Below, one piece after another: positions 1 to 64,000 of a stretch of 64,000 nucleotides of DNA (position 1 is the first letter of the stretch; each line of letters starts with the position of its first letter). Made by a program: the position numbers and the translations under genes. The notes below the pieces were generated by a model. The model was not told the origin of the DNA. It saw only the letters and a list, made by a program, of their open reading frames with translations, and did not search any database. The stretch is from contig OZ244170.1 of assembly GCA_965216565.1 (NCBI GenBank), forward strand, positions 4,224,001-4,288,000, written 5' to 3'. The DNA is from Bythopirellula sp. (lineage in GTDB: Bacteria; Planctomycetota; Planctomycetia; Pirellulales; Lacipirellulaceae).

Positions 1-18
1 CGTCTCAGCAATCAGGAT

Positions 19-3000
19 CTATTCAATATCATTGTGAAATTCATACCCCGCATCGAAAGCCGAATCCCACGATGCGTCGGGAATAGAATCCCCGTTTTCA
101 TCTGTAGATAAAGCTTTCACGGCGGGGTGCGAACGATTGACTGTTCGTGGATCGGCGTGTGCTGCATCGGTATTCTCCTGGAAATGCCCAGGGTCATGCG
201 GATTCGACACAAACGTATTGTCTTCCGTATCGTCTTCAGAAGAATGCACTGGTGTCGGGGAGTTCGTCGACAGGAATACTATCTGTGAAATCGAATCTTC
301 GGAGCCTTGCTTAGATAGTGACGAAGATTCAGCAATCTGGTTGTCAGATGGAGCCTGTACCAATGCCGATAAGGCAGCATTGTTAGCGGATGTGCCGTAA
401 GTCGTTTCCCAATCAGCCAGATTGCCCACAGCTGCGTTTTGTTGCCACAACAGGAAGTCGAGCCCATCAACAACTGTACTCGAGTCGAAGTCGCCTGACA
501 GATGTTGCGTTTGCGTGCCCGGTGTACCCTGGCTAGCGAAACTGACTCGCCAATTTGCGGAAGTTCCATAGTTACCGGTCGTGCTGACAACTTCCAGTGA
601 CGGCCCACTGCCATCGGCAACAGTAGGCCATGGTGCATCATCGGAGTAAATAAAATCGTGAATGATCGCATCGTTTTCGTCGACGAGGATCACTTGCTCG
701 CCTCCGTTCGAGAAGTCATTCGTATACTGACCAGCAATCAGCATGCTGCTCCCATAGCGAGCATCGAAAGCAGCGAGGTTTTCGACTACTACAACGCTCG
801 CACCAGGGCCCAGAGAGGTAACGCTACTTGTGGTGAAATCGAAGTCAATACCATCAATAAATCTTACGCCGTTGAGGCTGATCGAATCGAGGGTCGGATT
901 GTGCAACTCGATATACTCAAAGTCGTTGTCCTCAACACCTGGAACAATAGCCAACTCGGCTGGTGTCGGATTGGCAGGATGATATTGAAGTTCCGTAATT
1001 CTTAAATTCGTAGCGTCTGCGGGAACCTCAATTGAGAATAGGCCCTGAGATAGCCCACTCCAACCACCGAAGAAGTCACCTGTGCCTTTCGCGCGGGCAG
1101 TTATCTGTGTTGATTGTGTAATTGAAATTGGGCCCGTGTAGAGAATTGCCCCCGGCTTGATTCCACCACCTTCGTTCCTGGGATCGCTCCCATCGAGCGT
1201 GTAGTAGATGCTCGACCCTGGAGACGATAGAGCAACTTGCGAATTGACGGTGACGTTCCCAGGGTTGGGGCTGAACGCAGGTGCGGTGATTACCTGCGTA
1301 TCGATCCAATTGGCACGAGCGATGAGCCAGTTCTTCAGATGGCTTACTTCCCCTTCCCAACCAGTAAGGCCCGGATCGGCCAGCGGACCACCATTGGGGG
1401 CAGGGCCGGGATACCGTGCTTCGTTTCTGACTTGCGATTCAGTCAACTGATCGGTTAATCCCAACAAGGTGGCCTCCAAGTTGGCATTGGAAAACACTGT
1501 TTGCCGCAATTCGTTCCAGCGGTCGACCCAAAGCTGCTCGAAGTCGGGATCTTGCATCATCCGCCCCAGATAGAAGCGAACCCAGTGGTACTGCTCATCG
1601 ACCATCCACTTTGTGGGATCTTCTGTTCGATCGTCTTCGTCGGGGCCCATCGCCCGATCGAAATCCCAGAGAGGACCGTAGGTTAACTTTCCGCCCCGGT
1701 CTTTCGTCAAATAGGTACTTAGGCGGAATGCATCCGGGTTTCCGGAAAAGGCATTGAAGATGTGAAAATCGATAGCAGCATCGACGTCAAAGTAAGCCTC
1801 ATAGCCTAACACCGAATCCGTGAAGTTTGGTCCGTAGAGCGCGTCTTCGGCGTCTTGCACGTAATCGCGAATGTAGTCGCGCTGGGCCAAGGTCAGGTCG
1901 AGTCGCTCAGGCTCACTGTGGTTGAAGTAGCCGCCCGTGGCATTCGTCCCGCGAGATGTTAACCAACTTTCGTCATTTGGGTCGCCATCGGGTGCTTCTT
2001 CATCGATCTGCAATATGTAACCACCTGTAATCTCTGGTGCCGAATTCTGAGTCGGCGTAAGTTCGGAGATATCAACTCGGCTATCGTCACGCTTAATGAC
2101 TTCCATCAATACATAAACGCCGCGATAGTCGTTATCCGAAAGTGTTCCCCCGGTGAAGTTCGAATAGACTTCGACAAAACGCGTCCGAGGAGCCCAGGTA
2201 CCTGTCTGACGACTTAGGTCGTAGATCAAAGCATGGCGAGCCATCGCACGGTCGATGGTCCAAGGTGCGTAGAGAATCCAGTCTGATTCTGAAGGCAAAC
2301 CTAGCAGCGAGATATTCTGATCTGCACCAAATTCGTCTCGCAGTTCGATTCGCAGATTTGGTTTGTCATCTTGACTGCCAAATGTACTCTTGCCGCGCTT
2401 GTGTTGGCCGATGACTGAAGTAATGTCGGCTGGGTTCGTAAGTGAACTTCGTCCCGTGCCAGGGTCGACATCGTACAAAGCGAAAGATGAATCTTGGAAC
2501 TCGCGGTCCGGGACCCCTTGATTGAAATTATCTAACACAATCACCGGTAGATCTGAATTGAAAGTTGCCACCGATGAGGTGGACTGGACATAGGTTGCCG
2601 TGAGGATTGGCCCAACCTGCCCGGCAGAACCATAGGCTCTTGCTCGCACTTGCGTAGTGGCGTTGACGGTAACTGGGCCGGTATATATCTGTGAATTCGA
2701 GTCGGGATTGGTGCCGTCGGTGGTGTAATAAATTGTCTCACCCGCAGAAGCGGTCATCGACAATTGGAATGAGCCAACAAACACGCCCCCCACTCTTGAA
2801 AAACTGACATCCGAGGCGCGAAGGTTTGTGTTGGGCAACCCAGGCGTGGGGGCTTCTAGTTGCCCAATCAGGGGCGGGTCAATAGGGCCGCCTGAGGTGA
2901 GAAGCAGGTTTGGCACCGACAACATGTCGGAACTAGGACTACGATTGAGTGCATGTATGGCAAGTGAATTGGTACCTAGGTTCAGCAAATGGGAGTAGCT

Positions 3001-3864
3001 GCTGAGGTCAAAGTTTTCATAAACAACAGCCTGGCCATCAGGATGATCGGCAGTAGCAACTGAATTGTAGACCCCCGTCGCAGGGGCATTGGCACTCGCG
3101 ACTCGCGTACCATTGATGTATGCGATGAACCCATCGTCATACTTCATTTGAAGTTTATCTAATAACGTGTCGGGGTTCGTGATGGTGAAATCCGCACGTA
3201 CATAGACCGTTGTGGTACCAGGATCAATGGGCGTATCGAGCAATCCGAGATTCGCGTAGTTTGTACTAGAGGTCTCGTAACCCATGCTGATCGAATCGAG
3301 GTCCCAGAGAGAATCGTCAAAAGCAGTACTCGTCCAAGTTGCGTCAACGGAGTTGTCTGTGGGAATCAGATAGCGAGCCGTGCTGTTAGGATTGACAGGA
3401 TTTGTCGGATCGGAATCGAAAGCTAGACCATACGAGACATCACTGGTTTGAGCTGGATAATTGGTTCCACCTGCCCCGAACTCTGAAAGCACTGTACCGC
3501 TGGGGTTAATGAGTGCCACATACTCCCCTCCAGCGGCAAGCGAGAAGTTGGTATGCAAAAAGCCAGCTGAATCTGGCGTATTATTTCCAGAGGCAAATAC
3601 CGTTAAGAATTCGCCCTCTCCTAAGACTACGCTGGGAAATAACCATTTGTTGTTGTCCAGTGGATCGTCGGTTAACCGATATCCAGTAAGGTTGACGCTC
3701 TGGTCGCCATTGTTGTAAATCTCGATCCAATCGGGCGTCGCACCATTGCCATCTTCGATCGTATCGTCGTTAGACGCCATGAACTCCGTAATGATCGGAT
3801 CGGCAGCCAGTAACTGGCGAGCCTCAAGAGCTTCGAAGGTGAGTCGCTTGACGGACTTGCTCAT
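19..3864 (-). CDS. Secreted CotH-family kinase with two lamin-tail domains, Fn3-associated (chitobiase C-terminal-like) domains and a C-terminal dockerin-like motif
   Basis: N-terminal planctomycete extracellular motif RLTFEALEARQLLA; LTD-like ITEFMASN..DWIEIYN and ITELQYHP..EYIELHN; YYTTDGTNP and YYTLDGSDP Fn3-associated motifs; CotH core YRGVYVLMEVIKRD...GPLWDFD; GDFDSSTVVDGLDFLLWQQ. Confidence 0.85.
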   Translation of the reverse strand: MSKSVKRLTFEALEARQLLAADPIITEFMASNDDTIEDGNGATPDWIEIYNNGDQSVNLTGYRLTDDPLDNNKWLFPSVVLGEGEFLTVFASGNNTPDSAGFLHTNFSLAAGGEYVALINPSGTVLSEFGAGGTNYPAQTSDVSYGLAFDSDPTNPVNPNSTARYLIPTDNSVDATWTSTAFDDSLWDLDSISMGYETSSTNYANLGLLDTPIDPGTTTVYVRADFTITNPDTLLDKLQMKYDDGFIAYINGTRVASANAPATGVYNSVATADHPDGQAVVYENFDLSSYSHLLNLGTNSLAIHALNRSPSSDMLSVPNLLLTSGGPIDPPLIGQLEAPTPGLPNTNLRASDVSFSRVGGVFVGSFQLSMTASAGETIYYTTDGTNPDSNSQIYTGPVTVNATTQVRARAYGSAGQVGPILTATYVQSTSSVATFNSDLPVIVLDNFNQGVPDREFQDSSFALYDVDPGTGRSSLTNPADITSVIGQHKRGKSTFGSQDDKPNLRIELRDEFGADQNISLLGLPSESDWILYAPWTIDRAMARHALIYDLSRQTGTWAPRTRFVEVYSNFTGGTLSDNDYRGVYVLMEVIKRDDSRVDISELTPTQNSAPEITGGYILQIDEEAPDGDPNDESWLTSRGTNATGGYFNHSEPERLDLTLAQRDYIRDYVQDAEDALYGPNFTDSVLGYEAYFDVDAAIDFHIFNAFSGNPDAFRLSTYLTKDRGGKLTYGPLWDFDRAMGPDEDDRTEDPTKWMVDEQYHWVRFYLGRMMQDPDFEQLWVDRWNELRQTVFSNANLEATLLGLTDQLTESQVRNEARYPGPAPNGGPLADPGLTGWEGEVSHLKNWLIARANWIDTQVITAPAFSPNPGNVTVNSQVALSSPGSSIYYTLDGSDPRNEGGGIKPGAILYTGPISITQSTQITARAKGTGDFFGGWSGLSQGLFSIEVPADATNLRITELQYHPANPTPAELAIVPGVEDNDFEYIELHNPTLDSISLNGVRFIDGIDFDFTTSSVTSLGPGASVVVVENLAAFDARYGSSMLIAGQYTNDFSNGGEQVILVDENDAIIHDFIYSDDAPWPTVADGSGPSLEVVSTTGNYGTSANWRVSFASQGTPGTQTQHLSGDFDSSTVVDGLDFLLWQQNAAVGNLADWETTYGTSANNAALSALVQAPSDNQIAESSSLSKQGSEDSISQIVFLSTNSPTPVHSSEDDTEDNTFVSNPHDPGHFQENTDAAHADPRTVNRSHPAVKALSTDENGDSIPDASWDSAFDAGYEFHNDIE

Positions 3865-4085
3865 TCCACGCCTATGTTCGCTTATGACCGCGTCATAATT
3901 CTAGTTTTAGGAAGAGGTTCCGAACTTGCGGCAACGACATTTCATTGCGGTCCAGAAATTCTTACGGATCCTCAGATACATTTTGAGAGAGTTGAGCTAC
4001 GGGGTACGACTCCCACTTACTTAGACAGACTTGGAGAAGAGCTTTCTCTTTTCTCCAAAATTCTAGAAGCGTAGCCCGAATCTTG

Positions 4086-4113
4086 AGTATACCAATATTG
4101 GTCTAGCTGTCAA
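4086..4113 (-). promoter_or_regulatory. sigma70-like promoter (TTGACA-N16-TATACT) with overlapping 18-bp operator TATACCAATATTGGTCTA (4088-4105)
   Basis: Minus strand reads TTGACA GCTAGACCAATATTGG TATACT, upstream of the CotH gene; the same palindrome recurs at six other promoters. Confidence 0.8.
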
Positions 4114-4212
4114 GCTTCGAGCTTGTGTTTCCGACGCAGCCTGGGAGTTAAGTGACGCCGCGCGACATGACTCTTCTGTGACTAAGCCCATCTTGAGACT
4201 CTAGGGCTGAGA

Positions 4213-6183
4213 TTAAGTGCCTTCCATGGACGGTGGCGGGTCGTTGATGTGTCTTAGCCAAACCAGGTACAAGCCAACAAAGGCTGTGGCTCCGATAGCT
4301 AAGCAAATTGTGAATCCTTCCCAATTGCGGACTATGGCCAACATGGGTGTCAGGAAGAGCATGACCTGAAACGTCAATGCAAATGGTACCGCTGTGAGAT
4401 CGCGTCGATGTTCCGCGGTCACTTGGTCTCGCACATCATCGGGCAGTTCTGCCTTCAAGTGACTCCATAGGCCGAAGGGCCACGTTGTCCGATAAAAATT
4501 GCGTAGCACAGCTGGGTCAGTCGGTGGTGTGAACAGGGCACCGAGAACTGAAGCGATAAGCCCAATCGACCCCACGACGAGCAATTGAAAATGCGGGGAG
4601 AGTTCCGGATAAAGTAGCCGCTGTAGAAAAGCAGCCATCATTCCCGCGATCATTCCAATAGCAAAACCGCCCCCGTTAAAACGCCACCAGTACAGCCTCA
4701 ATATGATGGGCATCATCATGCCTCCACCCAAACCCATGATGATCCAGTCCCAGATTTCATTGACGTTTTTTATGCTATAGGCAAAGGCAAAGCCGATGAC
4801 AACGATGGCTGCGATGAATATCCAGGTTGCAAACAATAGCTCACGAATCCCCGCCGTCGGTCGGAGATGTTTTTGATAGATGTCCCGCACGAAGAGCCCA
4901 GCTGTCATGTTTACATTTGAATCGAATGTAGACATGGATGCAGCCAACAAGGCAACGATCATTAGGCCGCGCAGACCGGCAGGAATAACTAGCAGCAGGA
5001 CGGCCGGCAGAATACGTTCGGGATTCACAGTACCGTGATAACTGATCAGCAGCACTTTTTCTTTCCATTGCTCTCCTAACAATGCTTGCAACTGCTCGAT
5101 GAACTGGGGGTCCAACTGCTCCGGCGAGTTGATGAGGCCTGAGGTGTATTCCTGCCAACTCTCTTCGTTGACCTCTGGTGCATGGTTCTTGATGAGAACA
5201 GAAGCGTCTTGAATGACCGACTGATCAGGAAATAAATTGCCAATCAGCACTAGCCCCAGCACGGCAAAACTCATCATCATTGGCCATCGGGCGGACATGA
5301 GGCATGTCCACATGAAAGAGAGCTTACTGCATTCGGCGTCGGTTCGAGCACCGAAATACTTGGGATCGTCACCTGTACCAAGACCGAAGAAAAGATTGCG
5401 GAGTAGGTAGAGGCCGACAAACAGAATCAGATGCTGATACTGCTCGTAGCCTGTCGGCATGCTTGTGTTCCACTGGGGCGCGGCAGACATCCAACTGGTG
5501 TTACCAGTGATCTGGGTGGAAAGCTGCTCCAACGCTCCAGCGTCGGTTATTTGTGTCATTGCCAAGAAGCATACGAGCCCCACGGCGGCGAGGATAACTA
5601 CTGATTGCAATAGGTCAGTAAACACTACCCCGTAGAAACCCGAGAACATCGTATAGACGGCTGCCAGACAAATCACCACCAAGGCGCATTGCGTGGGGGA
5701 AAAAGGCAGAAGCATAGAAAAGAACAGGCCTACTGCCTTGGTGAGGTAAGCCAACATTCCGATTACCCAAGCAATCGTGGCGATTGCCTTAGCAAGCTGT
5801 GCGAACCGACCTCCAGGTCCATCACCGAAGCGATAGATCATCCACTCGGCACCGGTCAAGCAACCGGAACGTCGGTGCCACTTGCCAGTCCACAGCATCA
5901 TCATCACGAGCACCAGCACAGCTCCGCCACGAAACTCGATAAACAGCCCTCTAGGACCAAGGAGATACAAGAACGAGACAATCACCATCGTTCCGGCAAC
6001 ATCGAGATAGCTAGCCATTCCAGATGTCCCCAGCATCCACCAGGGCAGAGAACGGCCACCGACGAGATAATCTTCCAGGCTGGCAGAAGCTAGTTTCTTG
6101 AGATAGAAGGTCAACGCTATCAGCAGGCACAGGTATAGCCCGATTACTGCGTAGTCGAACCAATTCAGGTAGTCGGCAGCCAA
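4213..6183 (-). CDS. Sodium:solute symporter (SSS family), probable sugar transporter
   Basis: DYLVGGRSLPWW, G..TGAEW..YRFG, GFYGVVFTDLLQ, LLAASMSTFDS, RLYWWRFN and many hydrophobic helices. ORF track starts at 6252; TTG at 6183 follows an AAGGAG RBS and is the more likely start. Confidence 0.88.
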   Translation of the reverse strand: MAADYLNWFDYAVIGLYLCLLIALTFYLKKLASASLEDYLVGGRSLPWWMLGTSGMASYLDVAGTMVIVSFLYLLGPRGLFIEFRGGAVLVLVMMMLWTGKWHRRSGCLTGAEWMIYRFGDGPGGRFAQLAKAIATIAWVIGMLAYLTKAVGLFFSMLLPFSPTQCALVVICLAAVYTMFSGFYGVVFTDLLQSVVILAAVGLVCFLAMTQITDAGALEQLSTQITGNTSWMSAAPQWNTSMPTGYEQYQHLILFVGLYLLRNLFFGLGTGDDPKYFGARTDAECSKLSFMWTCLMSARWPMMMSFAVLGLVLIGNLFPDQSVIQDASVLIKNHAPEVNEESWQEYTSGLINSPEQLDPQFIEQLQALLGEQWKEKVLLISYHGTVNPERILPAVLLLVIPAGLRGLMIVALLAASMSTFDSNVNMTAGLFVRDIYQKHLRPTAGIRELLFATWIFIAAIVVIGFAFAYSIKNVNEIWDWIIMGLGGGMMMPIILRLYWWRFNGGGFAIGMIAGMMAAFLQRLLYPELSPHFQLLVVGSIGLIASVLGALFTPPTDPAVLRNFYRTTWPFGLWSHLKAELPDDVRDQVTAEHRRDLTAVPFALTFQVMLFLTPMLAIVRNWEGFTICLAIGATAFVGLYLVWLRHINDPPPSMEGT

Positions 6184-6353
6184 ATGGCTCACTCCTTTGT
6201 ATCTAGCCACCCATCTATAGAAACCTAAGCGCTGATTTCTCGCGCTTGCCAACTGTTTCGGGGGTAGTTAGAAATCGTCTTCAATGACTGAAAAATGTTG
6301 ATTAGTCTTTTTGGAGGATGAGAGTATTTCGAGAGACGTTTCTCAACTAGTCT

Positions 6354-9300
6354 TTAACGTAGGTAGAGACAAATTATTTCTGCCACCCGGTAGTCTATTG
6401 GGACCTCAAGCCATTGGTTGCCTTCATCATCTTGACGCACTGAGTAATCAAGTTGCTCCAATTCGTCTTCCATTATGTTGGTGCGGCAAACGGTATTAAA
6501 AGGCATGCTCGTTCTTAGTACGGCTTGGTCGCTCTGACCGAGTGGATCGTAGAGCCGGACAACGACTCCCGAGCCATTTTCCGCAGGCTTCACGGTATTG
6601 AGGACAAGCCGACCATCAACTGCAAAGAGGGACCGACCAGCGTCACTCGAAGATCGCTGTGTCCACAGCAACGGCTGATTGAAAGTGATTGCCTCTGAAA
6701 CGACATCCCCTTCCCGCCAGTCGCCTTGATGCGGCAACACGGCGTAGGAGAATTGATGCGAGCCCATATCGCATTTCTCATCAGGATAAGTAGGTGCGCG
6801 AAGCAAGCTTAACGTAAGCACGCTCCCAGAAACGCTATATCCATATTTGCAATCTGTGAGCAAGGCCAGGCCGAAACTTGGTTCTGAAAGATCGGCCCAG
6901 CGATGTCCTGGGACTTCAAACTTAGCCGCATCAGCCAGAGTGTTTGTATGTGTTGGTCTTTCGGCATAGCCAAACGGCATCTCGAATGTTGCACGATCGG
7001 AGCGAACCGTCGTGGGGAAAACGACTTTCAGGAGTTGATGCTTCTCCTGCCATTGCACATCGCAGTGGAATTCAAGTCGTCGTGCCCCGGCAGCCAGCCG
7101 AATGGTTTGCGACATAGAACTCTCAAGTCCCAATGGCCTTTCAAAGAGGATCTCCGCTTCGAGTGGGCCAGGAGATACGATCTGGCACTTGGTGGCGGGC
7201 TGACAAACGCGGCCCGTTTCTAGGATTGACGGATCTACGTCCCATGCGTCCCACAAGACGGGCCGATCCTCATGCATCACTAGGGAATTTCCTGCTGAAC
7301 TCAATACCGACCTTCCCGACTCTAGGCATACAAGTTCAAGGAGGTCGCCATTCTCAGTAAGCGTGGCTGAGATGATCCCATTCTGGATGTGAAGCTTGCC
7401 GTCGTGAAGTTCGACGGATACAGGTTCAATCACTTCGTCATCTGCTTTGACTCTTCCGAATCCAAAGGGGGGAGATTCAACCAGGGATGGTCCTCGGTCG
7501 GGAACATCCACCACCTCGCGACGAGCAACGGAGGTCGTGTTTAGAGGGGTGATGACTGAAGAAGACGAATCGTTAGGTGAAAGTCCGTTGAGCAACTCTT
7601 CGCGAAGTGCCTGGCCATATTCAAGAATCGAGGCAAAATCTGTGCGAGCCTGTTCGTGAACTTCTGCTATTGAGGAACCTGGAAGAATGTCGTGAAACTG
7701 ATTGAGCAGCAGTTTTTCCCAGAGTTTGTCTACCTTCTCCTTCGGATATTTTGCATCGCTCTCGTACTGACTAAGTACCCCAACAAGTTCGATATCGTGC
7801 AACAAACCTTCGCATTTTCGAAGGCCTCGCTTCATTAAAGCCTGACTCGTATAGGTTGCCCGGTGACCCTCAAGATAGAGTTCGCCTGTTACCGTAGGGA
7901 TCGAACGAGTTTGGTTCTTTAGCCGTTGGAAGAATTGCTCAGGCGACCGTTGATTAGAGCGAGGCACTCCCAGCAGATCTTTTGTGCGTCGCAAACTTTC
8001 CAGCATTTCAGCCGTCGGACCACCACCACCATCGCCATGTCCAAACAGATAGTAAGCATCCGCGCCGCGATCTGAATTCTTATAGTTGGCTGCGTGGTAG
8101 CGAAGCTGCGACACTTGGCAGGTCCCGCTATAGGTATCTGCGGGTGGGAAATGCGTCAGCACTCGGCTTCCGTCGGGGCTTTCCCAATAAAACGTGTGAT
8201 GCGGGGGCGAGGTAAACTTATTCCAGGATAGCTTCTGCGTTAAGAAATTATCGATTCCTGCCAACGACATGATCTGGGGCAGTTGTCCTGCGTACCCAAA
8301 GACATCCGGATTCCAAAACTCAGTGCAACGTCGCCCAAATCGGCTTTCAAAGTACTTCTGTCCGAACAAAAACTGTCGGCAAAGTGATTCGCCTGAGGGC
8401 AGATTGCAATCGGGTTCTACATACGTTCCTCCCACAGGAAGCCACTGACCTGAATCTATCTTCTCGCGAATCCGTTGAAACAAGTCTGGGTTCTGACTCT
8501 CTATGCAGGAGTACTGGTAGGCCTGGGGGCAAGCAAACAAGAACTCTGGATAGTCATCCATATGCAGCACGACGGAACTGAAAGTCCGCACTGTCTTTCG
8601 ATAAGACTCCGCCAAAGGCCAAAGCCAAGCGGTATCGATGTGGGCGTGTCCCACTGCACTTAGTTCGTGAGCAAAGCCGCCGTTGCCGATTCTCAGTAAC
8701 TCGGCGAGGATGTCTCTGGCAGGGCCCCATGTCTCCCGGTCACTGGGATCGAGTAAGTTGCAAACCTGATTAAGATCATACAACAGACGACCGGCCCAGG
8801 CAGAATCTAGCGCTGGGCGTACTAAGGGTGTTTTGCCAAGACCAATGCCTTCTGTCTCCTGAGATGGATTACGATCAGCAACCAACTCGGTCAGAACTCG
8901 TAAATCGTGATATAAGTCCCATGCTTCCTGGTCGTAGCGTCTGATCTCGCACGTTTGCAGCCAATGAGACGGACGATGAGTAGGCTCGGGCCATGGGAGA
9001 CCGGGAACTCCATCGGGCCCCAGTAGATGATTGCATGCCACCTCGACATATAGCGTTAGCTCTTCAGCGCCAGTGGATTCTTCAATCAACCTTGCTGTTT
9101 CCCGACCCGGGTTGAGGCCTTGGATAGAACGACCATCTAGCCACAACAGGGCCTCGCTATTGCTTAGCCACGCTAGATCGACACGGTGCCCTTTCCACTC
9201 TGGCGGTACACATACTTTCAATCGAAACCAAAATGTAGCGAAAGTCGGGCCGAGGGGATCGCCCATTTTGCCAGGACGATACGTGAGTGCCTTGGCCTCT

Positions 9301-9515
9301 TCCCACGAAATGCGAGAAACGGGGCCGGCAAGTGAAATCTGTGGAATGGCACAGCGATCTGGATAGATCGCCTCTTCCATTCGTTGGTTGAGACCGAGAA
9401 TTCGATCGAGAACGTAATTCTGCTCACCCAAATAAGGCGGAGAACCTGACGAATGATCAAGGCGGTAGGGATTCGACGTCTGCGGCACCCTCCTCTTATT
9501 CTCTTGCCTTTGCAT
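6354..9515 (-). CDS. Alpha-mannosidase, glycoside hydrolase family 38
   Basis: GHAHIDTAWLWP, PSGESLCRQFLFGQ, WNPDVFGY (nucleophile Asp), GHGDGGGGP, GELYLEGHRATYT, LLNQFHDILPGSSI. Confidence 0.93.
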   Translation of the reverse strand: MQRQENKRRVPQTSNPYRLDHSSGSPPYLGEQNYVLDRILGLNQRMEEAIYPDRCAIPQISLAGPVSRISWEEAKALTYRPGKMGDPLGPTFATFWFRLKVCVPPEWKGHRVDLAWLSNSEALLWLDGRSIQGLNPGRETARLIEESTGAEELTLYVEVACNHLLGPDGVPGLPWPEPTHRPSHWLQTCEIRRYDQEAWDLYHDLRVLTELVADRNPSQETEGIGLGKTPLVRPALDSAWAGRLLYDLNQVCNLLDPSDRETWGPARDILAELLRIGNGGFAHELSAVGHAHIDTAWLWPLAESYRKTVRTFSSVVLHMDDYPEFLFACPQAYQYSCIESQNPDLFQRIREKIDSGQWLPVGGTYVEPDCNLPSGESLCRQFLFGQKYFESRFGRRCTEFWNPDVFGYAGQLPQIMSLAGIDNFLTQKLSWNKFTSPPHHTFYWESPDGSRVLTHFPPADTYSGTCQVSQLRYHAANYKNSDRGADAYYLFGHGDGGGGPTAEMLESLRRTKDLLGVPRSNQRSPEQFFQRLKNQTRSIPTVTGELYLEGHRATYTSQALMKRGLRKCEGLLHDIELVGVLSQYESDAKYPKEKVDKLWEKLLLNQFHDILPGSSIAEVHEQARTDFASILEYGQALREELLNGLSPNDSSSSVITPLNTTSVARREVVDVPDRGPSLVESPPFGFGRVKADDEVIEPVSVELHDGKLHIQNGIISATLTENGDLLELVCLESGRSVLSSAGNSLVMHEDRPVLWDAWDVDPSILETGRVCQPATKCQIVSPGPLEAEILFERPLGLESSMSQTIRLAAGARRLEFHCDVQWQEKHQLLKVVFPTTVRSDRATFEMPFGYAERPTHTNTLADAAKFEVPGHRWADLSEPSFGLALLTDCKYGYSVSGSVLTLSLLRAPTYPDEKCDMGSHQFSYAVLPHQGDWREGDVVSEAITFNQPLLWTQRSSSDAGRSLFAVDGRLVLNTVKPAENGSGVVVRLYDPLGQSDQAVLRTSMPFNTVCRTNIMEDELEQLDYSVRQDDEGNQWLEVPIDYRVAEIICLYLR

Positions 9516-9589
9516 TGCGCTGGTTTCGTTCTGAGTTGGTGAGGTAAGAAAGAGAAGAGTGATGCCTAGGCAGACGTCTATTAACGGTA

Positions 9590-10681
9590 CTAAGACTTAC
9601 CGCTGACGATTGAGTGAGTTGCTCGTCCAATCGATCCACCATCAAAAATCTTGAGCTTGCTTGGTTCCATGAGCATCGGGCCTTTCCACTTATCCTTGTC
9701 ACCTCCTGCGATAAACCAATCGACACAAGTATCCATAAAATCAATTGGGTCAGGGCGTTCGAAAGATGCGATAGGTGGATTCATGTATTTGCCAATGCCC
9801 TCGCAGTCGATCGTGCAAACGGAAAGTTCATCTCCCACGGAAATACCCGCCTCGTTGGCTGCACGTATCACGCCCATGGCTGCTGGAAGCGTGACGCACA
9901 TAACTGCGCTAGTCTCCTCTTCGATAGAACGAATCCATTTTCGAGCCACCTTGAAACCTGCCTCGAAGATGTTTTCGTTGGATTTGCAAGGCCTGTCGAT
10001 TAGTTCACCGAGTGCACCGTCTTGACCCGACCAATTGTCCCATTCTCGGATTCGAGCCTCAGTTATTAGGTTATGTCTTTGAACATTGATGCAATCGATT
10101 CGGTGGTGTCCGAGTTTCTCCAATCGCGTTAGCATCGAGCCAATATAGTGAGGAGGAAACAATACAATTGATGGAATATCAAAATGTGTCAGATCTTCGG
10201 ATAAAGCGACAACTCCGGTTGCCTCTTTCAGTAAGCTTTCGGTCCATGAAGGAATCGGATCTGAACTCGTCACCAGGAAAACGCCATCGAAAGCACGAAT
10301 AGATTCGGTGATGATGGGATCGTCCCAGTGACTGTAATTTACTACCCGTACCCGCGCGTTGCGGTCTCGAGCAATTCTCTCCACAGCTGAAAGCCACAAT
10401 TGCAAGTCGGGAGAGAATGATTGCGGAGCTATGCTAGGAAGAACCACTGCGATCTGCAGCCCAGTTGCTGCTGACCTCGCTTTCGTGGTGAGCACTAATC
10501 GTCGGTTAGGGGCTCGTTCGAGCAATCCCTTTCGCTCCAGCTCCTCCAGGGACTTTCTCAGTGTGACTCGGCTTACGCCGATGTCGTCCGCGAGATCCCT
10601 CTCCGCTGGAATGTCGGACAACGCGTAGTCTCCCTTTTGAATCCGGCGCTCCAGCAGTTTGGCGATACGAAGATGCTTCAT
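9590..10681 (-). CDS. Transcriptional regulator with GntR wHTH and LacI-type sugar-binding domain (AraR-like architecture)
   Basis: MKHLRIAKLLERRIQKGDY..IPAERDLADDIGVSRVTLRKSLEELERKGLL; C-terminal GISVGDELSVCTID..PPIAS of LacI type. Start taken at ATG 10681 (ORF track extends to 10813). Confidence 0.88.
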   Translation of the reverse strand: MKHLRIAKLLERRIQKGDYALSDIPAERDLADDIGVSRVTLRKSLEELERKGLLERAPNRRLVLTTKARSAATGLQIAVVLPSIAPQSFSPDLQLWLSAVERIARDRNARVRVVNYSHWDDPIITESIRAFDGVFLVTSSDPIPSWTESLLKEATGVVALSEDLTHFDIPSIVLFPPHYIGSMLTRLEKLGHHRIDCINVQRHNLITEARIREWDNWSGQDGALGELIDRPCKSNENIFEAGFKVARKWIRSIEEETSAVMCVTLPAAMGVIRAANEAGISVGDELSVCTIDCEGIGKYMNPPIASFERPDPIDFMDTCVDWFIAGGDKDKWKGPMLMEPSKLKIFDGGSIGRATHSIVSGKS

Positions 10682-10750
10682 GATTAGCCTGAGAAATCTG
10701 CCCTGACGACTGCGGAAAAATGAACGTTTCAGCGGAACTAGACCAAGCAG

Positions 10751-10768
10751 TAGTCCAAATCCGGTACT
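10751..10768. promoter_or_regulatory. Degenerate copy of the locus operator upstream of the regulator (possible autoregulation)
   Basis: TAGTCCAAATCCGGTACT, about 13/18 match to the consensus; an extra TAGACCA half-site lies 12 bp upstream. Confidence 0.4.
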
Positions 10769-10857
10769 ATATAGTCTAATTAGAAAATCAGCTTTTGTGA
10801 ATGGTTGGATCATGCAGTTCTCCCGACCCTTTAAACCACAGTAAAAACTACCGGGAA

Positions 10858-10875
10858 CATACCATATTTGGTATA
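10858..10875. promoter_or_regulatory. Operator palindrome in the divergent regulator/sulfatase intergenic region
   Basis: CATACCATATTTGGTATA matches the recurrent 18-bp palindrome. Confidence 0.75.
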
Positions 10876-11019
10876 TTCCTATCCTTCGGTAGTACTGTTC
10901 CAGGCGTTACAAACATTTCCCGGCCAGCATGGACAACGATTGAGCCGGACAGCTCCGCAGGCCTGAGAACCTACTAACCGAGTAATTCTTGAGCTACTCC
11001 CAACTAGAGACTGACTATT

Positions 11020-12441
11020 ATGCAAAAGCATCTGACCCAATCCGCAATGGTGTGCCGCGCTCTGTTGGTGTTCGGGTTTATTGGACTCCCGGTTCCGGAC
11101 GGTTTCGGCAAAGAGCCGCTCAACGTTTTATTGATCATCATCGATGATTTGCGGCCTCAACTAGCTTGCTACTGTCGTGACGCTATGAGCACGCCGCACA
11201 TCGACCGACTAGCGGCGAAGGGAGTGAAATTCAATCATGCTTATTGCCAATATCCGGTATGCAATCCAAGCCGTTCTTCATTCCTCACAGGATTGCGTCC
11301 CGGTGAACTTGGCATACTGACGAACGAAATCTCACTACGAAAAAAGTGGCCAAACAAAGTCACTTTACCCCAGTTGTTTCGCAACCACGGATATTACACA
11401 GCGGGGCTAGGGAAAATACTTCATCAAGGTCTCGATGATGAAGGCAATCAAACTTTATTTCGTGATACAGTCTCTTTTGAGCATTCCTACCGAGCATTAG
11501 GAAACAGCCCGCCAATAGGAAATACGGGTAACGGGCGACAGGTGGGTGAGGGAAATATTTCGTGGTGTCGCTGGCTGGCAGCGGAAGGCGGTGACGAAGC
11601 TCAACCAGACGGCATGATTGCTGCGGAAGCCGAGAGATTACTAAAGGAGAAAAGCGGCGAACCCTTTTTCATTAGCGTCGGTTTTCACAAGCCTCATGAT
11701 CCCTTTATCGCTCCCAAAAAGTACTTCGAGCACTATCCAGATTCTGCCGTCCAGCTGGTCGACGAGCCTGCAGATCGCACGCCATTGCTAAAGTATGCCA
11801 TCCCCAAAGGGTACGATTTCTCGAACTTCACGGAACAAGACTGCAGAGAGATTAAGCGAGCTTACCAGGCATGTACGAGTTTCTCCGACGCACAGGTTGG
11901 TAAGCTCTTCGCAGTGCTCGACGAGTACTCACTCTGGGAAAATACAATGGTAATACTGATGGGTGATCATGGTTATCACTTGGGAGAACACGACTGGTGG
12001 AATAAAGTGACCGTCTTCGAATTGGGAGCGCGGAGTCCACTTATGATGTGGGTTCCTGGCTGCGACTCTATGGGCCAGGAGACGGACTCGGTCGTGGAGT
12101 TTATCGACCTCTATCCAACCATCATCGACTACGCCGGGCTTCAATCTCCTCATCAGCTTTCTGGGAAGAGTTTGCGCCCAGTTTTGGAAGATCCCTCGGC
12201 AACCTGGACGGAGCCGGCTTTCACCCAAGTGACGCGGCCAAAGGTTGGAATGGGTTACAGCGTTTGCCAAGGCCCCTGGAGATTCACGCAATGGGGTAGG
12301 GATGGAGAGGGAGGCTTAGAGCTCTACAATCACGTTGATGACGAGTCTGGGTATTACAATCTGGCAGGTAAACCACAATTTGCGAGCGTGCAAGAGAAAC
12401 TACAAGAACTTTTGGTGCAAGGGTTCCCGACTTTGAAATAA
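11020..12441 (+). CDS. Sulfatase (formylglycine-dependent S1; iduronate-2-sulfatase-like)
   Basis: Signal peptide; NVLLIIIDDLRP; CNPSRSSFLTG; GKILH; FHKPHDPF; GDHGYHLGEH..W.K. Confidence 0.92.
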   Translation: MQKHLTQSAMVCRALLVFGFIGLPVPDGFGKEPLNVLLIIIDDLRPQLACYCRDAMSTPHIDRLAAKGVKFNHAYCQYPVCNPSRSSFLTGLRPGELGILTNEISLRKKWPNKVTLPQLFRNHGYYTAGLGKILHQGLDDEGNQTLFRDTVSFEHSYRALGNSPPIGNTGNGRQVGEGNISWCRWLAAEGGDEAQPDGMIAAEAERLLKEKSGEPFFISVGFHKPHDPFIAPKKYFEHYPDSAVQLVDEPADRTPLLKYAIPKGYDFSNFTEQDCREIKRAYQACTSFSDAQVGKLFAVLDEYSLWENTMVILMGDHGYHLGEHDWWNKVTVFELGARSPLMMWVPGCDSMGQETDSVVEFIDLYPTIIDYAGLQSPHQLSGKSLRPVLEDPSATWTEPAFTQVTRPKVGMGYSVCQGPWRFTQWGRDGEGGLELYNHVDDESGYYNLAGKPQFASVQEKLQELLVQGFPTLK

Positions 12442-12447
12442 ACTAGG

Positions 12448-12897
12448 TTAGTCTTGCAGTGTGAAGTCGTGTGTTTGCTTGCCCTGCACGACATCCACTT
12501 TCAGCCCACTCAGCTCATGGTTACCGTACTTGGCTGGAATGGGAACGTATTTCAGCGGATCCTTTTCGGGCTCCTCGAAGAGTGGCCCGGTGGGGGGTTG
12601 CATCATGGGCGAGGGCTCGTGGGACATAATAACCACGGTCGCTCCTGGGCCGATCTCAACACCTGAGACTTCATATTTTCCGAACTCGATATTGCCCGAA
12701 ATGACTTTTCCATTCTGGCTGACAAATGCAATCGTTCCCGTCGTGATTGGCTCGTCTTTGAAAGTAACCTTACCATTAATGGTAGAAGTAGGCGGATTGC
12801 ATCCAAGAGTCATGGAATACACTACAGATGCGAAGACGCCCGCCAGCACATGAATGCTCGTGCGATTGGTGATGTTTCTTGTCACGTGCTTACTCAT
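12448..12897 (-). CDS. Small lipoprotein with carboxypeptidase-regulatory-like domain (usual DUF1559 partner)
   Basis: Hydrophobic leader ending LGC; INGKVTFKDEPITTGTIAF; IPAKYG..SGLKVDV..G.QTHDFTL; start overlaps the DUF1559 stop by 4 bp. Confidence 0.8.
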   Translation of the reverse strand: MSKHVTRNITNRTSIHVLAGVFASVVYSMTLGCNPPTSTINGKVTFKDEPITTGTIAFVSQNGKVISGNIEFGKYEVSGVEIGPGATVVIMSHEPSPMMQPPTGPLFEEPEKDPLKYVPIPAKYGNHELSGLKVDVVQGKQTHDFTLQD

Positions 12898-13907
12898 AGT
12901 GATTCAATGATCTCCTCGCCTCTAGGCGTACTCAACGCCCACCAGACATTAGCATCCATTCCATCCGATAGAACCCGAACGCTACCATCGCCAAGGCCAA
13001 CATTCATAACACCAGGATGAGGAGTTTGTGCTACCCGTGGATTACACGGGCCGCCGCGTTCGTGGGGGTAAGGGGCACTCTGAAACATAGAGACCGGCCC
13101 TTGGACGTAAGCCGCAAATGTTGGTTGCCAGTAGTCAAACCAATCCCATCGGGCCCACATCGTGCCACCGTCCGCGGAACCGCCCGGGTGGGGGCCGGTG
13201 GAGTTGCAGTTAGCAAACTTCTCGGCGACAAAAATCGTATTCGAGACGCCATCAGTAATTGATCGGCCCAAGTCTGCTTTGCCCTCCCATATTTCAAGCG
13301 TATCCTCATCACAGGTGTTTCTTATCCGTAGAGGCGGGATGGGTCTGCGTTTGGCGATATAGAAGTCAGCGTACTCTTCGTAGGCTGAGAAGACCTGGAA
13401 ATTTGTGGCGTAGCAACTTCCGGCCCATCCCCAATTGGGCAGGACATACGATTGCGAATCTTCTGAAGGGCATACATAAACCTTCAATTCTTGATTTCCG
13501 ATTCTCCTGCGTATATCGCGCGAGCCAGCCTGTTGGGTGTAGTTGCATGGATAGTCTTGCGTGACTGTCTCCTCTATCAATGCTAAATCGTACAAGTTGG
13601 TTTCTTCTAGATAAGGCAGCATGTGGAAAAAGATTGTCCCAAATGTGCCTGTCTCGTCGTTTCCTAACCAACCTGTCTGCGGGGGCAAACTCTTTCTTGC
13701 ACTTTGCGCGCTTTGGAGACCTAATCCCATTTGCTTTACATTATTTTGACACTGGGCTCGCCGCGCTGCATCGCGAGCCGCCTGTACAGCGGGCAGCAAT
13801 AACGATACCAGCACGCCGATAATCGCAATGACCACCAGTAGTTCGACCAATGTAAATGCTACGCGCAGCTGAGAGGTATCGCGGCGGCTCATTCTGACGT
13901 TTGACAT
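12894..13907 (-). CDS. DUF1559 family prepilin-type N-terminal cleavage/methylation protein
   Basis: AFTLVELLVVIAIIGVLVSLLLPAVQAARDAARRAQCQNN; ITDGVSNT; H-X9-DG motif HPGVMNVGLGDG. Start at ATG 13907 is inferred (ORF track 14057). Confidence 0.92.
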   Translation of the reverse strand: MSNVRMSRRDTSQLRVAFTLVELLVVIAIIGVLVSLLLPAVQAARDAARRAQCQNNVKQMGLGLQSAQSARKSLPPQTGWLGNDETGTFGTIFFHMLPYLEETNLYDLALIEETVTQDYPCNYTQQAGSRDIRRRIGNQELKVYVCPSEDSQSYVLPNWGWAGSCYATNFQVFSAYEEYADFYIAKRRPIPPLRIRNTCDEDTLEIWEGKADLGRSITDGVSNTIFVAEKFANCNSTGPHPGGSADGGTMWARWDWFDYWQPTFAAYVQGPVSMFQSAPYPHERGGPCNPRVAQTPHPGVMNVGLGDGSVRVLSDGMDANVWWALSTPRGEEIIESL

Positions 13908-14081
13908 GTCCCAAGCTCTTTGATTTCGGAAATTCGAGCGTAGCCAACACTTGGGGACACCAATACTCTGACTTATAGGCTTATAGTTGCCAATCATCTT
14001 AAAACACCTGAAAAGAGAATTCACAAGATCGGAGAGAGTATGACTATTTCGGATCACCCCACCTGAATTTCTTAATAATGA

Positions 14082-16205
14082 TCAATTACAGACACTTCTC
14101 GATGTCAAAACCAAAATCGTTGAGATCAACAGCAAGACTGAGCTTGGCTCTGGCACAGTGGCAACAGAGGCCCACAGACTTGTCACGCCATAGTTGTTTT
14201 CCCAATCTGCCAATAAACCGATGCTTCTATCTTGTTGCCAAAGTAGAAAGTCGTTTCCATCCACGGTTCCATCTTCATTAAAGTCCCCGTCCAAGACGAC
14301 TCGCAACAACGTATCCGAACCATCGTAGCTCACTCTAATCGACCCCGTTGAACTATCCGTAAACACCAAACCCTGAGTGATCAATCCATTCATGCCACTA
14401 GTGGCGTCTGAACCAACGATGACAACCTGACCTCCTTCACCAATTCGTACGCCCATCGTGTTCTCATTGCCAGGGACAGTATTCGTTGCAAGATAGGTAG
14501 CCAGATCGCCGCCGGGAGCGAATAAGATATTTGAAGTCAGAAGAGTTCCCGTAGTGATATCAAGTAATACATCTACCAGCTCAGACGTGGTCGAAGAGTT
14601 GGGAGTGCCACTGCTATCCACGCCATACTTATCGCCCAGAATAGTCGTGCCGGCGACATCGACCAATCCAGCGATCGTTACTGTGATGTCGTTATCGTCC
14701 ATCTGTAAATTGCCGTTGCTTCTTCCATCGTACTGGCCTAGCAATAAATTCCCCCCAACAGAGATCAGGGCTCCAGCCTGGATATCGACATCCACATCGC
14801 CTTCATTAAATGCAACGAAATAGTTCGTGTTTAAAGTGACATCTGCTCCGGACTCGAACGTGAATGTTTGCCCGGCTTCATCAACGCCGAACAAAAAATC
14901 ATTCACATGGAGAGTTGAATCAATCGTCATATCCGTGCCGCCACGATCCACCCGCGCTCGATCAACGTCAGTCGGGACCCGAGGCGCGTCAGGCTGAGCG
15001 TCGTCACCGTTCCAATTGGCTGAATCAGTGAAGTTGCCGACAAACATACCGGCAGCAGTACCTCGCCCCCAGCGGATCTCTGCAGGAGTCAAAGCTGTCA
15101 GTGTGGCATTGCGGAGTATGTCGAGATAACGGTTCTCATATCCTTCGTAGTCTCTTCCGACTGTGAGGCCAGTTCCTGAAGGAGTATTGTCCATGTTGGT
15201 TGTTTGGCCGGCCACACTTGCTTCGATTTGAGTATCCTCGTGCCACTCGTTGAATGAATTCACAAGGATTAGCTCATTGATGTCTGTGTCCGTGTGCGGC
15301 AATACGGCGTCATCAAGCATCGCTTGCATGACTGATCCAAACCCTTCGCCGGGCAAGTATCGAGCGGCAGGATCGTTGCCGGGACGCACCGCTTTGTCGT
15401 TGTATCCTGGTGCCAACCCAGGAACAAAATCAACGCCAAGGGTATTAGCAGAGCTCTGTGCCGCTGAGTAGATATTTGCTAATTGGTCAATTCTAGATTG
15501 GTTGACGACGCCATCGTTAAACACCTGACCATAAATATCAAAGCCAGTGACGGCATCGAGATTTGATGCACCGGGGTCCAACGAATTGAAGACATGATCG
15601 CCGATGATGTAAGGATCGTACCCATGCTCGAGTTGCATGAACAGACGCAGATCACTCAACGCATTTGCTCCGGCTGCATCATCGAAATACTCCCGCGTGA
15701 GATACATCACGACGACCGGACGACCATCGATCCTCATGTAGCTGGGATCGTTGAATACATTATTGGCGAGATGTTGGAAGTCGGGAATTAAATTTGAATA
15801 GTTAGGACTGGCAAACGTTCCGAGACGCCCAGTTGACTCGTAATGGACGGTGTAGCTTAGTTCTGAGGCGCGAGGATGGGTGAGAATGTTATTGCGTATC
15901 GTGATATCTTCGTACGAGTTCGGTCCCCACCAACTCATAGACCACATGGAAATATTTCCTAGGTGGCTTTGGTCGATGTGGGCAGCGATGACATTCGGAT
16001 CACGGCTACTGTATTCGTCACCGGCGGCTGGCAAGTGGTCGTCCGGATTTAAGTGAGCACGCACAGATTGGTTAAGAGTATGACCACCCTCGCCTGCTCC
16101 CCACCACGGATAATAGTAGACGCCAACTGTTGGGTCCGCGGCGGCATTGGCAGTAAAGCTCAGCAGCATGATCAACGCGAGAACGACTTTTTTGTTGCAA
16201 TTCAT
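14082..16205 (-). CDS. Secreted GH99-family endo-alpha-mannosidase/mannanase-like protein with beta-rich stalk, dockerin-like motif and PEP-CTERM
   Basis: Signal peptide; VGVYYYPWW, YSSRDP..I..H, SWWGP, IDGRPVV, PGYNDKAVRP, NSFNEWHEDTQIE (GH99 EWHE motif); GDFNEDGTVDGNDFLLWQ; VPEPSS plus hydrophobic tail. Confidence 0.82.
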   Translation of the reverse strand: MNCNKKVVLALIMLLSFTANAAADPTVGVYYYPWWGAGEGGHTLNQSVRAHLNPDDHLPAAGDEYSSRDPNVIAAHIDQSHLGNISMWSMSWWGPNSYEDITIRNNILTHPRASELSYTVHYESTGRLGTFASPNYSNLIPDFQHLANNVFNDPSYMRIDGRPVVVMYLTREYFDDAAGANALSDLRLFMQLEHGYDPYIIGDHVFNSLDPGASNLDAVTGFDIYGQVFNDGVVNQSRIDQLANIYSAAQSSANTLGVDFVPGLAPGYNDKAVRPGNDPAARYLPGEGFGSVMQAMLDDAVLPHTDTDINELILVNSFNEWHEDTQIEASVAGQTTNMDNTPSGTGLTVGRDYEGYENRYLDILRNATLTALTPAEIRWGRGTAAGMFVGNFTDSANWNGDDAQPDAPRVPTDVDRARVDRGGTDMTIDSTLHVNDFLFGVDEAGQTFTFESGADVTLNTNYFVAFNEGDVDVDIQAGALISVGGNLLLGQYDGRSNGNLQMDDNDITVTIAGLVDVAGTTILGDKYGVDSSGTPNSSTTSELVDVLLDITTGTLLTSNILFAPGGDLATYLATNTVPGNENTMGVRIGEGGQVVIVGSDATSGMNGLITQGLVFTDSSTGSIRVSYDGSDTLLRVVLDGDFNEDGTVDGNDFLLWQQDRSIGLLADWENNYGVTSLWASVATVPEPSSVLLLISTILVLTSRSVCN

Positions 16206-16428
16206 GTAGGTTCGATTTCTTGAACGAGGAGCAATCAGTCTTATGAGTTCACGCGTAACAGGTCTGAAGTTGTCTTGTCGGAACCCGACATTTAGGTGGT
16301 CTACTCACTATGATTCACTCTGGTTGGTCGGCAAATCATCGCTTTGCCCATTTCACAGTGACTCTTGCTTCTACTAAGAGCTTTGTTCGTGGAATAGATA
16401 TCTGGGGAATCCCATGCTTCCAGACCAA

Positions 16429-16457
16429 AGCATACCAATTTTGGTATAGTATGTCAA
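16429..16457 (-). promoter_or_regulatory. sigma70-like promoter (TTGACA-N17-TATGCT) with overlapping operator CATACCAATTTTGGTATA (16431-16448)
   Basis: Read directly; upstream of the GH99-DUF1559-lipoprotein unit; extra CAGACCA half-site at 16421-16427. Confidence 0.82.
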
Positions 16458-16612
16458 GCCAATTGCTCGACTCTTGAGCAATCACCCGCATGAGAGAAGT
16501 GAGTTTCTTCCCACGAATTCAAGAGCTATGGAGTCAAATCGAGCAGTACGCGAGGAGAGACTGGCCCATCCAGAATTGAACTAGCGCTAGACTGGCTCTT
16601 TGACTTGTTACC

Positions 16613-18202
16613 CTAATTCCTCTGCCCTGTGTCGATTTCATGCTCTGCATGGTCTTGGTAGTCGCGACGCAGTTTTTTAAGTTGCTCTTCCACTTCGTCA
16701 ATAATCGTCGCGTATTTTGGATCTGGGTAAAGGTTTATTAATTCATCGGGGTCTTGGTCTAAGTCGTAGAATTCCCATTCGTTCGACTTATAGAAATGCA
16801 TCAACTTATATCGTTCCGTGCGGATACCATAGTGAGGAGCAACCATATGGAACGATGGGTGCTCGTAGTAGTGATAGTAAATCTTGTCGCGCCACGACGA
16901 AGGCACGCTGCCATCGAACAAGGGCACCAGCGATTCGCCTTGCATGTCATCAGGAACCGGCATGCCAGCTGCTTCGAGAAAAGTCTCTGCATAATCCAGG
17001 TTCTGCACGAGTGCCTCGCAGTGTGAGCCCGGATCAATAACGCCGGGCCACTTGACGATTAGCGGCATTTTTAGCGATTCTTCGTACATCCAGCGTTTAT
17101 CGTACCAACCATGGTCGCCCACATAAAATCCTTGGTCAGAAGAGTAGATAACGATTGTGTTCTCAGACAGACCTAGTTCTTTTAATGTGCTCATCACTTG
17201 GGCCACGCTTTCGTCCACGCCCTTAATGCATCGCAAGTAGTTTTTGGCATAGCGTTGATACTTCCAACGGATCAACTCTCGGCCCTGCAGATTGCTCTCG
17301 TGAAAGGCCTTATCCTTGGGCACGTATGCAGCACGCCAGGCTTTCAGCTGCGAGGGAGTAAAACGCTTCATGTTTTCCAGCGCAGATCGATCTTGCCGTT
17401 CCTGAATAGCCTCACCTTGGAAATCAGGCGTGAGATCGAGAAAAAGATCGTAGTGAGGATCCAGATGCCGATCGATCTCCATCTCTTGCTCTCGTGCAGG
17501 TGAAGCATTGTCCTTCCATTGGTCGAATAGCGTGGCGGGTTCAGGTATGTCTATCGCATCATAAAGGTGAAGGTGCCGTAGAGCTGGCATCCAGGCCCGA
17601 TGCGGAGCCTTATGCTGACACATCAGCATGAATGGTTTATTCGGATCTCGGGTTTGCCTTAGCCATTCGATCGTCATCTTGGTTATGAGATCGGTGCAAT
17701 AACCTTCCACTTGAGTGGTACCATCCGGGCCTACGAAGTCAGGGTTGTAATACAGCCCTTGCCCGGGGAGGATCTTCCAGTGATCGAAACCTTGGGGCCT
17801 GCTTTGAAGATGCCACTTTCCGAATAGAGCGGTTTGGTAGCCTCCCTTTTGGAGAAGCTTTGGGAATGTTTGCTGATCTCCGTCAAACCGCCTTGAATTG
17901 CTGGTAAAGCCATTTATGTGGCTATGTTTACCTGTGAGAATTACCGCTCGGCTGGGACCACAAAGGGAATTTGTGCAGAAGCTGTTCTCAAAGAGCATCC
18001 CTTCACTCGCTAAGCGATCGATGTTTGGAGTGGGGTCTACCGATTTAAGCCAACCGTTGTAAGCACCAATGGCATGAGGCGCATGATCGTCGGAGAAGAT
18101 AAAAACTATGTTGGGACGCGGACGACCATCCTCAGCCGATTGCGCAGGGCCATGAAAAAACACAACGCCTGCCAGAGATAGAAAAGTGTTCAGTATCCGC
18201 AC
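16613..18202 (-). CDS. Sulfatase (S1; N-acetylglucosamine-6-sulfatase-like)
   Basis: PNIVFIFSDDH, CTNSLCGPSRAVILTG, GKWHL, HKAPHR, SSDQGFYVGDHGWYDKRWMYEES. Confidence 0.92.
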   Translation of the reverse strand: MRILNTFLSLAGVVFFHGPAQSAEDGRPRPNIVFIFSDDHAPHAIGAYNGWLKSVDPTPNIDRLASEGMLFENSFCTNSLCGPSRAVILTGKHSHINGFTSNSRRFDGDQQTFPKLLQKGGYQTALFGKWHLQSRPQGFDHWKILPGQGLYYNPDFVGPDGTTQVEGYCTDLITKMTIEWLRQTRDPNKPFMLMCQHKAPHRAWMPALRHLHLYDAIDIPEPATLFDQWKDNASPAREQEMEIDRHLDPHYDLFLDLTPDFQGEAIQERQDRSALENMKRFTPSQLKAWRAAYVPKDKAFHESNLQGRELIRWKYQRYAKNYLRCIKGVDESVAQVMSTLKELGLSENTIVIYSSDQGFYVGDHGWYDKRWMYEESLKMPLIVKWPGVIDPGSHCEALVQNLDYAETFLEAAGMPVPDDMQGESLVPLFDGSVPSSWRDKIYYHYYEHPSFHMVAPHYGIRTERYKLMHFYKSNEWEFYDLDQDPDELINLYPDPKYATIIDEVEEQLKKLRRDYQDHAEHEIDTGQRN

Positions 18203-18265
18203 GGTTAATCCTTCCGTTCCATCTATCCGTTTGCTGGCCGTGGTAAAGCTACCGTGCCCAATATA

Positions 18266-20956
18266 CTACTTCGCTATTTCTGAACGATCGTATTTCGGCA
18301 GGGTGCCCGTAGTTCGAATTTCGTTTCGCAGAACCATTCCAGCTTTGCCGGCTAGATTTAAGTAGAAATCGCTTGGCAATCCCTCGTAATCAATAAACTT
18401 TCCACCGTTAGCGACAGGTGGATCATTCGTGCATTTGAAAATCGCGGTACCTTCGTCGACTTCGTCGAACATCGCAAAATAGAGCATATCGCAATTTGCT
18501 CGTTTTGCTTCAACGATTTGCTTCCAGAGAAACTGGCCCTTTAGTCTCGGAATCGCGTTCAGCTTGTCACCCTTGAGGTTATGCCAACTAAAGCCGGGGA
18601 AAACCACAGGCATATAGTCCAGGTCTCTCTGTTTGGCCCACCTGTTGTCGATTCGCCAATAGCGCTTCGCATGGTTGCTGATGTCGTCTAATGTTCGATA
18701 TCGCCCTACGGTCCATGGACTGAGAACATCAGCAAGCTGAAGAACTTCATGCAAATGAGGATCGGGAATCGAATCACGCTTGAGCTCACGCCAGCCAGTT
18801 GGAATACCAAGCATCACGCTGCAGTTGTCCGCTTTAAAAAACTTGATCAACGCTTCGCACTCTGAGAGAGAGTACTCGCGTGGTTTGGTTTCGCTTCCGA
18901 ATCCAACCCCCCAAACGGCTACAAGAGGTTTCCCCTCGTGGAACTGGTACGCGGGGTTACTGTCTATTTGAAGTGTCTCTCGCAGATTATGCCAATCTTC
19001 TTCAATGGTCTGGACACCTCCAGCGGGGAGACCAGAAAGGTCGTACATCACCACGAACGTTCTTCCAGTTTGGTTGGCGCTATCACTGGCATGGCGAAGA
19101 ACAGTGTTGCGATGGCGAAGGATACGATCGTTCGATAAACCGTTGGCGAAGCGTTGCACAAAAGCTCCATCGATACCGTATTCTCGCATCCACTGAAAAT
19201 GCCTGAGCACCGTTTTGTGGTTCGCACTGCTAAAGACTTTGGCAACTTTACCTCCAGTGTGCTTGAACCCTGTCTCATAGAGTTCATCGTCATCGTACTC
19301 CGAGATATCGGGCCACAGGTCTACCGTGACGCTGCCGGGAGCGAACTTTTTGCCCCGCTTTCCCCAATGCGTCCAGCCCAGATCCATGCCATCGCCTTCG
19401 CAGTTGAACCAGCCTTGATAACCGCACATGACCTTACCCTTGAGCGTACCGCGATTAACCGCTTGGGAACGAATGGTGGAACGCGTATTCTGGTTCTTGA
19501 CGGTCTCGTTTAGCAAAACAGTTAATCGACTGACAATGTCTGGATGTAACTGATACAAGTTCTTTTCCTCAAACGGATCATCCGCGAGATTGTAGAGCTG
19601 TCCGCGCGGGCCCGTGGCGGATGGCTCGATATATTTTGGTTTCGAAAATCCTCCCGAGCCGAGTTCAGTAATAAGCTTCCAGTCGCCATCGCGCACCATC
19701 ATCATGGAAGGACGACTGCCCGCCTGCATGACGAAACTCTCACGCACACCTTTGTGGGCGGGGCTCTTGCTGAGCAATGTCGAAGAAAAGTCGACACTAT
19801 CGGGACCAGCCTCAGCGGGGAGATTTACATCCATGATGGCGGCGAAGGTTGCCAGAAAATCGGTGAAACAAACAAGCTGGTCGCTGGTGGAATTGGGCTC
19901 CACTTGCCCTGGCCACCGGACAATCATCGGCATCCGATGGCCCCCTTCCCAGGCATCCGATTTCATTCCTCGAAAGCCCCCCGTGCTCGAGTGGCCAAAT
20001 TTTTCGACATCCGTCTCACGCCAGCAAGGTCCGTTATCGGAAGTGAAAATGACTAGTGTGTCATCAGCGATTTGCGATTGGTCTAATGCATCGAGGACTT
20101 TTCCGATTTCGTCATCCACCATCGAAGCAAAGTCCCCGTACAAACCAGCTTTGCTTGTGCCCTTGAATTCATAGGAAGGTAGCCAGGGCGTGTGAGGAGC
20201 GGTATAAGCCAAATAGAGTAGGAGTGGTTGTTTTCCGTTTGCTTGTGACTTTGCATGCCCCTTGATGACCCGTACAGCCTGACTCGTAAATACTGGAAGC
20301 ACCTTCTCAAGTTTCATTCCTGGTGCAATTCCACCTGCCAACCGTCTTCGTCCCTGGATTTTTGACCAGTCTTCCGAAAAATCGTCATCGATGTGTTCGG
20401 TAGGCGGCTTCACTGCCTGATCATCTTGAATGTAGAAATATGGCGGAATATCGGTCGATGCTCGCATCCCATAAAATTGATCGAATCCGCAATCTACCGG
20501 TCCACCGCGCAATGGTTTGTCGTAGCCTTCTTCCTGGAAGCCAAGATGCCATTTACCAACCATCACCGTGTGATATCCTGCACGCTTGGCCACAGAGGCG
20601 ATGGTTGTTTGATCAGGCTCGATCAGGCTGTGTGTTGGCCAGCGGGTAACATCTGTACGGAAAGGATATCGACCGGTCAGCAATCCGTAACGCGACATGT
20701 GGCAAAGTGGCCCCGGAGCGTGGGCATCGGTAAAACGCATCCCTTGCTTGGCAAGCTGATCGATGTGTGGGGTAGATATTTTCGACTGCGAGTTGAAACA
20801 GCCTGGGTCGCCGTAACCCATATCATCGACCAGAATGAGCACGATGTTTGGCTGGGTCGGACGACCACCTGCGCGGTGAGGCCATGCCGCGGCCAATAGA
20901 AGAATGCTGCTCAGGGAAACGATGGTTAGTCGTACAAACATGTCGCCACACCGCAT
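18266..20956 (-). CDS. Fusion of an arylsulfatase-type S1 sulfatase and a GH99/GH71-like glycoside hydrolase
   Basis: N-terminal half PNIVLILVDDMGYGD, CHMSRYGLLTG, GKWHLG, FTSDNG, EGGHRMP; C-terminal half LKGKVMCGYQGWF, WMREYGIDGAFVQRF, YDLSG, PWTVGR, FPGFSW, AMFDEVDEGTAIFK. Confidence 0.85.
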   Translation of the reverse strand: MRCGDMFVRLTIVSLSSILLLAAAWPHRAGGRPTQPNIVLILVDDMGYGDPGCFNSQSKISTPHIDQLAKQGMRFTDAHAPGPLCHMSRYGLLTGRYPFRTDVTRWPTHSLIEPDQTTIASVAKRAGYHTVMVGKWHLGFQEEGYDKPLRGGPVDCGFDQFYGMRASTDIPPYFYIQDDQAVKPPTEHIDDDFSEDWSKIQGRRRLAGGIAPGMKLEKVLPVFTSQAVRVIKGHAKSQANGKQPLLLYLAYTAPHTPWLPSYEFKGTSKAGLYGDFASMVDDEIGKVLDALDQSQIADDTLVIFTSDNGPCWRETDVEKFGHSSTGGFRGMKSDAWEGGHRMPMIVRWPGQVEPNSTSDQLVCFTDFLATFAAIMDVNLPAEAGPDSVDFSSTLLSKSPAHKGVRESFVMQAGSRPSMMMVRDGDWKLITELGSGGFSKPKYIEPSATGPRGQLYNLADDPFEEKNLYQLHPDIVSRLTVLLNETVKNQNTRSTIRSQAVNRGTLKGKVMCGYQGWFNCEGDGMDLGWTHWGKRGKKFAPGSVTVDLWPDISEYDDDELYETGFKHTGGKVAKVFSSANHKTVLRHFQWMREYGIDGAFVQRFANGLSNDRILRHRNTVLRHASDSANQTGRTFVVMYDLSGLPAGGVQTIEEDWHNLRETLQIDSNPAYQFHEGKPLVAVWGVGFGSETKPREYSLSECEALIKFFKADNCSVMLGIPTGWRELKRDSIPDPHLHEVLQLADVLSPWTVGRYRTLDDISNHAKRYWRIDNRWAKQRDLDYMPVVFPGFSWHNLKGDKLNAIPRLKGQFLWKQIVEAKRANCDMLYFAMFDEVDEGTAIFKCTNDPPVANGGKFIDYEGLPSDFYLNLAGKAGMVLRNEIRTTGTLPKYDRSEIAK

Positions 20957-21048
20957 ACTCAGGTACTCCAGCGAAGACGCTAATCGCGAACCTATCAGCT
21001 TTCAGAAGCTATGTGCTACTTGCATCTCAAAGTTTCCAAATAGCATAA

Positions 21049-21066
21049 TATACCAAATTTGGTATA
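21049..21066. promoter_or_regulatory. Perfect operator palindrome TATACCAAATTTGGTATA between the divergent sulfatase-GH fusion and EEP genes
   Basis: Exact 18-bp palindrome in intergenic DNA. Confidence 0.85.
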
Positions 21067-21210
21067 GTGCAAAGCCTGTCCCTCAAAATAGTGGCCATTT
21101 CGCTCGTGGATGGCTTGCCTCGCGCTTAGCTACCTTGCCTTGAAGGAGAATACGGGACTCGCAAAGGATTTTTCTCTCACCTAGTGTCTTCGATTAACAG
21201 GGTTTGAAGT

Positions 21211-22137
21211 ATGAAAATCGTCTCAGAAATCCAATTACGAATTCTGCCAATCTTACTTGTCTTCGCTGCTTGCGAATTGTTCGGTTACACCTTAACGGCC
21301 AAGGCTCAGTCCGACTCAATAGACACGACAAAAGTGATGAGCTTCAACGTACGATTTGGAAAGGCCGACGATGGCCCCAATCGATGGGATGCACGCCGAG
21401 ACTTAGTCGTTAAGACCGTGAAAGATTTTGATCCCGATATTTTGGGCACTCAGGAAATGATGGGATTTCAATCGAAATTCTTTCAGCAACAGCTAACAGA
21501 TTATGGCTATCACGGAACCAGCCGTATTCCCACCGATGACGATCAAGAGCAGTGTACCATTTTCTATCGCACGTCCAGGTTCGAGAAAACTGATGCGGGT
21601 CACTTTTGGTTGAGTGAATCGCCCGATCAGCCTGGATCAATCTCCTGGGATTCGTCGCTGCCACGCATGGCTTCTTGGGTAAAACTAGTCAATCGGCGAG
21701 ACCCCAATCGCGAATTCTTCGTTTTCAATACTCACTTTGACCATGTTGGACAAGAAGCCCGACTGCAAGCGTCTGCGCTCCTCCGCCAACGGATTCAGAC
21801 CATTGCTGATGGTATGCCGACAATTGTCACTGGAGATTTCAACTCTGCTGAAAACAGCATTGCTCACCGAGTTCTATTGTTTGCCACAAAGCAGCTTACC
21901 CTGATTGATACATTTCAATCTGTAAGAACGCGGCCCGATCCCAATGCAGAGTCGACCTCCTCGCGGTGGAGTGGCAACCGTAAGGGGAGACGCATTGATT
22001 GGATCTTATGTTCATCTCACTGGGACGTAGCACACGCCGCAATCGATCGGTCGAACGACGAAGGGCGATATCCCTCGGATCACTATCCCGTAACAGCGCA
22101 CATCTCGCTTAAGTCTGAAGAGGTGACCGGCAAGTAG
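21211..22137 (+). CDS. Secreted endonuclease/exonuclease/phosphatase (EEP) family protein
   Basis: VMSFNVR, DILGTQE, GHFWLSE.P, FNTHFDH, TGDFN, RIDWI, PSDHYPV; hydrophobic leader. Confidence 0.9.
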   Translation: MKIVSEIQLRILPILLVFAACELFGYTLTAKAQSDSIDTTKVMSFNVRFGKADDGPNRWDARRDLVVKTVKDFDPDILGTQEMMGFQSKFFQQQLTDYGYHGTSRIPTDDDQEQCTIFYRTSRFEKTDAGHFWLSESPDQPGSISWDSSLPRMASWVKLVNRRDPNREFFVFNTHFDHVGQEARLQASALLRQRIQTIADGMPTIVTGDFNSAENSIAHRVLLFATKQLTLIDTFQSVRTRPDPNAESTSSRWSGNRKGRRIDWILCSSHWDVAHAAIDRSNDEGRYPSDHYPVTAHISLKSEEVTGK

Positions 22138-22206
22138 TCATTATGACAAACCAATGCCGTCTCGATGCAAACGCAATGATGGTATGGCCAACAGACTCTC
22201 TCTAGC

Positions 22207-25200
22207 CTAGAGCAGTTCAGAGAATTCGGGCCTGATTGCTTCTTCAGAATGCATGCCTTGTTCTGCGAATGCTTGCTCGTAAGCATGCAAATCCAGTTCC
22301 TCACTAATCGGAATTCGTACTAAGACCTGATTAGGTTGCAGATCATAGCTCTCGTCACTGTTCAGTAGAGAGCTATTTTGCTGCTCGATTGCATCTTGAT
22401 CATCCTCTGCGGAGCCTTGGTTCGCCACAGCCCAGAGCAGCATGCCAGCGTCTCGAACTGCGCTGAGACCAGGCGAAGGTGACGATTCAATTGTCTGAGC
22501 CGAGGAAGCAGCGAGTGTGGGTTCAGACGAAAAGCTCGAAGCGGTTGCGATTTGAGAACTAGCAGGTGCCGCCAATGGTTGCGACTGGCTGAGACTCACC
22601 TGCCAAGTTAGGAAATCAATTCCGTCGACATAACCACTCGCATCCCCGTCTGCTCCTTGGCCAGTGGGGATAGTTGACCCGTAATCGTTTGTCCACTTCG
22701 TTAAATCACTTGTTCCGACCGAACCGTTTTCATCATAGTCACCAGCAATGGCCGGTACACCGACTATGCTAAAAGTTGAGGTCTCAAACGAATCCCCAAT
22801 ATTGCCCCGGCCATCGGTAGGAGTAAGACGCAGTTGGTAAGTGCCTGAAGTGAGTCCGGTTGTATCCCAACTAAATACGTCGGACCAGGTACTTTCGCCA
22901 GTTGAGACGTTATATCCACTAGACGATGCAACGCTTGCATGTTCGATCGCCCTCCCCGCCTCATTCCATGTTGCCCCTCCGTTGTTCGTCCACTCGATAT
23001 CAACCAGGTTGTCTTCTTGTCCAGTCCATTGATCCATGGTGCCTGTTTTCCAATCGTCAGTGAGCGACAAGACGACTGAAACGAGGTTCTGCGGTGTGTT
23101 GACTATCGCAAATCCAGATTGCAACTCCGGACTGATAAGATCTCCAAAAGAGTGCAGCACACGCACATGATCGATTGGAATATTGTTGCCAGTAATCCGA
23201 AAGTCCGAAGCACCATTCTGTCTGTTGCCAAAGTAGGCATTGTCCAAGTAGAAGCGAGCAGTCCGCCATTGTCCACTATTTTCCAGGGTAACCGAATTCG
23301 CATTCTGATAAGCGGCGCTGGTGGAATCGTACTGGATATTTAGATTTCCGAAGCCAACATCTCTATAGGTCACTTCCACGATGGCATTCAGTCCGGCTTC
23401 GACTTCGCTTGCGAAGCTGTCATCAATTCGCATGTACATGTACAGGGAAGTGGGTGTACCAGAAAGCTGCCGAACCATGCGGCCATCGTTGGTGGTTGCC
23501 GTGGTTTGGCCATCCCCCGCCAGTTCTACCTGCTCTAGCCCCTTGCTGGCATTGGTGTTTCCCAAATCGGCATCAACTGCCAACATACTTTCCTTGATCA
23601 CGCGCACGCGTCGAACAAACAAATTCCCGCCTGCTCTCTCTAGTCGGAAATCCGCGTTGCCAGTTTGGCTGTTGCCAAAGTATGCATCTGATAGGTTGAA
23701 ACGGTGCGTTCGCCACTCGCCACTATTGGTTAATAGAGCAGCACTACTAGCCTTCGTAGATGAGGTTGTCGAATCGTATTCCACCTCGAAATTACCCGTA
23801 CCCGAGTCCAGATATTCCACTTCGATCGTGACATCTCGGCCGTCAACTTCTTGGAAGAGGAATCCATCATCAACCTGAAAATGCATTAAGTCATCAGTGG
23901 AAAAGATCGCATCGAAAGTATTACCATCGATGGTGAATGGCATGGTTTGGATTTGGCCACCCGCGACACTGACGTAATCTAGGCGATCGCTTCCAGAACC
24001 TTGCCAAACAACTTCGCCGCCAACATTCGCCCGATTTTCTAGTTCTGCTTCGGTGGGAATTGTGTCGTTAATTGAAATCTTGTTTTGCAACGCTTGCTTT
24101 GCCTGCCCTGTCAGTGCCAGCCACCAATCATTTGGCCTGGGGTCGCTGGTCTGATAGGTGAGTGGGTCGCCCTGGGCGTCTGTGTCGGGGACAGGAGGAT
24201 CGTCGCTAGCCGGTATGATATTCGTCCCCTCGTCATACTCATCGAACATTCCGATGAAGTACCAGGGGGCGTTGGTTTCGTTGGCAGCATCACTGATCAT
24301 GCGCCAATAGAATTCGCCATCTTCACGGTCGAGTGATGTGGCCGTGTCGTCGTTCTGCAAATGAGTCCAGGAAAACCCAGGGAAAATGTGAGGGATATGA
24401 TCGGCTGTGCCGTTGAGAATCGCTTCGTTGGGAGCAAACGAGTCACCACCCCACCAATACCCTTGCCAAGGGATGTAGGCATCGTTCAGGTTCGCATTGG
24501 CATGTTGCGTGGGTGTCTGTGTATGCCGACCTGCACCTATTACATACACGCCCTGATTCTTGAAATAATTGACTAAGTCCGTCTGCTGGGCCGTCGTATA
24601 GCTATTTCCGCTGCTCACGTAGAGTCCGAAAATTGCAACAACTGGCTTGCCATCTTCACTCTGGTAGTGCGAGTCGTTCAGCATGTCGAAGCCATTGACG
24701 TCGCTCAAGTATTCCCAATCGTCCTTAACCTGTTGAATCCTTTCCCATCTTTGAGCTTCGGTGCCTCCGTTTTGAATATCGTATTCGATCGCCCAGGTAC
24801 GTCCCTCGCGATGCGCCGCGTCGCGGGCATTCACAACGGGCCATTGCGGCTCGCCGACATAGGAGTTATCGGGCTGTTTAAACATGAACGACTCAGTGAA
24901 CCGCTGCACAAAAACACCATCGATATCATGCTCGCGCATCCATTGGAAATGGCGATTTACTACTGAGGCATTGGCTGAGGAAAATAGATATGCTTGCTCG
25001 CCGCTAGCGGTCGATACACCCGGCACCGCGAATACCTCGGTCGAGTCGTAGTCATTCACATCGGGCCACTGCTCCACGGACCAATCGCCCGGATTGCCCC
25101 AGTGGACGTATCCTTCGTCGGTAGCATCGTTGGGAGTATTAAACCACCCTTGATAGCCTGCCAGTACTTTCCCCTTGAGCGTGGAAGCATCGACTTCCCT

Positions 25201-25752
25201 GCTGAACCCTTGGTAAGGAGCTTGCCAGGGAGGCGAATCAACATATTCCAAACCACTATTCGGAAATGGCGTGTCCGATATTTGTACAGAAGAGACTGGC
25301 GTACCAAATGCAACGACGCGGAAATCATGACCGTTAGAACCATTCTGGAACTGTACGTTGTCCAGGTAATGGTACGAATTTACAAATTCTTGCGAATCAA
25401 CACGCGAGGATCGCGTGTGAAACTCCGTTTGATCGAAATTGCTTGCGACACTGTCGTATTGAAATCTGACCGTTCCAGAGCCTTCGTCAAAGTAATTGAT
25501 TTTGGCGTAAAGAGTATCGCCAGCCTGAAAGCCAGGAAAATTGGAGGGGTTGGTATTGTAATAGAGATAGGCTGGTCCAACGTAAACGTTAGTGCTATCC
25601 CGCTGCTCTAAGCTCCAGGTGCCATCGCCACTATTGGACGAGGGCGTCGTAAACGTAAGGGTTGTTAAGAGGACTCGATTTTCGAGTCTCTCAAAAGTTG
25701 ATTTGCGGCCGGCTAGTGAAGCAGTAGAGTTATTCTTCGATTCCGTGCTCAT
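22207..25752 (-). CDS. Large extracellular GH99/GH71-like hydrolase with three repeated beta-sandwich-like modules and dockerin-like C-terminus
   Basis: TFERLENRVLL motif; LKGKVLAGYQGWF, WMREHDIDGVFVQRF, FPGFSWTHL, GMFDEYDEGT; three copies of a Y.D.G.G.....YDS...DFR module; GDYDENGSV...GDASGYVDGIDFLTWQ. Confidence 0.8.
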   Translation of the reverse strand: MSTESKNNSTASLAGRKSTFERLENRVLLTTLTFTTPSSNSGDGTWSLEQRDSTNVYVGPAYLYYNTNPSNFPGFQAGDTLYAKINYFDEGSGTVRFQYDSVASNFDQTEFHTRSSRVDSQEFVNSYHYLDNVQFQNGSNGHDFRVVAFGTPVSSVQISDTPFPNSGLEYVDSPPWQAPYQGFSREVDASTLKGKVLAGYQGWFNTPNDATDEGYVHWGNPGDWSVEQWPDVNDYDSTEVFAVPGVSTASGEQAYLFSSANASVVNRHFQWMREHDIDGVFVQRFTESFMFKQPDNSYVGEPQWPVVNARDAAHREGRTWAIEYDIQNGGTEAQRWERIQQVKDDWEYLSDVNGFDMLNDSHYQSEDGKPVVAIFGLYVSSGNSYTTAQQTDLVNYFKNQGVYVIGAGRHTQTPTQHANANLNDAYIPWQGYWWGGDSFAPNEAILNGTADHIPHIFPGFSWTHLQNDDTATSLDREDGEFYWRMISDAANETNAPWYFIGMFDEYDEGTNIIPASDDPPVPDTDAQGDPLTYQTSDPRPNDWWLALTGQAKQALQNKISINDTIPTEAELENRANVGGEVVWQGSGSDRLDYVSVAGGQIQTMPFTIDGNTFDAIFSTDDLMHFQVDDGFLFQEVDGRDVTIEVEYLDSGTGNFEVEYDSTTSSTKASSAALLTNSGEWRTHRFNLSDAYFGNSQTGNADFRLERAGGNLFVRRVRVIKESMLAVDADLGNTNASKGLEQVELAGDGQTTATTNDGRMVRQLSGTPTSLYMYMRIDDSFASEVEAGLNAIVEVTYRDVGFGNLNIQYDSTSAAYQNANSVTLENSGQWRTARFYLDNAYFGNRQNGASDFRITGNNIPIDHVRVLHSFGDLISPELQSGFAIVNTPQNLVSVVLSLTDDWKTGTMDQWTGQEDNLVDIEWTNNGGATWNEAGRAIEHASVASSSGYNVSTGESTWSDVFSWDTTGLTSGTYQLRLTPTDGRGNIGDSFETSTFSIVGVPAIAGDYDENGSVGTSDLTKWTNDYGSTIPTGQGADGDASGYVDGIDFLTWQVSLSQSQPLAAPASSQIATASSFSSEPTLAASSAQTIESSPSPGLSAVRDAGMLLWAVANQGSAEDDQDAIEQQNSSLLNSDESYDLQPNQVLVRIPISEELDLHAYEQAFAEQGMHSEEAIRPEFSELL

Positions 25753-25866
25753 TGACCTCTGTCCCTACTAAAGTTGTTGATTGGTTGAACTGTTGTACAG
25801 AGGAAGTTCAAGCAAACGCCTGCAGGCGCGGCTCGCACGCATATACTGAGTCAGCCCAAGTCTCAG

Positions 25867-25884
25867 TATACCAATACTGGTCTA
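25867..25884. promoter_or_regulatory. Operator palindrome TATACCAATACTGGTCTA overlapping an extended -10 (TGG-TATACT, minus strand)
   Basis: Read directly, about 115 bp upstream of the 22207-25752 gene. Confidence 0.8.
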
Positions 25885-26112
25885 CTTAGCCAGCATTTGG
25901 GGAGATTCCACCAGAAGGCCCACATTTGAGCCTCATGGATTAGGAATGGATTCCCCATGATCTCACCCCACCGCGTGTATGCAGCCATTCTTGGGATCCG
26001 CTGCTGCCTCTCGATTTATAGAGGCTCGACTCATATTTAATAGGGTCAGGTGGAAATGGGCTTGGTGAAAAAGCAGCGAAAATGACTTTTCCAGGGATCA
26101 GAATTCATTTGC

Positions 26113-26140
26113 TTGACAACTAGACCAATATTGGTACAGT
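26113..26140 (+). promoter_or_regulatory. sigma70-like promoter (TTGACA-N16-TACAGT) with operator TAGACCAATATTGGTACA (26121-26138)
   Basis: Read directly upstream of the PEP-CTERM gene. Confidence 0.82.
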
Positions 26141-26290
26141 AGAGCTATTGACACTGCTTTTCTAGATGGAGGGATTTTGAGGGTCTCGTGGCTTACGGGG
26201 CAAATGCCGTGCGATCTCCTCAAAGCGTTCCAATGATCTAATTGTTTCTTGATCCAGACTAGTTTTCTTTTTTTGGAGGGAGTAAAGCTC

Positions 26291-27208
26291 ATGAAGCGTG
26301 CAGCAATATTTAGTTTGGTAGCCAGCCTTTTGGTGGCAAGCCTTGCGGTCGTCGACCAAGCAGACGCCGCCACCCTGCGTTACCGTGCAAGTGGCGACTG
26401 GAGCCTGATTACTGATGGGGTAACCCCCGGCTGGGGTCCCAACCCTAGCGGCGTTGGTGTTTCGTTGCCTGGGGCTGGTGACGATGCCCGTATTAACTTT
26501 GGTAACAATACAGTTACGGTAACATCCGCAGTTCCTACTGTGAGTCGAGTTCAAATCGGTGTGGACGAAAGCGGAAACGTAGTGGTCGCCAATGGTGGCA
26601 CTCTCTCAGCCGACCTCGATATTCTCGCTGGAAACAACAACTCCAACGCCACCGGAAATCTAATCGTCAATAGCGGTGGAACGGTAAATGTTGGCCGAAT
26701 CTTATGGTCTGCCAACGATAGTTCGGACGGCAATATCACCATTGATGCAGGTGGCCAGGTCAACGTGGCCAGTCACCTGTGGTTGGGTGTAACGGGAACT
26801 TCCATAATAAATATTGATGGTACGCTGACTCAAACCGGTGGTATTTTGGGTCTTGGTACAAACAACGCTTCGACTCCTAATGGCGGTACGGCCACGGTGA
26901 ATGTCAACAGTGGCGGGCTTCTGGCTTTGAACAACATTTCTAGTGCAGGTGGACTGCCATCGGTTCAAGCTGGTTCGCTGCTGAATATTACCGGAACTGG
27001 CGAAATCACTGTTCCCGGTGATTTCACTAGTACGTTGCAGGCCTATGAGGATGCCGGCAAGCTTGTTGGTAATCTTGGAGTATCTGATGTGACGATCAAC
27101 CTCACCAAGAATCCTGGCTTTACGACTGCATTCATAGTTCCAGAGCCCGCTAGCCTTATGTTGTTCGCTCTGGGGATGAGTGGGATCCTGCTTCGCAAGC
27201 GAAGCTAA
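26291..27208 (+). CDS. PEP-CTERM surface protein with Gly/Asn-rich beta-helix-like repeats
   Basis: GGAGG RBS then MKRAAIF signal peptide; repeated VNSGG-type strands; VPEPASLMLFALGMSGILLRKRS. Confidence 0.85.
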   Translation: MKRAAIFSLVASLLVASLAVVDQADAATLRYRASGDWSLITDGVTPGWGPNPSGVGVSLPGAGDDARINFGNNTVTVTSAVPTVSRVQIGVDESGNVVVANGGTLSADLDILAGNNNSNATGNLIVNSGGTVNVGRILWSANDSSDGNITIDAGGQVNVASHLWLGVTGTSIINIDGTLTQTGGILGLGTNNASTPNGGTATVNVNSGGLLALNNISSAGGLPSVQAGSLLNITGTGEITVPGDFTSTLQAYEDAGKLVGNLGVSDVTINLTKNPGFTTAFIVPEPASLMLFALGMSGILLRKRS

Positions 27209-27254
27209 ACTCCAGGCATGCATAGAAATGTTTTAACTCGATGAATTATCAAAC

Positions 27255-27296
27255 GGTTGGACCAAGTCACACCTCGGCTTGGTCCAACCTTTTTTT
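27255..27296 (+). terminator. Rho-independent terminator
   Basis: 12-bp stem GGTTGGACCAAG / CTTGGTCCAACC followed by T7. Confidence 0.85.
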
Positions 27297-27426
27297 GGCG
27301 CTGGGTTGAAAGAATCAATTTTGGATCACACCAAACCAGATCCAGCCAGGAGACCAATTAGCAGTCCCTCGAACGCAAAGTGAACGAATTTGACATCGAG
27401 ATTATCGGAAAATCTCATCCAATCGC

Positions 27427-27454
27427 TTGACAACTAGACCAGATTTGGTATACC
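27427..27454 (+). promoter_or_regulatory. sigma70-like promoter with operator TAGACCAGATTTGGTATA (27435-27452)
   Basis: TTGACA AC TAGACCAGATTTGG TATACC; GCTTGACAACTAGACCA is identical to the 26113 promoter. Confidence 0.8.
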
Positions 27455-27854
27455 ATACATTAATGGCGAGGGCAGGCTTATTTGCCGCTTGGTGGGAGTG
27501 TTTTCAACCTGTGTCACAGGATCATTCTCACCGACTTATTTTTGAAGCTGAGAATTTTCGCCGCAGGCTATTTCGAAAAACTACTTCACTGAATCGTTGG
27601 TGCAAGAACAAGTTTTTAGTCGTAACAGAATCGATTTCGGTTTGTTGAAATTGGACCTGGCTATTCGGGCAGCCTAGCTAGGGCGATCTCAGGCCAAGGC
27701 CACGTCGGCTTCGTATCACCGCCGTGGCACCTTTGGCTTAGAGGGGAATCGACTCGATATGAGGGAAACGGTACCAAATTGTTTCATGAGCGGCTCCGGT
27801 ATTCACGCCGCCGCTCAAACTACTTATCTCGACTTTTAGGGAGATGGACTACTG

Positions 27855-28982
27855 ATGAAGACTTCAAACACAATTCGTAGCATCCAGATGGCTGCCGTTT
27901 TCATTTTTTCTGCCATGCTAATTACCGACCAGGCCTGGTCTGTTGTCTTTCGTTACAGGCAGAGTGGTAACTGGGGTGAAGTTAGCGACGGTGTAACTGA
28001 GGGTTGGTTGGTAAACCCCGCTGACCCCAATGGTGCCGCCGTCCCTGGGCCAAGTGACGAGGCTCGAATCAACTTCGGTTTTAACACGGTGGTTATTGAA
28101 CCCGATCCCAATGCTGGTCCTGATCCAAATGGTTTTTCAGGGGTTGCTGTAATCGACAACTTGAAGATCGGTGTCGATGAATCTGGTGTTCTAGAGGTTA
28201 ATGACGGTGGTAGCTTAACCGTTACCGATGCCAACATCGGTCACAATGGTTCCGTCCAAGGCGTTATGGATATCAACAATGGCGGCGTTGTAAATGTGAC
28301 GAACAATCTGTTCATGGGAAGAGTAGACGCGACCAGTCAAGGCTTCCTTAATGTGAACCCCGGCGGTGTGTTGAATGTGGGTCAGCACCTCTGGTTAGGC
28401 GGTGACGGTCCAGCCACAGTCTTTATCGAAGGTACCGTGAATCAAGCTACCGGTATTCTCGGGCTTGGTTCGATTGACTTTAATCTCGCTAACACTGGAT
28501 CTGCTACCGTTAATGTATTGAGCGGCGGCGAATTGAATCTCAACAACATTCACGCCGATCCAAACCAGCTTCTCTCCATTCAGCCGGGCTCAGTAATTGA
28601 TCTCCAGGGATCTGGCCGAGTAACACTTCCAGGAAACTTCGTTGACGTGCTGCAGGCTTATGAAGATGGTGGCCGAATTACCGGGAATGGCTCGACGGAT
28701 AATGTCGACATCACCACGGAGACAATCGTAGGAGGTCCTGGAGATTTCGATTCGAATGGGATCGTCGACGGCTTAGATTTCTTGGCTTGGCAAGTTGATC
28801 CAAATCTTGGCGACCTCGCCGATTGGGAAGCGAATTATGGTACGGCTGGACTCCAAACAGTAGTAACTTTAGCTGCCCCTGCATTGTCGGCAGCTACGGG
28901 CGTGCCTGAACCCGGAAGCTTGGCGCTGATGCTAATCGGCTCGTGTGCCGTTAGCCGCGTGAGGCGAAGACGTATCAATTAA
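27855..28982 (+). CDS. PEP-CTERM surface protein, paralog of 26291-27208, with a dockerin-like insert
   Basis: FRYRQSGNW..DGVTEGW, EARINFGFNTV, KIGVDESG, HLWLG, GILGLG shared with the paralog; GDFDSNGIVDGLDFLAWQ; VPEPGS...RRRR. Confidence 0.85.
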   Translation: MKTSNTIRSIQMAAVFIFSAMLITDQAWSVVFRYRQSGNWGEVSDGVTEGWLVNPADPNGAAVPGPSDEARINFGFNTVVIEPDPNAGPDPNGFSGVAVIDNLKIGVDESGVLEVNDGGSLTVTDANIGHNGSVQGVMDINNGGVVNVTNNLFMGRVDATSQGFLNVNPGGVLNVGQHLWLGGDGPATVFIEGTVNQATGILGLGSIDFNLANTGSATVNVLSGGELNLNNIHADPNQLLSIQPGSVIDLQGSGRVTLPGNFVDVLQAYEDGGRITGNGSTDNVDITTETIVGGPGDFDSNGIVDGLDFLAWQVDPNLGDLADWEANYGTAGLQTVVTLAAPALSAATGVPEPGSLALMLIGSCAVSRVRRRRIN

Positions 28983-29012
28983 GTTCTTGTCTACTGACAA
29001 GCAGACCTTTCA

Positions 29013-29051
29013 TGCCCCTACTGACATCCAGCATGGGTGTCAGTAGGGGCA
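29013..29051. other. Strong intergenic hairpin without U-tract (mRNA stabiliser or partial terminator)
   Basis: TGCCCCTACTGACATCC-AGCAT-GGGTGTCAGTAGGGGCA, a 17-bp stem with one G:U pair. Confidence 0.6.
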
Positions 29052-29170
29052 CTTCAAAACAACACTGTGAATTCGTTTAGTAGATCCTAAAGAATTCTAG
29101 TCCCGAACACTGTAGCGTGTATCGAAATCGCATTCGGCAGTTCTTGCTTTCTTCCCAATGGAGTTCTCAG

Positions 29171-30223
29171 ATGAATTCAAGTACTAATCGCCGGTTGGCT
29201 TTTACCCTTGTGGAACTTTTAGTTGTAATCGCAATCATTGGGGTATTGATCGCTTTACTGTTGCCGGCTGTCCAAGCGGCACGAGAAGCGGCACGACGAG
29301 CCACCTGTGTCAACCAGCTCAAGCAAATGGGCATTGCCCTGCTTAATCATGAAAGCGCCATTGGAGAATTCCCCACGGGCGGTACCGAACCTTGGCATGA
29401 CGAAGGCGACTCGAGCGTATCTTTCGGTAAGGGCTACGGATGGATGGTGCAGATTCTGCCGTACGTCGAGAACCAAGCATTACAGGACATTTCCAAGGGC
29501 TATGGTGCAGGCGACGAAGCGCGTGATCGCATCGTACGTTCTACCCCCGTCGGTCTGTATGTTTGCCCGTCCAGGCGAGGCCCAGTGATTTCCTATGAAG
29601 GGACGGTAGAAGATCCAGACGCCTGCCAACAGGGATGTGCTCTCGCCGACTATGCTGCCTCGACGCCAGCAAATATTCTAGACGTCAACCAACCCAGCAT
29701 CGACCCATGGTTCTGGCAGGGGATAATCCACGGCAACGTCGTGGCAGCGAAGAACGAACTGTTGAGATACAAGGGCCGAAAAAAATATCCGGTCAGTTAC
29801 CGGGGCGTAATTGCCCGCACTGGCATGACGAAACCTTGTAAACCAAAGAACATCACGGACGGTCTTTCAAACACGATGGCTCTTGGTGAGAAACGCCTCT
29901 ATTCTAATTTTTATGAAACGGGCACACCCTCCGATGATATCGGCTGGACCGATGGATGGGACCCAGACATCATACGCTACACGGGGTTCTTGCCAGGGCC
30001 CGATGTCCCAGGACCTGGTAGCGTGGATGAGAGACAGGCCTATGAAAGCAACAATCCTGCATTGAATGGGTACGGCTTCCATTTTGGCTCTGTCCACCCG
30101 GGTGGATTCAATGCCGTGTTCGCGGACGGTCACGTCACGTTAATTCAGTACGATATCGACTTACAGTCGTTCAACGCATTGGGCGACCGCCAGGATGGGC
30201 TACTTGTGAATCTCGACCTATAA
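29171..30223 (+). CDS. DUF1559 family prepilin-type protein
   Basis: AFTLVELLVVIAIIGVLIALLLPAVQAAREAARR; ITDGLSNT; FGSVHPGGFNAVFADG; GGAG RBS before ATG 29171. Confidence 0.92.
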   Translation: MNSSTNRRLAFTLVELLVVIAIIGVLIALLLPAVQAAREAARRATCVNQLKQMGIALLNHESAIGEFPTGGTEPWHDEGDSSVSFGKGYGWMVQILPYVENQALQDISKGYGAGDEARDRIVRSTPVGLYVCPSRRGPVISYEGTVEDPDACQQGCALADYAASTPANILDVNQPSIDPWFWQGIIHGNVVAAKNELLRYKGRKKYPVSYRGVIARTGMTKPCKPKNITDGLSNTMALGEKRLYSNFYETGTPSDDIGWTDGWDPDIIRYTGFLPGPDVPGPGSVDERQAYESNNPALNGYGFHFGSVHPGGFNAVFADGHVTLIQYDIDLQSFNALGDRQDGLLVNLDL

Positions 30224-30400
30224 CAATGGCGAGGAATTCAACTCGGTCCTGGTCGCTCGCTAATTGCGGATAAGTTGTTCGGATGAAGATGGTAGGAGAT
30301 GGGAAGCTCCTAAGTACAGAGAAGCAAAGTCAAATTCCTCAACCGATGATTCGGAACGTCCATTCTTTTAGCAGGCTAAGATGCCGTAACAAGACTCACG

Positions 30401-32866
30401 ATGCCACTTAGACAGACCGAAATTGCATACTCGCAGGGCATAGCACAATCCACGTCACCGCTCTCGCATGTGATTGTTAGCCTTGCTCTGATTGTGGCCC
30501 TCAGCTCTCTTCCTAGCCGAGCATTTTCCAAAGAATCAACTTCAAAGAAAACTAATCTGGAGCGTGTGAACCTCTTCATCGGAACGGGAGGACATGGCCA
30601 TACATTTCCTGGAGCTACAACGCCCCATGGAATGGTTCAGTTGAGCCCCGATACACGCACCTTGGGTTGGGATGCTTGTGGAGGTTATCACTATTCCGAC
30701 AGCTCAATCATCGGATTTAGCCATACCCACCTAAACGGCACAGGTATCGGTGACCTTGGTGACATTCTCTTCATGCCTTTTGTAGGTGAAGCTCACCATG
30801 TTCCCGGCCCTGAGGATGATCCCGACAAAGGCTTCCGCTCTCGCTTCAGTCATGAAAACGAGCAAGCTGAGCCCGGATACTATCGCGTTCATCTTACCGA
30901 TTACGACATCGATGTGGAGTTGTCCGCAACCTCACGAGCAGGATTTCATCGCTATACCTATCCGTCGGATAAGCAGCCGGGATTGGTAATTGACCTGGCC
31001 CATACGATTCACGGTCATCGCAACCCCATAGCCGAGTTGAGAGTCATCAACGATCGTGAAGTGGAGGGTTTGAAGCGAACACGAGGGTGGGCCCAAAACC
31101 ACCACGTCTATTTTCATGCAAAGTTCAATCGACCTTTCACCTGCACACTTTATGAAAACGGGAACCCATTGCCAGGCAAATGGTCTGTTGCCAACGGCAA
31201 TACTCAGGCAGTGTTGCTATTCTCGGAAGACAACGATAATCCATTGCTTGCCAAAGTTGGTATTTCATCGGTTGATTATGAAGGTGCTCGTATCAACGTA
31301 GAAAACGAGATTCCCGCTTGGGATTTTCAAGAAGTCCGTCGAGCAGCTCAAGATGCCTGGAACAAAAAGCTAAACACGATAGACCTCGTAGGCGGATCGG
31401 CTGATGACCAGACAATTTTCTACACGGCGCTTTATCACGCTGCGATATCTCCCAATTTGTTCAGCGACGTCGATGGACGATTTCGCGGGCTCGACCAACG
31501 GATTCATGCCGCGAGCAATGGTCCGATGTACACGGTCTTTTCACTTTGGGACACGTTCCGGGCATTCCATCCTTTAATGACGGTAATTGACCCGCATCGC
31601 AACGATCAATTCATTCGGACGTTGCTCACACATTACGACCACGGGGGCATTCTTCCTAAGTGGGAACTTGCGGGCAATTACACCGGTACAATGATCGGTT
31701 ACCACGCGGTTCCCTTGATTGTCGACGCCTATCGAAAGGGGAGTCGGTCGTTTGATGCGGAGAAAGCTTACGAAGCGGCCGTCAAGTCGGCACATTATAA
31801 CCCTGACAGTTTTTTGTATCCGTCGGACGGGGTCCGTTCAAAACTGAATCCTCTTGCTAAGAAGTACAACGATACACTGGGTTTCATTCCTTGTGATTTG
31901 GAAAACGAATCAGTTTCTAAAGCATTGGAATATGCCTACAACGATTGGTGTATTTCACAGCTAGCCATGGAACTCGGCAAGACTGACGATGCAGAGAAGT
32001 ATGCGGAGCGAGCACGCTATTATCAGAAGTACTTCGATGCCGAGACAGGATTCATGCGTGGAAGGAATGAGGACTTTTCCTGGAAAGAACCTTTCAACCC
32101 TAAATACTCGGAACATCGAAAAGACGAATATACTGAAGGTAACGCATGGCAATGGACTTGGTTTGTGCCTCACGACGTCGAGGGGCTAGCCGAGTTGATG
32201 GGTGGTCGATCGTCTTTCCAGGCGAAGCTGGATCAACTATTCACGGAAGATTCCACCATTGAAGGAGAACATAGTTCCAGCGATATCAGCGGTTTGATAG
32301 GCCAATATGCCCACGGCAACGAACCTAGCCATCACATCACCCACATGTACAATTTCGTTGATCAGCCTTGGAAGACCCAAGAGCTAACCCATCAAATTCT
32401 TACCACCCTTTACTTCAACAAGCCAAACGGTCTTTCAGGGAACGAAGACTGTGGGCAAATGTCGGCTTGGTATCTACTGAATGCGATGGGACTTTATTCT
32501 TTCTGCCCTGGTGATCCGAGATACTCTTTGAGTCGGCCGCTTTTCGATCAAGTGATCATTCATGTGGGCGACGGAAAGACGTTTACCGTACGTGTTTCTA
32601 AGAATTCCCCACAGAACAAATATATTGATTCTGCATCACTGAATGGGGAACCGTTGGCAAGCCCGTTCGTTTCTCATGAAGCTGTGATGGCAGGCGGATT
32701 ACTCGAATTCACATTGGCGGCGAAGCCTAACGAGCAGTGTATGGTGGGGAACTCGAATACGGCTGCTCGCTTGCCTGAATCGCGAGAGAATTTTTCGAGA
32801 ATAGACAAGCTCTTAGTAGAGCCTCCACATAGGGTCTCTGGAACTGAATTAGGCGGCGGAAGGTAG
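30401..32866 (+). CDS. Alpha-mannosidase, glycoside hydrolase family 92
   Basis: VNLFIGTGGHGHTFPGATTPHGMVQLSPDT, GFSHTHL.GTG, FSLWDTFRA, SKALEYAYNDW, YTEGNAWQW, GQYAHGNEPSHH, GNEDCGQMSAWY. Confidence 0.95.
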   Translation: MPLRQTEIAYSQGIAQSTSPLSHVIVSLALIVALSSLPSRAFSKESTSKKTNLERVNLFIGTGGHGHTFPGATTPHGMVQLSPDTRTLGWDACGGYHYSDSSIIGFSHTHLNGTGIGDLGDILFMPFVGEAHHVPGPEDDPDKGFRSRFSHENEQAEPGYYRVHLTDYDIDVELSATSRAGFHRYTYPSDKQPGLVIDLAHTIHGHRNPIAELRVINDREVEGLKRTRGWAQNHHVYFHAKFNRPFTCTLYENGNPLPGKWSVANGNTQAVLLFSEDNDNPLLAKVGISSVDYEGARINVENEIPAWDFQEVRRAAQDAWNKKLNTIDLVGGSADDQTIFYTALYHAAISPNLFSDVDGRFRGLDQRIHAASNGPMYTVFSLWDTFRAFHPLMTVIDPHRNDQFIRTLLTHYDHGGILPKWELAGNYTGTMIGYHAVPLIVDAYRKGSRSFDAEKAYEAAVKSAHYNPDSFLYPSDGVRSKLNPLAKKYNDTLGFIPCDLENESVSKALEYAYNDWCISQLAMELGKTDDAEKYAERARYYQKYFDAETGFMRGRNEDFSWKEPFNPKYSEHRKDEYTEGNAWQWTWFVPHDVEGLAELMGGRSSFQAKLDQLFTEDSTIEGEHSSSDISGLIGQYAHGNEPSHHITHMYNFVDQPWKTQELTHQILTTLYFNKPNGLSGNEDCGQMSAWYLLNAMGLYSFCPGDPRYSLSRPLFDQVIIHVGDGKTFTVRVSKNSPQNKYIDSASLNGEPLASPFVSHEAVMAGGLLEFTLAAKPNEQCMVGNSNTAARLPESRENFSRIDKLLVEPPHRVSGTELGGGR

Positions 32867-32973
32867 ATTGATCAACTAGTGCGACGGAAGATGTTTGTGC
32901 CCTGGTAGGCTGCGTCTCACAATCTCCAGCTAATAGCCGACTCCAATAGCGGACGGCTTAAGAAAGAAAAGAT

Positions 32974-34014
32974 ATGTCCAGCAATAAGTGGTTTTGGTTA
33001 GTCGTAGCGGTGCTCATGGTTGGCGCGGTGATGTACAACCGCAAAGAACTTTCTGCGCTTGACGTAACCACCGATCCTCCTCGAATAGCATTCTTAGTGG
33101 GAGGGAGCACGGACCCATTTTGGCAACGGGTGGCTAACGGAGCTACAGAGGCTGCGGAGAAGTATGGCGCAGAACTAGACGTGATCGTACCAGAAGATGG
33201 GGGTGTCGATCAGACGAAGCGACTGCTCACTATCAATCCTGAGAACTACGACGGTGTCGCGGTAAGCCCCATGCAACCAAAGAAGCAAACCCGCCCGATT
33301 AGTGTCCTCGCAACGCAAACCAAGGTTGTGACGTTCGACAACGACGCTCCCGAGTCAGTTCGCCACTGCTACATTGGGTCTAACAATTATGTTTCCGGCG
33401 TCCAATGCGGACGACTTGTTAAAGAAGCGCTACCGGATGGTGGGAAGATCGCCTTGTTCGTTGGCGACCACGATCGAGAGAATTCGCAACTCCGACGGCA
33501 AGGTGTTGTGGACGCCCTAAAGGGCGAACAGAGAACCCCTGGCGAAGAACTCGATCCGATCGAAGAATCAATTGAAGCCGGAGACTACACAATCGTCGCG
33601 ACCTATCTCGACGGGGGCATCAACGACGTTGCTTTGGAGAACGCTAGCCGAGCCTTGGAAGAGCATCCAGACTTGGTCGGCATGGTTGGACTATATGGCC
33701 ACAATGCTCCCATGTGTTTGAAAGCTCTCAAGGAGAACGAGAAACTCAGTGATGTCAAAATCATAGCCTTCGACGAACACGAGGATACACTTACAGGCAT
33801 TGAGGACGGCCATATCCATGGAACAGTCGTGCAGGAACCTTACCAATACGGATACGAAGCAGTCAGAATCTTGGTTGCTTTGACAGAAGAAGATTCTTTT
33901 CAACCTTATGCGGGCGAGGGATCTATTTATCTGCCTTGTTCGACAGTGAAGGCAGAAAATCTCTCGGAATTGCTTGGTAAACTCGAAGCTCAACAGACAC
34001 TCAATAGCAACTGA
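32974..34014 (+). CDS. Periplasmic sugar-binding protein (RbsB-like, type I), orphan
   Basis: N-terminal membrane anchor; DPFW..V..GA..AA, VVTFDND, YIGSNNY..G, IIAFDE, GTVVQEPYQYGY; no adjacent ABC permease or ATPase. Confidence 0.85.
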   Translation: MSSNKWFWLVVAVLMVGAVMYNRKELSALDVTTDPPRIAFLVGGSTDPFWQRVANGATEAAEKYGAELDVIVPEDGGVDQTKRLLTINPENYDGVAVSPMQPKKQTRPISVLATQTKVVTFDNDAPESVRHCYIGSNNYVSGVQCGRLVKEALPDGGKIALFVGDHDRENSQLRRQGVVDALKGEQRTPGEELDPIEESIEAGDYTIVATYLDGGINDVALENASRALEEHPDLVGMVGLYGHNAPMCLKALKENEKLSDVKIIAFDEHEDTLTGIEDGHIHGTVVQEPYQYGYEAVRILVALTEEDSFQPYAGEGSIYLPCSTVKAENLSELLGKLEAQQTLNSN

Positions 34015-34142
34015 TCGAAGTGCGGCTCACACGAGTGGTGCTTCAACCTGCGTTCGGATACGGAATCGCATGGCTGATCCAATCCCTGAGACCAAGGAAG
34101 TCGGTGACAACGAATGTTGGTGGGGCTAGCCCAGAGCAGTTC

Positions 34143-34217
34143 GACGATGGGCGAAGACATTACTCGGAAGTGCGGCCGCATCCGTCCTTGGGGTATCGCA
34201 TGCCTAAAGAATTCTAG
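34143..34217 (+). pseudogene. Degenerate C-terminal fragment of an IS3-family transposase
   Basis: DDGRRHYSEVRPHPSLGYRMPKEF* resembles the IS3 OrfB end motif WRxxYNxxRPHSSLGYxTPxEF. Confidence 0.6.
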
Positions 34218-35039
34218 TATTTCAGCCCAAGCTAGACTGAGTGAAGAATTTGTTTTCTAGCATTCCAGCTAGTAATAAGTTGAGTCGAGGCTCAACCGTG
34301 CTCAGCTTCCTAGCTCCGATGGGCTTGAAGTTAGCTTTTGATGATCACATGTCTCTTTCTATTGCAGTAGTACTCAACAGATAACGTGACCAAGGAATAG
34401 TGATAGCCCTCTTCCGAGAGCGTAGCTAAAACCTTTATGGCGTTTTCAAATCCTAAAGCGTCACATCGTAAGAACCAGTAGCTGCCCGCATACGCATCGA
34501 AATCGGAATACTAAATCTCGCGGCAAATCGTGGCATAGTCTTGGGGGGTGTTTAGCAATAGCCGACAGCCCGTCGAGGTTATCTATTCGACTTGCCCAAG
34601 GACCGAAATGATACCTGTTTGAATTAGCTGATGTCGTCCCCTATCTTACTGCTTTAGATTGCGCGTAGGCGGATTGTCAATCAGAATAGGCACTCAAACG
34701 AAAAGAGCCAGTCACGTTGAAGCCCAAAAAACCGGTGGGGGTACCTGTCTGATCACCAAGTTACTTCTCAACAGCTAATCCAAGTGTTTACGGCTGAGGT
34801 AGGATGGGTACATGCTGTACTACCTATCCTTGGGGTCGTCCGACCCTGAAAGAGTTTGTCGATGTATACCTGTTAACTCTTCTCACTTGTTTGGCTAAAT
34901 CGCATAGACACAATCTAGTGGCATCGAAACTTCGCTAACCATTGACAGTCGTGGCCACACTTGTGCGAGGTATACTAAGATAACACGGCCCAGGTAGATT
35001 CGTTTGGCTGGCCCATCCAAGTAATCCGAGAAGCGCTCT

Positions 35040-36419
35040 ATGCGATTGCCACAATTACTAGCGATTTTTCACCGTCGAATAATGATCTTACCTCCGATTT
35101 TGGCGGGGGCGATGATCTTGTATGCAGTTGTTTACCAGCGCGAATCGCCTCAACAAGAGACCATTCCGGAAGCATCACGGCCACTGCTTGTGATCGAGGT
35201 ACCACAGGGGACGGTCGTACCGCGAGTGTTGGGATTCGGTAACGCCCGTCCTGGCGACATTTGGTCGGCAGTCGCAGAGGTGAAGGGACGAGTAATTGAG
35301 ACTCACCCAGATCTATCGGCTGGATCAATTATTCGCAAAGGTGAAATCGTCGTACGCATCGATCCTACAGAGTATGAGTTGCAGATCGCTCAGCTCAATG
35401 CAGAGGTAGCCCAAATTCAAGCTCAGCAAGTTGAACTGAGAATACAAAGAAAGAACAATCAAGATGCCCTGGCAATTGAACAAGAGTCATTACTTTTAGC
35501 AGAACGCGAATTGAAGAGATTGGAGAAATTGCGTCCGTCCAATGCTGTCACTGAATCGGAATATGAACAGAATTCTCGAAATGTATTGTCACAAAAACAA
35601 AGTGTGCAATCGCTACGTAGCTCTCTTAGTGTAATTCCCTCACAGCAGGAATCTCTTACAGCAAGCCTAAACTCTCGAAAAGCTGCTCTTGATCAGGCAC
35701 AACTCGATCTGCAACGAACAACGATTAAGGTCCCGTTTGACTGTCGGCTAAGTGAAGTATCGCTGGAAAAGGGACAGTTTGTGGCAGCAGGTCAAACACT
35801 GTTCGACGCCTTCGGAGCAGCCGTTACAGAAGTGGAAGCACAAATGCCAATTGATCAAGTTCGCAAACTGCTTGATCCCAGCGCAGCTCCACTGGATATT
35901 GCCGCCAATGCGATGCAATCAGTCCGAACAGTATTCGACGTTCAAGTGATAGTTCGACTGAAGACAGGTGATTTTGTGGTGGAGTGGGACGGCAGGTTTG
36001 ATCGAATTCGGGAAGAGCTCGACCTGCAGACACGGACGTTGCGTGTGGTAGTCGCCGTGGATCGACCCTATGAAAATGTTATCCCCGGCAAGCGTCCCCC
36101 GTTGTCGCCAGGGATGTTTTGTGAAGTTGAACTTCGTGGAGCTCCGCGTGTTGGAAAAACCTTCATTCCTCGTGCAAGCATTCGGGATGGGACCGTCTAC
36201 TTGGTCGATGATAGTAACCGACTCCAGCGTCAGCCAGTCGAGATCGCCTTCTCTCAAGGTGGTATCTCAGTGATCGAGAAGGGCCTCTCGGGTGGAGAAC
36301 GTCTGGTGGTTTCAGATCCCACGCCGGCTATCGTGGGGATGCTCGTCGAGCCAAAACTTAATGAGGAGATTCGTGAGAACTTAGTGCAGGAAGCGGCAGG
36401 TAAGGGCGACTTGCGATGA
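35040..36419 (+). CDS. RND efflux membrane fusion (periplasmic adaptor) protein
   Basis: AEVKGRV, RIDPTEYEL, long coiled coil, LQRTTIKVPFD, EKGQFV, PGMFCEV, GLSGGERLVV. Confidence 0.9.
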   Translation: MRLPQLLAIFHRRIMILPPILAGAMILYAVVYQRESPQQETIPEASRPLLVIEVPQGTVVPRVLGFGNARPGDIWSAVAEVKGRVIETHPDLSAGSIIRKGEIVVRIDPTEYELQIAQLNAEVAQIQAQQVELRIQRKNNQDALAIEQESLLLAERELKRLEKLRPSNAVTESEYEQNSRNVLSQKQSVQSLRSSLSVIPSQQESLTASLNSRKAALDQAQLDLQRTTIKVPFDCRLSEVSLEKGQFVAAGQTLFDAFGAAVTEVEAQMPIDQVRKLLDPSAAPLDIAANAMQSVRTVFDVQVIVRLKTGDFVVEWDGRFDRIREELDLQTRTLRVVVAVDRPYENVIPGKRPPLSPGMFCEVELRGAPRVGKTFIPRASIRDGTVYLVDDSNRLQRQPVEIAFSQGGISVIEKGLSGGERLVVSDPTPAIVGMLVEPKLNEEIRENLVQEAAGKGDLR

Positions 36420-39400
36420 TCAACTACTTCGCTCGACATCCTACTGCGGCCAATCTATTGATGATTGCACTAGTGGCCATCGGACTGCTCAGCATGGGGC
36501 AGCTCCAGCGCGAAACATTTCCGGATATCACTCCAAGCGAAGTGCAGGTACGTGTCATCTATCCTGGCGCAACAGCGGAGGAAGTAGAAGAAGCCATCTG
36601 CCAGCGGATTGAAGACGCGGTAGACGGTGTTCGCTTTGTCAAAGAGTTACGCGCCGACGCACGGGAGGGCGTCGCCTCAGTCGTCGCAGAGATGGCTGAT
36701 GGCGGAGATTTCACGACGTTTCTAGCTGACATCGAGACGGAAGTTGACGCTATCGACGATTTTCCAGATGACGTCGAAGAAGCAATCGTTTCTCAACTAG
36801 GTACCACTGACCCAGTATTAGCACTGGTGGTATCAGCACCGATGACGGCACCCGACTTGAAGGCCTATTGTGAACAACTCAAGAACCGGCTTCAATTATT
36901 GCCCGGTATTTCGCTAGTCAGGATTAATGGCTTTTCCGACCATCAACTGCGCGTGGAGCTATCCTCGGAAGCTTTGATGCGCTATGGCTTGAGTCCTTCA
37001 GATGTCGCACGCATCATCGGAAAACAAAGCGTCGACCTCCCTGCTGGCCTGCTGGAAACGTCAGAGCGAGAGTTTCTAATCCGTTTTGTGGAGCAGCGCC
37101 GGACGCCCCAAGAGCTGGAAGATCTAACCATTGTTGCTGGACCTAGCGGATCTAAGGTGCGACTTGGAGACGTAGCTCGTGTACGAGACCTTTTCGAATT
37201 TGCCGAAGACAAAGTGCTGCTCAACGGACAGCGGGCAGCCGTGGTGCGTATCGAAAAGACCAAGAACCAAGACATGATTGAGGTAGCTCATGAAGTCAAG
37301 CAGTTTGTCGATCACGAGCTACAGCGCAACCCCATGGTTGCAATCCTTGTGACGCAGGACACCTCAACTCTTGTAGTTGACCGCTTGCAGATGCTAATGC
37401 GCAACGGCTGGCAAGGTATCGTCTTGGTATTTCTAACGATGTGGTTATTCTTCAATCTCCGACTCTCATTTTGGGTGGTGCTGAGCGTACCAGTTTCGTT
37501 TCTAGGGGCATTTTTCTTTATGGCCCATTTTGGGATCACGATCAACATGATTTCGATGGTCGCTTTGCTTCTAGCATTGGGACTGCTCATGGACGATGGT
37601 ATTGTGATCGCTGAGAACATCGCATCCCATCTCGCCCGCGGCGTGAAACCGATGCCGGCAGCCGTGGATGGTGTCTCGCAAGTGAGCGTGGGAGTGTTTT
37701 CTTCATTCCTCACCACAGTCTGCGTACTGGGACCACTAGCAACATTAGCTGGCGATCTGGGAAAAATACTCCGCGTAGTGCCGATAGTTTTGATTTTGGT
37801 CTTAGCGATCAGCCTAGTAGAAGCATTTCTAATTTTACCATCGCATTTGGGTCATTCGCTTGAGGCTGTCAGCAAGAGAAACTGGTTTCGTGAAAAGTTT
37901 GACTCTTGGTTGGAAAAGTTGCGAGAACACATTGTTGGGCCTGCAGTGGATATCGTTCTGCGGTGGCGTTACTTGTTCGTCGGTTGCATTATCGGCCTGT
38001 TTCTGGCGACACTAAGCCTGATGGCGGGTGGTGCAGTCAAATTCATCGCTTTTCCCGAGTTGGACGGCGATGTAGTTGTCGCGCGAGTGGTTTTACCGCC
38101 AGGGGCACCACTGCAGCGTACTGAGCGGGTCGTCGAACAACTCACTTCGGCGCTCGAACGCGTTAATGATCAATTCACACCAAGGCAACCTGGCGGGCAG
38201 AATCTAGTACGAACGGTTGTTGCGCAGTTCAATGAAAACGCTGACGCATTCGAGAACGGTCCTCATGTAGCTACCGTGACGGTTGACTTGCTGGAAGCTG
38301 AGGTACGTGACGCCACGATTGACGAGATTATTGAGAATTGGCGCAGTGAAGCAGGCGCACTACCAGGCGTAATTGATGTCGTGTTTGACGAACCGGCCAT
38401 TGGCCCGGCTGGACGGGCGATTGAAATGCGAATTCAAGGCAACGATCTACAGGAGCTAAAAGTAGCCTCGGCTGAAGTTCGTGCTTGGCTGAAACCATTT
38501 CGTGGAGTCCAAAATCTAAATGACGATTTACGCAGCGGTAAAACAGAACTGCGCATCAGACTTCGTGAAGGAACTTTCGGGTTGGGACTCGATGCTGAAA
38601 CTGTTGCCCGTCAACTGCGTGTCGCTTTTCAGGGGAGTAAGGCTGATGAGATTCAGGTCGGTGCCGAATCCTACGAAATCGATGTGCAGCTACGTCCAAG
38701 TGATCAAGACACTTTAGCCGATCTCGAAACTTACTACTTTACTGGTTCCAATGGCGAACAGATCCCTTTGGAAACAGTGGCCGAAGTTTGGCAAGACCGG
38801 GGTTGGTCCCGTATTGCCCGCGTGAATGGGCTGCGCACTGTCACAGTACGCGGCGGTGTAGACACGCGCAAGGCCAATGCTGCAGCTCTGCTGAGCAAAC
38901 TTAAGCAAGAACTACTTCCCACTCTAAGAAAGAACCATCCTGCGCTGAGATTTGATTTTGAAGGCCAATCGAAAGAAGCTGCTACCACGCAGAATTCAAT
39001 GTTGCGGGGGATGCTGGTAGGCCTATTGGGAGTGTTTGCGATTCTCAGTTTCCAGTTCCGCAGCTACCTGGAGCCGCTCACAGTCATGATGGCTATTCCT
39101 CTAGCTCTGATGGGTGTGATCTGGGGACATTTGATCATGGGTATCGACTTTAGCATGCCGAGCATGCTCGGTTATGCCTCACTTGCTGGGATTGTGGTGA
39201 ACGATTCAATCCTGCTTGTACTCTTTCTCAAAGTCGAACGTGAGACAGGAAGAAATGTATTAGAAGCATGTGGTTTGGCTAGCAGAAAACGTTTTCGCGC
39301 AATTTTACTTACATCTCTCACCACAATAGCAGGGCTCTTGCCGTTGCTGGCTGAACGCAGTTTGCAGGCGCAAGTGCTTATTCCCTTGGCAGTCAGTATT

Positions 39401-39526
39401 GCTTTCGGACTGATGGCTTCGACTGTTCTCGTGTTGTTCGTCATTCCTTGCTTGTATTTAATCTGGGACGATTTTGGCTGGGTCACCTCAATCAATGGCG
39501 ATGATAACTTGACGCATCACAGTTAG
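36416..39526 (+). CDS. RND efflux transporter permease (AcrB/MdtB-like)
   Basis: FARHPTAANLLM, ETFPD, YPGATAEEVE, LGLLMDDGIVIAENI, GIVVNDSILL, RFRAILLTSLTT; ATGA overlap with the MFP gene. Confidence 0.93.
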   Translation: MINYFARHPTAANLLMIALVAIGLLSMGQLQRETFPDITPSEVQVRVIYPGATAEEVEEAICQRIEDAVDGVRFVKELRADAREGVASVVAEMADGGDFTTFLADIETEVDAIDDFPDDVEEAIVSQLGTTDPVLALVVSAPMTAPDLKAYCEQLKNRLQLLPGISLVRINGFSDHQLRVELSSEALMRYGLSPSDVARIIGKQSVDLPAGLLETSEREFLIRFVEQRRTPQELEDLTIVAGPSGSKVRLGDVARVRDLFEFAEDKVLLNGQRAAVVRIEKTKNQDMIEVAHEVKQFVDHELQRNPMVAILVTQDTSTLVVDRLQMLMRNGWQGIVLVFLTMWLFFNLRLSFWVVLSVPVSFLGAFFFMAHFGITINMISMVALLLALGLLMDDGIVIAENIASHLARGVKPMPAAVDGVSQVSVGVFSSFLTTVCVLGPLATLAGDLGKILRVVPIVLILVLAISLVEAFLILPSHLGHSLEAVSKRNWFREKFDSWLEKLREHIVGPAVDIVLRWRYLFVGCIIGLFLATLSLMAGGAVKFIAFPELDGDVVVARVVLPPGAPLQRTERVVEQLTSALERVNDQFTPRQPGGQNLVRTVVAQFNENADAFENGPHVATVTVDLLEAEVRDATIDEIIENWRSEAGALPGVIDVVFDEPAIGPAGRAIEMRIQGNDLQELKVASAEVRAWLKPFRGVQNLNDDLRSGKTELRIRLREGTFGLGLDAETVARQLRVAFQGSKADEIQVGAESYEIDVQLRPSDQDTLADLETYYFTGSNGEQIPLETVAEVWQDRGWSRIARVNGLRTVTVRGGVDTRKANAAALLSKLKQELLPTLRKNHPALRFDFEGQSKEAATTQNSMLRGMLVGLLGVFAILSFQFRSYLEPLTVMMAIPLALMGVIWGHLIMGIDFSMPSMLGYASLAGIVVNDSILLVLFLKVERETGRNVLEACGLASRKRFRAILLTSLTTIAGLLPLLAERSLQAQVLIPLAVSIAFGLMASTVLVLFVIPCLYLIWDDFGWVTSINGDDNLTHHS

Positions 39527-39681
39527 GCTTGGCTAGACAGAGGCAACAGTACCGTTTTCACTCAACTGCTACTGATATAAAAGCCCTAACTGCACTTATC
39601 ACGCTATGGATGAGCTCCCAATCGATACTCAAAGCGGATTACCAGTGGGTACAGATACCCTCAGTCTGACGAGGCACGAGA

Positions 39682-40275
39682 ATGAATAAATTCATGGTGC
39701 TGTCTTTTCTTGTATTCGTCGCCTTCTCGACGGCGGTAATCGCCTACTCCACAGACCATTGGATGACGCCGACCACCGTATCGTCACTGGGTCCAACAAT
39801 CGAAGATGTTCAGGAGCTTACGGAACTAGTAGCGATGAAGTTTACTGTCTCCGATGTTCTCGCGGCCGAGGAGGATGGCTACCGAGGGAGCTGGCTTGTT
39901 AAAGGTGATGTTTGGCTCGGCATTAATCTGATGGACGCAAAGGTCACAAACAAAGACAATGAAACTCAAACGGCAGAATTACTATTACCTCCGCCTCACG
40001 TTACTTCTGCGCGGGTCGACCACCATCGGACAATGACTTGGGACGTGAAAAAGGGTTCCTGGAACCCGCTTGAGTGGGATCAAAGTCCTCTTAGAGACGA
40101 AGCAATGAAACATGCTCAGCGACTAGTAGAGCATATGGGCTCCTCCGAATCACAGAAAGAGGAAGCAAAACGACAGGCAGAGCTGATAATCGAGAACATC
40201 TACAAAATGGTAGGCTGGGACGTAACTGTACGGTGGCAATCCCGAGACTATACTGCCCCTCCATTGAGCCTATGA
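39682..40275 (+). CDS. Membrane-anchored DUF4230-like protein
   Basis: N-terminal TM helix; VQELTEL, VKGDVWLGINL, LLLPPPHV, AKRQAE..I..Y...GW.V.V pattern. Confidence 0.65.
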   Translation: MNKFMVLSFLVFVAFSTAVIAYSTDHWMTPTTVSSLGPTIEDVQELTELVAMKFTVSDVLAAEEDGYRGSWLVKGDVWLGINLMDAKVTNKDNETQTAELLLPPPHVTSARVDHHRTMTWDVKKGSWNPLEWDQSPLRDEAMKHAQRLVEHMGSSESQKEEAKRQAELIIENIYKMVGWDVTVRWQSRDYTAPPLSL

Positions 40276-40473
40276 ACTATCATGGACGGTTCGAACTGCT
40301 GACTTATTCGCATGAGGTCGTAGATCGAGCGACCGTACCTAGAATTCCCTCAGCATTTCGATTTAGCTAAATCCAACCGAAAAATGTGGCATAAGGTGTA
40401 TGGAGGCGGTTTAGCTATGACTAGAACCGAAATCGCTTCCTTCTTAGGTATTCCTTAAGCGAAGAGACTACAG

Positions 40474-42018
40474 ATGTCTGTCGGCAGTACTACCCGGGGA
40501 AGCATTCAGTCCATGGATGTGGATCTACCTTCCTCCATCTTTCAAATCGAAGACTCAGCGGACACCAATGCCGAGTTCGTCCTGTGGCAACCGGACTCAT
40601 CACAACTTGATGTTCTTGATGCAATACCCGGAATAGGGTTTCAGATCGAGACGGCCTCAGACGGAAAGCGATTGATCCTGCCCGCTGGAACTACCACAGA
40701 GAAAGATAGGCTGAAATACTTTTTCACTGCTTCGTGGCATTACGGCCTTCAAATCTTGCAAAGACAATTGCCCAATAAATTTACCCCAGAAGTGGTCTTT
40801 TCGTACCGCATGCTGTGGTTCTTCTTCAATCGTGCCCGCAAGATGCAACAGTACATACGTAAGAGATTTTTGCAACAGATGGATCTCGAGTTGCAGGAGA
40901 AAGAACAAGCACGGAAATCGCACGGCGAAGAGCCGATGGGCATTTTGCCCTGGACTTCCGACGAACAGTCCAGAAAGCGCGGCTACCCGGCCTCGTTGAG
41001 GGAGTTTTTTGACCAAGGCAACCAGGAGGCCTTCCAACATGGCGTTGAGGAGCCTACCACTGCCCACAAGATTGAGTTCTCTCTCGCTCGAGCCGCCAAG
41101 CTGGAATCGCGGATTTCTTTGGATGAGGAACAGGCGGCTAAACTAGTCAAGAATGCCCTCTTCGATGTGGACGATATCACCGAGTTGCCAACTGGCGAGA
41201 CTGCTCAACAACTTGAGGAATTGATACTCCATCACCTCTTCTCCCAAATTACAGGTGATAAAAACCAGCCGGAATTCGATAACTGGTTTGCTGGTGGGCG
41301 CAGCGTACTTGTCAAAGAACTTGCAAGACAACTGAAAGACCATGACGAAAGTGATGCGACGGGTTTGATTACAGCTGCACTCGTTCAATATGGCTGGTAC
41401 GCATCTCAGTATCTGGCAGGGTGCATCCAAGCGGTTATGCACGACGTGTCGAAATGCTTGCCACAGCCACTTACTGCCGACGAAAAGGATGCCTTTGAGT
41501 TGCTCTACAATCCTCAATCCTCGTTTGGTGGCTTGCCATTGATTCTGCTGGGCGATCGATTGGAATTCGTACGCATCATTGCAGGCGAGCTGTTGGCAGC
41601 GCCGAAAGATACCGAGAGAATTGGTGAAATCCACTGTTTACTGCAATTCTATGTCTCTATGGTACAAGCTCGCCGGGAAGCTGATCGTGAGTCTAAGAGG
41701 GCATCGCACCACACTAGCCAATCTATACAGGCCGAGGACGTGGAAGATGAGTCACCTGAACTCGTATTCCACCCCTTACGATCACCGAAGGGGATAAAAA
41801 ACCCCACTCAGGACGACGTGATCTTTCGAGAGCAATTTAAGATGCTTTGCCTATCGTTAGCGGTACAGATCGGCTTCAAATGTTCTTGCGAGTCACCAGA
41901 TTTGAATTTCGAACTGCACGAGCAGAACGGCCTCAACGCCATGATTTCGCTAGCGTGCTCTATCTGCGACAAGTCTGCGTTAAGAACAGAAGTCCGTCTG
42001 CCAAGGCTTCAATCGTAG
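40474..42018 (+). CDS. Hypothetical protein, mostly helical, with C-terminal CxC...CxxC cluster
   Basis: 514-aa open frame; no family recognised; directly upstream of the xis-int pair. Confidence 0.7.
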   Translation: MSVGSTTRGSIQSMDVDLPSSIFQIEDSADTNAEFVLWQPDSSQLDVLDAIPGIGFQIETASDGKRLILPAGTTTEKDRLKYFFTASWHYGLQILQRQLPNKFTPEVVFSYRMLWFFFNRARKMQQYIRKRFLQQMDLELQEKEQARKSHGEEPMGILPWTSDEQSRKRGYPASLREFFDQGNQEAFQHGVEEPTTAHKIEFSLARAAKLESRISLDEEQAAKLVKNALFDVDDITELPTGETAQQLEELILHHLFSQITGDKNQPEFDNWFAGGRSVLVKELARQLKDHDESDATGLITAALVQYGWYASQYLAGCIQAVMHDVSKCLPQPLTADEKDAFELLYNPQSSFGGLPLILLGDRLEFVRIIAGELLAAPKDTERIGEIHCLLQFYVSMVQARREADRESKRASHHTSQSIQAEDVEDESPELVFHPLRSPKGIKNPTQDDVIFREQFKMLCLSLAVQIGFKCSCESPDLNFELHEQNGLNAMISLACSICDKSALRTEVRLPRLQS

Positions 42019-42225
42019 GAGCAGTGGGTGAACAGCCTATTATGCTAGCAGATTTCAAGAGTCGCGAGAACTCTAGACCGTGAACCAAAAAAACTTCTGA
42101 TTTTCTGGTTTTTCGGTCTCTGGCCGCCTGCCGGGCTTCCCTGACTTGATAGAGGACCAAATGTCTTGGCCCTGGTAAGTGAGGAAGCGCCCCTCTGAGG
42201 ACGCGACGAAGCAACGGAATGCACT

Positions 42226-42588
42226 ATGGCAGCCAATTCAGAGAGCAGGAAGCAATCCCACCGGGAACAGGCACACCCTCCGCGCGAACTTTGCCCTAAT
42301 GACGCTTGGCTAACGGCCGAACAATTCGCGGAAGAAATCAAGTGGTCGATGGCCACCCTCCGACGTCGCCTCGCTGACGGTACGGTTGAGAAGTATCAAC
42401 CTGGAGGCCCACGCTGTGCAGTTCGCATCCACAGGCGCGAATTGGAACGGTTCACAAGGTTTCCATGCGCCTCACCTCAAAACACGAATGCCTCTCGGGC
42501 AAACGAACCTGACTCTATGTCCGTAGTTTCAAGACCATCGTCTCACCTCGCTGGCCCCACGCCAACCTGGATGAGACGCAGATCATAA
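42226..42588 (+). CDS. Excisionase-like helix-turn-helix protein
   Basis: WLTAEQFAEEIKWSMATLRRRLADG....QPGG....VRI; 11 bp upstream of the integrase. Confidence 0.7.
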   Translation: MAANSESRKQSHREQAHPPRELCPNDAWLTAEQFAEEIKWSMATLRRRLADGTVEKYQPGGPRCAVRIHRRELERFTRFPCASPQNTNASRANEPDSMSVVSRPSSHLAGPTPTWMRRRS

Positions 42589-42599
42589 AGGAGATCAAT

Positions 42600-43886
42600 A
42601 TGCCAAAACAACGAAAGAACGAACAAATACGATGTCCACATTTTACCTGGAAGCTAGCCAGACGAAATAATGTCTGGTATGCCGATGGCCGCAGCAACTC
42701 GGTCAACGCTGGTCGTCATTCTCTCGGGACAAAAAGTAAAGAGGTAGCCCTGCGGCAACTTCCTGGACTCGATCAAGCACGCGCCGAAGACCTTGGCTTA
42801 ATCCCAAAGCCTCACAGAGATCCAGCACAGGTTGTGCTTCTCTTATTGGAAGAAGGTAGGAAATTGTACGAGCAGCACATCGCACGTCCCCAGTTGGCTG
42901 GCGGACTTCGCAAGTCCTCACTTCGTCGCTACAGGGGGGCACTGAACAAATTTCTGCCCTATGCCAAACAACAGGGCATCACGACCTGGAATGGCGTTAC
43001 CGAGACACTCTTAACCGAATATATCGCATTCTTAGAAGCCAAGAATGCACCCCATACTATAAAGAAGGATCTAGTCATTGTGACGGGTGCTCACAGATGG
43101 CTGATTACGGCAGATCATATTCATGGCGTGCAGCCTATCAACCTGAAGTTCCGCGCCGGCGAGAGCCAAGCTCACTATTGCTATAGCCCGCAACAGGTGA
43201 AGGCAATGCTAGAACAGAGCCGCGAGGATCCCTCGCTGCGTTGGCTGGAATTGCTGATTGTGGGTCTTGCTTGCACTGGTCTACGTATCGAAGAACTATT
43301 GTCTCTGCGATGGACTGATATCGATCTCGAAAAAGGGCGATTGGAACTCACTGACGAGTCTGGGCATTGCCGCACAGACGGTACGCAGCTGCGGCAGACC
43401 AAGAGTGGGCGTAGCAGAACCCTGTCAATCCACCCTGACCTGCTCGCCATGCTGCGAGACATCGTGCCTAAGAAGGGATTTGTGTTTCATAGCCAAAAAG
43501 ACGGGAGAATTGATGCAAGAGATGCTCGAGGTATCTTCGTCAGCAAAATCATAGAACCACTCGCGGTGAAGTATCCTGAGCGACAAGGATCGAAGACTTT
43601 TGCTGATGCCCGATTTCACAGTTTTCGACATTACTTCTGTTCGACGTGTGCCAACAATAGTGTGCCGGAGCGAATTGTGATGACGTGGTTGGGTCACTCG
43701 AACAGTGAAATGATCCGGCACTATTATCATCTCCACGATCTGGAGGCGAAGCGTCGGATGGACAGTTTAAACTTCCTCGGTGAGTGTGGTGGATGGTCCA
43801 CCGGCCAAACCGGGGATAACAATGTTATGGATGATGCCGGACCAGGAGGTCCTGAGACACGAGACAACAGAGATACTGCTGATTGA
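42600..43886 (+). CDS. Tyrosine recombinase/integrase
   Basis: TGLRIEELLSLRWTDID (R), TKSG (K), FHSFRHYF (HxxR), LGHS (H), HYYH (Y); AAGGAG RBS. Confidence 0.95.
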   Translation: MPKQRKNEQIRCPHFTWKLARRNNVWYADGRSNSVNAGRHSLGTKSKEVALRQLPGLDQARAEDLGLIPKPHRDPAQVVLLLLEEGRKLYEQHIARPQLAGGLRKSSLRRYRGALNKFLPYAKQQGITTWNGVTETLLTEYIAFLEAKNAPHTIKKDLVIVTGAHRWLITADHIHGVQPINLKFRAGESQAHYCYSPQQVKAMLEQSREDPSLRWLELLIVGLACTGLRIEELLSLRWTDIDLEKGRLELTDESGHCRTDGTQLRQTKSGRSRTLSIHPDLLAMLRDIVPKKGFVFHSQKDGRIDARDARGIFVSKIIEPLAVKYPERQGSKTFADARFHSFRHYFCSTCANNSVPERIVMTWLGHSNSEMIRHYYHLHDLEAKRRMDSLNFLGECGGWSTGQTGDNNVMDDAGPGGPETRDNRDTAD

Positions 43887-43893
43887 CGCAGTC

Positions 43894-43915
43894 TTGGCAC
43901 AGTTAACTGTGCCAA
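43894..43915. repeat. Perfect 22-bp palindrome TTGGCACAGTTAACTGTGCCAA; candidate integrase arm-type sites or terminator
   Basis: Exact palindrome 7 bp after the int stop, preceded by the near-direct copy TTGACGCAGT (43883-43892). Confidence 0.7.
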
Positions 43916-44029
43916 TGAATCTTACAATTAAAAATGCCTACAAAGATAGAGCTTTTAGTAGTAGGATTCAGAGAACCCGGCGACTTATCAAGTCGCGGCT
44001 ATTACGACTCTTGAGCCAAGACATTCCCC

Positions 44030-46105
44030 ATGCCCAATCGACTAGCCGATGAAACCAGCCCCTATCTGTTGCAGCACAAGAACAATCCAGTGGATTGGTA
44101 TCCGTGGGGGCCCGAAGCGCTGAAGCATGCTAAAGAGGAACAGAAGCCAATCTTTCTTTCAATCGGTTACTCGGCCTGCCATTGGTGTCATGTGATGGAG
44201 CACGAGAGTTTCGAAGACGAAGAGATCGCTGCGGCACTCAACGAGAACTTCGTCTGCATCAAAGTCGATCGCGAAGAGCGACCTGACTTGGACCAAATCT
44301 ATATGTCGGCTGTGCAGGCGCTGACGCAACGGGGCGGCTGGCCGATGAGCGTGTTTCTGACGCCCGATCTTAAGCCATTCTATGCAGGGACTTACTGGCC
44401 GCCGCGAGCCGGGAGGGGGATGCCAGGGTTCGATCAGGTGGTCGCCGCCGTGGCCAATGCGTGGAAAACCAATCGCGATGCGGTCGTCGAACAGTCGCAG
44501 CAATTGACCAATCACCTGGGCGAAATGCAGAAAGGCTCGGACACAGGGGAATTGAGTGCCGATTTGATCGAGGGTGCAGTCAAGCACTTCGCTCAGACTT
44601 TCGACTCACAGCATGGCGGTTTTGGCGGAGCCCCCAAGTTTCCCGCGCCCATGGTGTTGCGTCTACTTCTGCGAGACTACCAGCGCCGGCAGCAGCGAGA
44701 ATCGCTCGACATGGTCCGCACAACGCTCGATAAAATGGCTGCCGGGGGCATCTACGACCATCTGGGCGGCGGCTTTGCACGCTACTCGGTCGACCAACGT
44801 TGGTTGGTGCCCCATTTCGAAAAGATGCTGTACGACAACGCCCAATTGGCGGTTACTTATCTAGAGGCGTTCCAGGTAACCGGTGACGAGGCCTACGCCC
44901 GCGTCGTGCGGGAAATGCTCGACTATGTGTTGCGCGACATGACCGACCCCGCCGGCGGTTTCTACAGCACGGAAGATGCCGATAGCGAAGGGGTCGAAGG
45001 CAAGTTCTACGTTTGGACCCCCGATAGTCTGAAAGAGGTATTGGGAGAACAGGCTGCCGAGACGTTTGCCCGGGTTTACGACGTCACCGAGTCGGGCAAT
45101 TTTGAGCATGGCCAGAGCATTCTCAATTTGCCGAAGTCGATCGCCCAACACGCTAAGCTACTCGACCGCGATGTGGCAGACCTGGAGGAAGAACTCGCCG
45201 CTAGTCGGGCCAAGCTTTTCGAGGCGCGCGAAAAACGCGTGCATCCTCACAAAGACGACAAAGTGATCGTGGCCTGGAACGGCTTGATGATCGCAGCCTT
45301 TGCCAAGGCTGGTGCCGTATTGGGAGAGGATCGTTATTTGCAAGCGGCCCAAGACGCGGCCAATTTTCTGCTGCAAGAAGTTCGCCGCGAGGACGGCCGT
45401 CTGCTCCACACCTGGCGTGGGGGCAAAGCAAAGTTGGACGCGTATCTGGACGACTATGCCTATCTAGCAAATGGCTTGATCTCGCTGTACGAAGCGACGT
45501 TCGTGGGCCGATACCTCGACGAAGCGCAGGCATTACTCGAAACAGTGCTCAAGCATTTCCGCGACGAGAAGGACGGAGGATTCTATTTCACGGCCGACGA
45601 CCACGAGGAATTGATCCTCCGTAATAAGGATCTCTTAGATAACGCGGTACCTAGCGGCAACGCGATGGCGGCCACGGCACTGTGGCGAATGAGTTTGTTC
45701 ACCGGCGACGATCGATACCGCGAGGCAGCACTAGGGGCTTGGCGAGTGACCGGGGAAACAATGCGACGCTATCCCTCGGCTGCCGCCCAATCGTTGCAGG
45801 GTGTCGATAGGGTTCAGGGACCGAGTTATGAACTCGTGTTGGCAGTAGATCTGAGTGACGATGCCGAGCAGCAGGTACTCTCGCAGTTGCAGCAGCGCTA
45901 TTTGCCGAACAAGGTGCTGGCTGTCGTAGGTCCGAATGTGCCGGAGCCGCCTGAGGCCGCGAGCGAGCTATTGGCGGGCAAAAGCCGTTTGGGCGAGGCG
46001 GCAACGCTCTACGTTTGCGAAGGATTTACCTGCCAGGCACCCTCGCAGGGGGCGGAAGAAATCGAACACGCGCTCGATGGACTCATGCCGATCGGCTCAC
46101 TCTAG
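44030..46105 (+). CDS. YyaL/SPATA20-like thioredoxin-domain protein (DUF255)
   Basis: [72 protein letters not shown]. Confidence 0.95.
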
Positions 46106-46480
46106 CTCAAGCGAAGACTCAGCGAGCGCCGCCTTCTCCGCCTGATCGATTTTCTGCATCAGCTCTTCCATGCGTTTGATTTGCTGACCACTTTCGGCAA
46201 TGAGCTGCTCGAGCACAATAATTCGGCTGGTGAGTTGACCATTGAGATCGCGGGCCATTTCGTGCATCTCCACTTTTTCTCGTTCGATGTGGGCGAGGGT
46301 GTCCTTTTGCGCCCCGTCCCATTTGCTAGTCGGACGAGGTTGCAATTCGATGGGGCCTTGGTCGCGTCGGCGTCGGGAACGACCAAAGTAGCGCGATGCC
46401 CGTTTCATGAGAATAAACGTCAGCAACCCCGCCCCGGCAAGGAACATCAACAACGGTGTGAGGTTGGCAAGTAAGATCAT
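46097..46480 (-). CDS. Hypothetical membrane-anchored coiled-coil protein
   Basis: N-terminal TM helix, basic stretch, coiled-coil C-terminus. Confidence 0.65.
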
Positions 46481-46492
46481 GGTTTTCTGAGT

Positions 46493-46603
46493 ACAGGATG
46501 ACAGGATCTATCGGTTTCACAGGATGAAGCTTTGATGCACCCCATTGTGAAGCCCGGCATATAATTCCAAATCCTGTACATCCTGCCAATCCAGTTATCC
46601 TGT
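46493..46603. repeat. Inverted arrays of ACAGGAT / ATCCTGT units with 8-9-bp period
   Basis: ACAGGAT at 46493, 46501, 46519; ATCCTGT, ATCCTGC, ATCCAGT, ATCCTGT at 46571, 46580, 46589, 46597. Confidence 0.75.
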
Positions 46604-47782
46604 CTAGGTATTGGCAGAATTGAAGGCCGCTTTGGCTGCCGTTTCGACTTCTGCTCGGGGCACCTGATGTTTATCGGCAATTTCTGCGACGGATTCGTAT
46701 TCTGGCGAAAAACGGACGCTCCCGTCTGGCAAAGTGGCCACAATACCGGCAACCTCACCCCATTGTGTGACAGCACTCACCTGCTGGCGGGGCAATGTGA
46801 GCCGTTGGAGCGCCGACTTGCGAATGCCTAGCGTTGTGGTTTCGGCAAAGATGATGCCGGCTAGCTGCTCCGCATCGCGCGGTTGGCATTGCACTGCCAG
46901 CAGTACACCAGGCCGATGTTTCTTCATCTGCAGCGGCGAAGTCGCGACGTCCAGTGCACCCGCTTTCCACAGTTTTTCTATGCAGTAGCCCACCGATTCG
47001 CCGGTGATATCGTCCAGGTTGGTTTCCAGTAGCACGATCGAATCCGCGGTAGTCGATGCCGGCGAATCCGCACATTCCCCAACCATCAGCCGCAGTAGAT
47101 TGGGATGTTCGAAGTCCTTTTGCCCCGCTCCGTAGCCGATGCTATCGATCGTCATCGCCGGCACGGGGCCAAAGCTCTCGACGAGGGTGGCGACTATCGC
47201 AGCCCCGGTGGGCGTGGTGAGTTCCCCTTCGACATGGCTCTCGGCAATCGGGATTCCGCGCAGCAACTCGCCGGTGGCGGGTGCCGGAATGGCGCAGCGA
47301 CCGTGGGCAATTTCAATGAACCCCGTGCCGGTGGGAATGGGGGAGGCGACAACACGGTCGACCCCCAGCAGATCCCAAGCAATGGCAGAGCCCACGATAT
47401 CGGCGATTGAATCGACCGCCCCCACTTCGTGAAAATGAACTTTCTCAAGGGTCGAACCGTGCACCTTGGCTTCCGCCTCGGCAAGACGGTGAAATATTTT
47501 GCCTGCCAGGTCTTGTTGGGTGGGCGTTAGTTGGCTCCCCTGGATCATCTCGGTGATGTGATGCAGATGGCGATGGGCATGCTCCGGCTCGTGCTCGACG
47601 GTGAGCTGCAGTGCGCGAAAGCAACTCTTCTGTACTTCCTCGCACTTCAATCGGCAACTGGGCAGGCCCAACGAATCGATGCCCGCCTGGATGGCCCCCA
47701 ACTCGACGCCGGCATCCACCAGCGCCCCCAGCATCATGTCGCCGCTCACACCACTAGCACAGTCGAGGTAGGCAACACGCAT
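46604..47782 (-). CDS. larC: Nickel pincer cofactor biosynthesis protein LarC
   Basis: YLDCASGVSGDMMLGALVD, VHFHEVGAVDSIADIVG, HG..AIPAPAT, GELTTPTGAA, LETNLDD, ETTTLGIR, PEYE. Confidence 0.95.
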   Translation of the reverse strand: MRVAYLDCASGVSGDMMLGALVDAGVELGAIQAGIDSLGLPSCRLKCEEVQKSCFRALQLTVEHEPEHAHRHLHHITEMIQGSQLTPTQQDLAGKIFHRLAEAEAKVHGSTLEKVHFHEVGAVDSIADIVGSAIAWDLLGVDRVVASPIPTGTGFIEIAHGRCAIPAPATGELLRGIPIAESHVEGELTTPTGAAIVATLVESFGPVPAMTIDSIGYGAGQKDFEHPNLLRLMVGECADSPASTTADSIVLLETNLDDITGESVGYCIEKLWKAGALDVATSPLQMKKHRPGVLLAVQCQPRDAEQLAGIIFAETTTLGIRKSALQRLTLPRQQVSAVTQWGEVAGIVATLPDGSVRFSPEYESVAEIADKHQVPRAEVETAAKAAFNSANT

Positions 47783-48028
47783 CTAGGTTTCTCAGTTGTG
47801 GAGATGGAGAGACAAACTAGTTGGAGAGGAATTTCAGCAGAGAGCAAAGAGCTGAGAGCCAAGTGGATTGAGCTGATTGCTGACTGCAAACCTGTGGGTT
47901 CATTCTAGAGAAGCTTGGGCGAATCGGCAAAGAGCGTTGTGCCGCGCGCTAGCATTGACCCAATTTCGGGGAATTGGTACCGTCCCACCCGCTCACGCTC
48001 TATCCTTTCATTCATCGATTGTGCTGTC

Positions 48029-48958
48029 ATGGGTTCCACCGCGGCTTGCAAAGTTGGTTCTGCTTTAGGCGGATTGCCAAGCCGGATGAAGGTGCTGTTT
48101 ATCACCACAAGTGCCCGACCTTGCAGTTGGCTAACTGAGGCGTTTGCTGCCGACAATGCCACGCAGATTACGCTGGAGGAAGTCATTGGCAAAGCTGCCG
48201 GCTTGATTCGCCTCCGCGACGAAGTCTTCGATGCGGTGCTGGTGACTCACGAACCAGCCGAGTTAGATGCCCTCGATCTGGTTGAGGGACTGCGGGGTGG
48301 CGGCAATGAAGAACCGATGATCTTACTGGGCAGTGAGGCCCCCGAGCATATCGACGCCCTCTGCTACGAGGTGGGTGCCGACGACTACTGCTGCATCGGA
48401 GAAACCACCGTCCGCGGATTGCTCTGGAAATTTGGCCGAGCGATCGAACGGCATCAGCTCGTCCGCGAAAATCGACGGCTCGTCCAGGTGGAACGCCAAC
48501 GTTTGCAGCAAGAACATAGCGAGGCCCAACGCTTGCTCGATCAGCAACGTGCCTTGATTGAAGACCTACACAATCTCGGCGAAGAGAATAGCCAAACGGA
48601 AGACGCGTGCGACAATACCGAAACCTCCACGCAGCGAACCCAATTACCGACGGAGTTTTCACCCGCGCTAGTGAAACACTATCGCGAACTGCTGCGCGCC
48701 TACGTGATTATGGGTGTCGGAAACCTGGCGGATGAGATGAACACTTTGGCCGATCATTTGGCTGGCAGTGGTGCTTCCGCCCAACGGGCTGTCCAACTGC
48801 ATGTTTCTGTGTTGGAGGATTTGGTGCAGGGCTTGGGCAACCGTAGTGCGAGGCACGTCATCAATCGCGCCGATCTCTTGGTGCTGGAGGTCATGGGCCA
48901 CCTGGCCGACGACTACCGCCTGCGGTACGAGCAAACGATGTCGATTTCGGATTTCTGA
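48029..48958 (+). CDS. Pseudo-receiver domain protein with coiled coil and KaiA-C/RsbU-N-like helical C-terminus
   Basis: Receiver-like MKVLF...FDAVLVTH...DALDLV..LR...PMILL...GADDYCC lacking the catalytic Asp and Lys; C-terminal YRELLRAY...LHVSVLEDL...LLVLEVMGHLADDYR. Start uncertain (47915, 48029 or later). Confidence 0.7.
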   Translation: MGSTAACKVGSALGGLPSRMKVLFITTSARPCSWLTEAFAADNATQITLEEVIGKAAGLIRLRDEVFDAVLVTHEPAELDALDLVEGLRGGGNEEPMILLGSEAPEHIDALCYEVGADDYCCIGETTVRGLLWKFGRAIERHQLVRENRRLVQVERQRLQQEHSEAQRLLDQQRALIEDLHNLGEENSQTEDACDNTETSTQRTQLPTEFSPALVKHYRELLRAYVIMGVGNLADEMNTLADHLAGSGASAQRAVQLHVSVLEDLVQGLGNRSARHVINRADLLVLEVMGHLADDYRLRYEQTMSISDF

Positions 48959-49098
48959 TTTGGGATCGTGGATCGTGTTTCAGCTATTCCGCAATCCGCA
49001 GTGGTAAATCTGAATTCCTCACTGCCCCTAGCTCCTGGCCCCTCTCTCGGCCACAATGGCGGGACTCTTGGCCGGACCACCTTTCTCAGAAAGATCGG

Positions 49099-49488
49099 AT
49101 GAGCGATTCCACAACCACCCTTGAAGATCTAAAAACGTTGATCCGCGAATTTGTTGCGGAACGCGAGTGGGAAAAGTTCCATTCGCCCAAGAATCTGTCG
49201 ATGGCATTGTCCGTGGAAGCCTCGGAATTGATGGAGCATTTTCAGTGGATTGATCTGAATGAGTCGCGGGCCGTGGCAAACGACCCGAAAAAGCTGGCCG
49301 AGGTGGGGGAAGAGCTGGCCGACGTTTTTGCTTACAGTCTGGCACTAGCCGACGTGTTGGGGCTCGACTTGGCCGATACGGTACGTGCCAAAATGGTGAA
49401 GAACGTCGAGAAATATCCTGCCGATAAGTTTCGCGGCATCTATAGCATTGAAGACAAGCGGGACAGCGTCGAAGACAAACGGGGCTAG
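49099..49488 (+). CDS. MazG-like nucleotide pyrophosphohydrolase (DCTPP1-like)
   Basis: FVAEREWEKFHSPKNLSMALSVEASELMEHFQW, EELADV, K...N..KYP. Confidence 0.93.
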   Translation: MSDSTTTLEDLKTLIREFVAEREWEKFHSPKNLSMALSVEASELMEHFQWIDLNESRAVANDPKKLAEVGEELADVFAYSLALADVLGLDLADTVRAKMVKNVEKYPADKFRGIYSIEDKRDSVEDKRG

Positions 49489-49499
49489 TTCGTTGCGGC

Positions 49500-50687
49500 A
49501 TGGAACGACCTTTTAGTCATTTGGCGATCGTGGGTGCCAGTGTTCGTGCTGCTGCGGAGTCGGTATATCTTTCAGGTCGTACAGCGGTCGCAGCCGACCT
49601 ATTTGCCGATGCTGACCTCCGCCAACTTTGTCACGCCACCGAGATCAAGGACTATCCCTCGGGGCTTGCGGAGTGGCTCGAGCGAACAGAGTGCGACGCC
49701 TGGATCTACACAGGGGCGCTCGAGAATCATCCGAATCTGATCGACGACTTGGCTCGGATCCGCCCCCTTTTGGGAAACGCTGGCGACACGCTCCGCCAAG
49801 TCCGCGATCCGCTTGTGCTACAGCAGAAATTGCATGCCCATGGTTTGCCTTTTCCCGAGACGTACAGTGCCAAACATGGCAAGCCACTCGCAGGCGACTG
49901 GCTCGTGAAGACGTACCGTGGTAGTAGCGGCAGCGGTGTCCGTGTCGTCCCCCTCCCTTTTAGGGAGGGGCTAGGGGAGGGTGGAGTTTTCGCAGGGTTC
50001 CCCCCCTCTCCTAACCTCTCCCCGGAGGGGAGAGGGACTTCAATTCCAGGGCACTATCTGCAGCGTCGAGTTCAAGGTGACCCAGGTGCCGCCATTTTTG
50101 CCGGGGAAACTCTACTCGGCGTCAGCCGACAACTTGTGGGCGAAAGCTGGACGGGTGCAGGCGTCTTTCAGTATTGCGGATCGATCGCCCCCTGGTCGTT
50201 TGCACCCGCTGCGGAAGCTACGCTCCAAGAGATCGGTCGCGTGTTGGCGGACGAGTTCCAATTGCAGGGACTCTATGGGGTCGACTTTATTGACGACGGC
50301 CAGGAGATTTGGCCGGTGGAGGTGAACCCCCGCTACACGGCATCGGTGGAAATGATCGAACTTGCGTATAGTCTCCAAGCGATCGACTGGCAGCTGTCGA
50401 CATGCTCCGCGAGTAATTTGCCACAGTTGCCACCGCTCAGCCGACAGACGCCCTCGACGCACCTGGCCAAGGCAATCTGGTTTGCGAAGAGTCCGTTACA
50501 GATCACCGCGCTAGCCTCTTCCTGGGCATTATCGCAGAGGGACTTGTCGGACATTCCCGTGCTCGGCACGACGATCGACGTCGGCGACCCAGTGCTGACC
50601 GTGCGAACTGAAGGTTGGACGGCTGAGGAAACTCTTGCTAGTTTGCAGCAGCGGATCATTGAACTGGAAAGTCGATTTGGAGAGTGA
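49500..50687 (+). CDS. ATP-grasp domain protein (COG2232-like, the type found with H4MPT/methanofuran C1 genes)
   Basis: IVGASVRAAAES, ADLFADADL, GALENHP, LLGN, WLVK...SSGSGV, F.YCGSI, GLYGVDFI, VEVNPRYTASVE. Confidence 0.8.
   Translation: MERPFSHLAIVGASVRAAAESVYLSGRTAVAADLFADADLRQLCHATEIKDYPSGLAEWLERTECDAWIYTGALENHPNLIDDLARIRPLLGNAGDTLRQVRDPLVLQQKLHAHGLPFPETYSAKHGKPLAGDWLVKTYRGSSGSGVRVVPLPFREGLGEGGVFAGFPPSPNLSPEGRGTSIPGHYLQRRVQGDPGAAIFAGETLLGVSRQLVGESWTGAGVFQYCGSIAPWSFAPAAEATLQEIGRVLADEFQLQGLYGVDFIDDGQEIWPVEVNPRYTASVEMIELAYSLQAIDWQLSTCSASNLPQLPPLSRQTPSTHLAKAIWFAKSPLQITALASSWALSQRDLSDIPVLGTTIDVGDPVLTVRTEGWTAEETLASLQQRIIELESRFGE
49947..50038. repeat. Palindromic REP-like doublet lying in frame within the ATP-grasp gene
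   Basis: Two inverted 35-bp arms (27/35 identical), each itself a C-rich/G-rich hairpin; encodes VPLPFREGLGEG...PPSPNLSPEGRG. Confidence 0.8.
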
Positions 50688-51178
50688 TGAGCACAGTGCG
50701 ACTAGGAGTAGTGAGCGACACCCACGGCCACGTGGAAAACACCCGCCAGGCTGTGCGGATGCTTGAGAGCCTAGAGGTCGACCGCTTGCTGCATTGCGGA
50801 GATATCGGGACGCCCGAGATCGTCGAAATGCTAGCCCCCTGGCCCACCGACTACGTGTTGGGCAATTGCGACTACAACGGGGCCGAACTGGCCAGTGCCA
50901 TTGCTGCGGCTGGGCAGACGTTTCACGACCAGTTTGCAGAGCTGGAGATTGCGGGCCGGCGGATTGTCCTGCTGCACAGCCACGATCGCCGCAAATTTCG
51001 TGAACTTACCGAAAGCGGCGAGTGGGATCTAGTTTGCTACGGCCATTCGCACATAGCATCGATCGATCGTCACGGCGAGACCCTCGTACTAAATCCTGGG
51101 GCGCTGTACCGTGCGAATCCTCATAGCCTGGCCATTGTCGAATTGCCGGCGCTCGAGGCGCACCACGTGACGCTCTAG
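50684..51178 (+). CDS. YfcE-like metallophosphoesterase
   Basis: VVSDTHG, LHCGDI, VLGNCD, YGHSH, LNPGA. Confidence 0.92.
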   Translation: MMSTVRLGVVSDTHGHVENTRQAVRMLESLEVDRLLHCGDIGTPEIVEMLAPWPTDYVLGNCDYNGAELASAIAAAGQTFHDQFAELEIAGRRIVLLHSHDRRKFRELTESGEWDLVCYGHSHIASIDRHGETLVLNPGALYRANPHSLAIVELPALEAHHVTL

Positions 51179-51189
51179 ATCTCATGAGG

Positions 51190-51283
51190 AATCGAGGGAA
51201 AAAAATTCCCTATTCTATTGATCCCCTCACCCAGCCCTCTCCCTTGAGGGGCGAGGGACTAAGGAGAAGTTTTCCCCTCGATT
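51190..51283. repeat. REP-like unit (51223-51259) nested within an outer inverted repeat between convergent genes
   Basis: CCCCTCACCCAGCCCTCTCCCTTGAGGGGCGAGGGAC flanked by AATCGAGGGAAAA and TTTTCCCCTCGATT. Confidence 0.7.
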
Positions 51284-51297
51284 GATCAGAGCACAGG

Positions 51298-51822
51298 CTA
51301 ACCAGCGAGTCGATCGATGCGGTTGATCGGGATCGTCGTGGGAAGTTCTTCTTCCACAGCGTGGGCGAATTCCATCTGGTAAGCATCTTCTGGCGAGTCG
51401 TCGTAGTAAGAACGCAGCACAGAAGTTGCTTTGAACCCAGCGCTCTTGAAGAAGAGTTGTGCTGGCAAATTCGTTTCGCGCACTTCTAGTGTGATTTTTG
51501 TACGACGTTGGCTAGAGAGCTTGCCGATGAGCTTTTGCGCCATCTGCTGGCCAATGCCTCGGTGACGGGCACTATCGGCCACGGCGAAGTTGAGGATATG
51601 TAGCCGCGACTTGTGCAGCTCGTAGATCATGAAGCCGACAACACGCTCACCGTGCTCGGCAACCATGCCAATGCAGTTGCGTTGACGCAAGCAGCGAATG
51701 AAGTCCTCTTCGAACCAGGGGAATTCAAAACTTTCGCGTTCAATTTCCAATACTTCCGGCATGTCGCGTCGGATCATCCAGCGGATATGAACGCGTAACT
51801 GCTGTCGGTGATCGGCAGCCAT
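51298..51822 (-). CDS. rimI: Ribosomal protein S18 alanine N-acetyltransferase
   Basis: IRWMIRRDMPEVLEIE..SF..PW, LHILNFAV, RHRGIG, LEVRETN..AQ.F....GF......YY...EDAY.M; AGGAGG RBS before ATG 51822. Confidence 0.88.
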   Translation of the reverse strand: MAADHRQQLRVHIRWMIRRDMPEVLEIERESFEFPWFEEDFIRCLRQRNCIGMVAEHGERVVGFMIYELHKSRLHILNFAVADSARHRGIGQQMAQKLIGKLSSQRRTKITLEVRETNLPAQLFFKSAGFKATSVLRSYYDDSPEDAYQMEFAHAVEEELPTTIPINRIDRLAG

Positions 51823-52011
51823 GATGGCCTCCTTCCGTGTCGGCCTATGAGTCGACTTCCTAGTCAATCCGTCACCCATTTGGGCTCCATCCCTTGCTGT
51901 GCCCGTGAAGGAAAGCCTTCAGCGAGCCTTATTCTGATCCCTGTGCGAACGTCCCGTCGCAACGGCACCCAGGCATCTCGTCATGAGGCATCCTGGGGCA
52001 AGTGGAACGGG

Positions 52012-52040
52012 AGCGTACCAAAACCACCCAAATGTGCCAA
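52012..52040 (-). promoter_or_regulatory. sigma70-like promoter of rimI
   Basis: Minus strand TTGGCA-N17-TACGCT with extended TG. Confidence 0.6.
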
Positions 52041-52312
52041 GCGCGAAAAAGAAACCAGTAAAAATACGGACTTCGAAGCTGCTAGCGACCCTATGTGGAG
52101 TACCACTCTGGCAGTAATTCCGTGTGGTTTGTTCCGCTTGTAACGATCGCAAGAGCTAACGGCTGAGAAGCGGAATCAGAGCCTCTTTTCAGAGGCCACT
52201 CGGGCACTCGCAACACTGGTAGTAGCCTAAGTTTTAGGGGACTAAAACCACGAATCTCTGCCCCGCGAGGGTCCTCCTCTCGCCATGAAAATAACTTTGG
52301 AAATGAGAAAGT

Positions 52313-54088
52313 ATGTCGGAATCCAAACCTAGTTCTGATTCGGTCGATGCCATTGCTGCCCGACGCGAATATCAGGTCATGAAATGGATGATCGTCGCGG
52401 CAATGGCCGTGGCAACCGCTTCGCCGCTGGCGCTGAACCTGGTCGACCCCGACTTGTGGGGGCACGTCCGCTACGCCCAGGATTGGATTGCCGACGGCAA
52501 GTTGCCTGTCACGGCAACGCATACTTTCACAGCCCCTGATCATCCGTGGATTAATCACGAGAATCTCGCAGAGCTATCCTTCGCATTGGGTCACTCATAT
52601 CTGGGAACGAATGGCCTGTTGATGGCCAAGTGCGCTTGGGGTATGGGAATTATCCTGCTGATGGTTTGGGTTGCTAGCCGCCATGGTGTGCACCCGTTGC
52701 TGAGTTGGGCTGTCATGCTGTTGGTGGCTTCCAACTTGCAAGCCTTCTTCCCGCTGCGTCCGCAACTCTTAAGTTTCGGATTGTGTAGCATCATGCTAGT
52801 GCTGCTCGATTGCGGTTTTAGACTTTGGGAGAGTGAGCGGCGAGTGCGTTGGAAATTTCTCGCTCCGCTACCGTTCGTCTTCATCGTTTGGATCAATTCG
52901 CACGGCGCTGTCGTGGCGGGCTTGTGCATTCTCGGTGCCTACTTGGGGGGGCGATGTATCGAGCTGCTCATCCATCGCAATGAACTAACTACTTCAAACC
53001 TGTTGGGGCTGTCGACCCTAGGACTGGCAAGTGCTGGTGCGACGATCGCGAATCCCTATGGCCTGGAACTGCATCGCTGGTTGGCTTCGTCGCTGGGTCA
53101 GCCTCGGCCTGAGATCACCGAATGGGCACCGCCCGCCTTGGGCGACCCTATATTCTGGCCCTGGATTACGCTGCTGGCCCTGATGGTGCTGAGTTTGGTT
53201 GGGACACGTTTGCGTCGTGATTGGGTGCAGATTGCGATTCTCGCCCTCGTGGCCTGGCAATCGGCTTCGCACCTTAGGCACATTGCATTCCTGGCGATCC
53301 TATGCGGCTTCTGGCTGCCCGCGCATCTGCAATCGGCCCTGGGTCGCTTGCGCCCTCGTTCTGCCCAACGACTGGGGATCATGCGACTCTCGCCCTGGCT
53401 GCGCCGAGCAGGACTCGCGGCACTGATGTTGAGTATCGGATTGCAAGGCATGGTGCTGGGCCGTCGATTGACAGATTTCCCGGTAGATCGCGCCTTCTAT
53501 CCGGTCGACGCAATTGAATTTATGTCTCAGGAGCAGCTCACCGGCAAGCTGGTAGTCTCTTTCAACTGGGCCCAATATGCCATTGCCGCCTTGGCTCCAG
53601 ATGTTGAAGTCGCTTTTGATGGTCGGTTTCGAACTTGCTATCCCCAAGAGATCGTCGATATGCACTTCGATTTTCTGTTGGGAGAAAACGAGGGCAAACG
53701 GTATCGGAGCGAAGCCTCGGGTCCCATCGATGGGTCGCGCGTGCTGAGCTACGGTGCTCCAGACTTGGTGCTAGTGGATCGTAGCTACGATCATGCCGTG
53801 GGCGTCATGCAAGACGTCACAGCCCGACAGCCGGGGAGTTGGACGTTGCTCTATCGCGATGCGACGGCGGAGTTGTGGGGACGAACCACCCGCTACGATC
53901 TGCCCACCAGCGAGCAGTATTTGCCACTGGCCGCCCGGTTGATCGACGACAGCGAAAAGATCGGCGGAGTGGCGTGGCCCGCGCTTCCCTGCCCTCCAAG
54001 TGCCAAGCCCCGGGAAACGAGCCAGTTAGCCGAACAAGATTCAGAAACGAAACCAGCGACATCACTACCCCAAGCCCAAGCCATTTAA
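52313..54088 (+). CDS. Polytopic membrane protein, probable GT-C-fold glycosyltransferase-like
   Basis: First loop DPDLWGHVRYA...WINHENL; LRPQLLS; WINSHG; NPYG; ITEW; about 12 TM helices; C-terminal YPVDA..F, FDGR. Confidence 0.6.
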   Translation: MSESKPSSDSVDAIAARREYQVMKWMIVAAMAVATASPLALNLVDPDLWGHVRYAQDWIADGKLPVTATHTFTAPDHPWINHENLAELSFALGHSYLGTNGLLMAKCAWGMGIILLMVWVASRHGVHPLLSWAVMLLVASNLQAFFPLRPQLLSFGLCSIMLVLLDCGFRLWESERRVRWKFLAPLPFVFIVWINSHGAVVAGLCILGAYLGGRCIELLIHRNELTTSNLLGLSTLGLASAGATIANPYGLELHRWLASSLGQPRPEITEWAPPALGDPIFWPWITLLALMVLSLVGTRLRRDWVQIAILALVAWQSASHLRHIAFLAILCGFWLPAHLQSALGRLRPRSAQRLGIMRLSPWLRRAGLAALMLSIGLQGMVLGRRLTDFPVDRAFYPVDAIEFMSQEQLTGKLVVSFNWAQYAIAALAPDVEVAFDGRFRTCYPQEIVDMHFDFLLGENEGKRYRSEASGPIDGSRVLSYGAPDLVLVDRSYDHAVGVMQDVTARQPGSWTLLYRDATAELWGRTTRYDLPTSEQYLPLAARLIDDSEKIGGVAWPALPCPPSAKPRETSQLAEQDSETKPATSLPQAQAI

Positions 54089-54112
54089 GTTTTCCCTGAG
54101 AGGAACTTCTCC

Positions 54113-55003
54113 ATGAATAACGTCCAAACGTTGCCCGCCGATCCAGAATTTGTTGAGCCACAGAATGCCGTCACTCAGACTCCGACTCCCACTGCCGTGC
54201 CACCGACGGTCGATCAAGAGTATCTCCAACGGATGGAGTCGACCCTCGACGCCGCGTCACAAACGCTCTCCCAAGAGATGGATGCCGACAAGCCGGCAGC
54301 GGATGAAAAGCGGACCAAGCTTGCATTGTCGATTGTGATTCCCGTTTACAACGAGCGAGATACGATTCGCAAGATTGTCGACCTGGTACGAGCTCAGGAA
54401 TTGCATCACGAGATTATCATTGTCGACGACTTTAGTATCGACGGCACGCGCGAGGTTCTACTAGAGCTTGCCGGCGAACCAGATATCCAAGTGATGATGC
54501 ATGGCTACAACCAGGGCAAAGGGGCAGCGCTTCGTACAGGATTCAAGATGGCCCACGGCGATGTGGTGCTGATCCAAGATGCTGATTTGGAGTACGATCC
54601 CAGCGATTACGCCCAACTTCTAGAGCCTCTAGAAAGTGGCGAGGCAAACGTCGTTTACGGATCGCGCTTCCTGCAAAATGCCGAACAAGATCCTTCGAAG
54701 ATACATCGCTTTGGCAACTGGCTGCTCACTACTTGTAGCAATCTATTCACAGGCCAACATCTCACCGACATGGAAACGTGCTACAAAGCGTTCCGTCGAG
54801 AGATTCTCGACAAGATCAGTATCGAGCAAAATCGCTTCGGATTCGAACCGGAAATCACTGGCAAACTATCGCGACTGGGATATCCCATCGTCGAAGTGCC
54901 TATTGGCTACAATGCGCGTGGTTACGAAGAGGGGAAGAAGATCGGTTTCCGCGATGCGGTCAATGCCTTCTGGTGCATCGTAAAATATCGCAATTGGGGT
55001 TAG
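54113..55003 (+). CDS. Glycosyltransferase family 2 (DPM1-like polyprenol-phosphate glycosyltransferase)
   Basis: LSIVIPVYNE, IIIVDDFSIDGT, NQGKGAALRTG, QDADLEYDP, VYGSRF, TDMETCYK, FGFEPE, EGKKI. Confidence 0.93.
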   Translation: MNNVQTLPADPEFVEPQNAVTQTPTPTAVPPTVDQEYLQRMESTLDAASQTLSQEMDADKPAADEKRTKLALSIVIPVYNERDTIRKIVDLVRAQELHHEIIIVDDFSIDGTREVLLELAGEPDIQVMMHGYNQGKGAALRTGFKMAHGDVVLIQDADLEYDPSDYAQLLEPLESGEANVVYGSRFLQNAEQDPSKIHRFGNWLLTTCSNLFTGQHLTDMETCYKAFRREILDKISIEQNRFGFEPEITGKLSRLGYPIVEVPIGYNARGYEEGKKIGFRDAVNAFWCIVKYRNWG

Positions 55004-55146
55004 AAAAATTACCCTTTGCACTGAAAAAGCCGTGTCGCGACGCAACGCGCGGCAATCCCGTACCCTACTCGCCTAGCTGCGTGCGAGGTACAATCGGATC
55101 TTGCTATCTAGAGTTATTCAGGATGCTATCGCGATCCGAGTGGACT

Positions 55147-55398
55147 ATGCAACTGTCCCCCGAAGTAGACGAGATTCTTCAAGAGGTATGTTCGATCCGT
55201 GCAGAGCGGAAGCAAAAGCTTGATCGAGACATGCATTTTATCGATGCGATGTACGATCGAAAGATTCGCCGTGTGCACTCGGCTTCATTTTGGAATCGGC
55301 CCTATTGCTCCTGCGTTTCCAAGCAGCCTTTCTGCCTAAGACGATTTTGCACTCGCCGAGTAAGATGGCTTCGACATCAGTTTCGAAGATCTGGCTGA
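55147..55398 (+). CDS. Possible small hypothetical protein
   Basis: MQLSPEVDEILQEVCSIRAERKQKLDRD.. reads like a natural helix and fills an intergenic gap; no family recognised. Confidence 0.3.
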   Translation: MQLSPEVDEILQEVCSIRAERKQKLDRDMHFIDAMYDRKIRRVHSASFWNRPYCSCVSKQPFCLRRFCTRRVRWLRHQFRRSG

Positions 55399-55661
55399 GC
55401 CAGCGGCTGCTAAGTTTGTATCGTGCGACGCCTCTCACCGCGGGTAGACGATAGCGACGCGGCTAATCTTCCGAATTCAAAAAGGTCTGCAGGCAGCCGC
55501 GTTGCCACGTAACTCGAGGCAACTAATTAGCTCGATTTGCTCTGGCCCTTCTATTAGCAAGTGATTGTGATTAGCATTACTTGGGCAGGCAGGTGCTTTT
55601 TTCTCTGCCGTGATTTTTTTGCTCTGTTAATAAACCCGCACCAATAAATTCAGGTGGTTCC

Positions 55662-57071
55662 ATGGATTCTAAGAATCACAATCGTCGCACCTTTGTTAAA
55701 CACACCGGTGGAGTAGCTGCCACGGTAGCGGCCGTTCCCTATTTCTTATCCGCCACCAAGACTTTGGCGGATGAAAGCAAATCGAAGAATGACCGGTTGC
55801 GAATAGGCTTGATCGGAGCGGGCGGTATGGGAGTCGGCAACCTGCATGTAGCAAAGGAGTGGGCTGATACGGTAGCGATTGCCGACGTTGACAGCAACAA
55901 ATCGGGCTGGGGCAATCAGGAACTCACCGGTGGCAAAGCAGATGAATACAAAGACTACCGCAAGCTACTGGAGCGTGATGACCTAGATGCCATTCACATC
56001 GCAACGCCTGACCACTGGCACGCGAAGCAGTTGATTGAGGCTTTGCATGCTGGACACGACGTGTATTGCGAAAAGCCACTCACGCTGACCATTGAGGAGG
56101 GCCAACAAGTTCGCAACGCTGTGCAGGAAACAGGCAAAATTGTGCAGGTTGGCACCCAACAACGCAGCACGTTCGAGTTGTTTACCAAAGCGATTGCCAT
56201 CGTCGCTGCGGGGCGATTGGGGAAAATCAAACGCGTGCAGGCTGCCATCGGTGGTTCCCCGGCTTCGCCTTCGATTCCCACTGCCAGTGTTCCTCCAAAT
56301 TGGGATTGGGATCGTTGGATTGGTCCAGCCGAGATGGTGGACTATCGCTTGAAGAAAGTTATGGTCCCCAACGAAAACGCCGAAGGTGACCAGCCAAAAG
56401 AAAAAGAAATTGCCTACACCAATGGTCATTTCGAGTTCCGCTGGTGGTACCACTTTTCGGGAGGCAAGTTGACTGACTGGGGCGCTCACCACGTAGACAT
56501 TGCGGCCTGGGCCTTGGAAGTGAATGGCCAATCCGCCGTGCCGTTGTCAATTGGCGGTTGGGCCAAACACCCAGTACCTTTCAAGGATGGGTATCCTACG
56601 GTCAACGATCGTTACAACACGGCTCTCGAATTTTCGCTCCGTGCCGAACTGCCCGACGATGTGGACATGATCATTCGGCACGATACCGATAATGGTGTGT
56701 TGATTGAGGGCGAGAAGGGACGAATTTTCGTCAACCGTGGCAAGCTGGTGGGTAAACCCGTTGAGGAGCTCCAAGAAAATCCCTTGCCTGACGGTACGTT
56801 GCAGAAAGTCTACGGCGGTATGCCGATGGAGCATAACGAGCGCAAGGCCCACTGGGCCAACTTCTTCCACTGCATCAAGGAGCGAAAGCAACCGATCTCA
56901 GACGTCGAATCGCACATGCGTGCGCTAAATATCTGCCATCTGGCGGGCATCACCGCACGGCTTGGCCGAACGATCCATTGGGATGGAGAGACAGAGAAGA
57001 TCGTGGGCGACGACCAGGCGAGCGCATTCCTCAGACGGGAATATCGCAAGGGTTACGAGATAGAGGTTTGA
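55662..57071 (+). CDS. Tat-exported Gfo/Idh/MocA oxidoreductase
   Basis: NRRTFVK twin-arginine signal; IGLIGAGGMG; IATPDHWH; YCEKP; QVGTQQRS; TDWGAHHVD. Confidence 0.93.
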   Translation: MDSKNHNRRTFVKHTGGVAATVAAVPYFLSATKTLADESKSKNDRLRIGLIGAGGMGVGNLHVAKEWADTVAIADVDSNKSGWGNQELTGGKADEYKDYRKLLERDDLDAIHIATPDHWHAKQLIEALHAGHDVYCEKPLTLTIEEGQQVRNAVQETGKIVQVGTQQRSTFELFTKAIAIVAAGRLGKIKRVQAAIGGSPASPSIPTASVPPNWDWDRWIGPAEMVDYRLKKVMVPNENAEGDQPKEKEIAYTNGHFEFRWWYHFSGGKLTDWGAHHVDIAAWALEVNGQSAVPLSIGGWAKHPVPFKDGYPTVNDRYNTALEFSLRAELPDDVDMIIRHDTDNGVLIEGEKGRIFVNRGKLVGKPVEELQENPLPDGTLQKVYGGMPMEHNERKAHWANFFHCIKERKQPISDVESHMRALNICHLAGITARLGRTIHWDGETEKIVGDDQASAFLRREYRKGYEIEV

Positions 57072-57152
57072 GAAGAAATCGAGGACGGCAGAGCCCAGAT
57101 CGCGGCTAATACCGCACCTCAACAACCAAACAGCTCACTTCAAACTTGATCG

Positions 57153-58316
57153 TCACTCCTGCTCCATGTACTTCGCATTGACCGTAGTATCGGGCGGGCC
57201 AAAGTCGTAAATGCGGTACTGCTTGGTGATTTTGGCGCCGCCTTTCTTCAGAGTTTTGTAGGAGAGGTCATTGCTCTCCAGCACCCAGGAGAATTCTGCT
57301 TCTTGAATGCCCCACTCCAGTGCAGCCGGAACTAGTCGGCCCACCAGTGCGATACCAATGCCCCAACTTTGATATTCGGGTAGCACGTTTGTACTGATTA
57401 GCCGAACCCGTTTCAGTTCATTGCGTTTGCGGAACAGTTTTAAGAAGCCTAGCGGAAACAGCTTGCCATCCATCGCCTTGATGCGCGGATTGTAGTCCAG
57501 TAGCCCAAACATTGTCCCGACGGGTTTGCCTTTGATCTCTGCCATGGTCGTGAGTTCAGGCACGATCATGTGTTTCATGCCGGCGGCTTGCTTGCGAACT
57601 TCGCCATCAGACATCGGCACAAATCCCCAAGTGGAGACCAGTGACTGGTTGTAAATATCTAAAAAAGTTTCCAGCTCTTGCTCGAAGCGACTAATGTCCA
57701 TCGGACGACATTTGAGCTCGAAGCGATCCAAGACAATGTGGCTTAGCTGATGCAAGCGTTTCGTAACTTCCTCGAGCATGTCGACGTGGCCCCAAAAGGC
57801 GAACAAATCTTGGGCCTTGCGAAAACCGTACGCTTTGAGCAGGTCGTCGTAGTACGGCTTGTTGTAGGTCATCATGAACCAGGGTGATTCGTGGAACCCA
57901 TCGATGAGCAAACCGCATTCGTAGTTGAGCGAAGGATTCACGGGACCGCGAATCGCTTCGATTTCGTGGCTGGCAAACCACTCCCGCGCCGCGTCGAATA
58001 GCCGACCGGCGGTCTCTTCGTTTTCGTCGGACTCGAAAAAACCAAAAAAACCGCGATTCTCTTCGTAGCGACGGTTGTGAGCATGATTGATAATTGCCGC
58101 CACGCGACCGCACGGTTTGCCATCGCGTTTGGCTAGGAAGCACTGGATCTCGGCGTCGTCGTAAAAAGGGTGCTTCCTAAAGTTCAGCAATTCCTTCTGG
58201 ACGATACGAATGGGGGGAACCCAGTTTGGATCGTCCCGATAATGGTCCCAAGGGAAGTTGAAGAATTGCTTACGCTCGCTGCGGGTCGAGACGGGGATGA
58301 CTTCCAACTGAGGCAT
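57153..58316 (-). CDS. GNAT-fold acyltransferase of the bCerS (bacterial ceramide synthase)/YghO-like family
   Basis: FPW..Y.DDPNWVPP, HPFY..AE...FLA.RDG...GR.AA, GFFGFFE, IRGPVNPSLNYECGLLIDGF, MMTYNKPYY, WGFVPM, EFSWVLESN. Confidence 0.75.
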   Translation of the reverse strand: MPQLEVIPVSTRSERKQFFNFPWDHYRDDPNWVPPIRIVQKELLNFRKHPFYDDAEIQCFLAKRDGKPCGRVAAIINHAHNRRYEENRGFFGFFESDENEETAGRLFDAAREWFASHEIEAIRGPVNPSLNYECGLLIDGFHESPWFMMTYNKPYYDDLLKAYGFRKAQDLFAFWGHVDMLEEVTKRLHQLSHIVLDRFELKCRPMDISRFEQELETFLDIYNQSLVSTWGFVPMSDGEVRKQAAGMKHMIVPELTTMAEIKGKPVGTMFGLLDYNPRIKAMDGKLFPLGFLKLFRKRNELKRVRLISTNVLPEYQSWGIGIALVGRLVPAALEWGIQEAEFSWVLESNDLSYKTLKKGGAKITKQYRIYDFGPPDTTVNAKYMEQE

Positions 58317-58589
58317 ATTGAAGAGCGCTGGTTTAGGAATTCTAACGGCGGCGATGGACTGACCACTGTAAACGTAGGCTCTAGGGGCGGTCAAGGAAGG
58401 GATGGAGACGGGAGCTAAAGGTCCGGGGTCCAGAGCAGGCTTGAAGTACGGAAACAGGCTGTCTTAGATGACTCTGGAGGCTCAACTCTTAGCTCTAGAC
58501 CCCTCTAGCCCTTGACGCTCCAACGTCTGGAAGGCAAGTTTTTGTCATCTGACGGTTGTTTTTTGTTCAGTTGGCGTACGAGCTTTCTC

Positions 58590-59606
58590 ATGTCTCAAGC
58601 ATTGGTCACAGGAGCGACGGGCTTTGTTGGTTCAAACCTTGTGGAGCAATTGCGTAGTCGCGGTTGGGATGTCAATTGTTTGGTCCGCGACTCCAACCGA
58701 GCACAGCACTTGGGAGATCTTGGCGCGAAACTAAGCCCCGGCGAATTGGGCGATCGAAAGAGCCTCGATCAGGCCATGAAAGACTGCGATGTGGTGTATC
58801 ACGTCGCCGCCAGGGTGCATGCACTCAACGAGTCGCAATTCCAGCGCGACAATGTGACGGGGACCAGGAACGTGGTCGAAGCCTGTGCCGCTTGCGACAA
58901 CATACCCACCTTGGTTTATGTTAGTTCGTTGGCTGCCGGGGGACCTAGTCAACCTGGGCAGCCCAAATCTGAAGCCGACGAAGAGCATCCAGTATCGTCC
59001 TACGGCGAAAGCAAGCTGGCTGCTGAACGAGTTCTGCAGACGTTTGCTGGGAAGGTGCCGGTGTCGATCGTCCGTCCGCCTATTGTGTTTGGTCAGCGCG
59101 ACACGTCGAGTTTGGCAATCTTTAAGGGCGTCAAGAATTTGCATCTACACCTGGTCCCTGGCTGGCGCAGTTTCCCAGTTTCGGTAGTTCATGTGACCGA
59201 CCTTTGCGATGCACTGATTCGAGTGGGTGAAAAAGGTGAGCGACTTTCGCCCCGTCCGGATGATTGCTCGGTCGACGCTTCGGGAAAATACCATGTGGCA
59301 GCCGAACGTACGCTGCACTACGGGGAACTGGGGCACTTAGCAGGCAAGTCACTTGAGTGTGCGGCGATTGCTTTGCACGTACCACGGTTCATGATGTGGA
59401 TCGCCGGAGGGTGGGTCGAGCTGGTCGGCCAGGTGAAGGGTCAACCAGGTATATTAAATCTCGATAAAGTGCGCGAAGCCGTAGCAAGCGGTTGGGAATG
59501 TTGCGACGAAAAGATCCGTAACGAACTCGGCTATCGGCCTGCAGCAACACTTGAGGAACGATTTGACGAAACGGCCCAGTGGTATCGCCAAGCCGGGTGG
59601 CTATAA
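58590..59606 (+). CDS. NAD-dependent epimerase/dehydratase (extended SDR), possibly CerR-like
   Basis: LVTGATGFVG, VYHVAA, NVTGT, YVSSLAAGGP, YGESK (YxxxK), IVRPPIVFG. Confidence 0.88.
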   Translation: MSQALVTGATGFVGSNLVEQLRSRGWDVNCLVRDSNRAQHLGDLGAKLSPGELGDRKSLDQAMKDCDVVYHVAARVHALNESQFQRDNVTGTRNVVEACAACDNIPTLVYVSSLAAGGPSQPGQPKSEADEEHPVSSYGESKLAAERVLQTFAGKVPVSIVRPPIVFGQRDTSSLAIFKGVKNLHLHLVPGWRSFPVSVVHVTDLCDALIRVGEKGERLSPRPDDCSVDASGKYHVAAERTLHYGELGHLAGKSLECAAIALHVPRFMMWIAGGWVELVGQVKGQPGILNLDKVREAVASGWECCDEKIRNELGYRPAATLEERFDETAQWYRQAGWL

Positions 59607-59664
59607 GATAAGTCTCGAAGAGAATTCGAGGCGCTGGGCCCGTTTTTTAAGAAGGCAATAAATA

Positions 59665-60990
59665 ATGGTTGAACAGCCTAAGGTGCGACAGGAAGATCTC
59701 GAAATCACCGTTCTCGGGCCGCGAGAGGTTCGTTCGCCGCTGCGGAGATCCTCAAAAATGGACATAGGCCTCAGCAGCTTTACGCCCGATGACATGCGTG
59801 TGCTTTATGAGCCACGGTTCCGGCTACGCGAAGCAATTTGCAAGACTTCCTTTGAGCGCGCTGGAGCCCGCCAAGAAATCTTCTTTCAACCAGAAAAAAC
59901 TACTGCCGCCGTGGTCACTTGCGGGGGTCTCTGTCCTGGTATCAACAATGTGATCCGAGCACTCGCCCACGAACTGCAGTTCAACTACGGGGTGAAGCGT
60001 GTCTTGGGTATCCGCTATGGATATCGTGGGTTGGGGCCGGAATCGGAGCGTCCTCCGCTTGAGTTGACTCCGGAGGCTGTGGAAGACATCCATCACCTCG
60101 GGGGATCAATACTGGGGAGTTCACGCGGACATCAGGATCCTGCTGAGACCGTCAATTATCTGGAACAAGCTGGAATCGATATATTGTTCTGCATCGGAGG
60201 CGACGGCACCCAGCGGGGGGCACACGATATTGCTCAAGAAGTCAGCCGTAGGAAACTGCCTATTGGAATCGTTGGCATTCCCAAGACCATCGATAACGAC
60301 ATCAAATTTTGCTATCGCACATTCGGATTCTACACGGCAGTTGCGGAGGCAGAACGGGTCATCGATTGTGCGCATGTTGAGGCGAAGGGTGCGCTGAATG
60401 GCGTGGGGCTAGTGAAACTGATGGGTCGCGAAGCAGGGTTCATAGCCGCCGCGGCCACTGTGGCTAGTGGCGAAGCAAATTTTACGCTGATTCCAGAAGA
60501 GTCGTTCGAGCTAGAAGGCGAGAACGGTTTTCTGCCAGCCCTTAAGCGACGTCTGGGATCTCGGCAACACGCGGTGGTAGTTGTCGCAGAAGGCGCGGGA
60601 CAAAATCTCCTTGCGGATGCTGGTTTCGAGTGTGATGCTTCAGGCAATCGACGCCTGGGAGACATTGGATTGTTCTTGAAACAACAGATCATTGATTACG
60701 GGAAACGAGAGGAATTTCCAATTGAGGTGAAATACTTCGACCCTAGCTACTACATCCGCAGTGTCCCTGCGAAACCTGCGGATAGCCTGCTCTGCGAAAA
60801 CTTGGCACGTCGTGCAGCCCATGCTGGGATGGCAGGCAAGACCGACCTGTTAATAGGCATGTGGCATAATCACTTAATCCACGTGCCATTAGCTGTTTCA
60901 ACAGGGGCCAAGAAGCGGCTTTCTACAGACGGCGAGCTATGGACTTCTGTGCTGTCGATCACAGGTCAACAGCAATGGCAGCAACCGTGA
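59665..60990 (+). CDS. pfkA: ATP-dependent 6-phosphofructokinase
   Basis: VTCGGLCPGINNVIR, GGSILGSSRG, IGGDGT, IPKTIDND, KLMGR, VVAEGAG, DPSYYIRS. Confidence 0.92.
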   Translation: MVEQPKVRQEDLEITVLGPREVRSPLRRSSKMDIGLSSFTPDDMRVLYEPRFRLREAICKTSFERAGARQEIFFQPEKTTAAVVTCGGLCPGINNVIRALAHELQFNYGVKRVLGIRYGYRGLGPESERPPLELTPEAVEDIHHLGGSILGSSRGHQDPAETVNYLEQAGIDILFCIGGDGTQRGAHDIAQEVSRRKLPIGIVGIPKTIDNDIKFCYRTFGFYTAVAEAERVIDCAHVEAKGALNGVGLVKLMGREAGFIAAAATVASGEANFTLIPEESFELEGENGFLPALKRRLGSRQHAVVVVAEGAGQNLLADAGFECDASGNRRLGDIGLFLKQQIIDYGKREEFPIEVKYFDPSYYIRSVPAKPADSLLCENLARRAAHAGMAGKTDLLIGMWHNHLIHVPLAVSTGAKKRLSTDGELWTSVLSITGQQQWQQP

Positions 60991-61051
60991 TCAGACGAGC
61001 TTCAGCCTGAACAGCTTTGACGGTGCAATTCCAAGTTTCCGCTAGCCAAGA

Positions 61052-62350
61052 TCAAAAGAATGGGTTTTCGTCGTCGGGATCTTCTTCTGGTTCTTCTTCG
61101 GGTTGGAAAGGACTATCCTCAAACGCTCTCGGTTCTTCAGGCGCAACTTCCGCAGTTCCTGGACGAGCAAAGGGGTTTTCGTCCTCTTCAGGTGCTTCCT
61201 CTTTTTCCTCAGCAGGCAGAAGTCGATAGTAGGTAGGCTCGGTCGTCCCCGTCTCTCTGAGGCATTGAACTAGTCCACGGTTATTTACCAAGAATAGGCT
61301 ATCCGACTTGTCGTTGACCAATGCAGTCGTGCCCGTGCCGGCGTCCAATTGCCCCAAGACTCCGCCGGTTTCTTTTTCCAGCACGACAAGATTTCCATAC
61401 CGATCCAAGCCATAAACATTTTTTGCACCTTCGGAGGCAAATTGAGCGATGCCTTGCACCTCCCATCGGGGCTGACCCGTTTCGAAATGCACGGCATGCA
61501 AGGCGGGTTCTTCACTGGCGACGTAGGCCGTTCTCGCCACAACTGCTGGCCTTTTTACAATCGGATGTCCCGTGGAGTATCGCCAAACCTCGGCACCGGT
61601 TAACTCATGCACGCAGTAGATATAACCGTCCCGCGACGTGACGTATAAGTAAGGTTCTAGCTCGGCCGGTTGGGCGACGATTTCGGCATTGGTTTCTACC
61701 CGGTATAGCACACGCGGTCTATTTGCTTGAGACACATAGAGATAGCCACGATCGGTAGGCCAGGTAACAACCTTGCCAGTGGCTGTGGGTGCGTAGAAAA
61801 TTCGACCAATCGATTGATGGTACCAAGCATCTTGGGTTGGATCTTCTAGCGAGTAAGCTTCTACAGTCCCGTTGAACATCGCGGCGAAGACATACTCCTC
61901 GCTAAGTATTGGGGCAGCTGCGGGTGCGCCCCCCAATCGCTGAGTAATCCGCAAGTGGCCGCTCTTCACATCAAACAGATGAAGATAGGTGCCATTGATG
62001 ACGGCTACATACTGATCGTTCGCTTCCATGCCAACAAAGGAGTCGTGTCGCGAGGGAACCCGAACAGTCCAAGCCGTCGCCCCAGTCTCCGCGTCAAGTG
62101 CTTGGAGTGTTCCTCCTGACGACAGCGAATAGAGACGATCGTTATGAAGCTTCCAATTAACAATACGATTTCGAGATACATCGACACCAACTTGCGCGAA
62201 CCAAACTCGCTGTAATCCAAGCCGTTGGGCTTGATTGGTTTGGATGAGCTCCGAGCAGTGACCAGTGCTGGATAAACAGAATCCCAGCACGGTGGCCGTC
62301 AAGCATCTGGCGAAAGCACTGTTGAACATATCCCCTAGTTTTCCATGCAT
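61052..62350 (-). CDS. PQQ-like beta-propeller repeat protein (BamB-like) with acidic tail
   Basis: Signal peptide; repeats ALDAETGATAW, CVHELTGAEVW, AVHFETGQPRW; tail EEDENPF...DDENPFF. Confidence 0.8.
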   Translation of the reverse strand: MHGKLGDMFNSAFARCLTATVLGFCLSSTGHCSELIQTNQAQRLGLQRVWFAQVGVDVSRNRIVNWKLHNDRLYSLSSGGTLQALDAETGATAWTVRVPSRHDSFVGMEANDQYVAVINGTYLHLFDVKSGHLRITQRLGGAPAAAPILSEEYVFAAMFNGTVEAYSLEDPTQDAWYHQSIGRIFYAPTATGKVVTWPTDRGYLYVSQANRPRVLYRVETNAEIVAQPAELEPYLYVTSRDGYIYCVHELTGAEVWRYSTGHPIVKRPAVVARTAYVASEEPALHAVHFETGQPRWEVQGIAQFASEGAKNVYGLDRYGNLVVLEKETGGVLGQLDAGTGTTALVNDKSDSLFLVNNRGLVQCLRETGTTEPTYYRLLPAEEKEEAPEEDENPFARPGTAEVAPEEPRAFEDSPFQPEEEPEEDPDDENPFF

Positions 62351-62693
62351 GTGTTTTGGAATCCGAATATAGCCGCGGAAAAGTTGTTAATACTTGATAC
62401 CAAGTCTTATTCTAGTCAGAACTTATCGATGCAGCAAAAAGCTTAAGTCATCGATTATTGGCTCTTCGCTGGCAATAAGTCCCTCTATCCCAAGAGGTAG
62501 CGCTACTAACAGCACACAGGCCAGATTTGGCATCTAGACCATCTTGGTAGCCGTCCTCTACGATAAACACCGATAAACGCAGCCAAAATAGCCTTCAGCC
62601 AATGGGTCATCGCGACCTGCGAATGTCGTCCTCAGACGAACGCCCCGTGTCAGAAGCGATGCTATTCTTTCGGAACCTGGATTAGAACTTGCC

Positions 62694-64000
62694 GTGACCA
62701 AACCTGCCCGCCAACTCAGTTCCCAGATGTCGACTATTCTGGAAGAGGTGGTTGGATATCTAAATTTTTCCTCGGGGACAAGCGACGCAAAGTTTCTGCG
62801 GAACATCAACCTGCTCTACGCGGAGTTGGAAGATGGCCAGCCCTCAGCAGACACGCACCAGCAGCTGAGTGAGATGCTGCTGGAAACAATTTCTCGTTTG
62901 CAGAAAAATGGGAAGGCATTTGAGAATATCGAGCAGGCAGAGACCGTAGTTCAATTGTTGAGCGGCCAACTTCTGCATGCATATCGCGAATTCCACATAG
63001 ACTTGCTCTTCCATCAATCCGATGCCGGCTTGTGGCGACCGTTTTTTGTGGGTCGGGCCTTGGAAGCATTGGTCTCGCAGGGAGGGCCCTGGGAGGAGCA
63101 CGACCGAATTGTGCAAGGCGCAATTGCACAAATGAACGACTACGTTGGTTATCGCCCTGTGGCGACCTTAACTAGCGGCAATCAGTCAATGCCGTATGCA
63201 CACGAGTTTGTGCGACCCATCCCGCTCTTCATTCGCGGAGCGGGTGTTGCCGTGGGGCGGTACGAGAAAATCATTTCCTTAGCGCTGGATATTTTGGCCA
63301 ATACAGATGAGGATCTTTTAAACCGCGCTTGGTTCGATTTGGAAAGATTGGAAGAGGTAGCGCTTGACCCACGCGAATACGATTTCGATCACCCGGCAAA
63401 CCGTCGGCCCAACTACCACTTCGGTCAGTGGGATCCTAATCGGATTTCGAATTCCGGATATTACACACGTATGGTTTTGCAGCAGGTGACGCTTGATGCC
63501 CTGCTTTCGCGTTGCAAGGATGAGGATTGTTCAGAGGAAACGCGCGAGAATCACATCCACGAGGCGGCTGCGGTGCTGGCTGGTACCATCCTGATGGCCT
63601 CGGGTACGAGCGGTGACGGACCTGGCCGGCACGATTCCACCGTCACGCTCTCCACACTACTACCTCACATTGCATCGTATCGCGACGACTTTTACGAGCA
63701 ATTGCTGTTGAACACGGAGGGATCGCTAGGTGAACATTTGCGAGAAGAAGCAAAGCGATTCCGGCAGCCCTTTGGCGCGGCCCGCCAGCACTTGAATCAT
63801 GAGTTGGCTCGTCGACGCGCCAAACAAATGCAGCATGTCCATCTGTCGCATCTATTTGCGCGCCTTGGATATCCGCATGCTGCACAGCGTGAGGCGGAAC
63901 TGGTGCGGGTGCCAGCCGCGCGGATGTTGAGTGAAATCTACGGGCGCTTGACAGGTGGTCACGATGCCATCGACGACGGACAACTCGACCAGGTGGTGCA
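62694..64000 (+). CDS. Large hypothetical protein, truncated by the window end
   Basis: Not in the ORF track because no stop falls in the window. Open frame from GTG 62694/ATG 62727: MSTILEEVVGYLNFSSG...DLLFHQ...NDYVGYRPVA...YDFDHPANRRPNYHFGQWDP. Confidence 0.8.
   Translation, partial: MTKPARQLSSQMSTILEEVVGYLNFSSGTSDAKFLRNINLLYAELEDGQPSADTHQQLSEMLLETISRLQKNGKAFENIEQAETVVQLLSGQLLHAYREFHIDLLFHQSDAGLWRPFFVGRALEALVSQGGPWEEHDRIVQGAIAQMNDYVGYRPVATLTSGNQSMPYAHEFVRPIPLFIRGAGVAVGRYEKIISLALDILANTDEDLLNRAWFDLERLEEVALDPREYDFDHPANRRPNYHFGQWDPNRISNSGYYTRMVLQQVTLDALLSRCKDEDCSEETRENHIHEAAAVLAGTILMASGTSGDGPGRHDSTVTLSTLLPHIASYRDDFYEQLLLNTEGSLGEHLREEAKRFRQPFGAARQHLNHELARRRAKQMQHVHLSHLFARLGYPHAAQREAELVRVPAARMLSEIYGRLTGGHDAIDDGQLDQVV

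Follow-up and report, generated by a model that had tools for sequence, protein, structure and literature searches.

Across a glycan locus of the planctomycete Bythopirellula sp. (GCA_965216565.1, contig OZ244170.1), one 18-bp palindrome, YA(G/T)ACCA-N4-TGGT(A/C)YA, recurs ahead of gene after gene, which raises the question of what protein reads it, in what geometry, and to what effect. We analyzed a window of 64,000 nucleotides (positions 4,224,001 to 4,288,000 of the contig), whose own numbering is used below. Judging from sequence comparisons, we think it probable that the palindrome serves as operator for the GntR-LacI protein encoded next to it, whose dimer would bind it in an everted arrangement and block RNA polymerase until a sugar of the locus releases the repressor.

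A Palindrome Confined to One Locus

Zero-mismatch copies of the palindrome begin at 4088, 10858, 16431, 21049, 25867, 26121, and 27435, the seven positions given by the original prediction, and all seven are intergenic, as it had also claimed. They are the only strict-pattern matches in the genome (5,211,746 bp), every one within a single 23.4-kb stretch; base composition gives an expectation of 0.26 per genome strand, a post hoc figure since the pattern was derived from these same seven sites. With up to two mismatches, 21 strand-matches were counted versus 2.25 expected, and 21 was reached in 0 of 100 shuffles. PWM scores of the seven sites range from 24.9 to 30.4, the next-best score genome-wide is 20.1, and the remainder are at most 17.1. 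These lower-scoring matches (≤20.1) mostly lie within genes or near unrelated genes, and a genome-wide regulon was rejected on this basis. The PWM scan thus confines the motif to the locus and does not find it to be common at unrelated promoters; like the strict-pattern scan, it bears out the statement that no full copy follows 35 kb. The degenerate copy predicted at 10751 is present with three mismatches. It is part of a three-half-site autoregulatory box (10739..10768), made of the degenerate palindrome (10751-10768) and a direct-repeat half-site (10739-10746), which is kept in the window and in 7/7 closest orthologues and lies directly downstream of a predicted minus-strand promoter (10801-10773).

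The Regulator and the Geometry of Its Probable Site

The regulator (9590..10681, minus strand; 363 aa, with a start that agrees with the closest orthologues) joins a GntR winged helix, which has R28 and R38 and no GxGT wing, to a LacI-type sugar-binding domain. Its N terminus matches PF00392 at 46.3 bits (cut-off 27) and is modeled as three helices plus a hairpin, while the C domain matches PF13377 and gives Foldseek LacI-fold matches down to E 4e-14. The genome holds one copy of this family, a widespread and apparently undescribed group of regulators (292 clusters at 50% identity, E 1e-30 or better); the literature searched, with most subscription journals outside the search, contained no description of the motif or of the regulator family, and the word "everted" was absent among the papers listed. 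A GxG[TS] wing occurs in 0/90 family members, where the wing is a shorter xNGR or PNRR, and is absent from all of the 25 aligned representatives (25 sampled of 150).

The half-site TGGT(A/C)TA is the ordinary one of FadR and NagR; here the two halves face outward (ACCA-N4-TGGT), and the consensus ACCA-N3/4-TGGT departs from the GntR-family N-GT-N(0-15)-AC-N, in which GT comes first. NagR contacts G-5 through Arg38, G-4 through Arg48, and G-7 through its wing (PMC4333415); the two arginines align with R28 and R38 of the regulator. From the NagR and FadR contacts we infer the polarity of the heads, which gives a predicted dimer with reversed winged helices and wings pointing inward. A de novo EM search for palindromes in 57 distant members returned tATAccAaatTggTATa with log-likelihoods of 101-121 at widths 17-20, against 27-47 for a control of two shuffles per width with fewer starts than the real run. 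The everted arrangement was recovered upstream of distant relatives from several phyla, and at scores of at least 12 the everted model is found in 24/57 regulator upstreams, versus 8/138 other gene heads of the same loci and 4/300 gene heads of the same genomes.

Half-site bases 2 and 3 co-vary with residues 28 and 38, with the same polarity as in NagR. Among 24 distant regulators (the 33/57 without a site at threshold having been dropped beforehand), Arg38 goes with G in 28/28 half-sites and non-Arg with non-G in 20/20, while Arg28 goes with G in 36/44, the other 8/44 lacking it, and non-Arg28 with non-G in 4/4; the two halves of one site are not independent in these counts. The residue switches are spread over separate branches of the effector-domain tree. 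When the code was used to predict further sites around distant regulators, out to about 10 kb, only 6 were found in 43 loci (0.14 per motif versus 0.04 for wrong codes). The original prediction had noted neither the reversal of the half-sites nor the code shared by the family.

Could the protein instead bind as monomers or half-site arrays, in the manner of NanR or MocR, or canonically head to head on overlapping sequence, so that the everted dimer is wrong? The autoregulatory box does contain a third half-site, a direct repeat at 12 bp, the half-site spacer is 3 or 4 depending on clade, and the heads of AraR make no contact with each other on DNA (PMC3592433); the spacing profile of strong sites nevertheless peaks at 3-4 nt. 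Site 27435 continues into a canonical TGGTATACCA, but such an extension is present in 2/54 sites on the right and in 0 on the left. Canonical matches with a 2-nt gap, seen in 32/57 upstreams, were rejected as TATA self-overlap artefacts, being equally strong in controls (39/138) and disobeying the code (obeyed in 22/64 and 20/64). A canonical arrangement with a 4-nt gap is mildly enriched (15/57 vs. 14/138), and it does not follow the code either (10/30, 11/28). We consider these binding modes unlikely and retain the everted dimer.

Promoter Placement and Probable Mode of Action

Four sites lie just inside a TTGACA and fill the spacer to the −10 box, as had been claimed: 4088..4105 in the CotH promoter (minus strand; TTGACA 4113-4108, 16 nt, TATACT), 16431..16448 in that of the GH99-like/DUF1559/lipoprotein unit (minus; 17 nt, TATGCT), 26121..26138 in that of PEP1 (plus; 16 nt, TACAGT), and 27435..27452 in that of the PEP2-DUF1559-GH92 unit (plus; 18 nt, TACCAT). 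The perfect palindrome at 21049..21066, which separates the sulfatase-GH99-like unit from the EEP gene, comes with TTTGCA-17-TATTAT. The other two operators lie in the divergent region between regulator and sulfatase (10858..10875) and ahead of the 1181-aa GH99-like gene (25867..25884). At least five of the six TTGACA bases stand immediately upstream in 28/54 sites, and the right half-site is at the same time an extended −10 box, columns 12-20 reading TGGTATAcT in most sites. The operator therefore overlaps the predicted core promoter, and since it fills the −35/−10 spacer, the regulator likely acts as a repressor, which agrees with the predicted block on RNA polymerase.

MerR-type activators also bind between −35 and −10, exactly where these sites sit, and the regulator could by analogy be an activator or need its ligand for DNA binding. 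Promoters remodeled by MerR have long spacers, however, whereas those here are of 16-18 nt between hexamers near consensus, and the −10 box itself is covered by the site. AraR, built on the same plan, is a repressor that its sugar releases (PMC3592433), and taken together these features make an activator very unlikely. Still less credible is a bidirectional promoter without any operator, in which the palindrome would be two back-to-back extended −10 elements (TGnTATAnT per strand). The −10 character of the right half suits such a promoter, and the AGCA and AACA variants likewise fit TGnTATA, but the position left free in an extended −10 box carries the mirrored base in both halves, and that base follows residue 38; the −14 G is lost in members without Arg28. 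Moreover, the motif is limited to one genomic locus and to genomes that carry the regulator, sites 4088, 16431, and 27435 each face a single gene start, and the everted model scores in so few ordinary gene heads (4/300). Spacer-placed repression remains the preferred reading.

Linkage of Motif and Regulator Across Genomes

A scan of related loci found a site (PWM ≥20.1) within 600 bp upstream of 16/16 orthologues of the regulator (54-73% identity). The strict pattern occurs in 16/17 carrier genomes versus 3/103 non-carriers, one of these three exceptions being a 4.7-kb fragment of the locus itself; none of the 32 carrier sites is farther than 25 kb from the regulator. Bythopirellula polymerisocia Pla144, whose orthologue is 69% identical, has 4 sites in 21 kb. 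Gene order is strongly rearranged between loci, and the sites still precede unit heads. A paralogue clade with Tyr38 has TAGCA-N4-TGCTA in 11/12 loci. No coded site was found for the G046 regulator (44% identical, Arg28/Arg38) or for the Arg/Arg members L118, L122, L129, L145, and L147, and AGCA-type palindromes similar to the motif also precede unrelated genes, e.g., an HTH gene in G079. Because of co-occurrence, persistence through rearrangement, and residue-base covariation, the proposed assignment of the motif to the GntR-LacI protein is supported. The chance that an unlinked, different regulator binds it is negligible: the pairing is predicted from sequence and the non-carriers G061 and G079 hold one promoter-placed site each, but the genome has a single copy of the family, motif and protein co-occur, and residues and bases co-vary.

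Genes of the Putative Regulon

The original prediction had the sites covering each transcription unit from CotH to GH92/SBP and tying uncharacterized genes to mannosidases and sulfatases; the first statement holds with two corrections, given below, and the second is supported. The CotH/LTD/Fn3 protein (19..3864, minus) is headed by a site in 4/4 genomes, and its membership in the predicted regulon is well supported; its unit runs beyond the window, about 2.6 kb to the left, through DUF1559, VTC, and DUF4956 genes. A sodium:solute symporter (4213..6252, minus), the most conserved partner (at least 40% identity in 15/16 loci), is followed by a GH38 alpha-mannosidase family protein (6354..9515, minus) in an operon with the regulator. 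On the other side of the regulator lie an S1 sulfatase, sulf1 (11020..12441, plus), a 149-aa hypothetical protein with a lipoprotein-like N-terminal sequence (12448..12897, minus), a DUF1559 prepilin-type protein (12894..14057, minus), and a GH99-like hydrolase that keeps the SFNEWHE motif and has a PEP-CTERM-like tail (14082..16205, minus). Next come a sulfatase nearest to S1_11 6-O-sulfatases (16613..18202, minus; 5G2V, E 3e-154), a sulfatase + GH99-like fusion (18266..20956, minus), an EEP-family phosphoesterase with a signal-like N terminus (21211..22137, plus), and the 1181-aa GH99-like protein (22207..25752, minus). Operon position supports the DUF1559 and EEP genes as predicted members.

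PEP1, a PEP-CTERM beta-helix surface protein (26249..27208, plus; probable start ATG 26291), is followed by an intrinsic-terminator-like hairpin (27255..27296, plus), its paralogue PEP2 (27855..28982, plus), and a second DUF1559 prepilin-type protein (29117..30223, plus). The PEP-CTERM pair is found only in carrier genomes, where a site directly heads 20/21 copies, and its predicted membership is likewise well supported. The GH92 alpha-mannosidase family protein (30401..32866, plus) and the periplasmic sugar-binding protein, SBP (32974..34014, plus), have no site of their own in the window and would need read-through from 27435; in G055 a site stands directly ahead of a GH92 orthologue (73%). 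For the SBP, without a homologue in 16/16 related loci, regulon membership is unsupported.

Substrate and Surface Proteins

The substrate of the locus is probably a sulfated alpha-mannoside glycan. The Polaribacter/Ochrovirga PUL for diatom C6-sulfated alpha-1,3-mannan resembles it in combining a GH92 and a sulfatase of the S1_11 kind with a second sulfatase that is fused to a GH99-related domain (PMC13063451); besides its GH92, the locus has an S1_11-like sulfatase, a candidate mannose-6-sulfate sulfatase. The fused sulfatase here is nearest to 7OZE/6S20 and far from the S1_51 endo-sulfatase OpSulf1 (9FVT), and the locus lacks SusC/D and contains a symporter, PEP-CTERM proteins, and DUF1559 prepilins. 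Matches to 9FVT are at E 9e-22 for the fused sulfatase, sulf3 (2e-72 for 7OZE), and 2e-28 for sulf2, much weaker than the best match of either, and it is not among the sulf1 matches at E 1e-20. No locus protein is near 9FVT, and it was at the S1_51 step that identity with the exact Polaribacter mannan cascade was rejected. Of 1815 relatives found for the GH99-like domain, the best 120 include none named Polaribacter or Ochrovirga, though most entries are nameless. GH99-like genes also adjoin regulators of the paralogue clade and therefore do not fix the substrate.

The best structural match of PEP1 is 4WA0, titled possible adhesin of C. kronotskyensis (Z 15.7, rmsd 2.8, 188 aligned, 16% identity), which we take to be itself a tapirin; two tapirin entries match at Z 12.3-12.4. 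Foldseek gave nothing for PEP1 at E ≤0.001, a search of the protein-cluster atlas gave hypothetical or PEP-CTERM clusters only, and the best 120 of its 213 sequence relatives have no functional name except one "ice-binding" label. Tapirins bind cellulose and their genes lie beside pilin genes (bioRxiv 10.1101/614800). The likeness to the Caldicellulosiruptor tapirin and type IV pilus system is that structural match; the PEP1 fold is a repetitive beta-helix, anchor and phylum differ, and we regard the relation as analogy only.

Relation to Known GntR Regulators

AraR of B. subtilis likewise combines a GntR winged helix with a LacI-type sugar domain and has a local sugar regulon, several promoter operators, and autoregulation (PMC3592433, PMC1950556). 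Its operator, ATTTGTACGTACAAAT, has GT before AC, with heads head to head and wings outward, whereas here AC precedes GT; AraR needs wing Gln61-Gly62 for binding, the wing of the family studied here is shorter, and AraR controls arabinose genes, which are absent from this mannosidase, sulfatase, and GH99-like locus. The family profile matches the AraR head weakly (E 1.5e-6), below NagR (1.2e-10), and the AraR effector domain is absent among the best 60 of 65 profile matches. The FadR/HutC repressors (FadR, UxuR, NanR, NagR, DasR) share the half-site TKGT (TGGTATA in NanR) and both arginine-guanine contacts (PMC4494728, PMC4333415); in their operators the half-sites meet head to head across a GT..AC gap of 2-4 nt or form a direct repeat, and the effector domain of the regulator is unrelated to theirs. 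MocR operators (GabR, PdxR) set a precedent for leaving canonical geometry, as their GntR heads bind boxes of the ATACCA/TGG type that are variously oriented (PMC4494728, PMC5320631), but the effector domain of MocR proteins is an aminotransferase domain and their boxes are at least one helical turn apart, in contrast to the tight 3-4-nt everted palindrome here.

Proposed Mechanism and Significance

From these sequence patterns we infer direct binding, head polarity, repression, and the effector. The repressor dimer would sit on the palindrome, wings inward, between −35 and −10 and block RNA polymerase. The symporter may import, and GH38 trim, a sugar from the probably sulfated alpha-mannoside substrate, and a manno-oligosaccharide or (sulfated) mannose would then release the repressor; a sugar effector is proposed because the C domain has a LacI-type fold. 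The regulon would span hydrolases, sulfatases, the symporter, the PEP-CTERM pair, DUF1559s, EEP, and the CotH-VTC-DUF4956 unit.

More tentatively, and with rather less than even confidence, we suggest that a large undescribed GntR-LacI branch controls glycan loci in Planctomycetota, Lentisphaerota, Verrucomicrobiota, Abditibacteriota, and Armatimonadota. Its members might bind inside-out palindromes through shortened wings that share the central minor groove, with a half-site that doubles as an extended −10 box. The operator might be writable from the protein by a two-position code (28: Arg G, other T; 38: Arg G, Tyr C, His T, Gln A), of which the His-T and Gln-A rules are taken from the very data they fit. 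In planctomycetes, the PEP-CTERM beta-helix pair and DUF1559 prepilins might take the place of SusC/D as parts for glycan capture. Polysaccharide capture and import in planctomycetes was called unexplored in a 2024 fucoidan study (PMC11685898).

Planctomycete genomes are rich in uncharacterized PEP-CTERM and DUF1559 genes, and a clean operator shows which of them go together with a particular set of glycan enzymes. There is nothing unusual in a local sugar repressor that has several sites; the geometry is the new point. If true, the finding that a GntR palindrome can be tightly everted and follow a two-position code conserved in several phyla would widen the binding rules of the GntR family, and it would make regulons predictable in PVC glycan degraders and possibly provide a set of orthogonal sugar sensors.

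Site Distribution and Probable Assignment to the Regulator

The 18-bp palindromes of ACCA-N4-TGGT type that the original prediction placed across the glycan locus are all present, at window positions 4088, 10858, 16431, 21049, 25867, 26121, and 27435, and all seven are intergenic. Four lie just inside a TTGACA, as proposed, with a -10 box following at 16–18 nt, and a fifth is framed by TTTGCA-17-TATTAT; in all five of these promoter-framed sites, the TGGTAYA half on the right makes up or adjoins the extended -10 element. The strict pattern matches only these seven sites in the 5,211,746-bp genome, and a genome-wide PWM scan, the check on how widely the motif is spread, leaves them clearly above all else (24.9–30.4, with the runner-up at 20.1 and everything else at ≤17.1). 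The runner-up (G000:C1:4822440) is a lone intergenic near-site within a glycosyltransferase/sulfotransferase cluster. What was noted as a degenerate copy at 10751 proves to be a three-half-site box, conserved in the window and its seven closest orthologues and placed just after a predicted promoter of the regulator operon.

Sequence comparison indicates that the palindrome likely belongs to the adjacent GntR-LacI regulator (9590..10681, minus strand, 363 aa) as its putative operator. The protein is matched in 46 of 120 family genomes: its own, 16 at 54–73% identity, a single one at 44%, and the others at about 31%. All 16 orthologues at 54–73% have a site scoring at least 20.1 within 600 bp upstream, and the 44%-identity regulator has no such site over the same distance. 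A refined strict pattern occurs in 16 of 17 carriers (genomes with a close orthologue) vs. 3 of 103 noncarriers; it was tuned on carrier sites, so the noncircular parts of this result are the absence elsewhere and the clustering, with no carrier site farther than 25 kb from the regulator (32/32). Of the three noncarrier exceptions, G040 is a 4.7-kb contig on which the large GH99-like gene has a 68% orthologue, and each of the remaining two has one site, placed at a promoter ahead of an unrelated gene. Across 15 orthologue loci of up to 60 kb each, sites keep their position before unit heads despite strongly differing gene order. The consensus over 54 sites is TTGACA-N2-[TATACCA-AWWT-TGGTATA]cT; with orientation picked to favor the TTGACA match, 28 of the 54 retain at least five of its six bases.

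Half-Site Order and a Proposed Residue–Base Code

The GntR palindromes described in two reports place GT before AC (PMC4494728, PMC1950556); relative to these, the half-sites read here are in reversed, or everted, order. NagR contacts the two G of TGG through Arg38 and Arg48, with its wing reading the minor groove two bases 5′ of that triplet (PMC4333415); the residues aligned with this arginine pair in the regulator are R28 and R38. A paralogous Tyr38 clade has TAGCA-N4-TGCTA in 11/12 loci. In many family genomes this clade (L019–L030, L149, L151, L152) adjoins DUF1559, GH97, and GH99-like genes; in seven genomes it lies next to the Arg38 clade. An AGCA-type palindrome in another family genome (G079, L168:3189) covers the promoter ahead of a small HTH gene unrelated to the GntR-LacI family.

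Dereplication of 121 loci left 90 regulators. Palindromic EM on the 57 outside both Lacipirellulaceae-type clades returned the same everted motif, and a model that ignored bases 2 and 3 reached a score of at least 12 for 24 of these 57 vs. 8/138 and 4/300 controls, with strong sites peaking at spacers 3 and 4. Among the 24 scoring regulators, Arg38 pairs with G in 28/28 half-sites and other residues at 38 with non-G in 20/20, while Arg28 pairs with G in 36/44 and other residues at 28 with non-G in 4/4. None of 20,000 shuffles reached the observed fit, two of the rules having been derived from the same data. On a tree of the effector domain only, four branches have His38-T, one of them inside the Tyr clade; Tyr38-C is seen on three branches, and loss of Arg28 accompanied by T on at least three. 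In a Victivallis member with Glu28/Tyr38, both bases are changed, giving TTCTATA. Because the code has the polarity of NagR, each half-site would turn its 5′ wing side toward the palindrome center, and the two wings would come together in the A/T-rich 3–4-bp spacer. The GxG[TS] wing is present in 0 of the 90 regulators and in none of 25 further representatives, an absence that would ease the fit of two wings there.

Regulon Membership

The predicted regulon is real and largely right. The PEP-CTERM pair and CotH are well-supported members; the SBP gene (32974..34014, plus strand) has no such support, with a homologue in 0/16 loci at ≥40% identity. The family of PEP1 (26249..27208, plus strand) and PEP2 (27855..28982, plus strand) occurs in 11 of 120 genomes, all carriers, with all 21 copies inside the regulator's locus. 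A site lies directly upstream of 10/11 PEP1 and 10/10 PEP2 copies; the remaining PEP1 copy is in the PEP2 unit, with a site 3 kb upstream of it. CotH orthologues (CotH, 19..3864, minus strand) are headed by a site in 4/4 genomes. The CotH unit extends past the left edge of the window into DUF1559, VTC, and DUF4956 genes (G000:C1:4221391-4223862; L171:7391-9862), and VTC-DUF4956 follow CotH in G018 too. CotH with VTC or DUF4956 appears in published work on the Pel clusters of Gram-positive bacteria and on loci of Clostridium; here it lies under a putative glycan operator.

At ≥40% identity, the symporter is found in 15 of 16 loci, the sulfatase/GH99-like fusion sulf3 (18266..20956, minus strand) or one of its domains in 13, the 707-aa GH99-like protein (14082..16205) in 12, GH38 in 7, and GH92 and DUF1559b (29117..30223, plus strand) in 6 each. 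EEP (21211..22137, plus strand) is part of the run of regulator, GH38, and symporter genes in three further genomes. PEP2 and DUF1559b are separated by a long G+C hairpin (28983-29116) that lacks a T tail and may stabilize the PEP2 message or limit read-through. Three genes of the G007 locus (L038-L039) are fragmented, namely those for GH38, CotH, and the large GH99-like protein, possibly because of assembly frameshifts.

Predicted Mode of Action and Probable Substrate

The regulator's C-domain has a LacI fold, in which Arg210, nearly invariant among 25 aligned representatives, aligns with the conserved LacI-family arginine, a sugar-binding residue in that family. Because the operator covers the spacer and -10 box, its occupancy would repress transcription, and repression relieved by sugar is the likely mode. 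AraR, of the same architecture, is described as a sugar-relieved repressor (PMC3592433), a mode similar to that predicted here; we do not class the regulator as AraR, from which it departs in operator, wing, and regulon.

The enzymes of the locus (GH38, GH92, and three GH99-like domains with catalytic-type motifs), together with an S1_11-like sulfatase, point to alpha-mannosides with 6-O-sulfate as substrate. The diatom sulfated-mannan cascade (PMC13063451) has a similar enzyme set, but includes an S1_51 enzyme, whose like was not found in the window locus. Residues about 84–89 of sulf3 have the sulfatase signature C-H-M/L-S-R instead of CxPxR, kept in the window and 9/9 orthologues found. The PEP1 model is a confident beta-helix (pLDDT 89.9) whose best structural match, at Z 15.7, is an adhesin domain from Caldicellulosiruptor; tapirins bind cellulose, and their genes lie beside pilin genes (bioRxiv 10.1101/614800). 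By analogy, we hypothesize that PEP1, PEP2, and the DUF1559 prepilins are capture parts.

Locus Setting and Family Extent

GC content is about 50% in the locus vs. about 55% in the left flank. The low-GC region of about 45 kb is bracketed by a serine-recombinase gene and a JAB-domain gene in the left flank and by a tyrosine integrase (42600-43886) on the right; this lower GC, with a recombinase on one side and an integrase on the other, suggests that the glycan locus is an island. The regulator's closest named relatives are Lacipirellulaceae and Bythopirellula records.

Counted at E 1e-30 or better, the GntR-LacI family comprises 292 clusters. By Pfam, 8 to 9 of 10–11 sampled neighborhoods include a gene for a glycoside hydrolase, a sulfatase, an esterase, a DUF1559 protein, or the like, and those of L132 and L148 have none. 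MocR operators offer precedent for GntR heads in other orientations (PMC5320631). The literature searched, which left most subscription journals outside, yielded no description of this family's motif. A local repressor is in itself ordinary; what would be new is the everted operator, together with a residue–base code that appears to hold across phyla.
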